Positions 1 through 64,000 of a stretch of DNA of 64,000 nt are shown here, piece after piece (positions within the stretch are counted from its first letter, which is position 1; every line of letters begins with the position of its first letter). The position numbers and the translations under genes are program-made. This DNA comes from Nemertoderma westbladi. Lineage: Eukaryota > Animalia > Xenacoelomorpha. Where the stretch lies: NCBI GenBank assembly GCA_032718475.1, contig JAUCBJ010008517.1, positions 55,181 to 119,180 on the forward strand, written 5' to 3'. The notes under the pieces were generated by a model. The model did no database searches. It saw only the letters and a list, made by a program, of their open reading frames with translations, and had not been told where the DNA came from.

Positions 1-3000
1 CTCTGTAAAACAAACAATATCGTAGAACGACAGAGAAACAACTCCTCTGTAAAACAAACAATATCGTAGAACGAAAGAAAAACAACTCCTCTGTAAAACA
101 AACAATATCGTAGAACGACAGAGAAACAACTCCTCTGTAAAACAAACAATATCGTAGAACGAAAGAGAAACAACTCCTCTGTAAAACAAACAATATCGTA
201 GAACGACAGAGAAACAACTCCTCCGTAAAACAAACAATATTGTAGAACGAAAGAAAAACAACTCCTCTGTAAAACAAACAATATCGTAGAACGAAAGAGA
301 AACAACTCCTCTGTAAAACAAACAATATCGTAGAATGAAAAAGAAACAACTCCTCTGTAAAACAAACAATATCGTAGAACGACAGAGAAACAACTCCTCT
401 GTAAAACAAACAATATTGTAGAACGAAAGAAAAACAACTCCTCTGTAAAACAAACAATATCGTAGAACGAAAGAGAAACAACTCCTCTGTAAAACAAACA
501 ATATCGTAGAACGAAAGAGAAACAACTCCTCTGTAAAACAAACAATATCGTAGAACGAAAGAGAAACAACTCCTCTGTAAAACAAACAATATTATAGAAA
601 GAAAGAGAAACAACTCCTCTGTAAAACAAACAATATCGTAGAACGAAAGAGAAACAACTCCTCTGTAAAACAAACAATATAGTAGAACGAAAGATAAACA
701 ACTCCTCTGTAAAACAAACAATATCGTTGAACGAAAGAGAAACAACTCCTCTGTAAAACAAACAATATCGTAGAACGAAAGAGAAACAACTCCTCTGTAA
801 AACAAACAATATCGTAGAACGAAAGAGAAACAACTCCTCTGTAAAACAAACAATATCGTAGAACGAAAGGGAAACAACTCCTCTGTAAAACAAACAATAT
901 AGTAGAACGAAAGAGAAACAACTCCTCTGTAAAACAAACAATATCGTAGAACGAAAGAGAAACAACTCCTCTGTAAAAGAAACAATATCGTTGAATGAAA
1001 GAGAAACAACTCCTCTGTAAAACAAACAATATCGTAGAACGAAAGAGAAACAACTCCTCTGTAAAACAAACAATATCGTAGAACGAAAGAGAAACAACTC
1101 CTCTGTAAAACAAACAATATAGTAGAACGAAAGAGAAACAACTCCTCTGTAAAACAAACAATATCGTAGAACGAAAGAGAAACAACTCCTCTGTAAAACA
1201 AACAATATAGTAGAACGAAAGAGAAACAACTCCTCTGTAAAACAAACAATATCGTTGTACGAAAGAGAAACAACTCCTCTGTAAAACAAACAATATCGTA
1301 GAACGAAAGAGAAATAACTCCTCTGTAACACAAACAATATCGTAGAACGAAAGAGAAACAACTCCTCTGTAAAACAAACAATATAGTAGAACGAAAGAGA
1401 AACAACTCCTCTGTAAAACAAACAATATGGTAGAACGAAAGAGAAACAACTCCTCTGTAAAACAAACAATATAGTAGAACAAAAGAGAAACAACTCCTCT
1501 GTAAAACAAACAATATCGTAGAACGAAAGAAAAACAACTCCTCTGTAAAACAAACAATATCGTAGAACGAAAGAGAAACAACTCCTCTGTAAAACAAACA
1601 ATATCGTAGAACGAAAGAGAAACAACTCCTCTGTAAAACAAACAATATCGTAGAACGAAAGAGAAACAACTCCTCTGTAAAACAAACAATATCGTAGAAC
1701 GAAAGAGAAACAACTCCTCTGTAAAACAAACAATATAGTAGAACGAAAGAGAAACAACTCCTCTGTAAAACAAACAATATCGTAGAACGAAAGAGAAACA
1801 ACTCCTCTGTAAAACAAACAATATAGTAGAACGAAAGAGAAACAACTCCTCTGTAAAACAAACAATATCGTAGAACGAAAGAGAAACAACTCCTCTGTAA
1901 AACAAACAATATCGTAGTATGAAAGAGAAACAACTCCTCTGTAAAACAAACAATATCGTAGAACGAAAGAAAAACAACTCCTCTGTAAAACAAACAATAT
2001 CGTAGAACGAAAGAAAAACAACTCCTCTGTAAAACAAACAATATCGTAGAACGACAGAGAAACAACTCTGTAAAACAAACAATATCGTAGAACGACAGAG
2101 AAACAACTCCTCTGTAAAACAAACAATATCGTAGAACGAAAGAAAAACAACTCCTATGTAAAACAAACAATATCGTAGAACGACAGAGAAACAACTCCTC
2201 TGTAAAACAAACAATATCGTAGAACGAAAGAGAAACAACTCCTCTGTAAAACAAACAATATCGTAGAACGAAAGAGAAACAACTCCTCTGTAAAACAAAC
2301 AATATAGTAGAACGAAAGAAAAACAACTCCTATGTAAAACAAACAATATCGTAGAACGACAGAGAAACAACTCCTCTGTAAAACAAACAATATCGTAGAA
2401 CAAAAGAGAAACAACTCTGTAAAACAAACAATATCGTAGAACGACAGAGAAACAACTCCTCTGTAAAACAAACAATATCGTAGAACGAAAGAAAAACAAC
2501 TCCTATGTAAAACAAACAATATCGTAGAACGAAAGAGAAACAACTCCTCTGTAAAACAAACAATATCGTAGAACGAAAGAAAAACAACTCCTATGTAAAT
2601 GTAAAACAAACAATATCGTAGAACGAAAGAAAAACAACTCCTATGTAAAACAAACAACATAGTAGAACGAAAGAAAAACAACTCCTATGTAAAACAAACA
2701 ATATCGTAGAACGACAGAGAAACAACTCCTCTGTAAAACAAACAATATCGTAGAACGAAAGAGAAACAACTCTGTAAAACAAACAATATCGTAGAACGAA
2801 AGAAAAACAACTCCTCTGTAAAACAAACAATATCGTAGAACGAAAGAGAAACAACTCCTCTGTAAAACAAACAATATCGTAGAACGAAAAAGAAACAACT
2901 CCTCTGTAAAACAAACAATATCGTAGAACGACAGAGAAACAACTCCTCTGTAAAACAAACAATATTGTAGAACGAAAGAAAAACAACTCCTCTGTAAAAC

Positions 3001-6000
3001 AAACAATATCGTAGAACGAAAGAGAAACAACTCCTCTGTAAAACAAACAATATCGTAGAACGAAAGAGAAACAACTCCTCTGTAAAACAAACAATATCGT
3101 AGAACGAAAGAGAAACAACTCCTCTGTAAAACAAACAATATTATAGAAAGAAAGAGAAACAACTCCTCTGTAAAACAAACAATATCGTAGAACGAAAGAG
3201 AAACAACTCCTCTGTAAAACAAACAATATAGTAGAACGAAAGAGAAACAACTCCTCTGTAAAACAAACAATATCGTTGAACGAAAGAGAAACAACTCCTC
3301 TGTAAAACAAACAATATCGTAGAACAAAAGAGAAACAACTCCTCTGTAAAACAAACAATATCGTAGAACGAAAGAAAAACAACTCCTCTGTAAAACAAAC
3401 AATATCGTAGAACGAAAGAGAAACAACTCCTCTGTAAAACAAACAATATAGTAGAACGAAAGAGAAACAACTCCTCTGTAAAACAAACAATATCGTAGAA
3501 CGAAAGAGAAACAACTCCTCTGTAAAACAAACAATATCATTGAATGAAAGAGAAACAACTCCTCTGTAAAACAAACAATATCGTAGAACGAAAGAGAAAC
3601 AACTCCTCTGTAAAACAAACAATATCGTAGAACGAAAGAGAAACAACTCCTCTGTAAAACAAACAATATAGTAGAACGAAAGAGAAACAACTCCTCTGTA
3701 AAACAAACAATATCGTAGAACGAAAGAGAAACAACTCCTCTGTAAAACAAACAATATAGTAGAACGAAAGAGAAACAACTCCTCTGTAAAACAAACAATA
3801 TCGTTGAACGAAAGAGAAACAACTCCTCTGTAAAACAAACAATATCGTAGAACGAAAGAGAAATAACTCCTCTGTAACACAAACAATATCGTAGAACGAA
3901 AGAGAAACAACTCCTCTGTAAAACAAACAATATAGTAGAACGAAAGAGAAACAACTCCTCTGTAAAACAAACAATATGGTAGAACGAAAGAGAAACAACT
4001 CCTCTGTAAAACAAACAATATAGTAGAACAAAAGAGAAACAACTCCTCTGTAAAACAAACAATATCGTAGAACGAAAGAAAAACAACTCCTCTGTAAAAC
4101 AAACAATATCGTAGAACGAAAGAGAAACAACTCCTCTGTAAAACAAACAATATCGTAGAACGAAAGAGAAACAACTCCTCTGTAAAACAAACAATATCGT
4201 AGAACGAAAGAGAAACAACTCCTCTGTAAAACAAACAATATCGTAGAACGAAAGAGAAACAACTCCTCTGTAAAACAAACAATATAGTAGAACGAAAGAG
4301 AAACAACTCCTCTGTAAAACAAACAATATCGTAGAACGAAAGAGAAACAACTCCTCTGTAAAACAAACAATATAGTAGAACGAAAGAGAAACAACTCCTC
4401 TGTAAAACAAACAATATCGTAGAACGAAAGAGAAACAACTCCTCTGTAAAACAAACAATATCGTAGTATGAAAGAGAAACAACTCCTCTGTAAAACAAAC
4501 AATATCGTAGAACGAAAGAAAAACAACTCCTCTGTAAAACAAACAATATCGTAGAACGAAAGAAAAACAACTCCTCTGTAAAACAAACAATATCGTAGAA
4601 CGACAGAGAAACAACTCTGTAAAACAAACAATATCGTAGAACGACAGAGAAACAACTCCTCTGTAAAACAAACAATATCGTAGAACGAAAGAAAAACAAC
4701 TCCTATGTAAAACAAACAATATCGTAGAACGACAGAGAAACAACTCCTCTGTAAAACAAACAATATCGTAGAACGAAAGAGAAACAACTCCTCTGTAAAA
4801 CAAACAATATCGTAGAACGAAAGAGAAACAACTCCTCTGTAAAACAAACAATATAGTAGAACGAAAGAAAAACAACTCCTATGTAAAACAAACAATATCG
4901 TAGAACGACAGAGAAACAACTCCTCTGTAAAACAAACAATATCGTAGAACGAAAGAGAAACAACTCTGTAAAACAAACAATATCGTAGAACGACAGAGAA
5001 ACAACTCCTCTGTAAAACAAACAATATCGTAGAACGAAAGAAAAACAACTCCTATGTAAAACAAACAATATCGTAGAACGAAAGAGAAACAACTCCTCTG
5101 TAAAACAAACAATATCGTAGAACGAAAGAAAAACAACTCCTATGTAAAACAAACAATATCGTAGAACGAAAGAAAAACAACTCCTATGTAAAACAAACAA
5201 CATAGTAGAACGAAAGAAAAACAACTCCTATGTAAAACAAACAATATCGTAGAACGACAGAGAAACAACTCCTCTGTAAAACAAACAATATCGTAGAACG
5301 AAAGAGAAACAACTCTGTAAAACAAACAATATCGTAGAACGAAAGAAAAACAACTCCTATGTAAAACAAACAATATCGTAGAACGACAGAGAAACAACTC
5401 CTCTGTAAAACAAACAATATCGTAGAACGAAAGAGAAACAACTCTGTAAAACAAACAATATCGTAGAACGACAGAGAAACAACTCCTCTGTAAAACAAAC
5501 AATATCGTAGAACAAAAGAAAAACAACTCCTATGTAAAACAAACAATATCGTAGAACGAAAGAGAAACAACTCCTCTGTAAAACAAACAATATCGTAGAA
5601 CGAAAGAAAAACAACTCCTATGTAAAACAAACAATATAGTAGAACGAAAGAAAAACAACTCCTATGTAAAACAAACAATATCGTAGAACGACAGAGAAAC
5701 AACTCCTCTGTAAAACAAACAATATCGTAGAACGAAAGAGAAACAACTCTGTAAAACAAACAATATCGTAGAACGACAGAGAAACAACTCCTCTGTAAAA
5801 CAAACAATATCGTAGAACGAAAGAAAAACAACTCCTATGTAAAACAAACAATATCGTAGAACGACAGAGAAACAACTCCTCTGTAAAACAAACAATATCG
5901 TAGAACGAAAGAAAAACAACTCCTATGTAAAACAAACAATATCGTAGAACGACAGAGAAACAACTCCTCTGTAAAACAAACAATATCGTAGAACGAAAGA

Positions 6001-9000
6001 AAAACAACTCCTCTGTAAAACAAACAATATCGTAGAACGACAGAGAAACAACTCCTCTGTAAAACAAACAATATCGTAGAATGAAAGAGAAACAACTCCT
6101 CTGTAAAACAAACAATATCGTAGAACGACAGAGAAACAACTCCTCTGTAAAACAAACAATATCGTAGAATGACAGAGAAACAACTCCTCTGTAAAACAAA
6201 CAATATCGTAGAACGACAGAAAAACAACTCCTCTGTAAAACAAACAATATCGTAGAACGACAGAGAAACAACTCCTCTGTAAAACAAACAATATCGTAGA
6301 ACGAAAGAAAAACAACTCCTCTGTAAAACAAACAATATCGTAGAACGACAGAGAAACAACTCCTCTGTAAAACAAACAATATCGTAGAACGAAAGAGAAA
6401 CAACTCCTCTGTAAAACAAACAATATCGTAGAACGACAGAGAAACAACTCCTCCGTAAAACAAACAATATTGTAGAACGAAAGAAAAACAACTCCTCTGT
6501 AAAACAAACAATATCGTAGAACGAAAGAGAAACAACTCCTCTGTAAAACAAACAATATCGTAGAACGAAAAAGAAACAACTCCTCTGTAAAACAAACAAT
6601 ATCGTAGAACGACAGAGAAACAACTCCTCTGTAAAACAAACAATATTGTAGAATGAAAGAAAAACAACTCCTCTGTAAAACAAACAATATCGTAGAACGA
6701 AAGAGAAACAACTCCTCTGTAAAACAAACAATATCGTAGAACGAAAGAGAAACAACTCCTCTGTAAAACAAACAATATCGTAGAACGAAAGAGAAACAAC
6801 TCCTCTGTAAAACAAACAATATTATAGAAAGAAAGAGAAACAACTCCTCTGTAAAACAAACAATATCGTAGAACGAAAGAGAAACAACTCCTCTGTAAAA
6901 CAAACAATATAGTAGAACGAAAGAGAAACAACTCCTCTGTAAAACAAACAATATCGTTGAACGAAAGAGAAACAACTCCTCTGTAAAACAAACAATATCG
7001 TAGAACGAAAGAGAAACAACTCCTCTGTAAAACAAACAATATCGTAGAACGAAAGAGAAACAACTCCTCTGTAAAACAAACAATATCGTAGAACGAAAGA
7101 GAAACAACTCCTCTGTAAAACAAACAATATAGTAGAACGAAAGAGAAACAACTCCTCTGTAAAACAAACAATATCGTAGAACGAAAGAGAAACAACTCCT
7201 CTGTAAAACAAACAATATCGTTGAACGAAAGAGAAACAACTCCTCTGTAAAACAAACAATATCGTAGAACGAAAGAGAAACAACTCCTCTGTAAAACAAA
7301 CAATATCGTAGAACGAAAGAGAAACAACTCCTCTGTAAAACAAACAATATAGTAGAATGAAAGAGAAACAACTCCTCTGTAAAACAAACAATATCGTAGA
7401 ACGAAAGAGAAACAACTCCTCTGTAAAACAAACAATATAGTAGAACAAAAGAGAAACAACTCCTCTGTAAAACAAACAATATCGTTGAACGAAAGAGAAA
7501 CAACTCCTCTGTAAAACAAACAATATCGTAGAACGAAAGAGAAACAACTCCTCTGTAAAACAAACAATATCGTAGAACGAAAGAGAAACAACTCCTCTGT
7601 AAAACAAACAATATAGTAGAACGAAAGAGAAACAACTCCTCTGTAAAACAAACAATATGGTAGAACGAAAGAGAAACAACTCCTCTGTAAAACAAACAAT
7701 ATCGTAGAACGAAAGAGAAACAACTCCTCTGTAAAACAAACAATATCATTGAATGAAAGAGAAACAACTCCTCTGTAAAACAAACAATATCGTAGAACGA
7801 AAGAGAAACAACTCCTCTGTAAAACAAACAATATCGTAGAACGAAAGAGAAACAACTCCTCTGTAAAACAAACAATATAGTAGAACGAAAGAGAAACAAC
7901 TCCTCTGTAAAACAAACAATATCGTAGAACGAAAGAGAAACAACTCCTCTGTAAAACAAACAATATAGTAGAACGAAAGAGAAACAACTCCTCTGTAAAA
8001 CAAACAATATCGTTGAACGAAAGAGAAACAACTCCTCTGTAAAACAAACAATATCGTAGAACGAAAGAGAAATAACTCCTCTGTAACACAAACAATATCG
8101 TAGAACGAAAGAGAAACAACTCCTCTGTAAAACAAACAATATAGTAGAACGAAAGAGAAACAACTCCTCTGTAAAACAAACAATATGGTAGAACGAAAGA
8201 GAAACAACTCCTCTGTAAAACAAACAATATAGTAGAACAAAAGAGAAACAACTCCTCTGTAAAACAAACAATATCGTAGAACGAAAGAAAAACAACTCCT
8301 CTGTAAAACAAACAATATCGTAGAACGAAAGAGAAACAACTCCTCTGTAAAACAAACAATATCGTAGAACGAAAGAGAAACAACTCCTCTGTAAAACAAA
8401 CAATATCGTAGAACGAAAGAGAAACAACTCCTCTGTAAAACAAACAATATCGTAGAACGAAAGAGAAACAACTCCTCTGTAAAACAAACAATATAGTAGA
8501 ACGAAAGAGAAACAACTCCTCTGTAAAACAAACAATATCGTAGAACGAAAGAGAAACAACTCCTCTGTAAAACAAACAATATAGTAGAACGAAAGAGAAA
8601 CAACTCCTCTGTAAAACAAACAATATCGTAGAACGAAAGAGAAACAACTCCTCTGTAAAACAAACAATATCGTAGTATGAAAGAGAAACAACTCCTCTGT
8701 AAAACAAACAATATCGTAGAACGAAAGAAAAACAACTCCTCTGTAAAACAAACAATATCGTAGAACGAAAGAAAAACAACTCCTCTGTAAAACAAACAAT
8801 ATCGTAGAACGACAGAGAAACAACTCTGTAAAACAAACAATATCGTAGAACGACAGAGAAACAACTCCTCTGTAAAACAAACAATATCGTAGAACGAAAG
8901 AAAAACAACTCCTATGTAAAACAAACAATATCGTAGAACGACAGAGAAACAACTCCTCTGTAAAACAAACAATATCGTAGAACGAAAGAGAAACAACTCC

Positions 9001-12000
9001 TCTGTAAAACAAACAATATCGTAGAACGAAAGAGAAACAACTCCTCTGTAAAACAAACAATATAGTAGAACGAAAGAAAAACAACTCCTATGTAAAACAA
9101 ACAATATCGTAGAACGACAGAGAAACAACTCCTCTGTAAAACAAACAATATCGTAGAACGAAAGAGAAACAACTCTGTAAAACAAACAATATCGTAGAAC
9201 GACAGAGAAACAACTCCTCTGTAAAACAAACAATATCGTAGAACGAAAGAAAAACAACTCCTATGTAAAACAAACAATATCGTAGAACGAAAGAGAAACA
9301 ACTCCTCTGTAAAACAAACAATATCGTAGAACGAAAGAAAAACAACTCCTATGTAAAACAAACAATATCGTAGAACGAAAGAAAAACAACTCCTATGTAA
9401 AACAAACAACATAGTAGAACGAAAGAAAAACAACTCCTATGTAAAACAAACAATATCGTAGAACGACAGAGAAACAACTCCTCTGTAAAACAAACAATAT
9501 CGTAGAACGAAAGAGAAACAACTCTGTAAAACAAACAATATCGTAGAACGAAAGAAAAACAACTCCTATGTAAAACAAACAATATCGTAGAACGACAGAG
9601 AAACAACTCCTCTGTAAAACAAACAATATCGTAGAACGAAAGAGAAACAACTCTGTAAAACAAACAATATCGTAGAACGACAGAGAAACAACTCCTCTGT
9701 AAAACAAACAATATCGTAGAACAAAAGAAAAACAACTCCTATGTAAAACAAACAATATCGTAGAACGAAAGAGAAACAACTCCTCTGTAAAACAAACAAT
9801 ATCGTAGAACGAAAGAAAAACAACTCCTATGTAAAACAAACAATATAGTAGAACGAAAGAAAAACAACTCCTATGTAAAACAAACAATATCGTAGAACGA
9901 CAGAGAAACAACTCCTCTGTAAAACAAACAATATCGTAGAACGAAAGAGAAACAACTCTGTAAAACAAACAATATCGTAGAACGACAGAGAAACAACTCC
10001 TCTGTAAAACAAACAATATCGTAGAACGAAAGAAAAACAACTCCTATGTAAAACAAACAATATCGTAGAACGACAGAGAAACAACTCCTCTGTAAAACAA
10101 ACAATATCGTAGAACGAAAGAAAAACAACTCCTATGTAAAACAAACAATATCGTAGAACGACAGAGAAACAACTCCTCTGTAAAACAAACAATATCGTAG
10201 AACGAAAGAAAAACAACTCCTCTGTAAAACAAACAATATCGTAGAACGACAGAGAAACAACTCCTCTGTAAAACAAACAATATCGTAGAATGAAAGAGAA
10301 ACAACTCCTCTGTAAAACAAACAATATCGTAGAACGACAGAGAAACAACTCCTCTGTAAAACAAACAATATCGTAGAATGACAGAGAAACAACTCCTCTG
10401 TAAAACAAACAATATCGTAGAACGACAGAAAAACAACTCCTCTGTAAAACAAACAATATCGTAGAACGACAGAGAAACAACTCCTCTGTAAAACAAACAA
10501 TATCGTAGAACGAAAGAAAAACAACTCCTCTGTAAAACAAACAATATCGTAGAACGACAGAGAAACAACTCCTCTGTAAAACAAACAATATCGTAGAACG
10601 AAAGAGAAACAACTCCTCTGTAAAACAAACAATATCGTAGAACGACAGAGAAACAACTCCTCCGTAAAACAAACAATATTGTAGAACGAAAGAAAAACAA
10701 CTCCTCTGTAAAACAAACAATATCGTAGAACGAAAGAGAAACAACTCCTCTGTAAAACAAACAATATCGTAGAACGAAAAAGAAACAACTCCTCTGTAAA
10801 ACAAACAATATCGTAGAACGACAGAGAAACAACTCCTCTGTAAAACAAACAATATTGTAGAATGAAAGAAAAACAACTCCTCTGTAAAACAAACAATATC
10901 GTAGAACGAAAGAGAAACAACTCCTCTGTAAAACAAACAATATCGTAGAACGAAAGAGAAACAACTCCTCTGTAAAACAAACAATATCGTAGAACGAAAG
11001 AGAAACAACTCCTCTGTAAAACAAACAATATTATAGAAAGAAAGAGAAACAACTCCTCTGTAAAACAAACAATATCGTAGAACGAAAGAGAAACAACTCC
11101 TCTGTAAAACAAACAATATAGTAGAACGAAAGAGAAACAACTCCTCTGTAAAACAAACAATATCGTTGAACGAAAGAGAAACAACTCCTCTGTAAAACAA
11201 ACAATATCGTAGAACGAAAGAGAAACAACTCCTCTGTAAAACAAACAATATCGTAGAACGAAAGAGAAACAACTCCTCTGTAAAACAAACAATATCGTAG
11301 AACGAAAGAGAAACAACTCCTCTGTAAAACAAACAATATAGTAGAACGAAAGAGAAACAACTCCTCTGTAAAACAAACAATATCGTAGAACGAAAGAGAA
11401 ACAACTCCTCTGTAAAACAAACAATATCGTTGAACGAAAGAGAAACAACTCCTCTGTAAAACAAACAATATCGTAGAACGAAAGAGAAACAACTCCTCTG
11501 TAAAACAAACAATATCGTAGAACGAAAGAGAAACAACTCCTCTGTAAAACAAACAATATAGTAGAATGAAAGAGAAACAACTCCTCTGTAAAACAAACAA
11601 TATCGTAGAACGAAAGAGAAACAACTCCTCTGTAAAACAAACAATATAGTAGAACAAAAGAGAAACAACTCCTCTGTAAAACAAACAATATCGTTGAACG
11701 AAAGAGAAACAACTCCTCTGTAAAACAAACAATATCGTAGAACGAAAGAGAAACAACTCCTCTGTAAAACAAACAATATCGTAGAACGAAAGAGAAACAA
11801 CTCCTCTGTAAAACAAACAATATAGTAGAACGAAAGAGAAACAACTCCTCTGTAAAACAAACAATATGGTAGAACGAAAGAGAAACAACTCCTCTGTAAA
11901 ACAAACAATATAGTAGAACAAAAGAGAAACAACTCCTCTGTAAAACAAACAATATCGTAGAACGAAAGAAAAACAACTCCTCTGTAAAACAAACAATATC

Positions 12001-12845
12001 GTAGAACGAAAGAGAAACAACTCCTCTGTAAAACAAACAATATCGTAGAACGAAAGAGAAACAACTCCTCTGTAAAACAAACAATATCGTAGAACGAAAG
12101 AGAAACAACTCCTCTGTAAAACAAACAATATCGTAGAACGAAAGAGAAACAACTCCTCTGTAAAACAAACAATATAGTAGAACGAAAGAGAAACAACTCC
12201 TCTGTAAAACAAACAATATCGTAGAACAAAAGAGAAATAACTCCTCTGTAAAACAAACAATATCGTAGAACGAAAGAGAAACAACTCCTCTGTAAAACAA
12301 ACAATATAGTAGAACGAAAGAGAAACAACTCCTCTGTAAAACAAACAATATCGTAGAACAAAAGAGAAATAACTCCTCTGTAAAACAAACAATATCATAG
12401 AACGAAAGAGAAACAACTCCTCTGTAAAACAAACAATATAGTAGAATGAAAGAGAAACAACTCCTCTGTAAAACAAACAATATAGTAGAACGAAAGAGAA
12501 ACAACTCCTCTGTAAAACAAACAATATAGTAGAACGAAAGAGAAACAACTCCTCTGTAAAACAAACAATATAGTAGAACGAAAGAGAAACAACTCCTCTG
12601 TAAAACAAACAATATCGTAGAACGAAAGAGAAACAACTCCTCTGTAAAACAAACAATATCGTAGAACGAAAGAGAAACAACTCCTCTGTAAAACAAACAA
12701 TATAGTAGAACGAAAGAGAAACAACTCCTCTGTAAAACAAACAATATAGTAGAACGAAAGAGAAACAACTCCTCTGTAAAACAAACAATATAGTAGAACG
12801 AAAGAGAAACAACTCCTCTGTAAAACAAACAATATCGTAGAACGA
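1..12845 (-). repeat. 44-bp tandem satellite (~290 copies, open at window start) inside a mitoguardin intron; unit = 3' splice site plus start of the next MIGA exon
   Basis: Plus-strand unit is CTCTGTAAAACAAACAATATCGTAGAACGAAAGAGAAACAACTC. On the minus strand it reads ttgtttgttttacag|AGGAGTTGTTTCTCTTTCGTTCTACGATA. Occasional 41-bp variants occur. Confidence 0.97.
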
Positions 12846-12894
12846 GGAAAGAAACTACTCATATAACTCCTAAGTATTAGACTAACCGACTAAC

Positions 12895-13146
12895 CTGTAA
12901 GCTAATTCCTCCTCCAAAGTGCCCCAATGGGAGATGTCCTCACAATATCGTATCAAGTCCTTATAGGCTGATATAAATGCTGAGTAATTGGGCCCATCCC
13001 ACAATAGACCTCCCACCAATCGGGAACCTAGTTCAGTGAACCATGAGCGGTTGCTTGGAGACGAGAATACAATACGGAATGCAGCACGGAGACAGTACAC
13101 CTTGGCTAGGAAATCGATATCAGAAAGACAACCAACCAAACTGGTT
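12895..13146 (-). CDS. MIGA: MIGA coding exon 7 (start of C-terminal lipid-binding domain)
   Basis: Acceptor ttgtattctag|A and donor TACAG|gttagt. Translates RTSLVGCLSDIDFLAKVYCLRAAF...WGTLEEELAYR. Confidence 0.92.
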
Positions 13147-16100
13147 CTAGAATACAAAATAATAGTTAATCATAAGCAAAGAAAAAATTGTTTGAAGGCT
13201 TCTGACTATTATACCAGCGCACAGAATCAATTTCAGCATAATGTGTATTCACAAGCTTTTTGTATCAAATAGTAGCCCGACCCCAAACTGTAAGATTTAG
13301 TTTTATGTAAGAACCCTTGTCATAATGACCACATACGAAATTGGTGGGTAAATTTTATGCACCAACACCAATGGTATTCTTATCTATAAATACTAAATGT
13401 TATTCAGAATTTTGTGCAAAATAAATCCCACTTATAATTATAATTAACTCTGTTGGATATGAATGGATTGCTTACTTGGTCGTGACAAGCAGGATGTTGA
13501 ATGTAAAATGAGTACAGCGAATAGAGAGAACACCTCATATAAATTATGTATTCCTTTCCGGTAAATCTCGCGGCAAAAACCGACTCATTATTTTGCATAA
13601 TTAGCTTATATTCCCAGGGGTTTGTTTGTATTAAAGAAGGGAAAATACAAAGGTTATGAAAGTAATTACAGGGGTTACAAAGGCTTTTATAAAACCTAAT
13701 CACGAGTAATACAAAATATGTCTTCTAAAAATTACAATAAAAATAAATAAATTGTGGTTGAGCTTAAAATGAACGTGCAATGCAAGTTAATAATATTAAA
13801 AAAAGGTATATAAACAGTATAGTAAATAATAATAAAACAAAGTATAAAATATTATTGTATTAAATAATAATAAAATTGTTCATAGTTTTGGAATAAAAAA
13901 ATTTAGAACCACGTAATGGGGGTGGGGGGGGGGGGGGGTAAAACTAAAGTGATCGTGTGAAACACGAAACACCAAAGCCAACCCGAAGGCTCCTTTCTTT
14001 TGGTTGTTGCCTATAATACAGGATGGGTGCCGTCATTATACCGTATTGGGTTTGCATTAGTGTTTAAACGGGATCAGACTTTGGGGATCGCGACCGGGAT
14101 TATCACTCTCGGGATCCCGTATCCAGCCCAATCCCGATCTTGGGATCGGGATTGCAATTTTGGATTAAATTCCTTAAGTTATTAGTATATGTGGCGGGTT
14201 TTGGGTATTACTCACTTTATTTTACACCTCTGAAATATTAGTAAGATAAAGTTATATTAAAATATCTTATAATTGATTACTGGGTGGTTTACTGAAATAA
14301 AAATTAGATATAATCAAAACATTTCCTTTCTGCTGGAACTATTTATCGGATATTCAATATATTTACTTCACTATTTTTACTTCTGGATCCCGTTCCAAAA
14401 AAGTCGGGATCGGGATTGCATTTTTCGCCGGGATCGCGGTATTTCGGTTGCGGGATCCCCTTTATTAAACACTAAAGTTTGCATAACACTAAGTCGAAAG
14501 AGTTTTGCTTAGGGACACTACTGTGCGAAATTTCTACAGCCTTTGGTCGGATTTGAACGCGCTGTATCCACACGACAGACAATATCCTATAACTTAACTA
14601 TACCTAAATATGCGGCAAGGTACAGCATCGCGTGTTGCCATATCAACGCCTTCCTGGTAGAGCAGCAGTGGTGCGTTGTAGACAACCTGCTGCTCCCAGA
14701 TAGAGAAGTCAACGGCAGAAACGAACGAGTCTTTATCTGAGGTGAGTTCGAGATCGGTGTGTCCTGAATCGTCCAACATTAGGTTTCGGAATGTGGAGGT
14801 TGTTGTGTCTTCCAGAATACCGTGGGTTTCCCATTCCTCCTGTAAAAAAACAATATCATGTTTCCCTTTAAAACATATGTGAGGTGTTTAAACGGGATCA
14901 CGGCGAAAAATGCAATCCCGGTCCCGATCCCAATCCCGAATTTTTTGGACCGGGATCCCGAAGTAAAAATAGTAAATATATTGAATATCCGATAAATAGT
15001 TCCAGCAGAAAGGAAATGTTTTAATATTATCAAATTTTTATGTCAGTAAACCATCCAGTAATCAACATCAACATAATTTTAATATAACTTTATCTTACTA
15101 ATAATATTTCAGAGGTGTAAAAACTAAAAAGTGAGTGTTACCCAAAACCCGCCACAATGTGGCGGGTATATGTAGCGGCGCCACATATACTATTAACGTT
15201 AAGGAATGTAATCCAAAATTGCAATCCCGGTCCCGAGAAACGGTATCCCGAGTGATAATCCCGGTCCCGATCCCGGAAATCACGAAATGTCTGATCCCGT
15301 TTAAACACTAATATGTTAGTCCCATTTCAGGATTATGTTGTAAACCGAAATATATGGCAATCCTAAAAAGTAATACTTTACACCCCATGCAGACTGTTTC
15401 AAGCTTTATACCTAAGCATAGATAACTAAGATGAGATATTATATGTAACTGCGGCTACTGCGTTGAGTATAAGTTGTTTATCAGTCGAAGTTTGAGCGTC
15501 CTTGGTAAAGTAAAATAAACTCAATTCTTACATATTATCTTTATCACGCGTGAAAGAAAGTGACAGAGTCTTTAACAAATACAATACAATTAATATTCAA
15601 ATGAATAGGTTACAACCACAGACTCTTATAAAGTTACAACTATATAATACTCACTAATGAGCAGCTGTGGGTTGAAGCTGCACAAACCTGCAATGAATAT
15701 GCCACAGACAACAATCTGGAAAGTTTCTCAGAGAGCTGGTTACCACCATCTCCATAGCAACCAATAGAATGAGCGCGTTGTAAAGAATTAAGGGCGTCCT
15801 CCCAGGATTGTATCACTGTACGAAGGGCGATGACGCCTTTCCTAGCGAGGTCATCTGGGTCACCAATTGGAACTGTAATTAAAAAACAATTAATATAATA
15901 CGTGCGGATATAATTATAATTAGGTTTGGTATTTCGGTTAGAGATTGTTAATCAGGCACAAACACTGATTAATATTTGTGACACCATTGGAATTCGTTTG
16001 ATATTTAAGCTGTATGAATGTACTTGGTAGGTGTATTGTATTAACTAAAAACGTATGTTGGATAAAGTGTATGAGTACCACACGGATGTACCACACAAGT

Positions 16101-19100
16101 ACCACAACGTTATTAGTTGGCGCTAAAGTATAGTGAATTTAATATACCTCACCTTTTGGTCAGATATTTCGGATAACACAAACTAATAAATTAACTAATA
16201 CGAGATTGTTAAACTTTTATCTTTATAGTTTGGTCAATCAACTAACTCCTGCTTCCAACGTCAGTGACTGTGCTAGCCGAACTATCCGAGTTCCTTTGAC
16301 CGCGGCTAGATGGCGCTCTAGGAACGGGGTCTACGTAGGCTGAAGGGCGAACCGGGGACTCTGTGGTGGAAGACCTCTGAGAATGACCAACAAGGGGGTT
16401 AAACGGCTTCCTAGGAACGCTAGACGCACCTGAAGTGAAAGTAATGTGGTCAGGTAATACAGTGTACTTGTATATTTTGTTGTAATAAAGGAGTCAGTGC
16501 AATAATAGTTATTCAAATACAGCCGGGGGTTCTCGACGCTAACAAAATTCATTCCCCCTCTCCAGGGGAAAAACTACGATAATAACAGCTGGTTACTCCC
16601 AAAAATAAAACTGTAACCTGTACTATTGAATTTAGTTTATTGTTTTGGTTAGAATAACGTGGCATTGTACCTGCTCTGCTCCTTTCCCTAAGTTGATAAT
16701 TAGCAGAAACGGGATTTCTCTCATAAACCGCCTCTCTTTTAGTCTTTGTCTCTAAAATGTATGTATACGTAAAATATATATGTCGGAAAATATGATAATA
16801 TTCAAATAACTGCTGTGTGCCGCTGTGATGGTGTCTATATAATAATAACAACTAATAGCGTCATTTATTACCATGGTGACAGACAGATTGTAGTCTACTA
16901 TCTTTAGTAAACTGTAGTGATGCAGGATAATCAGTTGCGCCATCTAGTGGTGTGCGTTGGTAGTTACTATCGCCCTTTCGTTCCCTGACCGAACAAGAAT
17001 GACCGATGAACTCGAGCTCGCTATTAAATCGGTTAATAATATGCTGGAAGACGCTCGGCTCTAATGCGGGATAACCGTCGGAAAGAGACGACGTTTCGGT
17101 GACCTCACTGTCTGGGTAATAGGTCTGCGAGGCAGAAACAGAGCTGGAATCCATGGTAACAATGCTGATATCCGTGGGAGCAGTGCTTGGATTCGTGTAT
17201 CGCACTGAGTGTTTGCGACTAAATGGAATAACATACTTGTTAATATCCTTTACTGACTCAATGACGTCACTAACTTCAGCCTTACTGTAAACCGATTCAC
17301 ATCTAACGACCGCATCCTCAATAAGTTTGAGTTTATCCTCTACAATGATCGTCTGTTTCCATAACAACAACTGAAACTCTGTAGACTCCTCGGTGACACG
17401 GGATAGTTCCCTCAACTGCAGCAGGTATTTGGTGAAGAGAGTGGCCTCCAGTCGGTCGAAGCGGTTTAGTATGTTCTGGTAGATGTCCTGAGTAGAGTAA
17501 AAGTTCACAAGGTCGGGAAGCAGAGCGTTGGTGTCAGGGCAGTCCGATATCGGTGGAGAAATACCGGCGGAGTCGGATATCAAATGTGGAATATCCCTGT
17601 CTGCAGAGTCGAATATCAAGTGAGACATATCTCTGTTTGGAGTCCCAGGTTTCAAGTGAGACATATCTCTGTTTGGAGTACCAGGTATCAAGTGAGACAT
17701 ATCTCTGTCTGGAGTACCAGGTATCAAGTGAGCCATATCTCTGTCTGGAGTACCAGGTATCAAGTGAGACATATCTCTGTCAGTACCAGGTATCAAGTCA
17801 GACATATCTCTGTCTGGAGTACCAGGTATCAAGTTAGACATATCTTTGTCTGGAGTACCAGGTATCAAGTTATGAAAACAAATTAAGAAAACCTTCGTTT
17901 GCAGATTCGTATGTCAAGGTAACAAGATACTCAGCATCCATTCCATATGATTCATACATGAATAATCTCGCCAACCACAATATAAGGTAATATGGACTAG
18001 CGTTCAGAGAGATTCATATAACTTAACGTACGATTAAGTTATTATTGTAACTTAATATAACACAAGAAAATAAATACCCAGAAATATAGTTACTCAAACT
18101 CAGAAAAGCAATAACGACTATATAAATTATATACCTCCTCCGCCTTTCTGATTACCAACATATGCTGCTCAATTCAACTACACTAGTCGGGATTAGCTCC
18201 GTTTGAGGCTACTACACTACATACATCCCTGAGTTCATCTAACACATCTTGATTGTAAACATGACGAGAATTGATGCCAATAATGTTAAATATCCAAAGA
18301 CAAGTGAAGTTTGCAGATAGGGGAAACTGGACGCAAATAACAGATGATTACTCTCAAAAATAAAACTGTAACATGTTCTATTGTGCTTAGTTTATTGTTT
18401 TGGTTAAAATGACGTGCCACTGTAACCTGCTCCTTTCAACAAATTGAGAATTTAACATTGAGGCGGGATATTAATTCGCCAAGGCGGGTTATGCGTCCAG
18501 TTCCCCCCCCCCCCCCCCCCTGTCTCGAAGTTTGATATGGGAGGTTGGAGCAACCTTTGGTCGTCACGTTATGACGGTCATTCAGCAGTATCGCAAATAC
18601 TGCTGAGTGATTTGTAAAATTGTATAAAAATGTACAATTTTTGCCAATAACAAATAAAAATTTTTGTCAAAAACAAAAATAATGAATAATAAAGTAAGGA
18701 AAGGATAACGGTTTTGCTTTTACAACTACCTACAGAGCTACACGGCCCCCTCGGGCCCTCACCCCAAAACCATGTATCAACAAGTTCGGTCATTTTGAGA
18801 AGAACGCAGGAGGCCTGACTTTTATATTGAATTATACGTACTATCGGCCAATTTATTGCAAAAATTAAATATATATTGATATTACTTTTTTGAATTTTCA
18901 CAATAGCAGCTTATATGAAGCTAAGTTGGGAATGCTTGGTTTTGGCATGAAAGTTTTACATAATTTAGTAGAAAATTTAAATTATTTTAATTCAAAACCG
19001 TCTATCTGCATTGTTGTTATATTATTATTTGCTGTAATATTATTGTTATATAGTTTTAAAAGGTCTTACCCAATTCAGTTTATAACCGCCTGTTGATAAT

Positions 19101-21546
19101 ATGAGTTAACAATAATTATAAAACCTTTTCGCAGTTCATCCCTCCGGTTCTCCATCCTACCCAACATTCAGGTCCTTGACTCGAACTACGGACTTCGTAT
19201 TATACCACCACGCTCGTTGAGTTAGAGGCATAAAGTCAGCAAGTTCCTTGACAATGGATAGTTTCTATAAATTACTGCTTATTCCGCGTTCAACGCAATT
19301 CATGTTAGGTATTTCATTTGTAAAACCGTAACACTAATATTCTATTCGCCAAAACGTGTGATGTATGACATATGGCATGACCCCTTTACAAACTTGACTT
19401 CGACAATGTCCGCCAGATGAGGAATTAATTAATTAATAATTAATTACTTCAAAAAGTCTTACCGGTATGTTTTTTAAAGCTCTTATTTCTATTGGGAACA
19501 TAGGGAAATACTAATGCATTTGTTTTGGTTACATTCAGCCATTCTGTAACCTTGGATTTTAGTGTGTAAACTGTAAAGTAAAATATAACGGCAGAAAGTC
19601 CGATATATATTTCACGTGGGCCATTTTACTAGAAACATGTAGCACTGCGGTTAATCAATTGTTGTCTAAGAACTATTTCTCATTAACTTACTTTCGATAT
19701 CCGTTACAGGTAGCCGCTTATTCCCGTACCATATCGATTGCCCGACGAGACTCACTCACTATGGTTAATCAATAAAATTGGACCAATCAACCTACAGATA
19801 ATACCACGAACTCCTTTAACTAAGCAAATCCTGACGGAGGTTTAATCCCTGAAATTTAATTATAATCCGGTCTTATCTAACCCACACCACACCAATCTAG
19901 TAATAATATATCATTTTAATACTGTGAATGAATGCAATGACATATTTAATTAATATTAATATGATATTTTGTCTGTATTTATTAACGTCTAGCGCCAATT
20001 TCATCATCACATACCCTTTTTTAGTGCAAAATTTAAGAAAACAATGTCACATTATTTTGGATTTGGATCACGTAATAGCGACGTTAATCTTATTATATAT
20101 TTTGTGGTTCAAATAATTTATTGTACACAACAAAATGAAAAAGGTACCAAACAACAAAAAATTCGGTAATTTATAAACATTTATCTCAAACGACACAAAT
20201 GGTATAAAATTTGCTACATCAAATTAATTACAAAAAACGTATATATTTCATTTTAAATGTTTTTGATGAGCCAAACACCACACACACGTGAATAAAAAAT
20301 TTTGGGATTATAAAGAAATCTATATATTGGTATTCAATTTTGAATGTCACACATTTTGTTTAAATTGCAAAATATAACATAAACAAGTTAAATAAACAGA
20401 AAAAAGCCGTAGACATTCCGCAACTGACACATTTCGCCAAATGGGAGGCATTATCAGGAGCCTCAAGCTACCTGTCCTGGAGAGGCGGTGACGTATAGTA
20501 CATAAGTCCAACAAGCGGGTTTTGTTTTGTTGTAGAGCATGTACGTACTTGTACTTACTTGTTACCGTGACAACGCTGCTCGCCCTAGACGACAGGGCAT
20601 AGGGTCTGCGGGAGACCCCACTGGGGAGCACCTGCCTCGATTTAACGTTACCATCGCGACCAGGGAACACCTCCAACCAGGGCTTACCGACACTAGATCG
20701 CTGGCGACGCCGCCTGCGGGAGGCAATGGAATAAACAAGTTATCACTAAATTATCTTATAAACTGCGACTTTAATCACAAAATATACAGTTAATATTAAT
20801 TTCAACGAATTCTTGCAATTGTATCGCTTCAGATTATACCTAATTTTTATCAGTTCTTCTGAGTGCAAGAGATATAACATGGGACCATCTTCAGCTTTTA
20901 ACTATCAGCTTGGGATCTACAAAGTGACTCCTGTTTCTTTTTACATATTTTTTATTGTTATTTCTCAGACTTACATATTTCTTTTAAACTTGCTGCACTG
21001 ACGCAGATTGGCTCGTATAAATCACCACAAACACTTCATTATCGATATCAACAACACCACAGAAAAAACACCAGATTTAATTGCTGTATTTGCATGTCTA
21101 AATACCTTGAACCTTCTTGAAGGCTTGTCTTGACACACTTAAGAGTTCTCTTCAGGTAAAAATTGGTAATTACTTTGGGGATTACCTTCAACCCTAAATA
21201 GCTATGATGAAGCGAATGTTGACTGATTCTGACGGTCCAATGGTACGTCATTATCATTACCTTAATGAGTCTTAAGATTGCCTTAATATTCACCAGTTTT
21301 TCATCACAAGTTTAAAAATATCACAAATTTATGTTATAAACTTACAAAATAAACTTACTTTATTCATTCAAATTTATATAAAAACAAAGAAGATACTGAC
21401 CTCCACACTAGGTAGGGTGCTACTACGACGGCGACTACGGAAACCATTACAGGAATGTGTCGCGGTTTCGTGGCTTTTATGTATCCCCATAGTAACCAAT
21501 GCAAAGTTTTAATCTGACCAATCAAATTTGAGTATTGCGTGGACAT
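12895..21546 (-). CDS. MIGA: Mitoguardin (MIGA/FAM73)-like gene, spliced, 3' part outside window; exons 21546-21401, 20713-20559, 17849-16872, 16429-16247, 15872-15688, 14839-14604, 13146-12895
   Basis: All junctions are GT-AG with matching phases (2,1,1,1,0,2,2). N-terminal hydrophobic segment followed by RRRR. Motifs WEDAL, EKLSRLLSVAYSLQEE, DSFVSA, VPCRIFRTSLVGCLSDIDFLAKVYCLRAAF and EEELAYR resemble mitoguardin as I recall it (no database search run). Confidence 0.9.
14058..14474 (+). mobile_element. Non-autonomous hAT-like MITE, copy 1
   Basis: Termini TAGTGTTTAA...TTAAACACTA, many subterminal CGGGAT/ATCCCG motifs, near-duplicated flank GTTTGCAT. Confidence 0.75.
14604..14839 (-). CDS. 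MIGA: MIGA coding exon 6 with FFAT-like motif
   Basis: Acceptor ttttttacag|GAG and donor TTTAG|gtatag. Translates EEWETH...ELTSDKDSFVSAVDF...LYQEGVDMATRDAVPCRIFR. Confidence 0.92.
14883..15310 (-). mobile_element. Non-autonomous hAT-like MITE, copy 2, inverted relative to copy 1
   Basis: Termini GTGTTTAAACGGGATC...GATCCCGTTTAAACACTA. Interior is the reverse complement of 14058-14474. ATATGT occurs on both flanks. Confidence 0.75.
15688..15872 (-). CDS. MIGA: MIGA coding exon 5
   Basis: Acceptor ttttttaattacag|TT and donor CAG|gtttgt. Translates PIGDPDDLARKGVIALRTVIQSWEDALNSL...LSEKLSRLLSVAYSLQ. An alternative in-frame donor (gtgagt) follows 15655. Confidence 0.88.
16247..16429 (-). CDS. MIGA: MIGA coding exon 4 (Ser/Pro-rich linker)
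   Basis: Acceptor tttcacttcag|GT and donor AGGA|gttagt. 183 nt, phase 1-1, open frame ASSVPRKPFNPLVGHSQRSS...VTDVGSR. Confidence 0.75.
16872..17849 (-). CDS. MIGA: Putative large MIGA exon 3 (978 nt, symmetric phase 1-1) with N-terminal 12-aa repeats
   Basis: Lies within the 335-aa ORF 16861-17868. Acceptor tactccag|AC and donor CATG|gtaata match neighbouring phases. No homology recognised, and the true acceptor is ambiguous. Confidence 0.6.
17600..17870 (-). repeat. 36-bp tandem repeat (~7 copies; MSHLIPGTPDRD) overlapping the exon-3 acceptor
   Basis: Plus-strand unit GTATCAAGTGAGACATATCTCTGTCTGGAGTACCAG. One unit is 33 bp. Confidence 0.9.
20559..20713 (-). CDS. MIGA: MIGA coding exon 2
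   Basis: Acceptor cctcccgcag|G and donor ACAA|gtaagt. Translates RRRRQRSSVGKPWLEVFPG...SSRASSVVTVT. Confidence 0.8.
21401..21546 (-). CDS. MIGA: MIGA first coding exon with transmembrane anchor
   Basis: Acceptor aatacag|TCATG and donor TGGAG|gtcagt. Translates MSTQYSNL...IPVMVSVVAVVVAPYLVWR. Confidence 0.8.
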
Positions 21547-21701
21547 GACTGTATTTGAATAGATTCACTCCTAATAAAAATAATTTAAAAGGTAAGGCCA
21601 ACTTAAATGCCTGTGAAACATATAAATTAAATGAATTGGAGTTGAGCTGTTAAATGCAACTGTAATTCTTGATGTAATATAAAGGTTTTGTTCAGAAATT
21701 A

Positions 21702-21995
21702 AAAAAAATGAGGAAGTACGTCACCGGGGGTTGAACCAGCGCTATACGTACGTTTCAGCCTATCAGGCTCAGGCTTCACGGTTCGCGCTAACCAGTTCAG
21801 CCACTTGCCCCTGACACTTGTTCAAAGTTTGCCACTTGCCCATCTAATCAACTTCTATTGAACAGGCAGTCTTAAGTTGCATATCCTATCCCAGGGACAA
21901 GTGGATGAACTGGTTAGCGCTATTCAAGAGGCCTGATAGGCCGAAACGTACGTATATCGCTGGTTCAACCCCCGGTGACGTGCTTCCCCTTGTTT
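21702..21995. mobile_element. Head-to-head pair of short tRNA-derived SINE-like elements containing hammerhead ribozyme remnants
   Basis: Arms ~21702-21815 and ~21892-21995 are reverse complements. They contain an A-box-like GTGGCTGAACTGG and the motif GGCC-tgata-GGCC-GAAAC-GTAC-GTA. The left copy ends in a T-run on the minus strand. Confidence 0.6.
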
Positions 21996-22374
21996 CCATT
22001 TCCGTACCGTAAGACCTACAATCAGAAAACATCAACTAGAATGTATCATATTCCACGTATAAATGGAGCTCACAAAGTTTTTTTTCATTATTAAAGAAGA
22101 TAATTGGTCTGTGGTAAATAAAGTCAGTAGCAGTGCCACTAGTGTTAGTTTTGACTTGAAACGTGTGAACGGAAGGTAATATTATTATTAATTAAAATAT
22201 TATTATATTATATTCATTATTGTTAAATATTTATAATATATTAATTACATTTATTTTTCATGTTTTAGTAATTTCTTATTAACTAATATTTTCATATTTT
22301 ATTATATGTATTAGAAAATGATATTTTAACGTTATTTAGGGACAGCGAACGCCAGATTAATGATAAAAACTCAC

Positions 22375-22564
22375 CTGCGGCGGTGTCGCGTAGGGAAAAG
22401 TGAGAGCCAAGTCAGTACCGGTACCTGCTGGCTGCTGCAGTGGCAGTCCAGTGGTAAGGTACAATGGATAGAATGGACTCTGCAGTCTGCACTGCCGTAC
22501 TTCAAGTTCTTGTAGCGCTAGTTTGATTCTGCACCCGGTAGTCGGTTAAACTTAATCTAGTAAT
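22375..22564 (-). other. Probable non-coding 5'-UTR exon of MIGA
   Basis: Acceptor ttttgtctttgtag and strong donor CAG|gtgagt. GC-richer than flanks, no ATG seen. A further donor (CTG|gtgagt) near 23089 suggests a first exon at about 23.1-23.3 kb. Confidence 0.5.
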
Positions 22565-23699
22565 CTACAAAGACAAAAATTAATCAGATCATTTCGCAAA
22601 AAGTTTTAGAACAAACAATCAGAAAGTGTTAGGCTATATTATGTGAAACATACAATGTGGTTAAACAATGTGGCTGTGCCCGCTGAGTGGTCCAATTTAT
22701 ACTTTCCACTACTACCAACCCGTACGGTCCCGTCCCAAGCTCACACGCACACGAGCAATGCAATGGGGACAAGAGCATGACATCGTGTCTAAGCATACCA
22801 CATACTGACATAGCGGTACTTTAGCAAAGCTTCTTTCTGGCCGAACAGCCGAACCTATTCGTTTCGTACCCCCTATTGCCAGATTGCCCTATTTCTACAG
22901 GATTCCAATATATAAAATAAAATATAATTTAATTCTAAACAGCCAGAGAGTGAGAGAGAGCGATGTAATGTCAGTGTGATTCAATGAATGTGACCGTCTG
23001 ACACTGACATTACTGCATTATGCTTTTACAGGCCGTACCCGCCTGTCCGCCAAAACCCAGTACAGCAGTAAGACCAAACAAACACTCACCAGCTGGCCGT
23101 GCCTCTCCATTGCTTTATAAACCAAACACGTGAACAAATTCTGACGGTCCGACGATCTTTATAAACAATACAAGTATAACTGATCCAGTGATCATTGGCA
23201 TTGCTGAGTGCACAATCTGATACCGGTACTTGTATTGCAGCACTGTTCAGTATAAATTTTAATGGGAACTGCCACAGCACACAGTCCAGCAGTCTGACTG
23301 AAGAACGTACTGGGGTATTTAAATTTCCCGCTACCGTTTGTTTCACTATTTGAAATTGAAATTGTTTAATTGACATCAAATAAGGTTAAAATAAATCTGC
23401 ATAATTAAACATTACCGGTAAAAACAAGATAATCCATTATACAGTAGTTATAGTTAATGCATCAAAGAAATTGAGACGTTAGTTAAGCTATAGTGTAAGT
23501 GTGTTGTCAAAGTGCATTTCGTGGGCGTATAATTTGTGGTCAGCGTTTCCTGTGTAAAGGGTGGTTAAGTAATGGGTAAGTTTTGCATGGTGAGAGTGAG
23601 TCTAGATGATGATGTCGGGGATAGCCCTAAGATACATATAGTATTCTCGTTCTCATGGGGGTCCCCTTAAAGCGGGGAAGTTATCGGTATGGTCGGTGT

Positions 23700-24650
23700 A
23701 CTACTACTACTACTACTATACTAGGATCGGCATGCTGCATTCCTGCATTGCAGCTGAATTTTTAAGAATGCTGTGCCGGCTGGTTGACAAAATAGCGCCG
23801 CCACAACTGCCTGTCACCCATGATATTTGCTAGATCATCCGCATCTTCAAGGCCAGTGTCCTTTAAGATGCATCTCAATAAAGTCATGTCCACCATGCTT
23901 ATTCACTCCATGAGGCTGCCATAACACAAGATTATGCACTGGCTGGTCCTCACGGCGAAAGCAATGTCCTGCAAAGCGGTGGCGGCTTTGTTCTAGTGTC
24001 AAGCTTGGGGGAACCATTGAGACACCTCCAATGTTATTTAGTGTCTGGTTGGAAATGTGTGCATTGTACTTGACACAGTGAACCCGGCGTAGCATTCTTG
24101 TGAATGTGCCATCCAGAGAATTCGTGTCCTCAGCAGTTAGAGCCCAGCATGGATTCCCATAGAGGAGTACTGGAACTACTGCTGCTCTAAATTATCGGAC
24201 CTTAATTAAGTTTCCGATTAATTCTATTTGACTTCCAAATCCGGAAAGCCTACTCAAAGCTGCCCATGCCTTTCCCTTACGTATTCGATGCTCCGCACCT
24301 GACTTCCGGATCCATGATCCCAGGTAACAGAAGTCGTCCACATGTTCAAGCATACCATTCTTTGAGCTTATGCTCATGCTCATCCGATCAGAGACTTGCT
24401 GAGAACTTTCAAAGTTAAATGTCAAAATTTTGGTCTTTTAGTAGTTAATAAAAAGACCAACACTAGAAGCAGCATGTTCTAATGAGCTGAGGAGCCGTTG
24501 GGCTCCCCCTAATGATTCTGAGAGTACTCCTAAGTCATCAGCAAAGTCTAGATCAGTTAGGTACTCGGCAGGATTTCCTCGACTTCTGGAGCCAGTAGGT
24601 GGAGTTACCATCACCCCACCATCATTATGATGATCTAAGGACATGTGTAG
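23700..24650 (-). mobile_element. 5'-truncated RTE-clade LINE fragment, frameshifted
   Basis: ORF pieces with LTDLDFADDL, VDDFCYLGS and RFAGHCFR. (TAG)n 3' tail at about 23700-23722. Confidence 0.9.
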
Positions 24651-25980
24651 ACATGTGTGGTCGGAGTAACATACTATTTAGTTTTGAGCTGTGGGGGATT
24701 GCATATGGTCTGTATGGTATTGATAGGCATGGCAAAATATCACAAATACACAATATAAATGATTACATATAAATTACTCGAATTTACATACGAAATAAAA
24801 TAAAAGAGTTAGATTCGGTTTGAATTCGAACATACTAGATTATACGGATTGAAATAAAATTACAACAGATTAATTATGAACGATTTAAATTCACACTTAC
24901 AGTAACAACCAAAATATTACCGAAATATTAACCCGAAATGTGTAGGGAAAATACACAGTAAAAGGACGTACATTAAGATATAAGATATGTTAATGGAGAT
25001 AAAATATAATGTACATACTATATACATGTAGTTACACCATTACTAATCCGAGTCGGCTATTCATTAAGGCCATTCGTTAAAGAAGTTATTAAAAGAGCTT
25101 GAAAAATCCACTGAAATATAAAATACACTGTAAATATACCAAAAAGTTAAAATACATAGGATACTATAAAATACTGAGTTTAAGAGTTATTTATTATTAA
25201 TCAGCATCATATCACTATAATATTTAGGATCGCATAGAGCCAGCGTATCGGAACCCGCAAGTCAAGGTCCTTTGTTAATAAAACTATTATAAAAGTCCGT
25301 AAATACACTGAAGTATAAAGTACATAGTAAAGATACAATAAAAAAAATAATAAAATACATAGTATACTATAAAATACGTATTTAAAGGGGGTTAGGGCTT
25401 GTAAGGTTCTAGAATTCTTGATCAGCACCATAGCACAGGTCGTTCGTTATAATATAACAGCTATTGTAAATGAGCATCATATCACTATAATATTTCAGTC
25501 AATAATATTTAATATAATATTTATTTTCATGTCTATTACTGAATATTTATGGGACTTGGAGTAAGCGTTCTGATTTGCTTAATTAACTTATTTTGAAGCG
25601 AAAATAATGACTGTGGAGTCTGCCTTCGAATGTTCGAGGAGTGTATCCAAAATAAGTCACGGATCAAATACAGTATAATGCTATTATACAGTATATCTGT
25701 AAGGATTTTTATGTTCGGATAAAAGGCAACAATTGTATACTATGGAAGATATGTCTCGGCTAGATCGAGGGGACTTTGCTGCCAATATTATTGGATTGTA
25801 CTGTACCGTGCGTCCGCGCGAGGGTCGGAAATCTCCGAAGGTCGATGGGGGCTCAGTGGTCGTGAAGCATCGAGACTCGAGATGATGGTCCGGGAGGTCA
25901 GTGACCGGAGGGTGAAAGACCTAGAGACCAGGGGTACCCGGTTATGTACGAAGGTCCTCCATGTGAGGGGGGGGGGGGGG

Positions 25981-26911
25981 TTGACTATGTTCTACGCATG
26001 TCCTTAGATCATCATAATGATGATGGGGTGATGATAACTCCGCCTACTGGCTCCAGAAGTCGAGGAAATCCTGCCAAGTACCTAACTGATCTAGACTTTG
26101 CTGATGACTTAGGAGTACTCTCAGAATCACTAGAGGGAGCCCAAAGGCTCCTCAGCTCATTAGAACATGCTGCTTCTAGTGTTGGTCTTTTTATTAACTC
26201 CAGAAAGACCAAAATTTTGACAGTTAACTTTGAAAGTCCTCAGCAAGTCTCTGATCGGATGAGCATAAGCTCAAAAGATGGTATGCTTGAGCATGTGGAT
26301 GACTTCTGTTACCTGGGATCATGGATCCGGAAGTCAGGTGAGGACCTTCGAATACGTAAGGGAAAGGCATGGGCAGCCTTGAATAGGCTTTCCAGGATTT
26401 GGAAGTCACCGAGAATTAATCGGAAACTTAAGGTCCGGTTATTTAGAGCAGCAGTAGTTCCAGTACTCCTCTATGGGAGTCCATGCTGGGCTCTAACTGC
26501 TGAGGACACCAAATCTCTGGATGGCACATTCACAAGAATGCTACGCCGGGTTCATTGTATCAAGTACAATGCACACATATCCAACCAGACACTATATAAC
26601 ATTGGAGGTGTCTCATTGGTTCCCCCAAGCTTGACACTAGAACAAAATCGCCTCCGCTTTGCAGGACATTGCTTTCGCTGTGAGGACCAGCCAGTGCATA
26701 ATCGTGTACTTTGGCAGCCTCATGGAGTGAATAAGCATGGTGGACAGCCCATGACTTTCTTGAGACGCATCTTAAAGGACACTGGCCTTGAAGATGCGGA
26801 TGATCTAGCAAATGTCATGGGTGATAGGGAGTTGTGGCGGTGCAATTTTGTCGATAAGCCGGCACAGCATTCTTAAAAATGCAGCTGCAATGCAGCATGC
26901 CGATCCTAGTA
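25981..26911 (+). mobile_element. 5'-truncated RTE-clade LINE fragment with open RT C-terminus
   Basis: ORF 25944-26876 contains DLDFADD, DFCYLGS, RKGKAWAA, PVLLYGS and RLRFAGHC. Poly-G tracts on both sides. Confidence 0.92.
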
Positions 26912-28515
26912 GGGGGGGGGGGGGGGCTCCTTCCTTAACCAGTGGAGGACGACGGTCGAGAAAATGTAAAAATTTTGCTGTTGCAAAAGTAAGGGGCTTC
27001 TGCTTTCAGAGGGTGAAATAACAAGAAACTTTGCCTTACATTTTCATCCTATTATGCATATATGGTTGGTCATTGATTGATTGGTGAGGTCATTGACAGC
27101 AAAATGTCCCCGCATTTGGTAAACCAAATTTTACCAAAACTGGACAAACCTACATACGAGTATTCACAGGAATACTGGACTTTGTAGATATAATTACCAT
27201 GTTGTTGGAAATTTGTCTAGTTACTTTTTATAGTTTTTGTAATAATATATCCACGGCCCTTAGCGGGAAGCTTCCAAACTTTTTAGATGAAAATGTTATC
27301 TGCCACGCCTCTTGCGGGAGTGTTCCCGACCTTTTGGATCGACATGTTATAAATTGGCCACTCAGTGGTCTCCTTAGCTACCAATCAGATCGCTTCCTGA
27401 GAAGGCATTTAAGGGTCTGCTCAGCACTTTTATACCATTCTACAACCTCGGTGTCGACAACCTTTAGTGCCTTATGCAAACCACTGCTCCACAATTTCGT
27501 ATATTAAATGTTTTGCTTTTAGAGTAGAGCCTATTATATGATTATTGATTATTATACTGGTCGCTCATATAAAAATAATGTTTTCTTAATTACAAGAGAA
27601 TCTATACCTACCTACATTTACATTGGGTGGCTCCCAATAATGTAGATGTAAGTAGGCAAGAGAGTTTTCATTACTTTAGCTGCACTCCCATCGGCGTTAT
27701 TACATCGAAGGACTTTCTCTCACACCTCAGAAAATCGACAACGCCCAGTTTTCGCCACAACCTAGTAGAAATAGTAGTAAAATAATACAATTTTCATAAA
27801 CAGGTACTATTGATGACTTGTTTTATTTGTCTTTACTTCGGCTGAGACTGTTAATTATAATAACGAACCTGTCTTTAGACTGGGTAGTTTTTGTCTAAAG
27901 CTGAGGCCGGCAAAAATACGATGAATGTATGTCTGTATGTATGTTTGTTTGTTTGTTTAATTTTTGTATGTTTAATGTATAACCATCAAATGGCTTCAAC
28001 ACCACTTGCATGTAATGGAAAATTGTAAACGAAAGTATTTATCAATTATTATTAAGTTGTTGAATAAAAAAAAGTTGGGAACGATTCGATGTCGATATTG
28101 GAAATATTAGCATATTATCAACATTATGGAACGCGAAATTAAATACCCACAACTACACTTTGACAGCTGAACAACATTTCACTAATTATTGTCAATGAGA
28201 TACGTACATAAAATAATTATATATCGTTAATTATTGTTCTATCTCTATTCAGTCAGGTATTGTAATGCCAAGCAGTACAGTCATTTATATATCGTATCCA
28301 TGGGGACCTATTGTCATTTATACATCATTATAATACTGTCCTAAACTCAGGCTAAGCGCAATTGTAATGTAAAGGTATGGGCGCCATTTGGGCCAAAAGA
28401 AAATAATAATCAATACATTAGAAATGGTGTCTAGAAATAATGGTGATTATTATTTTTTCTCTGAATTGGAGGTGATTATTTTTTAGTACAAGCGCCGTTT
28501 GGGCCAAAACTGAGT

Positions 28516-28530
28516 GGCGGGAAATTTGAA
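28516..28530 (+). promoter_or_regulatory. E2F/CHR-like motif GGCGGGAAATTTGAA upstream of synaptotagmin
   Basis: Motif match only. Similar motifs occur near 23320 and 42741. Confidence 0.25.
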
Positions 28531-30033
28531 CTTGAGTGAACAATCTGTTACTGGCTGGCTAGCTGCTTGGTACCTTTATTGCCTTATAGCAGCAGTATAC
28601 CGGTATACTGTTATAGTGACAGTAAAAGCTCAACCACATTTTTATCGTACTGATCATATTTTCTGACGCTTGAGGTCTATACCGATCCCCCGGTAGGCCT
28701 ATATAAAACCTTCGATTATACCATGAATCACCAACCAGCTAACCGCCTGCTATTAATAGGCCTAAGTTTATGGTTACAATGATTTGAAAAGAGGGGATGA
28801 CCTGGCATTCAGACCCCAAAATGTCATACGGGAACCGCTGCTGAGAGAGCAACTAGAAGATGGCGATGAGCCTGGACTGCGATCTGCCATAAGGGGAGCA
28901 GAGCATTCAATGTGGATTAACTTTGAGTAGACTTATGGAAGATTTCACAACCTTTCATAGGAGGCTTGTACATGTACATTATATTGGTTGCTCTGAGTCT
29001 GATGTTTGTATTAGGCTAACTGATAATGTATTAGGTATAAATAATTAGTGTTCTTTTTTTTATTTATCTAATACAGAAAGAGTGTTGCACGAGTGGGTAG
29101 GATTTTTGCACAAGAGAGGTGCGAAACAAATACAGAAAACAAATAAAGGTATATCCTAAATACCCAACAGACAGACAATGCAAAAAATCTTTTCCTAGCT
29201 AAATTTTTCTTCAAACTTCCATCTTGTAAATAATGTAAACGTAAGCTGTAACCATGGAGCCAACCCAATTAATTGTTTGGTTCTGGGCTTCTCATTGGTC
29301 AACTGCCAGCAGGTAGGCAGCCAATTAGTTTCTGATGCCCATTTAAAATAACTTTACCATTACAACTCTTCACCATTGATAAGAATTTGATCAGGTAGTA
29401 AAGGTGAATTGGTGATTGGTGCGGTTAGCGGTTGTATCTGTGGCTGGCCACGAGAAAAGGGACCTTATGTTGCAAAACCTGATTCTGATATAATCGCGTA
29501 ACAAAATCCCAAGATTCTTGGGGTTTTGCTTTACTACAAGGACAAGGAGCAGGTTGCACAAAACTGATTTTCACGGAGACAGAGTGGAAAACTTAACGGA
29601 TATCCCATCTTAATATCGCCTGAATGTTAAATTATCAATTGAAGGAATGAAACAGGTCACAGTGGCACTTTATTGTAACCAAAACAATAAACGAAAAATC
29701 AATAGAACATATTAAATGTTACGTGCAACCGGCCCCTGGTGTTGTTACCTTATAGGTGAATTTTCAATTGTATTTCAGAGCGTACGCGTACAATATATAT
29801 CCGGTATAGATATTTCCTCTGCTCTATATATACAGTATATGGCTAACATACAGCAGTGATACAGTATTACTTGGACATCCATTTTAATGTAAACAAACAT
29901 TTAGGAGTCTAGCCAGAAGATGTCTGTCAGTGTTGGAATGTGTTGGTCAGTAAGTGCTGGTTTGTGATGGGCCACCACTGTGTTGAACAAATATTAGTTA
30001 TTAAAGATTAAGACTGTCATTGGAAGACAGTTG

Positions 30034-30067
30034 ATGATGCATCCTGCATTAAACAGAAATGTATCAG
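30034..30067 (+). CDS. Synaptotagmin first coding exon (MMHPALNRNVS)
   Basis: First in-frame ATG after TAG at 29995. Strong donor TCAG|gtaagt, and phase 1 fits exon 2. Confidence 0.7.
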
Positions 30068-33000
30068 GTAAGTTACTTTGTAGGCCTAATGGTATATGAG
30101 GACAGGAAAGGGGGCGGGAGGGGGCCTTGACGCATGCATATCCCCCTTGGCAAATTAATCTATTTTCAGATTTCAGTGATGGATTAAGGGAAAGGAGCTG
30201 GAGCAGGTTACAGTGGCACGCTATTCTACCCAGAACAATAAACGAAAGTAGAGGGAGGATTTTTACTCATTACCCCCCCACCACCACCCGTTACTGGGTT
30301 TATGATTATATATAATATTAATGATATGCTAATTATTTTGAGAACAACCTTTAGGGCAACAACTTAACGTTAATTTGTAATTTAAACACGAGTCGACAAT
30401 TCGTAGGTGATAATATTATTATATTTAACAAGATATTGGTTTTGCTCTCTGCTGCTGTTAACATTGTTATTTTATATAGGCCTACATTATTTATAGTATT
30501 AATATTAATACACTTGCTTACTGAGTAACTGCACGTTGCTTATTAATGCAACTGTGTTATAATTGATATTATTATAATATGGTTTGACGCTTGTGGGTTG
30601 AGCGTTGATTCAACCCCTTGTGACGTGCATCCTCGTTTTTTTCTCCATATTATAATAATAATATCTGGGTATAGCTACAGAATTATATATATTTTTTATT
30701 TTTTTATATGATTAAAGACAGAGGGATTGCGCAAAACAAAGAGTTCATGAAAAACCAAAACAAATGTAAGAAATTTTTGAGGAAAAAAAACCTTTAATTA
30801 ATTGGGAAATAAATTACTTTTCGTTGACGATTCTGTTCCACATTGTTCCACATTGTTCCACACTGTTCCACATTGTTCCACATTGTTCCACATTGTTCCA
30901 CATTGTTCCACACTGTTCCACATTGTTCCACATTGTTCCACATTGTTCCACATTGCTTTATCTTGCTACTTTAAGTGGATATGGTTTCCCAATTAAATAG
31001 ATGATTTAAAATAAAGTACGAAGTGGTTGCAGTTGCGTAGGATCTTTGAGGAGGTAAGTATCAATTAGGGATGCATTTGAGTGTGTGGGTGGCTAGTTCG
31101 GCCAGTGTGTGGGTGGCTAGTTCGGCCAGTGTGTGGGTGGCTAGTTCGGCCAGTGTGTGGGTGGCTAGTTCGGCCAGTGTGTGGGTGGCTAGTTCGGCCA
31201 GTGTGTGGGTGGCTAGTTCGGCCAGTGTGTGGGTGGCTAGTTCGGCCAGTGTGTGGGTGGCTAGTTCGGCCAGTGTGTGGGTGGCTAGTTCGGCCAGTGT
31301 GTGGGTGGCTAGTTCGGCCATTGTGTGGGTGGCTAGTTCGGCCAGTGTGTGGGTGGCTAGTTCGGCCAGTGTGTGGGTGGCTAGTTCGGCCAGTGTGTGG
31401 GTGGCTAGTTCGGCCAGTGTGTGGGTGGCTAGTTCGGCCAGTGAGTTTGTTGGTCAGTCGGTCGGTGGGAAGGCGCGGGTGGGAGGGAAGATGGGAAGGG
31501 AAGGTGGGAAAAAGTGAATGTGGGATGGTGGGTGGGAATGGGGGAAGGTGGATATGGATAAGCTTTTAAAAAACTAAACACTAAACGATATTGTTACCAA
31601 TTTAGGGAATTGAGCAGGTTACAGCGGCGGGGGTTTCTAACCCAAAAAATAAACGATGTTGTTTCCAATTAAGGGAAACGAGCAGGCTATTTGCTTTTCT
31701 AACCAAAACAATATACGTCTTCTCACATTCCCATTCATCTACCCATATTCTCATCCATCCAAAATATTTTCACATTCCCATCTCCCCACATTCCCACCTT
31801 CCCACAATACTAAATTAATAAGATTAAAAATATATATATCTATTATATATGCATTAATTTATTTTATTAGTCCCTAAAACTTATACCTTTTCAACTGAAC
31901 TAAATGGATTTTTTAATTTAATTTGTTTTCACTAAAATATTTTAATTATCACTAAAGTATGTTTTCTTCTTATCAAAAATGTAACTGTATACGATTTAAT
32001 TATGTTTATTGTTTTTGTTAGAATAACGTGCCCCTGTAACTCACTACTTTCCATTATTTAGTGATCAATGATAGATTATAGCGATAGTTAATATTTTAGT
32101 GATCTTCCTGTTAAAATTCAGAGAAAAATAATTATTAGAAAAGTCGATAAATGACCTTAATTGGCTTTTCTCGCTGTTGAAAATATAATTAATTGCAACA
32201 ATAATTATATAGTACTACCCTGTTATTTTATAGTTGAAGTACACAATGTTGCTGTTATTGTGGGGAGCTGTCTAGCTATTGTTTGCGTTATCGTGTTTTC
32301 CCTGGTGTTGTTTATTGTGTTTCGGTGGTACAAACTCCGCCGTCGGAATTCGCATTCAGGTAACGACGGGGAACCGCGTCGCTTAATACCCCGAGACAGC
32401 CACGGTAAACTGGTACAGAGCGCTCATATCAATGAGGTAATGTCATTATTGGGGAAAGTTTATGTTTAGGGTCAGTTACATTATAAGTTTGTTAGGGTTT
32501 GGTATTAAGAATTTTCATTTTGATTCAAAAACTCTTGTTTTGCATATCAAAGTACCTTAATTAGAAAAAATTGACCTTTCAACCACCCCCCCCCCCCTCC
32601 CCCCCACCCCTCATTTCCACACTGCAGAATCATCGATCCAAAATACACCAGAAATAATACGCCGTCTTATATTGATATATTTGGTTTAAACGAATTATTG
32701 TGGAACGTAATACCAGATGCTTTGACACTAAGCTAACCCAGGTTAGTTTAGTTACCGGAACTACTAAAGGGAAGCCAGCTCCCAATTAATCCCGTGCCTA
32801 TGAATAATTTCGGTAATGGCATTGCGCATCAGTTCAGTTTTGTAAGCTATTGTGGCAATCCTTTGTAATCCCTTCCAAACTAATTCCTTGATTTGAATTC
32901 TAGCCGTACCATTTAGAAACTTATAATCTACAGCCCGTGTGATACGACATGGGACGATAATGGGTGGGTGGGTGGGTGGGTGATTGGGTGTTAGTGAAAT

Positions 33001-36000
33001 AATTAATAATTCGACTTTATCGCAGGTAAAGCAATGCGATAGTCCCAGTTCTGACTACGGCAGTCGATCAGAAAAGGATGAAATGCCTCATGAGTTTCCA
33101 ATACGACCTGTGGCATTCAACAGGTTGGTTTATACTTTCAATGTTTCACCACCATATGTACCGTACGCAATGTGCCTGTAAACGCCGTCGATTCCTTAAT
33201 GACGCAGACCAGGTAAAGATGATATAAATTTATTTGACAAAATAATAAATGTTTGAGAAAATTTCAAAATAATGGTCAGGAAAATATATTAAAAGTTCTT
33301 GAGAAAAATATAAATTTACATATTTTAACAAAGCAATTAATATTGTGTCACGTCCACAGTGAAGTTAACGACGACTCGTAAACAAACAGTATAGCGAGCT
33401 ACATTATTATGCCCGCATTCTCGCCCCATGTGAAGAATACCAAGTTTTCACTTTTTCAGTCGAAACTTTACTGAAATTTTATACATGAAGAATTGTTTCT
33501 TTTTTTAAATCTATCCTTAGTAAATGTTTTAAAGCGCTTATTTATATCGTGTACCGTAACCTGTACAAATACTAATTGATGGGTTGATGGAGCTTTTTAT
33601 ACGCAATCAATATTCAACCCTCTCCAGGGAATATCACACAAATAACAGCTGATTAAACCCGAAATAACACCGTAAACTTTCTATTAACTTTAGTTTATTG
33701 TTTTGGTTACAATATCGCGACACTGTACATACATCTATTGGTGTATTGGTATCTTAACATTGAGAGGAGATAATATATACACCCCACCACTACCCCTTCC
33801 CCTCTGTCTCCGCTCCTGACAGCCAACCGCCAGTACAATATATTTCAGCGATCTCTTAACTAACACTTGTTATGTAAATTACAAGGAGACTAAGATCAAA
33901 GAGTAATTATGTATGTAGGCCTACATTGGCGTTAGAGTAGAACCGTGCATGTCGTTCCTATAATATAAAGCAGGGAGCGGTAATACAGTAGAGTTGTAAC
34001 CACTAACCCGCTCACGGGCTACTGAGTGATATATATATATATACAGTATATCCTTCACTAGTAAAAGCTCTGTGTCCTCTGTGTTTCTCTAAACCCTGTG
34101 TTCTGTGTAAATTTTGAATTGTATTATTATAACATCGGTTGTAAAAGGCTATATTACTTATTATCTGTACGGAATTTGGCACGTACCTGTCGCCAAATAA
34201 TCTCAATTGCACCCAGTTGATCGCATTAAAATGTTTTATATCTCCCATTGGGTCGGGGTGATATGACACTCTGCAGTAGCTATAGTTAGTGTGCTATATA
34301 AAGTAACGTGGATGGGAAAAAACAGTAAATATATAAAGTGCCCCTCAGTGCCACAATAATCGTCCCGGTATATTACACAGTGTTGTGCTGTGCAAAATTG
34401 GTTAATTATTATAGATCAATAATCTGTGATTGCGTTGAAGTCTTCCCCCCCTCCCCCCCCCCCCCCCCCCCCCGGGGAGGTTGTATAGCTCGTTGCGAAT
34501 CTCAGAGAACTAAATGTATTCGATTTGGGACAGTTTCTAACGTTGTTGTTTAGAAACCTGTGTTCTAAATTCAATTTAACGCCTGTCATTTAAAGGTCCA
34601 GGAATTCAATATTATTTAAATTGCATTTTATTTCGTTAAAGTTGATTAAATTGGTTGTTTATTCCCTCTCACGTTCTCCTCTTTAGGGGATTGGCCAAAC
34701 CATCAATACCGACCTACGGAAAATGGCATCCGCAATCAGGATATGAATTGAAATTCACCTAAAACTCAGTCCAGGATTTGGTTGATTCGTAGCAAAAGAA
34801 ATTACCACCATATGAATTGAAGAATCTTTTAGGCTCATTAAGCCAAGGAATCGCCTGTTCACCACCATGTTTGATCTTCCACAGTAAACCCTTCCACTCT
34901 GTTTCCTAAATGAATCCCTGTTCACCACCATGGGTGATCTTCCACCTGAAACCCTTCCACTCTGTTTCCTAAAGGAATGCCTGTTCACCACCATGGGTGA
35001 TCTTCCACAGTAAACCCTTCCACTCTGTTTCCCAAGTGAATGCCGGTTCACCACCGTGTGTGATCTTCAACAGTAAACCATTCCACTCTGTTTCCTATAG
35101 GAATGCCTGTCCACCACCATGGGTGATCTTCCACAGTAAAACCTTCCACTCTGTTTCCTAAAGGAATGCCTGTTCACCACCATGGGTGATCTTCCACAGT
35201 AAACCCTTCCACTCTGTTTCCCAAGTGAATGCCGGTTCACCACCATGGGTGATCTTCCACAGTAAAACCTTCCACTCTGTTTCCTAAAGGAATGCCTGTT
35301 CACCACCATGGGTGATCTTCCACAGTAAACCCTTCCACTCTGTTTCCCAAGTGAATGCCGGTTCACCACCGTGTGTGATCTTCAACAGTAAACCATTCCA
35401 CTCTGTTTCCTAAATGAATGCCTGTCCACCACCATGGGTGATCTTCCACAGTAAACCCTTCCACTCTGTTTCCTAAAGGAATGCCTGTTCACCACCATGG
35501 GTGATCTTCCACAGTAAACCCTTCCACTCTGTTTCCCAAGTGAATGCCTGTTCACCACCATGGGTGATCTTCCACAGTAAACCCTTTCACTCTGTTTCCT
35601 ATAGGAATGCCTGTTCACCACCATGGGTGATCTTCCACAGTAAAACCTTCCACTCTGTTTCCTAAAGGAATGCCTGTTCACCACCATGGGTGATCTTCCA
35701 CAGTAAACCCTTCCACACTGTTTCCCAAGTGAATGCCGGTTCACCACCATGGGTGATCTTCCACAGTAAACCCTTCCACTCTGTTTCCTAAAGGAATGCC
35801 TGTTCACCGCCATGGGTGATCTTCCACAGTAAAACCTTCCACTCTGTTTCCTAAAGGAATACCTGTTCACCACCATGGGTGATCTTCCACAGTAAACCCT
35901 TCCACTCTGTTTCCCAAGTGAATGCCGGTTCACCACCATGGGTGATCTTCCACAGTAAACCCTTCCACTCTGTTTCCCAAGTGAATGCCGGTTCACCACC

Positions 36001-39000
36001 ATGGGTGATCTTCCACAGTAAACCCTTCCACTCTGTTTCCTAGAGGAATGCCTATTCACCACCATGTGTGATCTTCCACAGTAAATCCTTTCACTCTGTT
36101 TCCTAAAGGAATGCCTGTTCACCACCATGTGTGATCTTCCACAGTAAACCCTTCCACTCTGTTTCCTAAAGGAATGCCTGTTTACCACCATGTGTGATCT
36201 TCCACAGTAAACCCTTCCACTCTGTTTCCTAAAGGAATGCCTGTTCACCACCATGTGTGATCTTCCACAGTAAACCCTTCCACTCTGTTTCCCAAGTGAA
36301 TGCCGGTTCACCACTATGGGTGATCTTCCACAGTAAACCCTTCCACTCTGTTTCCTAAGTGAATGCCGGTTCACCACCATGGGTGATCTTCCACAGTAAA
36401 CCCTTCCACTCTGTTTCCTAAAGGAATGCCTGTTCACCGCCATGTGTGATCTTCCACAGTAAACCCTTCCACTCTGTTTTCCAAGTGAATGCGGGTTCAC
36501 CACCATGGGTGATCTTCAACAGTAAACCCTTCCACTCTGTTTCCCAAAGGAATGCCTGTTCACCGCCATGTGTGATCTTCCACAGTAAACCCTTCCAATC
36601 TGTTTCCCAAGTGAATGCCGGTTCACCACCATGGGTGATCTTCCACAGTAAACACTTCCACTCTGTTTCCTAAAGGAATGCCTGTTCACCACCATGGGTG
36701 ATCTTCCACAGTAAGCCCTTCCACTCTGTTTACTAAAGGAATGCCTGTTCACCACCATGGGTGATCTTCCACAGTAAACCCTTCCGCTCTGTTTCCTAAT
36801 GGAATGCCTGTTCACCACCATGGGTGATCTTCCACAGTAAGCCCTTCCACTCTGTTTCCTAAAGGAATGCCTGTTCACCACCATGGGTGATCTTCCACAG
36901 TAAGCCCTTCCACTCTGTTTCCTAAAGGAATGCCTGTTCACCACCATGGGTGATCTTCCACAGTAAACCCTTTCACTCTGTTTCCTCAAGTTAAGTTACC
37001 ATGTTTCCCTTTTATCGACCAGTAAACGATGAAAGCCTGGGTTGGGCAAGGCTGCAGCATTTAAATCACTGTGCCCAAATTGTCCTGCCCCATTTAGGGA
37101 TCGAATCGGGGGTTCCTGATTGGATCCCAGGAATGTCACCACAGACCAAGCTGCTCCTGTATATTATATATTATATAAATGTATATATATATGCTGCTAT
37201 ATATAATTACCACCATATCAATTAATTTATATTATTTTCACGTTATTGGTATAAAACATGTATGGGGATTATCTGACGTGACCGTTTTTGGATGTTTGGT
37301 CTCTACTGTAGCTCCTATATTGTAACGAGACCGTTTTATTAATATTCTAACCGTAATAAGTTTGAGGTTGTAGTTGTACAGACAACTTTCAATGATCAAT
37401 CATCGCATGGCAAATAGTCGCAGTTATGTTTATGAATTTTTTACAGAAGCTACAAAGGTATCGCTAACGCCCCATTGATAAGGTCAACGACCTTAACCTA
37501 CCCGACTCCATGGGTCGCCGCCGAACCTAATAGACGATTCAGTTGGGGGGAGGGCGTGGAATCAAGCGCCTCTAGCGGCGTAGCGGAGAATAAGTCAGAG
37601 TCACAAGCGTGCGCCATAGACGAAGGAGTTGTCATGGAGACTCCAATAGACGACTGCGATTACGGATCGCCTATGCTACTCCATGTCGGTCTCCAATACG
37701 ACGCCGATGCTCGTACGCTATTGGTTACTGTCCATCGCGCCTCGAACCTTCGACCAATCAATGGGCGTCTCGACCCTTTCATAAAGGTACAACTAATGCC
37801 GGGTAAACGAGTCAAGGCGAAGACGCGGGTTATTGGCCAGTCTACCAACCCGGTTTATAACGAGACTTTCCAGTTCGTCAACATTAAACCGGCAGACCTC
37901 CGCGAGGTGGCGCTGCACTTTATCGCATTGGACCACGACCGGCGCCGTAAGAATCCTGTTGTTATTGGCGAATCGATGTTCCCCTTGGAGAGGTTCGATA
38001 CCACTGGTAACCATGGTCACGTTGTTACCATGGAAATATTTGAGATAAATTCCCAGGTTTGATTATTTAAAGTAATCCCTTTGTGTGGGGCGAGTCATGT
38101 AAGTCCTCCAGGTGAGCCTTAGCGTAGGGGTAATTATTGGAGCCGCCTTTCGTCGTCGTGGTCAAAAATGTTTGAAAGCGAATAAGTCGGTAAATCTTTA
38201 ATGAAATGGAACATAACTTGGTAAAAGTAAAAGTAAAAACATGTATTCTATAATAAATTTTGAAATTCTACACACAGACAGACTTTTATAGTTAATCTGT
38301 CGACCGCTAGGGGGCGAATAACTAGGTCCACTAATCGTACCTCTTCGGAAAGACTCATGTGGACTTAAGTGCTGCGCGAAGTTCCCACGTACTTGTCTTT
38401 GAATAATTCTCTCTATTTGTTTAATGACTGAAATGCAATTCGTATATTATTTATGGTTACGGTCGGTAACGGTACGATACATGGTATAACAATCACTTTA
38501 TCCCAACGAAATATAAGTGGACAGAAAGCATAATGGTTTTTATCTTACAGTTAGATATTCGTAGCTGGTATTATATTTCACGTCATTGAGCACCAGTATA
38601 ATTGACTTTATGAATAAACACTTATCTCCCTTGTTTGTTATTATTGAATTATTAATGCGATAGATTTATCGATCTTTACCTTTCTATTATTATATACCAA
38701 CTACAGTTAGATAGGCTGTGCATATGCTGTGCGAACAGTATACAGAGCACGTTTCCCGAGCATATTTCGTCGAGGCACACATACCACAAAGTGTTAAAAG
38801 ATCTATTTGATTGGCTTCACTTGGCCAGTATTAATTTATTGTACAAAATTATTTTTCCATTATATTTCCCAATATGTCCCTTTCCTAATACACCACTTTT
38901 CTAATAATATGTTACTTTACCAATGAAGAACTTTTCCAATATGTAACATGTTGAGCATGTTATTGTTTGATTTTTTTGGAAGACCCTAGTGGCTAATTGT

Positions 39001-42000
39001 TGGACGTTAATGCCCTGATCTATTTATATTTTATTTGTAGGGTGGTGTGGTGCGGGGTGTGTACTACTCTGTGAGTTCTGTGTTTGTTTGGAGTTGTGGA
39101 GTGACTAAGTGAGTACAGTACTAAATAAAGCGTTGACCTAACCCACTCTCTTACATAATTCCTGTGTGGTCAATATCAATGTACACATATTTTTCTATGT
39201 TATTGAGAAAGTGGTACATTTTCACTTTTAGATAAATCTAGGATAGGTGGAATTTGTGACAATACCCAAAACTTATGACAACTCTCAACCACAGTTTGTT
39301 ATCACCGTTTTTGGGTGTTGTCACAAATGCCACCTATCCATAAATATAAAATATGGCAAGGTACACGTCCGATTTATATTTGATAATAAAATATAGAATG
39401 ATTTACATAGATGGTTATATATATATATTAATAATAAATAAAGTATGTTATCATTAAACAATAAATCCTGTGTTACTGCTGGTGAATAATACCTATAACT
39501 TAATTCACTCTTTCGATTTGTAATTTCGCATGTGACTGACTGCACCACACCCTATTTACCTATTTACAATTTTTATATCATATAATATAATGTATCCTGC
39601 TATGACGACCACATTCTGTCCAATCCCTCGAAATTTTACCTTCGAATATTAATTACATCACCATATCGCCCGCCCACCTTTCAGTTATATTTCTCTATTT
39701 AATCCCAATTGCTATTAATCAATTATTGATTACCTCCAATAATATAGGCAGTCGGGTTTATTACTCCTCAGGCTAATCCTATTATTATACCTCCATATCC
39801 TTCACTCATTACAGCTTAATGATTCTGGTGCGAGTCAGGACAGTGAGCCATCTGCGAACGCTTATAATTAGACTAGAACTGCCTTCCTAATGATTGTGGG
39901 GGTGTGTGTGATTATGTAGGTAACTAATAATTACGGCTTCTAACACGATGGGATTTTGCGGGATACGCTGTTGTTATGATTAAAGCTGTTAGTTGTGGCT
40001 ACATTTCTGTTGAATGTAGGAAGGCCTCAGAAATCGAGACATGTACGTTCGTAGATGTTTCCCTCCATCAGTCCCTCGTTAAAGTTTAAAGGCTAATATA
40101 TTGGAGTCGCTTTTACATCATGCTAAAGACCATAGATGTAACCAACTGTACAGTTCATGTGATACGCAATATCCGCTTATGAATTATGAGGCGGTTATCA
40201 TAGCAAATAAACATACTCACTCACCCGACGTCATTATTTTTTTAATATCACGTTCTCTTTCAAATTTTAACTTTAATTGTCCAGTTTTTGTTTGTTTAAT
40301 ATTGCTTTGCCTACGTGTGTTTGCTTAGATGTAATAGTTACACATCTCGGGCTGTTCTTGCTAAATGGAATGGGGCAATCGCGATAAATCGCCTCCTACG
40401 TATCTCCCGTACAAATCTCTGAAGGCTCTTCTCACTTACGTCATGAATACGTAATGGGCTTCAAAGCGATGTCGTGCTGTATAAACCGAACCCCATTAAT
40501 GCAGTAATGCAATTATCTTGAGAACGGTTCGAGAAAGAGCTTGTAAGTTCGCGCGCGGAATGTTAAGGAACGGAGTAATCGCTATATCGCCACACAGCCC
40601 GATTACTAATCCGCTACGGAAGAAGGAAAAGTCAAATTAAAATGATTTCTCAACTGATCAGGTGCTTCACTAATATTATATAGGCTATACAGGCGCATCG
40701 ATAACCCCGCCACACGCGGCCCAGTAACTATTTCCTTTTACTAAGCGAAACATAACAGCATGAGTTAGAGTTACTACAGTAAGTTAGATGATAATAGTTA
40801 AATCATTTACTGCAGAAAACTTCACTCCTTGGAATATGTGGAAGATTTAACTACCGAAGTTTGTGGGTCTTTGTTAATTATTTTCAGTAAATGAAATACA
40901 GCTGGGCTGATAGTGATAATGGAACTGTAATAAATTATATTTTTGATATAACTTTGTTCAGAATCATGAAGCATGTCACAGGCGGTTGAACCAGCGCTAT
41001 ACGCGCGTTTCGGATTGTTAGGCCTCATCAGTTGTAGTGCTCAAATCCAATTCATTAAATTAATATCACCTGGCTGCAATACTCGAGCTGAATATTTATT
41101 TATTAGTACTTTCCTCCTGTTTCACTCTAACATACTTGAGGCCGGTAGGTCCGCTGTTAGAGATAGGATATGCAATTTATGACTGCCTGTTCTATAGAAG
41201 TGGACCATGACCTACTAAATATATCTTTAGTAGGTCATGAGTGGTCTAAATACGTATATAAAGTCAGTGTCAGTGTCAAGCCAATGTCAGAGGAAAGTGG
41301 CTCAACTGGTGAACCGTTACTGAAGATGCATAATATCCATCAATATCATTCATCAACAATTTAGTGGGTCAGAGTAAAACGCGGATCCGGATCCGCGTTT
41401 TACACCTTCCCCAATTTAGTGTATGCCGTACTTCTGAATTTACTGTCTTACAAGAGTGGTAAACCATAGTTTATATGAGTAATGTCTACGTTTTGTTAAT
41501 GTTTGTTTGTTTATTTTAGTATCCGGATATTAATGTTTGTTTGTTTATTTTTGTATCCGGATATTAATGTTTGTTTGTTTATTTTAGTATCCGGATATTA
41601 ATGTTTGTTTGTTTATTTTAGTATCCGGATATTAATGTTTGTTTGTTTAAAATTTTAGTATCCGGATATTAATGTTTGTTTGTTTATTTTAGTATCCGGA
41701 TATTAATGTTTGTTTGTTTATTTTAGTATCCGGATATTAATGTTTGTTTGTTTATTTTAGTATCCGGATATTAATGTTTGTTTGTTTATTTTAGTATCCG
41801 GATATTAATGTTTGTTTGTTTGTTTTAGTATCCGGATATTAATGTTTGTTTGTTTATTTTAGTATCCGGATATTAAAGTTTGTTTGTTTATTTTAGTATC
41901 CGGATATTAATGTTTGTTTGTTTATTTTAGTATCCGGATATTAATGTTTGTTTGTTTATTTTAGTATCCGGATATTAATGTTTGTTTGTTTATTTTAGTA

Positions 42001-45000
42001 TCCGGCTATTTGTGGTGAATTGCTGCTTTCATTGACGCACAAGTCAGACACCAACAGTCTCATTGTTGGAGTGCTTAAAGCTCGGAATCTCTCGTGTCGC
42101 AACATCACAGGTCTTAACGGTGAGTTTATTAATCATCTGATACTGTGGCCAGTAGTGATGTAGGCGTAGGGATGTAACTGACTAACCTATTCCTAACTAA
42201 TCTTTTCTTTTTTCATGGCATATAAATTATGTTGTTTACGAGACATTACAGTAGCAGCGCAGCACATAGGCAAGAGTTCAAAATAATAATAGATAGAAAT
42301 GAGCAAATGTTTCACCTTGACTCATAGGGAGTTAGTGGCGTGAAATGGTCGAAAATACCATGACGTGTTTAGTGGGTTTATTTAAAAAAAATTATTAAAT
42401 TAAAAAAAAAAAAGAGAAACAGGTTACAGTAGCAGTGTGTTCTAACCAAACCAAAACAATTTTTCTCAACTTGTGCATCTCTATGAACTGAGATTTTGAT
42501 GACGTACCCGATCGAGACCACAAACGATCTTCTTGAGCCAAATATTGATGATCCGATGGCACAGCGATGGTGCTGGCTCATCGGAAGTACGGCTTTAGTG
42601 AGACATCTACAATATCTCATAGGTTCACCATTTTGAAACACATCCAGTATTTGATGGATTACAAGAGTTTAGATTGCATTATGCAATGAAACAATGCACA
42701 CTAGTATTAGTTGATCCTGAAGATGATTTTCAGGGGAAAATTTGAATTTCCCGCCAGTTATTTAAAATATTCTGAGTCCCCAGAATTTAAGTCGAGTTAC
42801 ATTGAAATTTGGCAAGAGGCATCGGTGTGGGTTGCTAAACGTAACATTTTTGAACTTTCGGCCAGAATTATAATTTTAATCTCAAAATCAGACAGCTGAT
42901 ATTTTCGCTGCTGGGGTGTTCGTGGGCGGCGATTTCATTTCCTTACTCAGTTTTGATGTTTAGCGAAATCCATCCTGTCGTCTATCTACCCGTCTGGCTG
43001 TCTGTCGCATGTCGGTTTGGCGAATACTAGTATGATGGGAAACACTTTTTTTTTCAGAAAAATAATGTTTATTTGATTTTTCATGCAATTTTGATGCAGT
43101 ATAATATTATCAAACTAAACAAACAGCTTGAGAACTAATAACTTTCATATTCGGAATCGCCATCAAAATCTACACAAAAATCGACCAAAAACCCTTTTTT
43201 TATATTTTGACCTACAGTATAATTTCAATACAGTCCTTTGGGGAATACTAATTAGGGCTGGCAATCCCGGAGGGTTATTGAAATCCCGGGATTCCGGGAT
43301 CAGAAATGGTCCAATCCCGGGATCCCGGGATTAATCCCGGGATTTAGAATTTCAGGAATAATGTAGGTGAAAAAATACTTGTGTCAATTAATAGCAATGA
43401 ATTTCCTTTTTTTAATATTAATATTAGGTATCTATTACTGATACTGTTAAAGTAGTTAACCTATATTTAACTAATATAAAGTAGTTAACCTATAGTTAAC
43501 TATAGTTAACTACAGCCCATGCACAATAACATTTAGGAATCGCTTGTTGGCCTTTGACGTCCATTCATCCATGGTAATAGTAAACCGTATCCCATGAGAC
43601 TTTGCGCTCAATATTTCAGTTTTGACAATTGTTCGGCATTCTTCAGCGAATTTCTTAATATGCGAACTGACTGAATTATGGCTGAATTATGGTGATATTG
43701 GCAAGGTGTATCCAGACCTTTGAAAAAGACGACGTAAATCACACGATGTCTCGAACACAGAAAATGGAAGGCCATCCACTGCTATTAATCTAGCTAGTAC
43801 TGCATTGAGTGAATATTCCTTGGACCCAAAGTAGTTGTCGATTGTTAAAGTTTTTTGAATAGGCCTTGCTTTATTAGTAGATTTAACCTGAGCTTCAGTA
43901 ATATCAGCGGTGTCGTTTTCATTGGAATTGGCGGTAATCTTCTTTTTAAGAAGGTTGGTATTATGCACGGATTTTAGGTGCGTGTGTAGACCTTTTGTAG
44001 ATCCGCCACCACACTTTATTAACTTGTTGCACGGTGAATCACATACTTGAAATATACACTTAGCTACATCCCAGTGTCTAAGGAAGTTCTGCCATACTCC
44101 TTCAGATTTGAAATGTTTAAACTGTCCATCTGCCATTGTTATTATTTATAGAGGCCAACTCAAATTACCGGTAAAGGACCGGTACAACTAAACTACTGTA
44201 AGTATCAGTATCAGAAGCCTATGTCATTGCATAGACAGGTGCGTCCTACTACCACTCAGCCAGTACTGGCCGGTACCGGTATGCATGCACAGTCCAATCA
44301 CATCCGGTATAGTTTCAGTTTGGCCCTATTTTAACAGTGTTACTGGTTTAGGCCTAGCCCTACCTACATGGACATTACTGTCAACCTGTGGAAATGCTTT
44401 AACCAAAATCCCGAAAATCCCGGGATTTTTGTTCTTGAATCCCGGGATTTAGGGATTGCATTTTATTCCGGGATCCCGGAATCCCGGGATTGCCAGCCCT
44501 AATACTAATGGCTTGATCGTTTGCTTGGCTTCTGATTGGCCGTTACCGCGAGAAATTGTTACTTATATTTACGCCCATGTGAAGAATACCAGGATTTCAC
44601 TTTTCGGTCACCTTTTTATTGGAATTTTATATATGAAGATTTGTTTTTATTTTAATTTAGCTTTATTAAGTGTTTTATAACCTTTACATATGCTAATTCG
44701 TTTATTGTTTTGATTAGATTCAACCCTTCTGTAACCTGTGTTTTTGGTGAAAACCTGGTATTCTTCACATGGAGGTAACTGCAAAGTGAAATATAACTGC
44801 AGAAAGTCTGGTATTTTTAACATGGGCCGTATTTACTTTACTTTATCTTTCTCCGTAACTGTTTTATCACCTTTACCAACTGTACTGCGTGGGACCCTTC
44901 ACATTCCCTGTAGCAAAGACGACAGTAATTACATTATTAGCGACAATAGTAACGAAAAAAATTCTGTACGGCGGGTTGCATTACAATATCCTAGAATGAC

Positions 45001-48000
45001 GGAATAATTTAACTAGGTGCTTCCCTTCTCTGCGCCTACGCATACACTGCATAAATCGAATAATTGAACCGGCTAACCAAACCATATCATATCGTCTGTG
45101 TCCGTAACTACAGCCAACCCAATTATACCAAGATGATGCTGCCAGTACGACTGACCTTTGAGATGTGAGATTAGTCGTGCTTCTTTCTTATCTCAGGCAT
45201 GAGACAGGCGAAACTACTTTCATGTAATTAATGGCTGCATAGATAGGTACCGGTACTGAAGGTAGAGCCAACAACAGCAGAATGACGCATATTGCTTTGT
45301 TTCATTCCTCATTAAAACTCCTTAGGGCTTCATTGACAAACACCTGCAGCTTACCGTGAATGGGGCGGGCATAAATCATCGAATATGAAAGGCTGGCCGT
45401 GCGCAGAGCGAATAGTTTGTGGTTTGTGAGGGGTTATTTGTCACTTTAGTTTCCTTATTTCTGGTTATGGGGAAAGCCGAACATACTTTGTTAGTGACTG
45501 TTATGATCGGCTATGCTTCTTGGGCGCAGTACTGCTCGATAGTGAACTCCCTGATAGAAAGGTACCCAGCCCGAGGCTAGTCGGTGGACTTAGCATTTAC
45601 AACTAAGATTATCGAAGTCACTATCCTTTAATTTCACAATAATCGCAAATCGCAAAATTTGTATACTAACCAAAATGTTAACGTCTTACAATTTATTTAT
45701 TATTATTTATATCACAGTGATTCTATAATTTTGAATCAAAATTGCATTGACGGTAGGTCAACTGTATATGTATGCATATTATACAGATATAAAAAAATAA
45801 AAAATGCGATTAAATAAAAATTATAGCTCACCAACTAAGAAGGAGGTAGGTGAAACTATCTCATTTTCAAATGTTATGCAATCTCATTAAGATTTGTAAA
45901 AAAAATTGGGGGGGGGGGGGGGGGGGGGGTGGTGGTGGGGGGTCCAGGTACCATTATAACGACACTACAGTAGAGTATTATATTCCAGAACGTGGTGTAT
46001 ATATTGTAGGAGGGAGTACTACATTGAACTTATTACCAATTCACAAAGGATTTGTTTCCATTTATAATTATTTCTATCGAATTAGTTTTCTGGAATTAAA
46101 ACTCTTCAATTTCTTTCTTCATTACTATACTACATATGTGTATTAAAAACACAAATTAGACGAATTACTAATTCCGTACATTTCTACCGTTACTGTCCGG
46201 GAGCTATTGTCCAGTCGGTGAGCTACTGTATGGGGTGATTATCCGTGGGATTGTCCGGGGGCTATTGTACGGGGATTAGTATCCGTGGGATTGTCCGGGG
46301 GCTACTGTCTGGGGGTTAAGTATCCGTGGGATTGTCCGGGGGCTACTGTCTGGGGGTTAGTATCCGTGGGATTGTCCGGGGGCTACTGTCTGTGACTGTG
46401 GGGTTAGTATCCGTGGGATTGTCCAGGGGCTACTGTCTGGGGGTTAGTATCCGTGGACTGTCCGGGGGCTACTGTCTGTGGGTTAGTATCCGTGGGATTG
46501 TCCGGGGGCTACTGTCTGTGGGGTTAGTATCCGTGGGATTGTCCAGGGGCTACTGTCTGGGGGTTAGTATCCGTGGACTGTCCGGGGGCTACTGTCTGTG
46601 GGGTTAGTATCCGTGGGATTGTCCGGGGGCTACTGTGTGGGGGTTAGTATCCGTGGGATTGTCCGGGGGCTACTGTCTGGGGGTTAGTATCCGTGGGATT
46701 GTCCGGGGGCTGCTGTCTGGGGGTTAGTATCCGTGGGATTGTCCGGGGGCTACAACTGTCTGGGGGTTAGTATCCGTGGGATTATCCGGAGGCTACTGTC
46801 TGGGGGTTAGTATCCGTGGGATTGTCCGGGGGCTACTGTCTGGGGGTTAGTATCCGTGGGATTGTCCGGGGGCTACAACTGTCTGGGGGTTAGTATCCGT
46901 GGGATTATCCGGAGGCTACTGTCTGGGGGTTAGTATCCGCGGGATTGTCCGGGGGCTACTGTGTGGGGGTTAGTATCCGTGTGATTGTCCGGGGGCTACT
47001 GTCTGTGGGGTTAGTATCCGTGGGATTGTCCGGGGGCTACTGTGTGGGGGTTAGTATCCGTGGGATTGTCCGGGGGCTACTGTCTGGGGGTTAGTATCCG
47101 TGGGATTGTCCGGGGGCTACTGTGTGGGGGTTAGTATCCGTGGGATTGTCCGGGGGCTACAACTGTCTGGGGGTTAGTATCCGTGGGATTATCCGGAGGC
47201 TACTGTCTGGGGGTTAGTATCCGTGGGATTGTCCGGGGGCTACAACTGTCTGGGGGTTAGTATCCGTGGGATTGTGCGGGGGCTACAACTGTCTGGGGGT
47301 TAGTATCCGTGGGATTATCCGGAGGCTACTGTCTGGGGGTTAGTATCCGTGGGATTGTCCGGGGGCTACAACTGTCTGGGGGTTAGTATCCGTGGGATTG
47401 TCCGGGGGCTACTGTGTGGGGGTTAGTATCCGTGGGATTGTGCGGGGGCTACTGTGTGGGGGTTAGTATCCGTGGGATTGTGCGGGGGCTACTGTGTGGG
47501 GGTTAGTATCCGTGGGATTGTGCGGGGGCTACTGTGTGGGGGTTAGTATCCGTGGGATTGTCCGGGGGCTACTGTGTGGGGGTTAGTATCCGTGGGATTG
47601 TGCGGGGGCTACTGTGTGGGGGTTAGTATCCGTGGGATTGTGCGGGGGCTACTGTGTGGGGGTTAGTATCCGTGGGATTATCCGGAGGCTACTGTCTGGG
47701 GGTTAGTATCCGCGGGATTGTCCGGGGGCTACTGTGTGGGGGTTAGTATCCGTGTGATTGTCCGGGGGCTACTGTCTGTGGGGTTAGTATCCGTGGGATT
47801 GTCCGGGGGCTACTGTGTGGGGGGTTAGTATCCGTGGGATTGTCCGGGGGCTACTGTCTGGGGGTTAGTATCCGTGGGATTGTCCGGGGGCTACTGTGTG
47901 GGGGTTAGTATCCGTGGGATTGTCCGGGGGCTACAACTGTCTGGGGGTTAGTATCCGTGGGATTATCCGGAGGCTACTGTCTGGGGGTTAGTATCCGTGG

Positions 48001-51000
48001 GATTGTCCGGGGGCTACAACTGTCTGGGGGTTAGTATCCGTGGGATTGTGCGGGGGCTACAACTGTCTGGGGGTTAGTATCCGTGGGATTATCCGGAGGC
48101 TACTGTCTGGGGGTTAGTATCCGTGGGATTGTCCGGGGGCTACAACTGTCTGGGGGTTAGTATCCGTGGGATTGTCCGGGGGCTACTGTGTGGGGGTTAG
48201 TATCCGTGGGATTGTGCGGGGGCTACTGTGTGGGGGTTAGTATCCGTGGGATTGTGCGGGGGCTACTGTGTGGGGGTTAGTATCCGTGGGATTGTGCGGG
48301 GGCTACTGTGTGGGGGTTAGTATCCGTGGGATTGTCCGGGGGCTACTGTGTGGGGGTTAGTATCCGTGGGATTGTGCGGGGGCTACTGTGTGGGGGTTAG
48401 TATCCGTGGGATTGTGCGGGGGCTACTGTGTGGGGGTTAGTATCCGTGGGATTGTGCGGGGGCTACTGTGTGGGGGTTAGTATCCGTGGGATTGTGCGGA
48501 GGCTACTGTCTGGGGGTTAGTATCCGTGGGATTGTGCGGGGGCTACAACTGTCCTAGAACGAATGAATTAGATCTCGTTTTCTGTGCAATTTATATTGCG
48601 ATTCGAGTTTCGGATTGATCCTTTGTTGTCGGCCGATCTCGCTGGCGCCTCTGCAGTCCTCCATGTTTTCCATACCAACTGGTGTGTGCCCCCCCCCCCC
48701 CCCCCCCCCCACGAATCCTCTAATTTCACACCCCGCGATGTCGCGGGCTGTCGGAGTATTTGAGCCGCCCGCACACCGGGATGTTAATTGATGAATGTGT
48801 AATGTATTGAATTATCCCAGGATATAAGGAATGCTTCTGCGAAGGACAATTTGATCAAATAAAAATTGTCGGTGTGAAATAATTTCCTATTCCGGCCAGC
48901 CTGTCACAGTGTTCGTTAAACACCTTGTGATGCATTAAAAATCAGTTTAAGATTGTCGCATTTCTGTGTGGCTGTTCCTACTAAATTCAATGATTACTTT
49001 TCTTTCAAAATATTTTGTCAAAAAGTTTTTTCAAAATAAATGCATAGTCACAGCGAGCAGAGGATAATTTGAGCCTATGGTCTGAAGTGATTTTAGGTCG
49101 TACTACTACTACTGTACTACTACTACTGTACTACTACTACTATATTATTATTATTATTATTAATATAAATTTACACCATAACTTAGGGGCCGTCCAAGTA
49201 TGACGTCTGCACTTTTCCCCAAAATGTTGACCCCCTCCCTCCCCTAAATCAGATGTCATCAGATAGACGTTGACCCCCCCCCCCCCCCCCCTAAATCAGA
49301 TTAAAAAAAAATTTGTAATAAACTATTATCAGCAGGATAAAGGTATTATATTGCATTGGAGGGGGGGGGGGGGGGGGGGGGGTGCACGGGGGCTGGCTGT
49401 AGTTACATAGCTTATCTATATAGGAAGGTATAGAGTTGTAGTAGGATAGCCTATCGTTTACATACTTCTACCTGATGCGACAGCAGTTTATGAATGATAA
49501 TAAACAAACAAGCTAATAATAGGCCTAAATGAACCAGTACTGCAGTCTTTAACAATCATTAGCTTAGGATTAATGTTTCATTTTCAGGCGAACCCCAGTA
49601 CCTCAGTACCCCAGTAGCACGCGTCCTAATCACTGAAAGATGGTGACTGGTAACTGAAACAGAAGGTCGTGCTAAGGGCCTTCGGGGGCTTCGAACAATT
49701 AAAATAGGCAAGCTATTTACTCTTCTGCTATATCTCTTCTAGCGCCTATAAATGAACATGCTGACGTCAGATTTTGGCTGACCCCCTCCCCTCCCCTCAT
49801 CAGCACGTCATCAGATTTTCCCAACCCCCCCCCCCCCCCCTAAAGTGCTGACGTCATACTTGGACGGCCCCTTAGAACTGAACAAAGACTGCATAGACAA
49901 TTTAACTATAGTATTATATGGTGATGGGGTTTCCCCCATAAGAGATACATTACATACATTTCATACATTACTTAGTTTAAAATATGAGTTAATAATTATT
50001 TAAGGTACATTAAAATACATCGAGTTAAAATTATTACTGTATGTAATTGGTCTCAAAAAGGCCGTGCTAATTATGAGATTAAACGAAGAAGTTAAAAGGG
50101 TCAGAAGACTGGATGTTATATGAAATTAGATATAAATATTTGTATTAAAATAAGATGAAATATATATATACGGACTATAGGCAATCTGTATAATAAGGAT
50201 AAGGCAAGCATTATATATATACAGTATATTATATGAAAATAATAATGTGTCGGTTTGTCGCGGTTTGTCCTTAAACAGACATATCGAGAGACTCATGGGA
50301 TTGTGCTTATTCTCTAAACATATTATGCCACCATACTTATTAACTCCATAAAGCTGCAAAAGCACAATATTATGCACTGGCTGTTCCTCACGGCGAAAGC
50401 CATGTCCTGCAAAGCGGAGGCTGCTCTGTTCTTATATAATAGTACTTTATTCTACTGCTGCCCTAAGTAATCGAACCTTGAGATTAAGTTTTTTTCCATG
50501 GGACTTCCAAATCTTGAACAGACTATTCAATGCTACCCATGCCTTGCCCTTACGTATCTAAAGGTTCCATGAACCAAAGTATCAGAAGACATCCACATGT
50601 TTCCTTCCTTGCAACTTTCCGTGGAGGCCTTGATTGCCGCGGCAATCATGCCGCGGCAAGGCAGATTTCTCAGTTCTGCTATAGCGTGGAGACTAAGTCT
50701 CACCTGGTCACAATAAGACGATGATCGCTAGAGAAAGAAAGGGCGAAGTGTTGTTTAAAGAAAATATATGTCTTACAGTAGTTTATAGATGTCACTTTAT
50801 TTCGAGGCTCGCCCCATTCCCCCACATTCCCGCTTTAATAATTCCCAAAATGTTCTTATTCAATCCGTTTAATGTTGGCCTACCAGTTAATTTATACTAA
50901 TTAAAGCTATGTTTTTACTGAGCTAGATTTAGATATGGAATATTTTTTTCTGAAATAAATATTTATAATTATTATTGCTATACACCTCTAGTTTATTGCA

Positions 51001-54000
51001 CCTCTCATTTATTGTTTTGGTTGCTTTCAACCCACCTATCTCCTCTGTAACATGCTTTGTAAATAACCTGCCTACAAGTACAGTAGGCATGTAGGCCTAG
51101 GTCCCGGTGTAGGCCAGTAGGCGTTGTCACTTGCTACAGTATCCCAATCAACGTTTGAACGCCGATCAACCGATCAGATAACGATCGGAAATAGAGCGCT
51201 CGATCGGAAATACCGAAATAGTGCCTCAGTACCGACGAATCCACTCCTTTATTCGCTCACAATGCACTGCAAGGGCGCTTTACCGTCGACCGTAACTAAT
51301 TCGATTTTGCAATGGGTCAATTAATTGTTCTGATGAATGATTAAAAATATTATTACGCTATTCTGGTTTCTGGTAGCCCGTTTATTATTACATTTTGTAG
51401 AGTATAAACACCATTTAGTCCACAATGATAATTATGTTATATAGCATAATATTTAACAAACATTTATAAATTATTAATTTATTTATATATAAAACCATTT
51501 ACTAATACACAAACATAATGGGAAAAAAACAGTTTATAATTACAATATTGCATGTAATTTTGGATTATTTTTCGTCTACTGTACACTACTGTATTGTATA
51601 TGCTACATATGCGGCATTGGTGTGTTCTACTGTACCACTATAGCTAAAAATGACAATAACTAAATACATGATTGAATAGGTTTCGTGGTCTTTAGGGTGA
51701 ACATCTTAAGGTTAATGAATAGCGCTATTATGTACAGTAGTATTGGGGTAGTTAGGATTATTAATTAGTACTGTATTATATTGTTAATTAATACCTCCGA
51801 AAGCCATGATTGTGAAACTTTATACTTTTGTTAATAAATTTATTATTGCTGACTATTTAATATTTTATTTGATTATTGTGTATAAATCCGCGGTTCAACC
51901 ACGAAATATTTCACGACAATGTATCGCAACGTTTTTGACAATAGACGTGTTAATGGATCAAGTGTCCCTGAAACCTGAGTTGCATACAGTTGTAATCTGA
52001 CTATCTCAATTAGAATTCATCCCCGTCAAACATAAACTCGACATCTTTTATCTGGTGAAATAGAACAAAGATTATTACATTTAACCTACCGCTGCTGCTG
52101 CAATATGAATGATGATACACAATCTTCCTTAGCAAGCTTCCTGTATATCTTTCGAGATGACCTGTCATCTGTCAAAAAAACATTAAGTGTGTGATTGAAC
52201 AACGTTAGGTTGACATGCAGCGAGGTATGCCCTAAGATCAGCAGCTCATTCGATCTGCTGAACTGAAGAATTTTGTCGGTTAATTACTGAGAGTATTCAT
52301 GAATGTGTAATGTATTGAATTAACCTTTCTGAATGGTGCAGATTCTGCCTCAGGTAATAATGTCAAGTTCACTTGCAAGAGTTCTCGGTATGAAATAATT
52401 TCCAATTCTTAAGCAGCTAGAGCAATTGCTAACTCCGAAAAGTAGCCTACTGTAGCGAAACACAAATAATGAACATTGAATTTATTTACACCCCTCCCGC
52501 CAACACAACTCCTTTCAGGAACTTCAGTCGTGCTACACGCTCCAGCTGTTAATCCATTTCCTTTTTTATCTACTTACAATGTTATCTGAAATCGTAGGGC
52601 TATATCAGTCAGTTGTAATGTAAAAACTGTGCATGCATGACGTGCATGGGTGTCATTGGGAGTAGAAAGCGGGTACGATGGGATTGCCAGAGGAACTCCA
52701 ACACACTCAAGGTGAGAAATCCACCTCCCGAGAGATCATTCCGATTTGACTGGCACTCTGTATATTATATATTTTATCATAAAACCTATCAACCATGATA
52801 TTAATTTTATTTAAAATTTATTAAAATTAACTGATTAGACGTGTTATTACCCGTCAGCTATGCTATGACTACTGTATATGGGTTCATCCAAGCACTTAGT
52901 CTGGGTTAATTGTTAATACATTGTACATGTACACACCATGCCCTGGAATATTTAGTGTTGTAATTCGGTGAAAAATAGATAAGAGTAGTTGTAGATCATG
53001 TTGCATCCATGGACAGCTCTAGAGGAACTCTTGGTCGCATCCATAATGATGATCGGCCCATGTTAAGAATACCCATGTTATATTTCACTTTGTAGTTACC
53101 CCCATGTGAAAAGTACCAGGTTTTCACAAAAAAAACAGGTCACAGAAGGGCTGAATCTATCCAAAACAATAAACTAATTAGTATATGTACAGGTTATAAT
53201 CAGAAATAAGCGCTATAAAACACTTAATAAAGATAAATTTAAAAATTAAAAAATCTTCACATATAAAATTCCAATAAAAAGTCAACCGAAAAGTGAAATC
53301 CTGGTATTCTTCACATGGGCGTGATGATCAGTAATAATATAATAATTAATTCGTTATTATCCCTATCCCAGATCCCTATGTACTCGTTACTATGAGTTGC
53401 AATGGAGAGGTGGTAGAGCAGCGCCATACATCGGTACAAACACAAACTCTCAACCCAATCTACAACGAAACGTTAACCTTCAAACTACCAGACGAAGATA
53501 TTGGACTCGATAATGTTTCGTTTACTATTACGGTTAGTTTCCATGTGATTCGCATTTCATTCTATTTTCATAATCGCAGTTAGGCCTAGTATCATGTTTT
53601 CTTTTACCAAATTAATGGACTCATGGTGCTTATGGATGTTGACTCTGAGACGCTAAATATTTTTAAAAATATGTAACATCTAAAACACGTTCGCAAACAA
53701 ATTACGTTAGGGAACAAACAAAATATGATAAAACAATAACTGGTCAATAGGTAAGATACCAGACTCTCTTCTGTTATGTTTCACTTTGCAGTTTACCACC
53801 ATGTTAAGAATACCAGGTTTTCACTAAAAACCCAGGTTACAGAAGGACTGACTTTAACCAAAACAATAAAATAATTATTAGTATTTTTCGGTCGACTTTT
53901 TATTTGAATTTTATATATGAAGATTTTTTATTTTTTTTTAATTTATCTTTATTAAGTGTTTTATAGCGCTTGTTTCTGTCTTATATAACCTGTACAGATA

Positions 54001-54437
54001 CTAAATTGTTTATTGTTTTGGTTAGATTCAGTCCGTCTGTAACCTGTGTTTTTGGTGAAAACCTGGTATTCTTTACAAGGGGGTAACTTCAAAGTGAAAT
54101 ATAACGATAGAAAGTCTGTTCATATGGGCCACACAAGGGTAAACTCTCATCCCTGATTTTGGTAACTGCATCGGGTGAAATGTAACGAGAACATTATAGA
54201 CCAGTGGCCTAGGATGTTTGTGTATAAAGCGCATGGATTTCGGTTTGATATTATTTTGTTGTGTTTATTTAGGCTATGGACTGCGACTGCGAAACACACA
54301 ACGATATCATTGGCCAGCTGACCATAGGCGGTAATGTGAGTTTACCATTGTCTGCGGCCAATCACTGGCGAGCATTCAGGAAGACGCCAAGAAAGCAGGT
54401 CGCTGATTGGCACACTCTGGTCCCCCCAGAAAAATGA
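30034..54437 (+). CDS. Synaptotagmin (Syt4/11-like), complete, 463 aa; exons 30034-30067, 32234-32436, 33026-33123, 37447-38056, 41999-42119, 53372-53532, 54273-54437
   Basis: Exon lengths sum to 1392 nt with GT-AG junctions in matching phase. Architecture is short luminal N-terminus, TM helix, linker, C2A, C2B and terminal WHTL motif. KTRV, ALHF, GELLLSL and PRKQVADWH recall Syt4/11. Confidence 0.92.
30833..30955 (+). repeat. 10-bp minisatellite (CACATTGTTC)n, ~12 copies
   Basis: Direct reading. Confidence 0.95.
31081..31443 (+). repeat. 24-bp minisatellite GTGTGTGGGTGGCTAGTTCGGCCA x15
   Basis: Direct reading; nearly perfect copies. Confidence 0.97.
32234..32436 (+). CDS. Synaptotagmin exon 2 (TM helix)
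   Basis: Acceptor ttttatag|TT and donor GAG|gtaatg. Translates VAVIVGSCLAIVCVIVFSLVLFIVF followed by RWYKLRRR. Confidence 0.9.
33026..33123 (+). CDS. Synaptotagmin exon 3 (linker)
   Basis: Acceptor tttatcgcag|GTA and donor ACAG|gttggt. Bridges phase 0 to phase 2 as required. Confidence 0.82.
34847..36988. repeat. 63-bp minisatellite, ~34 copies, in synaptotagmin intron 3
   Basis: Unit AAGGAATGCCTGTTCACCACCATGGGTGATCTTCCACAGTAAACCCTTCCACTCTGTTTCCTA, with two interspersed subtypes. Confidence 0.96.
36989..37155 (-). mobile_element. Degenerate tRNA-derived SINE head adjoining the 63-bp array
   Basis: Minus strand shows A-box-like TGGTCTGTGG and B-box-like GATTCGATCC, then CCAACCCAGGCTTTCATC...GGTCGATAAA resembling SINE central domains. 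Confidence 0.4.
37447..38056 (+). CDS. Synaptotagmin exon 4 (linker plus C2A)
   Basis: Acceptor ttttttacag|A and donor CAG|gtttga. Contains LDPFIKVQLMP...KTRV...NPVYNETFQF...LDHDR...IGE. Confidence 0.95.
40981..41040 (-). ncRNA. Degenerate type I hammerhead ribozyme motif (same family as 21.7-22.0 kb)
   Basis: Minus strand reads gcactacaa-CTGATGA-ggcctaacaatcc-GAAAC-GCGC-GTA-tagcgc. Confidence 0.55.
41496..42005 (+). repeat. 34-bp tandem array (15 units) of the exon-5 splice acceptor
   Basis: Unit ttaatgtttgtttgtttattttag|TATCCGGata. The last unit is the real acceptor (AG 41997-41998). Confidence 0.96.
41999..42119 (+). CDS. Synaptotagmin exon 5 (C2B start)
   Basis: Translates YPAICGELLLSLTHKSDTNSLIVGVLKARNLSCRNITGLN. 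Donor AACG|gtgagt. Not present in the ORF track. Confidence 0.93.
43253..44501 (-). mobile_element. Internally deleted hAT DNA transposon with BED-finger transposase remnant
   Basis: 18-bp TIR TAGGGCTGGCAATCCCGG and perfect 8-bp TSD ATACTAAT (43245-43252, 44502-44509). ORF 44136-43687 has VW..F..C..C..STKGLHTHLKSVH and DGLPFS. A shifted frame continues to TITMDEWTS. Confidence 0.93.
44573..44811 (+). mobile_element. Partial copy of palindromic MITE family
   Basis: Matches 53083-53321 (inverted), 53880-54118 and part of 33424-33540. Confidence 0.65.
46240..48555 (+). repeat. 40-bp G-rich minisatellite, ~57 copies, in synaptotagmin intron 5
   Basis: Unit GTCCGGGGGCTACTGT(C/G)TGGGGGTTAGTATCCGTGGGATT, with 41- and 43-bp variants. 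Confidence 0.96.
49186..49871. mobile_element. PIF/Harbinger (Tourist-like) MITE
   Basis: 22-bp TIR GGGGCCGTCCAAGTATGACGTC and 3-bp TSD TTA on both sides. Confidence 0.88.
50325..50600 (-). mobile_element. Old degraded fragment of the same RTE LINE family
   Basis: ATGCACTGGCTGTTCCTCACGGCGAAAGCCATGTCCTGCAAAGCGG and CCCATGCCTTGCCCTTACGTAT match 23930-24290. Confidence 0.7.
53083..53321 (-). mobile_element. Partial copy of palindromic MITE family
   Basis: Reverse complement of 44573-44811. Confidence 0.65.
53372..53532 (+). CDS. Synaptotagmin exon 6 (C2B)
   Basis: Acceptor ccctatcccag|AT and donor ACG|gttagt. Translates DPYVLVTM...LNPIYNETLTFKLP...FTIT. Confidence 0.93.
53760..54118. mobile_element. 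MITE with ~110-bp imperfect terminal inverted repeats
   Basis: CAGACT...TTTCACTTTG...GAATACCAGGTTTTCAC...AACCAAAACAATAAA is mirrored at 54010-54118. Confidence 0.75.
54273..54437 (+). CDS. Synaptotagmin last exon
   Basis: Acceptor gtttatttag|GCT. Translates AMDCDCETHNDIIGQLTIG...HWRAFRKTPRKQVADWHTLVPPEK then TGA. Confidence 0.94.
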   Translation, partial: AMDCDCETHNDIIGQLTIGGNVSLPLSAANHWRAFRKTPRKQVADWHTLVPPEK

Positions 54438-54720
54438 ATTCCAACAAGGAGTATCATTATTATAGACCAACGTTCCCTTAGGAATGGATAGAATTACATG
54501 CACTCCCAAATTATTATGAGTGTGCTGTGCATTGTGTAATGTATATGTTTACATGTTGTATCAATTTGCCGCCACTCTTGGTTGAATTCTCACAATGTTT
54601 CGGCGAAATAATATAGCTACTTTTTTCTGTTAAACTGAAACTTTATCCATGGACACCGAAATGTTTACTAACTATCCTGGATGTTTAAAGACCTGTGGAA
54701 GAAGAGTTTCCGAATCGAAT

Positions 54721-54813
54721 GCGATTGTAAATAAATGTTGTTACGAAACTTGCGTTTGTAAATAAATGTTGTTACGAAACTTGCGATTGTAAATAATTGT
54801 TGTTACGAAACTT
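54721..54813 (+). repeat. 31-bp triple repeat containing candidate poly(A) signals
   Basis: GCGATTGTAAATAAATGTTGTTACGAAACTT x3. AATAAA at 54730 and 54761; third copy has AATAAT. Confidence 0.8.
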
Positions 54814-55620
54814 TGAACAATTACTTAATGGTCGAACGTCTTGTATGTTATATAAAACATTATTTTCCTCTTTATTTTGCTCTTTTATAATAATTCATTA
54901 ATGGTCGTATGTAAAGTGCAGTTTTGGGCACATGCTATATGGTTTTAACAGTAGTGCCGTGTAGAGAAACGGTCTTGTGTTTATGGTTCGTGACTTAACT
55001 AATTGTAAGGCTATCTTTATAAAATTCATTATAGTATAACGATCACATCGTGACCATAGTGACAGAACAACACAGACTAAAAGTACCGTTTAGATAAAAA
55101 CTGATGAGCAATTATTAAATTAGGCGCTGGCTATCAGAATACGGCTCTGGGACTTTAACATATGATGCATAACGTTTTTTTTTCATATAAATTTAGTATA
55201 AATTAATTTAATTAATTTACTTTTAATTAATTTATTTTTAATTAATTTAACTAATTAATTTAATTTAATTTTTTGGTCTGGCTCTATGGTCACTATATAT
55301 GCAGATATGATATTGTACGGTGACATTTTAAGTTCCACCCAACCGTAATGGTTAACGAGTTTCCACTGGGGAGTGTAGTTCTGGGGGGACCGCACTGGAA
55401 ACTCGTCGTAAAACTTCATGCGTAATCCCTGGCCTAACGGCCGAATGAAACTTTACTTTTTAACATTTGTCAAGTAAATTATTATTATTATTTCACTTTT
55501 ATTTATATATTGACCCCGCTGTTATAAATGTCGATTATTGTGCTACAGTAACCTTTTGAATGTCTGTCTGTCGATAGTCCTTATAGTTTCTGATGTAGGC
55601 CTGGCATACAATATAAATAT

Positions 55621-55990
55621 ATTGTGTCAAGTACAATGCACACATCTCCAACCAGACACTATATAACATTGGAGGTGTCTCATTGGTTCCCCCAAGCTTG
55701 ACACTAGAACAAAATCGCCTCCGCTTTGCAGGACATTGCTTTCGCCGTGAGGACCAGCCGGTGCATAGTCTTGTACTTTGGCAGCCTCATGGAGTGAATA
55801 AGCATGGTGGACAGCCCATGACTTTCTTGAGACGCATTTTAGAGGACACTGGCCTTGAAGTTGCGGATGATCTAGCAAATGTCATGGGTGATAGGGAGTT
55901 GTGGCGGCGCAATTTTGTCGATAAGCCGGCACAGCATTCTTAAAAATGCAGCTGCAATGCAGCATGCCGATCCTAGTAGTAGTAGTAGTC
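55621..55990 (+). mobile_element. Short 3' fragment of RTE LINE
   Basis: Near-identical to 26555-26910 and ends in a (TAG)n tail. Confidence 0.9.
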
Positions 55991-56727
55991 CTAGTATACA
56001 ATATAAACAAACTTTGCTTTATATGAAGTACCAGTACCCGACTAATTTTGTATCGCAAACCTGGTGCTAGGCCTACTTCACGAACAAGTATGCACAGTAT
56101 AGTTATTGTTTACCGGTAATTTAACTGTGTCCTACTTATTGTAACTATTTCTTAATAATATTGAGTTTCTAAATTTGTAAAAGTTTACCTTGTTGTAATT
56201 TAGTGAACTGTAACGATATTCCGATATTTCTACAATTTGATTTCATTAACGGCTGGTCGTGATTTTATTCGCATTTATTTGTATAAATATCAAACGAATT
56301 TATTCAACGATTTGGATATTTGCGACAAGTGATTTTAGGCTAACTCGTACTCTTTACCCTCCGTCTGTTTGTGCTATTATTTACGGTCATCATAATTAAT
56401 TAAATAAAATAGTTATTGTGGCTAATAAAATAAATAGACATACTAAAATTTAAATATTTTCCAATTATAGTTAAATTATGTAACGTATTTAATTATCAAG
56501 CCAGTAGAAACTTCAACCGTAGGCCTAAGTATATGTATAAACAGCGACAAAGAAAAATTACAATTGGGATCAAACGTTGGATGCAATCTGTGTTAGGGCG
56601 TCAGTAGAGAGGAGTTCCAAAGGGAGACGAAACAAGCGCCATGAAAATTATTATTCTTGCTTTGCTTTGAAAAGAAAATAATAACTTAATTATTTATAGC
56701 TTAAAATTCATAAGCCCTTTTTCCAAA

Positions 56728-59700
56728 TGGGAACTTATTTCAGAAACTATTGGGAACTTCTTTCAGAAACTATTGGGAACTTCTTTCAGAAACTATTGGG
56801 AACTTCTTTCAGAAACTATTGGGAACTTCTTTCAGAAACTATTGGGAACTTCTTTCAGAAACTATTGGGAAATTCATTCAGAAACTATTGGGAACTTCTT
56901 TCAGAAACTATTGGGAACTTCATTCAGAAACTATTGGGAACTTCTTTCAGAAACTATTGGGAACTTCTTACAGAAACTATTGGGAACTTCTTTCAGAAAC
57001 TATTGGGAACTTCATTCAGAATCTATTGGGAACTTCTTTCAGAAACTATTGGGAACTTCTTTCAGAAACTATTGGGAACTTCTTTCAGAATCTATTGGGA
57101 ACTTCTTTCAGAAACTATTGGGAACTTCTTTCAGAAACTATTGGGAACTTCTTACAGAAACTATTGGGAACTTCATTCAGAAACTATTGGGAACTTCTTT
57201 CAGAAACTATTGGGAACTTCATTCAGAAACTATTGGGAACTTCTTTCAGAAACTATTGGGAACTTCATTCAGAAACTATTGGGAACTTCTTTCAGAAACT
57301 ATTGGGAACTTCTTACAGAAACTATTGGGAACTTCATTCAGAAACTATTGGGAACTTCTTTCAGAATCTATTGGGAACTTCTTTCAGAATCTATTGGGAA
57401 CTTCTTTCAGAAACTATTGGGAACTTCTTTCAGAAACTATTGGGAACTTCTTTCAGAATCTATTGGGAACTTCTTTCAGAAACTATTGGGAACTTCTTTC
57501 AGAAACTATTGGGAACTTCTTACAGAAACTATTGGGAACTTCATTCAGAAACTATTGGGAACTTCTTTCAGAAACTATTGGGAACTTCATTCAGAAACTA
57601 TTGGGAACTTCTTTCAGAAACTATTGGGAACTTCATTCAGAAACTATTGGGAACTTCTTTCAGAAACTATTGGGAACTTCTTACTGAAACTATTGGGAAC
57701 TTCATTCAGAAACTATTGGGAACTTCTTTCAGAAACTATTGGGAACTTCATTCAGAAACTATTGGGAACTTCTTTCAGAAACTATTGGGAACTTCTTACA
57801 GAAACTATTGGGAACTTCTTTCAGAAACTATTGGGAACTTCTTTCAGAAACTATTGGGAACTTCTTTCAGAAACTATTGGGAACTTCTTTCAGAAACTAT
57901 TGGGAACTTCTTACAGAAACTATTGGGAACTTCTTTCAGAAACTATTGGGAACTTCTTTCAGAAACTATTGGGAACTTCTTACAGAAACTATTGGGAACT
58001 TCATTCAGAAACTATTGGGAACTTCTTTCAGAAACTATTGGGAACTTCTTTCAGAAACTATTGGGAACTTCTTTCAGAAACTATTGGGAACTTCTTTCAG
58101 AAACTATTGGGAACTTCTTTCAGAAACTATTGGGAACTTCTTTCAGAAACTATTGGGAACTTCTTTCAGAAACTATTGGGAACTTCTTACTGAAACTATT
58201 GGGAACTTCATTCAGAAACTATTGGGAACTTCATTCAGAAACTATTGGGAACTTCATTCAGAAACTATTGGGAACTTCTTTCAGAAACTATTGGGAACTT
58301 CTTACAGAAACTATTGGGAACTTCTTTCAGAAACTATTGGGAACTTCTTTCAGAAACTATTGGGAACTTCTTACAGAAACTATTGGGAACTTCATTCAGA
58401 AACTATTGGGAACTTCTTTCAGAAACTATTGGGAACTTCTTTCAGAAACTATTGGGAACTTCTTACAGAATCTATTGGGAACTTCTTTCAGAAACTATTG
58501 GGAACTTCTTACAGAATCTATTGGGAACTTCTTTCAGAAACTATTGGGAACTTCTTTCAGAAACTATTGGGAACTTCTTACAGAAACTATTGGGAACTTC
58601 TTTCAGAAACTATTGGGAACTTCTTTCAGAAACTATTGGGAACTTCTTACAGAATCTATTGGGAACTTCTTTCAGAAACTATTGGGAACTTCTTTCAGAA
58701 ACTATTGGGAACTTCTTACAGAAACTATTGGGAACTTCTTTCAGAAACTATTGGGAACTTCTTACAGACACTATTGGGAACTTCTTTCAGAAACTATTGG
58801 GAACTTCATTCAGAAACTATTGGGAACTTCTTTCAGAAACTATTGGGAACTTCATTCAGAAACTATTGGGAACTTCTTTCAGAAACTATTGGGAACTTCT
58901 TTCAGAAACTATTGGGAACTTCTTACAGACACTATTGGGAACTTCTTTCAGAATCTATTGGGAACTTCATTCAGAAACTATTGGGAACTTCTTTCAGAAA
59001 CTATTGGGAACTTCATTCAGAAACTATTGGGAACTTCTTTCAGAATCTATTGGGAACTTCATTCAGAAACTATTGGGAACTTCTTTCAGAAACTATTGGG
59101 AACTTCTTTCAGAAACTATTGGGAACTTCATTCAGAAACTATTGGGAACTTCTTTCAGAAACTATTGGGAACTTCTTTCAGAAACTATTGGGAACTTCTT
59201 TCAGAAACTATTGGGAACTTCATTCAGAAACTATTGGGAACTTCTTTCAGAAACTATTGGGAACTTCATTCAGAAACTATTGGGAACTTCTTTCAGAAAC
59301 TATTGGGAACTTCTTTCAGAAACTATTGGGAACTTCTTTCAGAAACTATTGGGAACTTCATTCAGAAACTATTGGGAACTTCTTTCAAAAACTATTGGGA
59401 ACTTCTTTCAGAAACTATTGGGAACTTCTTTCAGAAACTATTGGGAACTTCATTCAGAAACTATTGGGAACTTCTTTCAGAAACTATTGGGAACTTCATT
59501 CAGAAACTATTGGGAACTTCTTTCAGAAACTATTGGGAACTTCTTTCAGAATCTATTGGGAACTTCTTTCAGAAACTATTGGGAACTTCTTTCAGAAACT
59601 ATTGGGAACTTCATTCAGAAACTATTGGGAACTTCTTTCAGAAACTATTGGGAACTTCTTTCAGAAACTATTGGGAACTTCTTACAGACACTATTGGGAA

Positions 59701-62700
59701 CTTCTTTCAGAATCTATTGGGAACTTCATTCAGAAACTATTGGGAACTTCTTTCAGAAACTATTGGGAACTTCATTCAGAAACTATTGGGAACTTCTTTC
59801 AGAATCTATTGGGAACTTCATTCAGAAACTATTGGGAACTTCTTTCAGAAACTATTGGGAACTTCTTTCAGAAACTATTGGGAACTTCATTCAGAAACTA
59901 TTGGGAACTTCTTTCAGAAACTATTGGGAACTTCTTTCAGAAACTATTGGGAACTTCTTTCAGAAACTATTGGGAACTTCATTCAGAAACTATTGGGAAC
60001 TTCTTTCAGAAACTATTGGGAACTTCTTACAGAAACTATTGGGAACTTCTTTCAGAAACTATTGGGAACTTCTTACAGAAACTATTGGGAACTTCTTTCA
60101 GAAACTATTGGGAACTTCTTACAGAATCTATTGGGAACTTCTTACAGACACTATTGGGAACTTCTTACAGAATCTATTGGGAACTTCATTCAGAAACTAT
60201 TGGGAACTTCTTTCAGAAACTATTGGGAACTTCTTTCAGAAACTATTGGGAACTTCTTACAGAATCTATTGGGAACTTCTTACAGACACTATTGGGAACT
60301 TCTTTCAGAAACTATTGGGAACTTCTTTCAGAAACTATTGGGAACTTCTTTCAGAAACTATTGGGAACTTCATTCAGAAACTATTGGGAACTTCTTTCAG
60401 AAACTATTGGGAACATCTTACAGAATCTATTGGGAACTTCTTTCAGAAACTATTGGGAACTTCTTACAGAATCTATTGGGAACTTCTTTCAGAAACTATT
60501 GGGAACTTCTTTCAGAAACTATTGGGAACTTCTTACAGAAACTATTGGGAACTTCTTACAGAATCTATTGGGAACTTCTTTCAGAAACTATTGGGAACTT
60601 CTTTCAGAAACTATTGGGAACCTCTTTCAGAAACTATTGGGAACTTCTTACAGAATCTATTGGGAACTTCTTTCAGAAACTATTGGGAACTTCTTTCAGA
60701 AACTATTGGGAACTTCTTTCAGAAACTATTGGGAACTTCTTACAGACACTATTGGGAACTTCTTTCAGAAACTATTGGGAACTTCATTCAGAAACTATTG
60801 GGAACTTCATTCAGAAACTATTGGGAACTTCATTCAGAAACTATTGGGAACTTCATTCAGAAACTATTGGGAACTTCATTCAGAAACTATTGGGAACTTC
60901 TTACAGACACTATTGGGAACTTCTTTCAGAAACTATTGGGAACTTCTTTCAGAAACTATTGGGAACTTCTTTCAGAAACTATTGGGAACTTCATTCAGAA
61001 ACTATTGGGAACTTCATTCAGAAACTATTGGGAACTTCATTCAGAAACTATTGGGAACTTCTTTCAGAAACTATTGGGAACTTCTTACAGACACTATTGG
61101 GAACTTCTTTCAGAAACTATTGGGAACTTCATTCAGAAACTATTGGGAACTTCATTCAGAAACTATTGGGAACTTCATTCAGAAACTATTGGGAACTTCT
61201 TTCAGAAACTATTGGGAACTTCTTACAGACACTATTGGGAACTTCTTTCAGAAACTATTGGGAACTTCTTTCAGAAACTATTGGGAACTTCTTTCAGAAA
61301 CTAATGGGAACTTCTTTCAGAATCTATTGGTAACTTCTTTCAGAAACTATTGGGAACTTCTTTCAGAATCTATTGGGAACTTCTTTCAGAAACTATTGGG
61401 AACTTCTTTCAGAAACTATTGGGAACTTCTTACAGAATCTATTGGGAACTTCTTTCAGAAACTATTGGGAACTTCTTTCAGAAACTATTGGGAACTTCTT
61501 TCAGAAACTATTGGGAACTTCTTTCAGAACCTATTGGGAACTTCTTTCAGAAACTATTGGGAACTTCTTTCAGAAACTATTGGGAACTTCTTTCAGAAAC
61601 TATTGGGAACTTCATTCAGAAACTATTGGGAACTTCTTACAGAATCTATTGGGAACTTCTTACAGAATCTATTGGGAACTTCTTTCAGAAACTTTTGGGA
61701 ACTTCTTTCAGAAACTATTGGGAACTTCTTTCAGAAACTATTGGGAACTTCATTCAGAAACTATTGGGAACTTCTTTCAGAAACTATTGGGAACTTCTTA
61801 CAGAATCTATTGGGAACTTCTTTCAGAAACTAGTGGGAACTTCTTTCAGAATCTATTGGGAACTTCTTTCAGAATCTATTGGGAACTTCTTTCAGAAACT
61901 AGTGGGAACTTCTTTCAGAATCTATTGGGAACTTCTTTCAGAAACTATTGGGAACTTCTTTCAGAAACTATTGGGAACTTCTTTCAGAAACTATTGGGAA
62001 CTTCTTTCAGAAACTATTGGGAACTTCTTTCAGAAACTATTGGGAACTTCTTTCAGAAACTATTGGGAACTTCATTCAGAAACTATTGGGAACTTCTTTC
62101 AGAAACTATTGGGAACTTCTTTCAGAAACTATTGGGAACTTCTTTCAGAAACTATTGGGAACTTCATTCAGAAACTATTGGGAACTTCTTTCAGAAACTA
62201 TTGGGAACTTCATTCAGAAACTATTGGGAACTTCTTTCAGAAACTATTGGGAACTTCTTTCAGAAACTATTGGGAACTTCTTTCAGAAACTATTGGGAAC
62301 TTCATTCAGAAACTATTGGGAACTTCTTTCAAAAACTATTGGGAACTTCTTTCAGAAACTATTGGGAACTTCTTTCAGAAACTATTGGGAACTTCATTCA
62401 GAAACTATTGGGAACTTCTTTCAGAAACTATTGGGAACTTCATTCAGAAACTATTGGGAACTTCTTTCAGAAACTATTGGGAACTTCTTTCAGAATCTAT
62501 TGGGAACTTCTTTCAGAAACTATTGGGAACTTCTTTCAGAAACTATTGGGAACTTCATTCAGAAACTATTGGGAACTTCTTTCAGAAACTATTGGGAACT
62601 TCTTTCAGAAACTATTGGGAACTTCTTACAGACACTATTGGGAACTTCTTTCAGAATCTATTGGGAACTTCATTCAGAAACTATTGGGAACTTCTTTCAG

Positions 62701-64000
62701 AAACTATTGGGAACTTCATTCAGAAACTATTGGGAACTTCTTTCAGAATCTATTGGGAACTTCATTCAGAAACTATTGGGAACTTCTTTCAGAAACTATT
62801 GGGAACTTCTTTCAGAAACTATTGGGAACTTCATTCAGAAACTATTGGGAACTTCTTTCAGAAACTATTGGGAACTTCTTTCAGAAACTATTGGGAACTT
62901 CTTTCAGAAACTATTGGGAACTTCATTCAGAAACTATTGGGAACTTCTTTCAGAAACTATTGGGAACTTCTTACAGAAACTATTGGGAACTTCTTTCAGA
63001 AACTATTGGGAACTTCTTACAGAAACTATTGGGAACTTCTTTCAGAAACTATTGGGAACTTCTTACAGAATCTATTGGGAACTTCTTACAGACACTATTG
63101 GGAACTTCTTACAGAATCTATTGGGAACTTCATTCAGAAACTATTGGGAACTTCTTTCAGAAACTATTGGGAACTTCTTTCAGAAACTATTGGGAACTTC
63201 TTACAGAATCTATTGGGAACTTCTTACAGACACTATTGGGAACTTCTTTCAGAAACTATTGGGAACTTCTTTCAGAAACTATTGGGAACTTCTTTCAGAA
63301 ACTATTGGGAACTTCATTCAGAAACTATTGGGAACTTCTTTCAGAAACTATTGGGAACATCTTACAGAATCTATTGGGAACTTCTTTCAGAAACTATTGG
63401 GAACTTCTTACAGAATCTATTGGGAACTTCTTTCAGAAACTATTGGGAACTTCTTTCAGAAACTATTGGGAACTTCTTACAGAAACTATTGGGAACTTCT
63501 TACAGAATCTATTGGGAACTTCTTTCAGAAACTATTGGGAACTTCTTTCAGAAACTATTGGGAACCTCTTTCAGAAACTATTGGGAACTTCTTACAGAAT
63601 CTATTGGGAACTTCTTTCAGAAACTATTGGGAACTTCTTTCAGAAACTATTGGGAACTTCTTTCAGAAACTATTGGGAACTTCTTACAGACACTATTGGG
63701 AACTTCTTTCAGAAACTATTGGGAACTTCATTCAGAAACTATTGGGAACTTCATTCAGAAACTATTGGGAACTTCATTCAGAAACTATTGGGAACTTCAT
63801 TCAGAAACTATTGGGAACTTCATTCAGAAACTATTGGGAACTTCTTACAGACACTATTGGGAACTTCTTTCAGAAACTATTGGGAACTTCTTTCAGAAAC
63901 TATTGGGAACTTCTTTCAGAAACTATTGGGAACTTCATTCAGAAACTATTGGGAACTTCATTCAGAAACTATTGGGAACTTCATTCAGAAACTATTGGGA
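56728..64000 (+). repeat. 23-bp tandem satellite (>=315 copies, open at window end)
   Basis: Unit TGGGAACTTCTTTCAGAAACTAT, with variants TTCATTCAG, CTTACAG, AATCTAT and ACACTAT. Confidence 0.97.

Follow-up and report, generated by a model that had tools for sequence, protein, structure and literature searches.

A mirage minisatellite spanning an intron-exon boundary in a mitoguardin gene of Nemertoderma westbladi

A mitoguardin gene of Nemertoderma westbladi carries a real 'mirage' minisatellite, an array whose tandem units span the host gene's own intron-exon boundary. The array occupies one end of the window, the whole 64,000-nucleotide stretch analyzed here. The content of its unit, the phase and register in which that unit splices, its copy number, an internal block duplication, the neutral drift of its copies, and a complete second case next door are probably best explained together by tandem amplification of a 44-base piece, an acceptor-like tract plus the first 34 bases of the next exon, within what is likely a single intron of more than 12.8 kb. 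We predict that the array's terminal unit, which falls outside the window, is the authentic exon.

Six exons of our mitoguardin gene model, with intact splice sites, lie upstream of the array and join into 352 stop-free codons:

12895..13146, minus strand: 252-nt mitoguardin exon next to the array, in phase 2 on both sides
14604..14839, minus strand: upstream mitoguardin exon (Pfam match and gene model)
15688..15872, minus strand: upstream mitoguardin exon (gene model)
16247..16429, minus strand: upstream model exon, low-complexity region (splice sites and frame only)
20559..20713, minus strand: upstream model exon, basic stretch (gene model)
21401..21447, minus strand: putative first coding exon, hydrophobic N-terminus (inferred)

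The exon at 13146-12895 matches the Pfam family Miga (PF10265; E 3.3e-19, profile positions 310-392 of 540) and mitoguardin 1 in the PDB (E 1e-13), and the Pfam score of 69.7 bits, against a curated cut-off of 25, places the gene in the mitoguardin family. A word-index search with this exon among longer proteins returned 25 candidates, none significant. An earlier sequence-only reading had numbered it exon 7; in our model it is the sixth coding exon, and the seventh only if a putative upstream exon near 22564-22375 is counted. Roughly 150 amino acids of mitoguardin are missing from the model, and none of the 3056 stop-to-stop stretches in the window outside the array passes profile position 340.

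The array and the large blocks within it are as follows:

1..12860, minus strand: 44-bp tandem array, unit consisting of an acceptor-like tract and 34 nt of mitoguardin coding sequence
7660..11911, minus strand: higher-order block of 96 units, identical over all 4252 nt to a block 4209 nt away
3451..7702, minus strand: exact copy of the 96-unit block (lag 4209)

The array contains at least 293 copies (TRF: period 44, 293.0 copies, 95% matches), in agreement with the satellite of about 290 acceptor-plus-exon-start copies first described, and it continues past the window edge. The exact 4252-nt duplicate may reflect recent amplification or an assembly duplication; if the latter, the copy count within the window could be about 197 rather than 293. 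Among the 292 complete units, 278 are 44 nt long, 13 are 41 nt, and one is 50 nt, and 36 distinct unit types are present. The triplet at the acceptor position is CAG in 260 of 293 copies, CAT in 30, and CGG in 3; the splice signal is thus retained by most units and broken in 33. No copy of the unit occurs elsewhere in the window, down to a 14-mer match. The 95% matches, the 96-unit block, and a decayed copy at the edge amount to concerted evolution with diverged edge units. The copies drift neutrally, without coding constraint: the variant types comprise 5 of 26 possible synonymous and 11 of 73 possible non-synonymous changes, and an Asp that is near-invariant in the family (53 of 54 homologues) is missing from 66 of the 292 units.

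Phase-2 splicing from the exon to the unit yields the 12 residues that come next in homologues, scoring 35.1 bits on a position-specific matrix built from 55 of 98 homologues (at least 280 amino acids, two repetitive hits dropped). This score is higher than that of 34 of the 52 scorable homologues. None of 5000 shuffled units, each taken at the best of 88 registers, comes near it (maximum 9.1), nor do the 102,124 registers taken from elsewhere in the window (maximum 6.2); the match is therefore not due to chance. It stops directly after Asp-Ile-Val (residue 12), from where per-position scores are negative. The proposal that the unit joins an acceptor-like tract to the opening codons of the mitoguardin exon that is missing, with phase and register both exact, is thus upheld, and the motif that had been placed after the exon is indeed present in the homologues we fetched. 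Reading through the donor, or splicing to either of the two other AG sites of the unit, was also considered, and fits the family profile less well (93.9-98.5 bits, vs 120.4).

At the junction of exon and array, the donor at 12894 agrees with the consensus at 8 of 9 positions, and three segments follow:

12872..12894, minus strand: 23 nt without demonstrated unit origin, containing the donor and a short donor duplicate 8 nt further on
12834..12871, minus strand: zero-th, decayed exon-start copy that lacks an intact acceptor (local score 41.5, reached by 0 of 5000 shuffles)
12818..12833, minus strand: first intact decoy acceptor, ending at 12818

Compared with the acceptor part of the unit, the 23-nt stub gives no significant match (1919 of 5000 shuffles), and we rejected it as a decayed unit. 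The array had been taken to begin about 50 bp past the exon; array-derived sequence in fact begins 23 nt after the donor. Of the 77-nt intron proposed between donor and first acceptor (12818-12894), the distance is correct, but no original intron is preserved there: the decayed exon-start copy accounts for 38 of the 77 nt (12871-12834). Additionally, the ATTGTT hexamer invoked in a microhomology proposal has no surviving independent intronic copy, its first copy already following exon-derived sequence. In two samples, a single contig with a depth like that of the flanks runs from the exon into the beginning of the array (X1, 12816-14116; X2, 12825-13936), and over the exon only one base differs. 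A point against the main reading is that depth ratios at the repeat edge exceed 1000-fold in X1 and X2 (1590 and 1089) but reach only about 25 in X3, where coverage is patchy; these depths do not give a copy number.

Two mirage arrays stand in neighboring genes of this one window. The second, complete within the window, belongs to a synaptotagmin-like gene:

41496..42010, plus strand: mirage array, 34-bp unit x 15, acceptors intact in 14 of 15
41999..42119, plus strand: real exon entered by the last 34-bp unit, start of the second C2 domain (synaptotagmin-7, residues 154-186 of 6ank_A, E 2.6e-6)

The exon at 41999..42119 joins in frame to exons ending at 38056 and starting at 53372. All 14 upstream copies lead to a stop and the last alone gives the C2 exon, so that here the authentic exon is the terminal unit. 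Neither modelled gene has a further mirage among the window's six remaining long arrays, which are 458-4103 nt away from any exon edge of the models. One mirage among seven non-focal arrays, in a window of which 40% is tandem repeat, is too little to claim a genome-wide bias of arrays towards mirages.

The mitoguardin gene might instead be broken, its 3' exons cut off by amplification or rearrangement, or the window edge might be an assembly break or mis-join, leaving the array as debris. The lack of 3' mitoguardin exons within the window, the exact 4.2-kb duplicate inside the array, and the fact that the window starts and ends inside satellites are all compatible with this, but the six open exons with intact splice sites, the exon-array junction recovered in contigs of two samples with only one differing base on the exon, and the intact mirage next door make it unlikely.

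If the mitoguardin array is a mirage within a working intron, it would have grown by slippage and unequal exchange, and the repeat itself would have no function. Its decoys would be skipped because they have no usable downstream donor (exon definition), with only the terminal copy or near neighbors chosen. GT sites within the unit match 2-4 of 9 donor-consensus positions, against 5-8 of 9 for the real donors of the two gene models, one of which was left out of the comparison. Tolerance of the array is less easy to explain than in the synaptotagmin-like case. The 44-nt consensus unit has no stop codon in any frame, and of 231 pairs of intact acceptors separated by three units, 207 keep the frame open without a stop; a transcript mis-spliced to every third decoy would therefore escape a premature stop.

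This openness, together with a median of 279 codons from decoy to first stop and a hydrophobic insert (GRAVY 1.02), raises the alternative that decoys are used, acceptors three units apart giving isoforms, either regulated or tolerated, whose lipid-binding domain carries extra hydrophobic blocks of 44 residues. We consider this very improbable: the copies show no coding constraint, the insert would interrupt the solved C-terminal domain, and the open frames may follow from the A-poor composition of the strand, with selection unnecessary. Acceptors regularly spaced along a very long intron could also serve as recursive-splicing ratchet points for its stepwise removal, but the acceptor is followed by AG and not GT, no donor is regenerated, and the internal GT sites match only 2-4 of 9 positions, which renders this scarcely credible.

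Comparison with relatives places the intron itself at an unusual position. The motif was visible in 34 of the 48 relatives' loci examined. Eight of the 34 have an intron at the motif, in all cases in phase 0 two codons into it (both sites seen in 7), and the remaining 26 are contiguous (cDNA or intronless); none has an intron in the Arg codon. The array intron thus lies 4 nt upstream of the site used in all eight intron-bearing loci, a novel position of the kind tandem-duplication intron gain calls for, as judged against distant relatives only. Such a lineage-specific position implies that gain or movement of the intron either preceded the amplification or coincided with it.

The array may be a record of the intron's birth, a possible though doubtful scenario: the ancestral intron 4 nt away would have been lost, about 40 nt of uninterrupted coding DNA tandemly duplicated, and a donor would have arisen at the first copy, so that the copies between became an intron that ballooned to more than 12.8 kb, in which nearly all the sequence repeats the intron's own exon and every third decoy is stop-free and in frame. 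In addition to the non-ancestral position, the unit runs uninterrupted over the ancestral intron site and encodes Gly there, the commonest family residue (28 of 52); under simple sliding this residue would have had to evolve anew. Moreover, all but 23 nt of the visible intron derive from the unit, whereas eight other introns measured have 374-11252 nt of such independent sequence. The flanking exon surely supplies 34 of the unit's 44 nt and possibly 40, because exon and acceptor end in the same 6 nt, which allows 40 of the 44 nt to be taken as one continuous coding stretch; the shared hexamer, however, is found at the end of 3 of 10 other acceptors in the window as well and is therefore weak evidence for intron birth. 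The spliced junction, furthermore, is AG|AG, and the duplicated exon segment has no AGGT (AG/GY) proto-splice site of the kind required by the model (PMC3443670), so a donor would have had to appear independently, with the 44-nt frameshift in place meanwhile. The best relative found shares 48% identity, over a part only, which is too distant to date the shift, and the read-through proteins P0006 and P0072 may hint at another position in other lineages.

The mitoguardin array offers a natural test bed for how the spliceosome chooses one acceptor among hundreds of near-identical ones. With the consensus unit free of stops, the products of mis-splicing are expected to persist, so that long-read cDNA should allow them to be counted. 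An origin of the intron by duplication, if real, would give a concrete example for the mirage-to-new-intron model, proposed as hypothetical in PMC3087553. Such exons are also liable to be mis-joined by gene predictors and short-read aligners.

The array had been treated as unprecedented, but its kind is known. Minisatellites of this type were named 'mirages' and described in amphioxus, in the globins BflGb6 and BflGb9, Adh3, troponin C, and PGBD5 (PMC3087553, PMC3902484), and both papers report them without disturbance of splicing. A literature search, with most subscription journals outside its scope, returned no report of a mitoguardin repeat or of an acceptor array this size. As described there, amphioxus mirages resemble the mitoguardin array in being tandem copies of an intron's 3' end and exon start, in that many but not all copies keep the splice signal, and in edge units that escape homogenization; the 44-bp unit falls inside the quoted range of 10-160 bp. 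The mitoguardin array is far larger, with at least 293 copies vs 3-6 quoted for BflGb6, and its intron would lie 4 bases off the relatives' position. Unlike the lancelet cases, it has higher-order blocks, almost no unique intron DNA on the visible side, and a non-ancestral intron position; normal splicing was shown there by RT-PCR and is predicted here. The human literature holds two further parallels. In the 37-bp VNTR of F7 intron 7, the terminal element of a minisatellite likewise spans the exon-intron border and identical pseudo-sites are silent, but the donor is repeated and its first site used, whereas here the acceptor is repeated and the last is predicted to be used (PMC1557585). In CBS 844ins68, an intron/exon junction is likewise duplicated at an exon start and the distal site preferred, although this is a polymorphism with one extra copy of 68 bp (PMC2630376). 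Finally, near intron pairs and the gain of introns through tandem genomic duplication (PMC3443670, PMC2891723) share with the mitoguardin array an intron no more than 32 nt from an older position and, possibly, an intron made of copies of neighboring exon sequence; the mitoguardin array differs from such gain in having no AGGT at the junction and in comprising hundreds of copies, not one.

The array running from 1 to 12860 has a period of 44 bp and 293.0 copies with 95% matches (Tandem Repeats Finder), in agreement with the sequence-only reading of a satellite exceeding 12.8 kb with about 290 copies; its left end lies beyond the window edge. There are 36 unit types, and the triplet at the acceptor position (minus strand) is CAG in 260 of 293 units, CAT in 30 and CGG in 3. 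The array also has a higher-order pattern: a block of 96 units recurs 4209 nt further on, identical over 4252 nt (11911-7660), and a third, diverged block comes after it. The exact repeat reflects either an amplification that is very recent or a duplication made in assembly.

The array adjoins one exon of the host gene, mitoguardin:

13146-12895, minus strand: mitoguardin exon adjoining the array, 252 nt, phase 2 at both ends

This exon matches positions 310-392 of 540 in the Pfam Miga profile (E 3.3e-19) and the solved chains of mitoguardin 1 (E 1e-13) and mitoguardin 2 (E 8e-13). Together with five upstream exons it gives 352 stop-free codons, leaving about 150 residues still lacking, and apart from the array the window has 3056 stop-to-stop stretches, none of which matches the Miga profile past the exon's end point. 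Among the best matches, the named homologues are those of lancelet, hydrozoan, hagfish and sea urchin, at about 40% identity; no close relative of the host animal was among those found. Elsewhere in mitoguardin introns, 14004-14560 and 14865-15356 hold interspersed, high-depth repeats in inverted, MITE-like arrangement, with related copies, by eye, near 43255-43340 and 44410-44500. Another mitoguardin intron feature is a 349-codon open stretch on the same strand as the gene (16864-17910, minus), which carries a 36-bp coding-like repeat in 7 copies; its sole profile match, to FAM47, is sub-threshold, and it may be a nested gene or a mobile-element ORF.

What the repeated unit encodes was assessed against 98 homologues from a profile search, of which 55 (280 aa or more, two repetitive matches dropped) were aligned without the window sequence. 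Past the exon match, full-length homologues continue with Arg-Gly-Val, four variable residues, and Phe-Tyr-Asp-Ile/Val-Val-Leu-Asp-Phe, the continuation that the sequence-only reading had given. A phase-2 splice to the consensus unit yields a peptide whose 12 positions score 35.1 bits; 34 of the 52 scorable homologues score lower. The runner-up among the unit's 88 registers scores -15.5, none of 5000 shuffled units reaches 35.1 (maximum 9.1), and the same test on the remainder of the window peaks at 6.2. This splice raises the HMM score from 93.9 to 120.4 bits, against 93.9-98.5 for read-through and the unit's other two AG sites, and the family match breaks off abruptly past residue 12. Given the peptide score, the nulls and the sharp end of the match, mitoguardin coding sequence accounts for 34 of the unit's 44 nt, and the claim that each unit holds the next exon's start in the right phase is upheld.

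The further claim, that an original intron survives as the 77 nt before the first acceptor, does not hold: within them, 12871-12834 derives from the exon start as a decayed copy (0/5000 shuffles). The microhomology put forward in that reading is thus left with no intronic partner for comparison. Only 23 nt of the intron stretch lack a demonstrated unit origin; eight other measured introns span 374-11252 nt. A duplicate donor-like site lies 8 nt past the donor (12894-12880, minus; 6 of 9 consensus positions) in a different phase.

Contigs from three sequencing runs were compared over 12774-16450. Those of X1 (12816-14116, depth 36.9) and X2 (12825-13936, depth 29) lead from unique DNA through the exon and on into the beginning of the array, at flank-like depth. 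At the repeat edge the depths add up to values more than 1000-fold higher in X1 and X2, and about 25-fold in the patchy X3. Because X1 or X2 may have supplied the window itself, the junction has at best one independent sample. At position 12992, the first position of a Pro codon, X1 differs by one exon base.

In a scan of metagenome contigs (n=48 related loci), the downstream motif is present in 34, contiguous (cDNA or intronless) in 26 and interrupted by an intron in 8. All eight introns are phase 0, before the motif's third residue (donor and acceptor both visible in 7), and none falls within the Arg codon; the N. westbladi intron is therefore displaced 4 nt upstream relative to one that is widely shared, and the two make a near intron pair as PMC2891723 uses the term. 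Of the 14 loci without the motif, three have a donor at this phase-0 position too, and the upstream phase-2 intron position is identical to that of N. westbladi in 6 of 6 loci checked. The read-through ends of the homologue proteins P0006 and P0072 suggest that some relatives may have a third intron position, phase 1 in the second motif residue.

The unit runs unbroken through the ancestral site, coding the family's commonest residue there, which would favour loss plus gain over sliding. A specific version, in which the ancestral intron was lost and a tandem coding duplication became the new one, would account for the non-ancestral position, the uninterrupted unit and the identical last 6 nt of exon and acceptor (nine other introns share 0-3, a tenth 4, by eye). 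We nevertheless consider it unlikely: 3 of 10 other acceptors finish with the same hexamer, PMC3443670 cautions that repeats of this sort are no commoner beside new introns than beside old ones, and this junction lacks the AGGT site on which the classical duplication model depends.

The array copies show signs of drift. Their exon-like part has 5 synonymous variant types and 11 non-synonymous ones, a ratio near the possible 26:73, and an Asp constant in 53 of 54 homologues is altered in 66 of 292 units. GT sites within the unit agree with 2-4 of 9 donor-consensus positions and real donors with 5-8; internal acceptor copies would thus fail exon definition and be skipped. A role for these decoys as ratchet points was rejected because what follows the acceptor is AG. 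The consensus unit is stop-free in every frame, and of 231 pairs of intact acceptors spaced three units from each other, 207 keep the frame and contain no stop, which would add a hydrophobic 44-residue block; both count against easy tolerance of the array.

A second, complete array of this kind, a mirage (a minisatellite of tandem copies of an intron's 3' end and the next exon's start), lies in a synaptotagmin-like gene identified by its C2 domains:

41496-42010, plus strand: mirage, 34-bp unit x15, AG intact in 14
41999-42119, plus strand: real exon opened by the last unit, start of the second C2 domain (synaptotagmin-7, E 2.6e-6)

The exon links in frame to its neighbours. All 14 upstream copies reach a stop and only the last opens the exon; the copies carry one common change relative to it. 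The same genome thus shows the anatomy predicted for the mitoguardin array. The window's eight long arrays cover 40% of it, and one of the seven non-focal ones is a mirage, too few to show a bias. Two minisatellites, 34845-36990 (63-bp x34) and 46222-48546 (40-bp x57), lie in introns of the synaptotagmin-like gene away from exon edges. A 23-bp satellite (56728-64000, 316 copies) continues past the right window edge; its plus strand has an acceptor-like pyrimidine-AG, while the last unit, read on the minus strand, enters a short open stretch and then a stop. A gene beyond the window could thus have a third mirage here. Translated fragments at 23850-24680, 25905-26873 and 55617-55940 resemble the end of a LINE reverse transcriptase, and 43690-44145 (minus) resembles a hAT-type transposase fragment.

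The mitoguardin array is real and, we judge, likely to be a mirage whose last unit, beyond the window, is predicted to be the real exon. Tandem duplications of an intron's 3' end and exon start are described in amphioxus globin and Adh3 genes, with 3-6 units in BflGb6, unaffected splicing, and new introns put forward as a hypothetical outcome (PMC3087553); further mirages are given for troponin C and PGBD5 (PMC3902484), and human parallels are the F7 VNTR (PMC1557585) and CBS 844ins68 (PMC2630376). No mitoguardin-locus repeat or acceptor array this large was found in the literature searched, which lay mostly outside the subscription journals. Set beside these systems, the array is a very large variant of the mirage with two extra features: its intron is shifted in position and has hardly any DNA unique to it, and its unit is stop-free.

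What the first reader, a model, noticed from the sequence alone, without database searches (positions are those of the whole stretch)
1..64000. Candidate general system: tandem arrays born at 3' splice sites
Two well-supported arrays (44-bp MIGA, 34-bp synaptotagmin) and two candidates (36-bp, 23-bp) of unrelated sequence share one design: pyrimidine tract, YAG, then the first exon bases. Where the host gene is known they lie on its sense strand at the intron 3' end. Recurrence in two adjacent unrelated genes suggests a genome-wide mechanism. Options are slippage or repair focused at acceptors, or tolerance because only the acceptor closest to the downstream donor is exon-defined. This could be a route to giant introns, new satellites and new coding repeats. 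I do not know of a description at this scale, but I could not search the literature.
Basis: inference. Interest (0 to 1): 0.88.

Follow-up and report, generated by a model that had tools for sequence, protein, structure and literature searches.

The report
Giant splice-acceptor "mirage" repeats
In two neighbouring animal genes, the end of an intron plus the start of the next exon has been copied head to tail (15 times in one; in the other, likely the same design, about 290 times); this is a known and likely harmless repeat type ("mirage"), here unusually large, and one window cannot show a genome-wide mechanism.

Summary
Partly confirmed; the class is already known. Spliced contigs of run X4 fix both gene models. 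The 34-bp array (15 copies) spans an acceptor of the synaptotagmin-like gene, and the contig length fits use of the last AG exactly (1031 of 1031 nt). The 44-bp array (at least 292 units, 259 with AG intact) carries the first 12 codons of the next mitoguardin exon in the right phase; its exon-side end lies outside the window. The 36-bp array is 1.2 kb from any acceptor X4 uses, at the edge of a predicted cassette exon: unresolved. The 23-bp array starts 2.3 kb past the synaptotagmin stop codon, with no host gene shown. Five more arrays touch no splice site; 0 of 14 donors are copied. So 2 of 9 (at most 3), against 0.11 expected, in a window picked for this pattern. Such arrays are published as amphioxus "mirages" and human donor-side minisatellites, and this scan noted them before in other genomes (unchecked notes). 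Only the size looks new. Likely mechanism: slippage seeded in T-rich tracts, growth by unequal exchange, tolerance by exon definition. The genome-wide test could not be run: no genome is held.

The parts
1..12860 (-). 44-bp array in mitoguardin intron 8; unit = about 34 nt of the next exon's start + about 10 nt of intron end with CAG; at least 292 units, 259 ending in AG; continues beyond the window
12895..13146 (-). Mitoguardin exon 8, phase-2 donor at 12894; first unit AG lies 77 nt into the intron
12895..23306 (-). Mitoguardin exons 1-8 (23090-23306, 22375-22564, 21401-21570, 20559-20713, 16247-16429, 15688-15872, 14604-14839, 12895-13146); none of their 7 acceptors is duplicated
   Evidence: 7 CT..AC joints in one X4 contig; bounds and phases; copy scan
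16872..17849 (-). Predicted phase-1/phase-1 cassette or alternative exon in mitoguardin intron 4 (start 17849 or 17600); skipped by the X4 contig
   Evidence: open frame when joined; 243 open codons, chance about 8e-8, donor weak; contig joins across it
17614..17870 (-). 36-bp array (12 codons, frame-keeping) at the 5' edge of the predicted exon; acceptor array or coding repeat, unresolved
29821..54754 (+). Synaptotagmin-like gene, 463 aa: exons 29821-30067, 32234-32436, 33026-33123, 37447-38056, 41999-42119, 53372-53532, 54273-about 54754; stop at 54435
41496..42010 (+). 34-bp array, 15 copies of 24 nt intron end + 10 nt exon start; last AG (41997-41998) is the acceptor used
56728..64000 (.). 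23-bp array beyond the synaptotagmin-like stop codon; no host gene shown; not counted as an acceptor array
30834..30955 (.). 10-bp array, mid-intron control
31080..31443 (.). 24-bp array, mid-intron control
34845..36990 (.). 63-bp array, mid-intron control, ends 457 nt before the acceptor
46222..48546 (.). 40-bp array, mid-intron control, over 4 kb from any splice site
54720..54813 (.). 31-bp triple repeat after the stop codon (likely 3' UTR); the X4 contig ends in it

Best explanation
The 34-bp array, and likely the 44-bp array, are tandem copies of an intron end plus the start of the next exon (acceptor-type 'mirage' minisatellites), likely born by ordinary slippage in a repeat-prone genome and likely tolerated because the copy next to the exon is the one spliced. 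Step 1, birth (inferred): a 34-44 nt duplication across the junction, helped by short T-rich matches between the tract and the exon start. Step 2, growth (shown as structure, mechanism inferred): block duplications of hundreds to thousands of bases, as from unequal exchange. Any excess at acceptors would then come from low-complexity T-rich tracts seeding slippage, not from a dedicated splice-linked system.
For: 34-bp: X4 contig positions give 1676-644-1 = 1031 nt between exon 1 and exon 6, equal to my exons 2-5 with the last AG and no extra unit. The unit after each AG matches the exon start at 11 of 12 bases and the junction has a 2-nt TT match. All 5 upstream AGs tested give an early stop at 219-221 aa against 352. 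44-bp: the only hit among 177,635 PDB sequences at E up to 10 is mitoguardin 1 residues 107-121 (E 0.69, weak alone), starting where the exon-8 match ends (residue 107). In 34 homologues the unit fits residues 1-12 after the junction (R 29/34, V 29/34, F 27/34, D 29/34) and has 0/34 at residues 13-17. A profile of that stretch hits only the three minus frames of this array among 54 array frames. The X4 contig runs 1001 nt past exon 8, which a contig through a 44-bp array would be unlikely to do (inference). Nested exact repeats of 4252, 1143 and 459 nt. Arrays fill 40.6% of the window and most lie away from splice sites. Published mirages behave the same way (PMC3087553 section 16).
Against: The exon-side end of the 44-bp array and the true exon are outside the window, and the contig's letters after exon 8 were not shown. 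The 44-bp unit lacks a yTnAy branch motif (motif recalled) that 13 of 13 other acceptors have, so the last copy may differ or not abut the exon. The microhomology is only 2 nt in one array and unknown in the other. Two of 9 arrays against 0.11 expected (P about 0.005) is more than neutral survival alone predicts, though the window was selected. Contigs show only the major form, from one run. The perfect 4252-nt duplicate could be an assembly artefact; about 8.6 kb would remain.
Confidence: 0.72

Rival explanations
1. A genome-wide, splice-linked process (transcription- or splicing-coupled breakage and repair) seeds arrays specifically at acceptors.
For: 2 of 14 acceptors (3 of 15 with the predicted exon) against 0 of 14 donors; P(2 or more) about 0.005, P(3 or more) about 0.0002 under uniform placement. 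Unchecked scan notes report similar arrays in other animals and a dense case in a sea urchin; these are leads only.
Against: Window picked for the pattern; 12 of 13 in-window acceptors have no nearby copy; 5 of 9 arrays are away from sites; published cases include both 5' and 3' boundaries and many donor-side ones; counting both site types P rises to 0.019.
Confidence: 0.15
2. Pure chance plus survival: arrays arise anywhere at equal rate, and those at acceptors merely persist.
For: High array density (40.6%); a window with two hits is expected about once in 200 such windows under the null, and the scan covers very many windows.
Against: Both real units are built of T-rich GTTT-like runs, which suggests a sequence bias; the 36-bp array may be a third case. 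This differs from the best explanation only in whether any local bias exists.
Confidence: 0.3
3. The arrays are functional: decoy AGs tune expression or add coding repeats (three 44-bp units add 44 codons in frame; the 36-bp unit adds 12).
For: The 44-bp array reads open for 895 codons from the first AG and 259 of 292 units keep AG; the 36-bp array is frame-keeping inside a probable exon.
Against: AG loss (30 of 292 at the G) is within the range of other variable columns, so no sign of selection either way; X4 contigs hold no extra 34-bp unit and skip the 36-bp region.
Confidence: 0.07

Closest known systems
Amphioxus 'mirage' minisatellites (Adh3, globins BflGb6/BflGb9, troponin C, PGBD5); Ebner et al. 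2010 PMC3087553 (section 16 read whole, plus passages); PMC3902484 (passages)
   Same: Tandem copies spanning an intron-exon boundary; BflGb6 is the same acceptor type (intron 3' end + exon 5' part); most copies keep the splice signal; normal splicing; edge copies escape homogenisation; proposed as lineage-wide and as a route to new introns.
   Different: Copy number: 3-6 for BflGb6 and 2-7 for PGBD5, against 15 and at least 292 here (over 12.8 kb). Host is not Branchiostoma by protein identity (40% to its mitoguardin over this exon). Adh3 copy numbers are unknown to me: the original paper was not held.
Human boundary-spanning minisatellites: F7 IVS7, IFI 6-16, CBS intron 13, LMNB2, PDGF; PMC1557585 (passages)
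   Same: The unit spans a splice site; pseudo-sites are mostly silent; the site next to the exon is chosen.
   Different: Donor side rather than acceptor side for F7, 6-16, CBS and LMNB2; 5-25 copies; 6-16 and CBS use two pseudo-sites.
Internal tandem repeats at exon-intron boundaries in human segmental duplications; De Grassi and Ciccarelli 2009 PMC2812944 (passages)
   Same: A systematic TRF-based look at repeats at boundaries; new introns and coding repeats as outcomes.
   Different: Limited to recent human paralogues; in the passages seen, no test of acceptor versus donor enrichment.
Intron gain by tandem duplication of an AG|GT site (Rogers 1989; Zhuo 2007; Gao and Lynch 2009: seen only as citations in PMC3087553)
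   Same: Duplication across splice-like signals.
   Different: Here AG is followed by A or T, not GT; an existing intron was lengthened rather than created.

Membership tests
Mirage minisatellite (as described in PMC3087553) | Tandem unit spans a real exon-intron boundary | tested here: met
   34-bp. 44-bp: by homology and phase; its terminal copy is outside the window.
Mirage minisatellite (as described in PMC3087553) | Many but not all copies keep the splice signal | tested here: met
   44-bp: 259 of 292 end in AG. 34-bp: 14 of 15.
Mirage minisatellite (as described in PMC3087553) | Regular splicing is kept | tested here: met
   Major form only, one run: length sum 1031 of 1031 for the 34-bp array; contig runs 1001 nt past exon 8 for the 44-bp array.
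Mirage minisatellite (as described in PMC3087553) | Concerted evolution with edge copies left out | tested here: met
   All 14 upstream 34-bp copies share A where the exon has C at +8; the 5'-most 44-bp copy is decayed.
Mirage minisatellite (as described in PMC3087553) | Length differs between alleles or cells | not testable with these tools
   Only short-word contigs of other samples are available; they cannot size an array.
Mirage minisatellite (36-bp array) | Unit spans a splice site that is used | tested here: inconclusive
   Best in-frame AG (17600, score 5.7) lies just past the array and array AGs score 3.0; the X4 contig skips the exon.
Mirage minisatellite (23-bp array) | Unit spans a splice site of a host gene | tested here: not met
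   Not met for the two genes shown: 2455 nt from the nearest acceptor, past the stop codon. A gene beyond the window is not excluded.
Rogers-type intron gain | Unit holds AG|GT and makes a new intron | tested here: not met
   AG is followed by A (44-bp) or T then A (34-bp); both introns have a separate non-repeat GT donor.
   No genome held; 0 earlier notes on this genome.

The most novel reading that the evidence does not exclude
In this lineage acceptors are a true birthplace of satellites. T-rich tracts seed junction duplications at many times the intronic rate, and some grow to satellite size, turning a tiny intron (perhaps under 80 nt) into one of over 12.9 kb with more than 250 intact decoy acceptors that the spliceosome skips. 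That would be a general, non-transposon route to giant introns and a natural test bed for 3' splice-site choice.
Probability: 0.25. Interest if true: 0.7.

Novelty: new member of a known kind. Interest (0 to 1): 0.38.

Why it matters
The class is known, but the 44-bp array is more than ten times longer in copies than any published case I read (at most 25). The first decoy AG sits 77 nt from the donor, yet the transcript seems to skip it and over 250 more. That makes it a sharp natural test of exon definition against first-AG scanning. If a genome-wide count showed real enrichment at acceptors, it would turn scattered case reports into a rule about where satellites and long introns start. None of my 10 paper searches returned such a count.

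Tried and rejected
No whole genome held, so no genome-wide test. The look-up of sequencing runs: no RNA holder listed; X4 is labelled 'DNA?' and I treat it as spliced only from its joints. X6 laid nothing. Lack of X4 cover over single-copy intron parts is not used as evidence. X1 and X2 contigs stop 37-46 nt beyond 12862, inside the first 44-bp unit: a weak hint that both samples have a repeat there. Three word-index homologue searches found nothing (weak). The 23-bp unit translation had no PDB hit and only sub-threshold Pfam hits; one + frame was searched, which holds all three unit frames. The four donor-like sites before it are below background density (4 in 2.3 kb against 4.0 per kb). Pfam did not hit the 44-bp unit translation. 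An exon inside the 63-bp array is rejected: phases join without it and the length sum leaves no room. No array unit matched an exon edge elsewhere in the window. Selection against decoy AGs not seen. Papers not held: Canestro 2002, Zhuo 2007 (51, 59), Gao and Lynch 2009 (60). Paper searches with no genome-wide enrichment study in the listings; the library lacks most subscription journals. No supplements were opened.

Full report
Scope. No whole genome is held, so all tests are on the window, on public contigs laid on it, and on homologues. Tandem Repeats Finder gave 53 rows. I kept the 9 distinct arrays with period 10 or more and score 150 or more and dropped the weaker rows. They fill 40.6% of the window. 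The host is an animal; its mitoguardin exon is 40-46% identical to the five best hits, with named amphioxus, hydroid, hagfish, sea anemone and sea urchin proteins in the top six clusters. The lineage is not determined.

Gene models. Run X4 is labelled 'DNA?' but one of its contigs joins eight mitoguardin exons through 7 CT..AC joints on the minus strand, so I treat it as spliced transcript. A second contig (1922 nt) covers 29821-30067 and 53371-53533, with loose ends found at 42089 and 54274. The inner exon bounds of this synaptotagmin-like gene are my model, backed by an open 463-aa frame and an exact length sum. This gives 13 acceptors and 14 donors in the window.

34-bp array. Fifteen copies of 24 nt intron end plus 10 nt exon start; 14 keep the AG. 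The contig has 1031 nt between exon 1 and exon 6, and my exons 2-5 give 1031 with the last AG. The five upstream AGs tested all lead to early stops, so clean splicing and decay of wrong products cannot be told apart. All 14 upstream copies share one difference from the exon. The junction has a 2-nt TT match.

44-bp array. It starts 35 nt after the exon-8 donor, and the first AG is at intron +77. In the donor's phase the unit reads RGVVSLSFYDIV (145 of 292 units exactly). Its only PDB hit at E up to 10 is mitoguardin 1 residues 107-121 (E 0.69), directly after the exon-8 match. I took 40 of the 123 homologues, from those whose match reached the exon end; 34 extend 20 residues further. The unit fits them for 12 residues and then has 0 of 34 at five positions in a row. 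A profile of that stretch passes only the three minus frames of this array among 54 array frames. So about 34 nt are exon and about 10 nt intron. Of 292 units, 259 keep the AG. The intron is over 12,894 nt against 374-4129 for the other seven. Against this reading: the far end is unseen, the unit lacks the branch-like motif found at 13 of 13 other acceptors (motif recalled), and a perfect 4252-nt duplicate may be an artefact.

36-bp array. The X4 contig joins across it; it is 1185 nt from the nearest used acceptor. It lies at the 5' edge of a long open frame that fits as a phase-1 cassette exon. The best in-frame AG is just past the array (5.7; real sites 5.5-13.8), array AGs score 3.0, and the predicted donor is weak at 1.0. 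It may be a third acceptor array or a coding repeat.

23-bp array. The next exon after 53532 starts at 54273 and the gene stops at 54435, so this array lies outside the coding gene. Its unit is matched or beaten by 23.5% of random 23-mers, against 1.0% for the 44-bp and 3.5% for the 34-bp unit (small matrix from 12 sites). A host gene beyond the window is not excluded.

Is it more than chance? With arrays collapsed to one unit, 0.11 are expected on 14 acceptors; P(2 or more) is 0.005, or 0.019 with donors included; P(3 or more of 15) is 0.0002. Twelve of 13 in-window acceptors and 14 of 14 donors have no nearby copy. Because the window was flagged for this very pattern, these P values do not show a genome-wide bias.

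Mechanism. Shown: unit anatomy, last-AG use for the 34-bp array, nested block repeats, decayed edge copies. Inferred: birth by slippage at T-rich microhomology, growth by unequal exchange, tolerance by exon definition plus decay. I put 0.72 on this, 0.15 on a splice-linked seeding process and 0.07 on function; pure chance (0.3) overlaps with the best reading.

What is known. Ebner et al. 2010 (PMC3087553; section 16 whole, passages) describe 'mirages', including an acceptor-type case, normal splicing, edge exclusion, possible generality in cephalochordates and a model for intron gain. I found this paper, before looking at scan notes. PMC3902484 (passages) adds PGBD5 and troponin C. PMC1557585 (passages; lead from scan note e1-7142502) lists human cases of 5-25 copies. 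PMC2812944 (passages) surveys boundary repeats in human duplications. The original Adh3 paper was not held. Ten searches listed no genome-wide enrichment test; supplements were not opened. The scan's own unchecked notes report similar arrays in annelid, placozoan, sea urchin, shark and octopod windows; they are leads, not support.

Verdict. Two real members of a known kind, one of exceptional size; one open case; one unsupported. The general system is a fair, testable question but is not shown here. Interest 0.38.

Noticed in passing
window 16872-17849 (-): Single-copy open frame of 350 codons inside mitoguardin intron 4, bounded by phase-1 splice-like sites; joins in frame as a 978-nt (or 729-nt) cassette exon; no homologue found.
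   Followed up: partly
window 12894 (-): The intron splits the Arg codon here. Of 40 homologue rows, 11 leave the consensus after the junction, and 10 of those do so only after X-X-V, as if their intron lay about 4 nt further on (read by eye). Possible intron slide.
   Followed up: partly
window 3451-11911 and 59062-64000: Perfect internal duplicates of 4252 nt (44-bp array) and 1995 nt (23-bp array): very recent unequal exchange or assembly artefact.
   Followed up: partly
window 14840-14860 (-): The acceptor of mitoguardin exon 7 closely resembles the end of the 44-bp unit by eye; probably shared consensus plus chance.
   Followed up: no
window 23306 and 29821: Mitoguardin and the synaptotagmin-like gene lie head to head, about 6.5 kb apart.
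   Followed up: no
window 23850-24677 (-), 25905-26873 (+), 55617-55940 (+), 50129-50431 (-): Pieces of one very high-copy LINE-like element (RVT_1 and DUF6451 hits below cut-off for 25905-26873; very high contig depth there).
   Followed up: no
window 43513-44145 (-): Broken transposase-like frames (hAT/BED-like by eye, recalled; no matching Pfam hit) between inverted-repeat-like ends in synaptotagmin-like intron 5.
   Followed up: no
window about 30976-31054 (+): 79-nt stretch with acceptor-like and strong donor-like ends between the 10-bp and 24-bp arrays; no room for it in the X4 contig.
   Followed up: no
window 41496-41519 (+): The 34-bp unit begins exactly at a yTnAy branch-like motif (-21), so it carries a full 3' splice signal; the 44-bp unit has none.
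   Followed up: partly

What the first reader, a model, noticed from the sequence alone, without database searches (positions are those of the whole stretch)
41496..42005. Fifteen tandem copies of the synaptotagmin exon-5 acceptor; only the last is productive
Seen: the unit is ttaatgtttgtttgtttattttag|TATCCGG(ata), and the true exon begins TATCCGGCT at 41999, so both the array and its source junction are visible. AGs lie at 41518, 41586, 41620, 41657, 41691, 41725, 41759, 41793, 41827, 41861, 41895, 41929, 41963 and 41997; unit 2 has AG changed to TG. Use of the penultimate AG frameshifts to TGA. Use of earlier AGs reaches a TAA within two units. Inference: there are 13 intact decoy acceptors, which would give NMD targets or C2B-less protein. 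Correct splicing would need exon definition to override first-AG choice, or the array may tune expression by copy number.
Basis: seen in the sequence. Interest (0 to 1): 0.85.

Follow-up and report, generated by a model that had tools for sequence, protein, structure and literature searches.

The report
Self-pairing splice-acceptor "mirage" in synaptotagmin
The end of an intron plus the first ten bases of the next exon of an animal synaptotagmin-like gene stand 15 times in a row; the messenger RNA likely uses only the last, genuine copy, as in the "mirage" repeats known from lancelets, and the 14 extra copies are predicted to pair with one another and hide their own splice signals.

Summary
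In detail: 15 units of 34 bp (24 intron, 10 exon bases) precede exon 5 of a synaptotagmin-4-like gene; 13 decoy AGs are intact and each gives a premature stop. It is unlikely to be an assembly artefact: DNA of two samples shows excess depth there. One transcriptome-like contig runs 764 bases past the exon-4 donor, exactly the length predicted for the last AG (798 for the penultimate); the junction letters were not seen. This is a "mirage" minisatellite, a class described in lancelets as harmless to splicing, and this scan found it before in many other genomes. Expression tuning by decoys has no support here. What is unusual: one base makes all 14 decoy junctions palindromic. Folding predicts that they pair two by two, burying decoy AGs (5.8-10.3 kcal/mol to open) while the true AG stays open (0.8), and that an odd number of decoys would bury the true AG instead. 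This parity switch is computed only, and neutral palindrome correction explains the base as well. New member of a known kind; interest 0.3.

The parts
41496..41974 (+). 14 decoy units (34 bp; unit 5 is 37 bp): 24 bases of intron-4 end plus 10 bases of exon-5 start; 13 intact AGs, unit 2 with TG
41516..41533 (.). First of 14 self-complementary junctions (perfect 10-bp palindrome inside an 18-base stretch that pairs with a second copy of itself); covers the decoy AG and the next unit's branch-point-like motif
   Evidence: 14 copies of the 10-mer in the window, 0 outside the array
41975..41998 (+). Genuine acceptor (unit 15): UUAAU motif, U-rich tract, AG at 41997-41998
41999..42119 (+). Exon 5, 121 nt, start of the C2B domain; its base +8 (42006) differs from all 14 decoys; donor GTGAGT
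41877..41878 (+). Extra AG made by a substitution in unit 12, which also removes that unit's UUAAU motif
37447..38056 (+). Exon 4, 610 nt, C2A domain; donor at 38056
   Evidence: Pfam C2 E 2.2e-18; X1 contig covers 37443-38056 with 0 differences and stops at the donor
30034..30067 (+). Predicted coding exon 1 (ATG at 30034)
   Evidence: model only
32234..32436 (+). Predicted exon 2 with the transmembrane segment
   Evidence: weak single-pass membrane family hits below cut-off
33026..33123 (+). Predicted exon 3
   Evidence: the X1 match reaches 4 bases beyond the exon-4 acceptor, the 4 bases that exon 3's end shares with the intron end
53372..53532 (+). Exon 6, C2B middle
   Evidence: Pfam C2 E 4.1e-07
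54273..54754 (+). Exon 7: C2B end, stop at 54437, 3' UTR to the first repeated 30-mer, where a contig is expected to end

Best explanation
This is a real 'mirage' minisatellite, 15 head-to-tail copies of the intron-4/exon-5 boundary, whose 14 upstream copies are likely cut out with the intron because the last acceptor is likely chosen by its tie to the full exon and its donor, likely helped but not governed by the predicted pairing of the decoys with each other. Origin (inferred): a 34-bp tandem duplication with TT at both ends, one substitution at exon +8 that separates the genuine copy from the rest, then amplification of the palindromic unit by slippage or unequal exchange. Shown: the array, the stops after each decoy, the single-base difference, the palindrome. 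Inferred: use of the last AG (contig length), exon definition (from other mirages and CBS 844ins68), masking (folding only).
For: Array and stops. RNA-like run X1: one contig of 1922 nt, depth 127, covers exon 4 exactly and leaves 764 letters 3' of the donor; exon 5 from the last AG plus exons 6 and 7 up to the first repeated 30-mer makes 764, the penultimate AG 798, and the two earlier AGs tried would break after 28. X1 has depth 0 on units 1-2. DNA runs: depth in the bin with units 1-2 is 161, 95 and 159 against 26, 28 and 51 in the unique intron (X2, X3, X4), and an X3 contig from a second individual runs through the first decoy junction. Class precedent: mirages keep AG/GT signals yet do not disturb splicing (PMC3087553 and PMC3902484, passages); a 68-bp duplicated junction in human CBS is skipped in favour of the distal site (PMC2630376, passage). 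TT at both ends of the duplicated piece. Palindrome correction by template switching is a described neutral mutation path (PMC5677150, passages). Against a governing role of structure: one natural acceptor of the gene costs 5.8 kcal/mol to open, as much as the weakest decoy; a one-unit model costs 4.3; the genuine unit's branch-point-like A is itself mostly paired, P(unpaired) 0.18-0.25.
Against: The junction letters were not seen; the inference rests on one contig of one sample, whose genotype at the array is unknown, and on no indel in exons 5-7 or the UTR. Contigs drop minor isoforms, so leakage is not excluded. The one base that separates decoys from the genuine unit ranks 2 of 102 possible substitutions by array folding energy and 3 of 102 by the decoy-versus-genuine gap, and the decoy unit folds better than 298 of 300 shuffled units while the genuine unit and 8 of 8 other arrays tested do not; that is more than an incidental base would usually give, unless palindrome correction made it.
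Confidence: 0.66

Rival explanations
1. Structure-gated acceptor choice: the decoys are silent because they pair two by two into 18-bp helices as they are transcribed, and the genuine acceptor is free only when the number of decoys is even; an odd number would pair the last decoy with the genuine site and expose that decoy's AG.
For: Minimum-energy fold pairs all 14 palindromic junctions in 7 helices and leaves unit 15 out. Opening cost (AG-4 to +3): 13 decoys 5.8-10.3 kcal/mol, genuine 0.8. With the genuine base at +8 in every unit the gap vanishes (penultimate 1.5, last 2.3). Removing one native unit (4 of 14 possible removals tried, 3 settings of temperature and span) raises the genuine AG to 5.2-10.5 and lowers the last decoy to 1.0-2.8; removing two restores 0.1-2.1. 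The window has an even number, 14. Structure masking of AGs is shown in yeast COF1 (PMC3239191, abstract and section 12).
Against: All computed, at equilibrium, without proteins. Published mirages are silent with no such structure reported in the passages read (0 hits for 'secondary structure' in PMC3087553). An even count is a coin toss. Minisatellites change length one unit at a time often (general knowledge), so a strict parity rule would be costly. The genuine branch-point-like motif is also in a helix end.
Confidence: 0.17
2. One reading: decoys are used at a rate that rises with copy number, sending part of the transcripts to nonsense-mediated decay or making C2B-less protein, so the array tunes synaptotagmin dose.
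For: Every decoy gives a premature stop upstream of two further introns. Decoys are identical to the genuine site from -24 to +7 in most units, so a local splice-site score cannot tell them apart. Decay would hide such RNA from contigs.
Against: No X1 contig lies on units 1-2, which at 90% likeness would catch decoy-derived RNA; decoy AGs are predicted to be the least accessible; no sign of conservation was found, and mirages are reported as silent.
Confidence: 0.1
3. Assembly artefact: a single acceptor expanded by the assembler.
For: No long read spanning the array was seen; copy number was not measured.
Against: 4 of 14 decoy units carry private variants; 3 of 3 DNA runs that hold the locus show 3- to 6-fold excess depth on units 1-2, and a second individual carries the decoy junction.
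Confidence: 0.03
4. Microexon use: a unit is read as an in-frame 15-nt exon (AG, 15 bases, then GTTTGT as donor), adding five residues to the C2A-C2B linker.
For: The 15 bases after each decoy AG are open and in frame and are followed by GT.
Against: It would give 779 letters after the donor, not the 764 seen; the donor context is poor.
Confidence: 0.04

Closest known systems
Amphioxus 'mirage' minisatellites (Adh3, globins BflGb6 and BflGb9, troponin C, PGBD5); PMC3087553 and PMC3902484, passages read; the original Adh3 paper was not seen
   Same: Tandem copies spanning an intron-exon boundary, most with the splice signal intact; unit length within the 10-72 bp given for Adh3; terminal copy differs from the internal ones; normal splicing appears to persist.
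   Different: Here the internal units are self-complementary across the AG and the genuine unit is not; the passages read report no such structure. The host is not identified (closest proteins about 40% identical).
Human CBS 844ins68 (PMC2630376, passage read; primary papers not seen)
   Same: Duplicated intron/exon junction; the distal site is strongly favoured and normal mRNA results; the upstream copy differs by an exonic base.
   Different: One extra 68-bp copy, not 14; no palindrome pairing in the passage read.
Structure-masked acceptors of yeast COF1 and UBC13 introns (PMC3239191, abstract and section 12 read)
   Same: A stem hides potential AGs upstream of the true 3' splice site.
   Different: There the stem lies between one distant branch point and the AG and is shown by mutation to be required; here each unit has its own branch-point-like motif, the stems form between repeats, and nothing is shown by experiment.
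Invertebrate synaptotagmin-4-like proteins (crinoid, lancelet; names as given by the sources)
   Same: Single membrane segment and tandem C2 domains; the 463-aa model aligns over residues 190-458 at 37-39% identity to its best hits among the fetched proteins.
   Different: Distant; no orthologue close enough to tell which base at exon +8 is ancestral. Subfamily was not tested by a tree.

Membership tests
'Mirage' minisatellite | Tandem repeat whose unit spans an intron-exon boundary of the host gene | tested here: met
   24 intron plus 10 exon bases, 15 copies
'Mirage' minisatellite | Many but not all units keep the splice signal | tested here: met
   13 of 14 decoys keep AG
'Mirage' minisatellite | Regular splicing is not disturbed | tested here: met
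   Indirect: contig length 764 equals the last-AG prediction to the base; one sample, genotype unknown, minor forms invisible
'Mirage' minisatellite | Length differs between alleles | tested here: inconclusive
   A second individual has the junction; its contig is 2 bases longer in net over 41382-41542 and ends where a variant in its first unit would make it end, but copy number cannot be read from contigs
'Mirage' minisatellite | Internal units homogenised, boundary unit excluded | tested here: met
   All 14 decoys share one base at +8 that the genuine terminal unit lacks; 97% matches
Structure-masked 3' splice site (COF1 type) | Stable stem predicted over the unused AGs, true AG outside | tested here: met
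   Prediction only
Structure-masked 3' splice site (COF1 type) | Breaking the stem activates the hidden AG; restoring it rescues | not testable with these tools
   Needs minigenes and probing
Structure-masked 3' splice site (COF1 type) | One distant branch point upstream of the stem | tested here: inconclusive
   Each unit has a UUAAU motif 19 bases before its AG; no branch point was mapped
Regulated poison acceptor coupled to nonsense-mediated decay | Unproductive site gives a premature stop upstream of further introns | tested here: met
Regulated poison acceptor coupled to nonsense-mediated decay | The unproductive isoform is made and is regulated or conserved | tested here: inconclusive
   No decoy-bearing contig in the one RNA-like run; no close relative to test conservation

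The most novel reading that the evidence does not exclude
A parity switch: the repeat silences its own decoy acceptors by pairing them two by two, so alleles with an even number of decoys splice normally while alleles with an odd number bury the genuine acceptor, expose the last decoy and lose full-length synaptotagmin. Splicing would then read whether a repeat count is odd or even rather than how long it is, and the population should be enriched for even alleles.
Probability: 0.12. Interest if true: 0.8.

Novelty: new member of a known kind. Interest (0 to 1): 0.3.

Why it matters
As a mirage it is ordinary: the class is in print since the lancelet work and this scan has met it in many genomes. 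Its value is as a test case. How a cell ignores a row of acceptors identical to the true one over 31 bases is not explained in the mirage passages I read. Here one base separates decoys from the genuine copy and switches strong self-pairing on, which lets exon definition and RNA structure be separated cleanly: one substitution or one unit removed. If the parity prediction held, it would be a new way for a repeat polymorphism to act on a gene. I found no such report: 0 papers held all terms, and the listings showed none by title or abstract start; the library lacks most subscription papers.

Tried and rejected
No whole genome is held, so the frequency of mirages in this genome was not measured; the scan's index has no notes on it. 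No RNA holder is listed as such; X1 is treated as RNA because it covers exon 4 to the donor and has depth in only 13 of 30 bins, none in the unique intron bins. Reads or contigs were not seen on the acceptor side itself, so the junction letters, minor decoy isoforms and the copy number in each sample stay open. The z-score of -14 and -9.5 for DNA are inflated because those shuffles destroy the repeat; I rely on the unit-shuffle control, which used one sampled unit from each of 8 other arrays out of the 26 other rows. Plain AG unpaired probability was dropped as a measure because the one-unit model also scores 0.02; opening energy was used instead. Word-based protein search found no hit among 602 candidates; the HMMER search found none close enough (45% at most among the best 150) to tell the ancestral base at +8. 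The ESM Atlas gave no answer. PMC1783408 is not held. No note of this scan held all of the words for palindrome or structure masking of mirages. A candidate extra exon at 34688 has stops in all three frames and was dropped. Recursive splicing was rejected: the units give AG|TA, not AG|GT. No supplements were read; the alignment in Additional file 4 of PMC3087553 could show whether other mirage units are self-complementary.
Full report
Observation. Thirteen decoy AGs are intact, unit 2 has TG, and the last AG is at 41997. One further AG at 41877 comes from a substitution in unit 12. Every decoy leads to a stop within 17 codons. The unit is 24 intron bases plus the first 10 exon bases; unit 14 differs from the genuine unit at one position, exon +8, and all 14 decoys share that base.

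Gene. Seven exons (30034-30067, 32234-32436, 33026-33123, 37447-38056, 41999-42119, 53372-53532, 54273-54437) give an open frame of 463 aa with GT-AG at all six introns. Exons 4 and 6 match Pfam C2; exon 5 matches the start of C2B in solved synaptotagmin-7 and -4 chains. Of the ten HMMER hits looked up, two clusters carry the name synaptotagmin-4-like (crinoid, lancelet), one synaptotagmin-7-like, one synaptotagmin-11, and the rest other names or none; identity is about 40%. The subfamily label is the sources' and was not tested by a tree. The window is rich in minisatellites (27 rows), so an array on a splice site is not by itself improbable.

Is it real? Four runs from three samples hold exon 4 by word index. 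In the three that behave as DNA, depth in the bin holding units 1-2 is 161, 95 and 159 against 26, 28 and 51 in the unique intron; this shows several copies, not a number. X2 is identical to the window over 2805 bases and may be its source. X3 and X4 are one other individual (44 differences in 2634 bases); an X3 contig runs from 41382 through the first decoy junction to 41542, so that individual has at least one decoy. Its end point and net length would fit a variant in its first unit like the one the window has in unit 5 (inferred; letters not seen).

Which AG is used? X1 behaves as a transcriptome: one contig of 1922 nt covers 37443-38056 without a difference and stops at the donor, and the unique intron bins and units 1-2 have depth 0. 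The contig has 764 letters beyond the donor. Exon 5 from the last AG, exon 6 and exon 7 up to the first 30-mer that occurs twice, where such a contig is expected to end, add up to 764; the penultimate AG gives 798; two earlier AGs tried would break the contig after 28. The match to the base makes use of the last AG likely. Limits: one contig, one sample, genotype at the array unknown, junction letters unseen, minor forms dropped.

The palindrome. The shared base makes each decoy junction a perfect 10-bp palindrome (14 copies in the window, none outside the array) within 18 bases that pair with a second copy: -23.5 kcal/mol decoy with decoy, -16.3 decoy with genuine, -9.1 genuine with genuine. 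The fold pairs the 14 junctions in 7 helices and leaves unit 15 out. Opening AG-4 to +3 costs 5.8-10.3 kcal/mol at the 13 decoys, 0.8 at the genuine site and 1.9-5.8 at the gene's five other acceptors. With the genuine base in every unit the gap is gone. Against arrays of shuffled units the decoy unit is reached by 2 of 300, the genuine unit by 93 of 300, and 8 of 8 other arrays tested are unremarkable. Of 102 single substitutions the observed one ranks 2nd by energy and 3rd by gap. With 13 decoys the genuine AG rises to 5.2-10.5 and the last decoy falls to 1.0-2.8 in 12 of 12 cases computed (4 removals, 3 settings); with 12 decoys the native pattern returns.

Results against a governing role of structure. 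All of it is equilibrium folding. A working acceptor (33026) costs as much as the weakest decoy, and a one-unit model costs 4.3. The genuine unit's branch-point-like A is mostly paired. At a 60-base span the gap shrinks to 4.8-6.3 against 1.1 (3 of 13 decoys computed). Correction of a near-palindrome to a perfect one by template switching is a described mutation path (PMC5677150, passages) and would give this base with no selection; DNA hairpins between units could also favour amplification. Which base is ancestral could not be told.

Mechanism. Most likely (0.66) a tolerated duplication, amplified as a minisatellite and removed with intron 4. Each unit has its own UUAAU motif 19 bases before its AG, so scanning from the unit-15 motif meets 41997 first; the question is which unit is chosen. 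Only the last is followed by the whole exon and lies nearest the GTGAGT donor. That exon sequence decides between duplicated acceptors is recalled from classic duplication experiments (no call); the CBS case supports it in print. Pairing likely lowers decoy use further. Rivals: structure-gated with parity (0.17), leaky tuning (0.10), microexon (0.04), artefact (0.03).

Comparison. The name and the two lancelet papers came as a lead from earlier notes of this scan; I read the passages myself. [quoted passage not shown] Four of five features are met here and one is inconclusive. It works like a mirage and is a member; it may also work like the yeast COF1 masked acceptors, but membership there needs experiments. 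The scan's index lists at least a dozen like arrays in other genomes (unchecked notes).

Verdict. Observation confirmed, interpretation partly supported, new member of a known kind. Interest 0.3, carried by the computed parity prediction (probability 0.12, interest 0.8 if true).

Noticed in passing
window 46222-48546: The 40-bp array in intron 5 holds, 55 times, the same 10-mer that spans the exon-5 acceptor; all 69 copies in the window lie in this array or the acceptor array. It lacks a pyrimidine tract. Chance is possible; in principle it could pair with a leftover decoy.
   Followed up: partly
window 34845-36990: The 63-bp array (34 copies) in intron 3 has pyrimidine-rich words ending in AG in most units (13 and 30 exact copies of two words); they are not copies of the exon-4 acceptor.
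   Followed up: partly
window 16900-17913, minus strand: An open frame of at least 338 codons in a neighbouring gene; the 36-bp array at 17614-17870 is a coding 12-residue repeat inside it; only a weak Pfam hit below cut-off.
   Followed up: partly
window about 23740-24640 (-), 25983-26876 (+), about 55620-55990 (+): Closely similar 3' fragments of a LINE-like reverse transcriptase element; two lie in opposite orientation 1.3 kb apart (the third by eye).
   Followed up: partly
window 1-12860 and 56728-64000: The gene pair sits between two long satellites (44 bp x 293 or more; 23 bp x 316 or more) that run off both ends of the window.
   Followed up: no
window 54720-54813: Three copies of a 31-bp unit in the likely 3' UTR, each with an AATAAA-like word; possible repeated polyadenylation signals.
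   Followed up: no
window 14062-14475, 14886-15310, 43262-44502: Elements with long inverted ends rich in CCCGGGAT-like words, likely miniature transposons (by eye).
   Followed up: no
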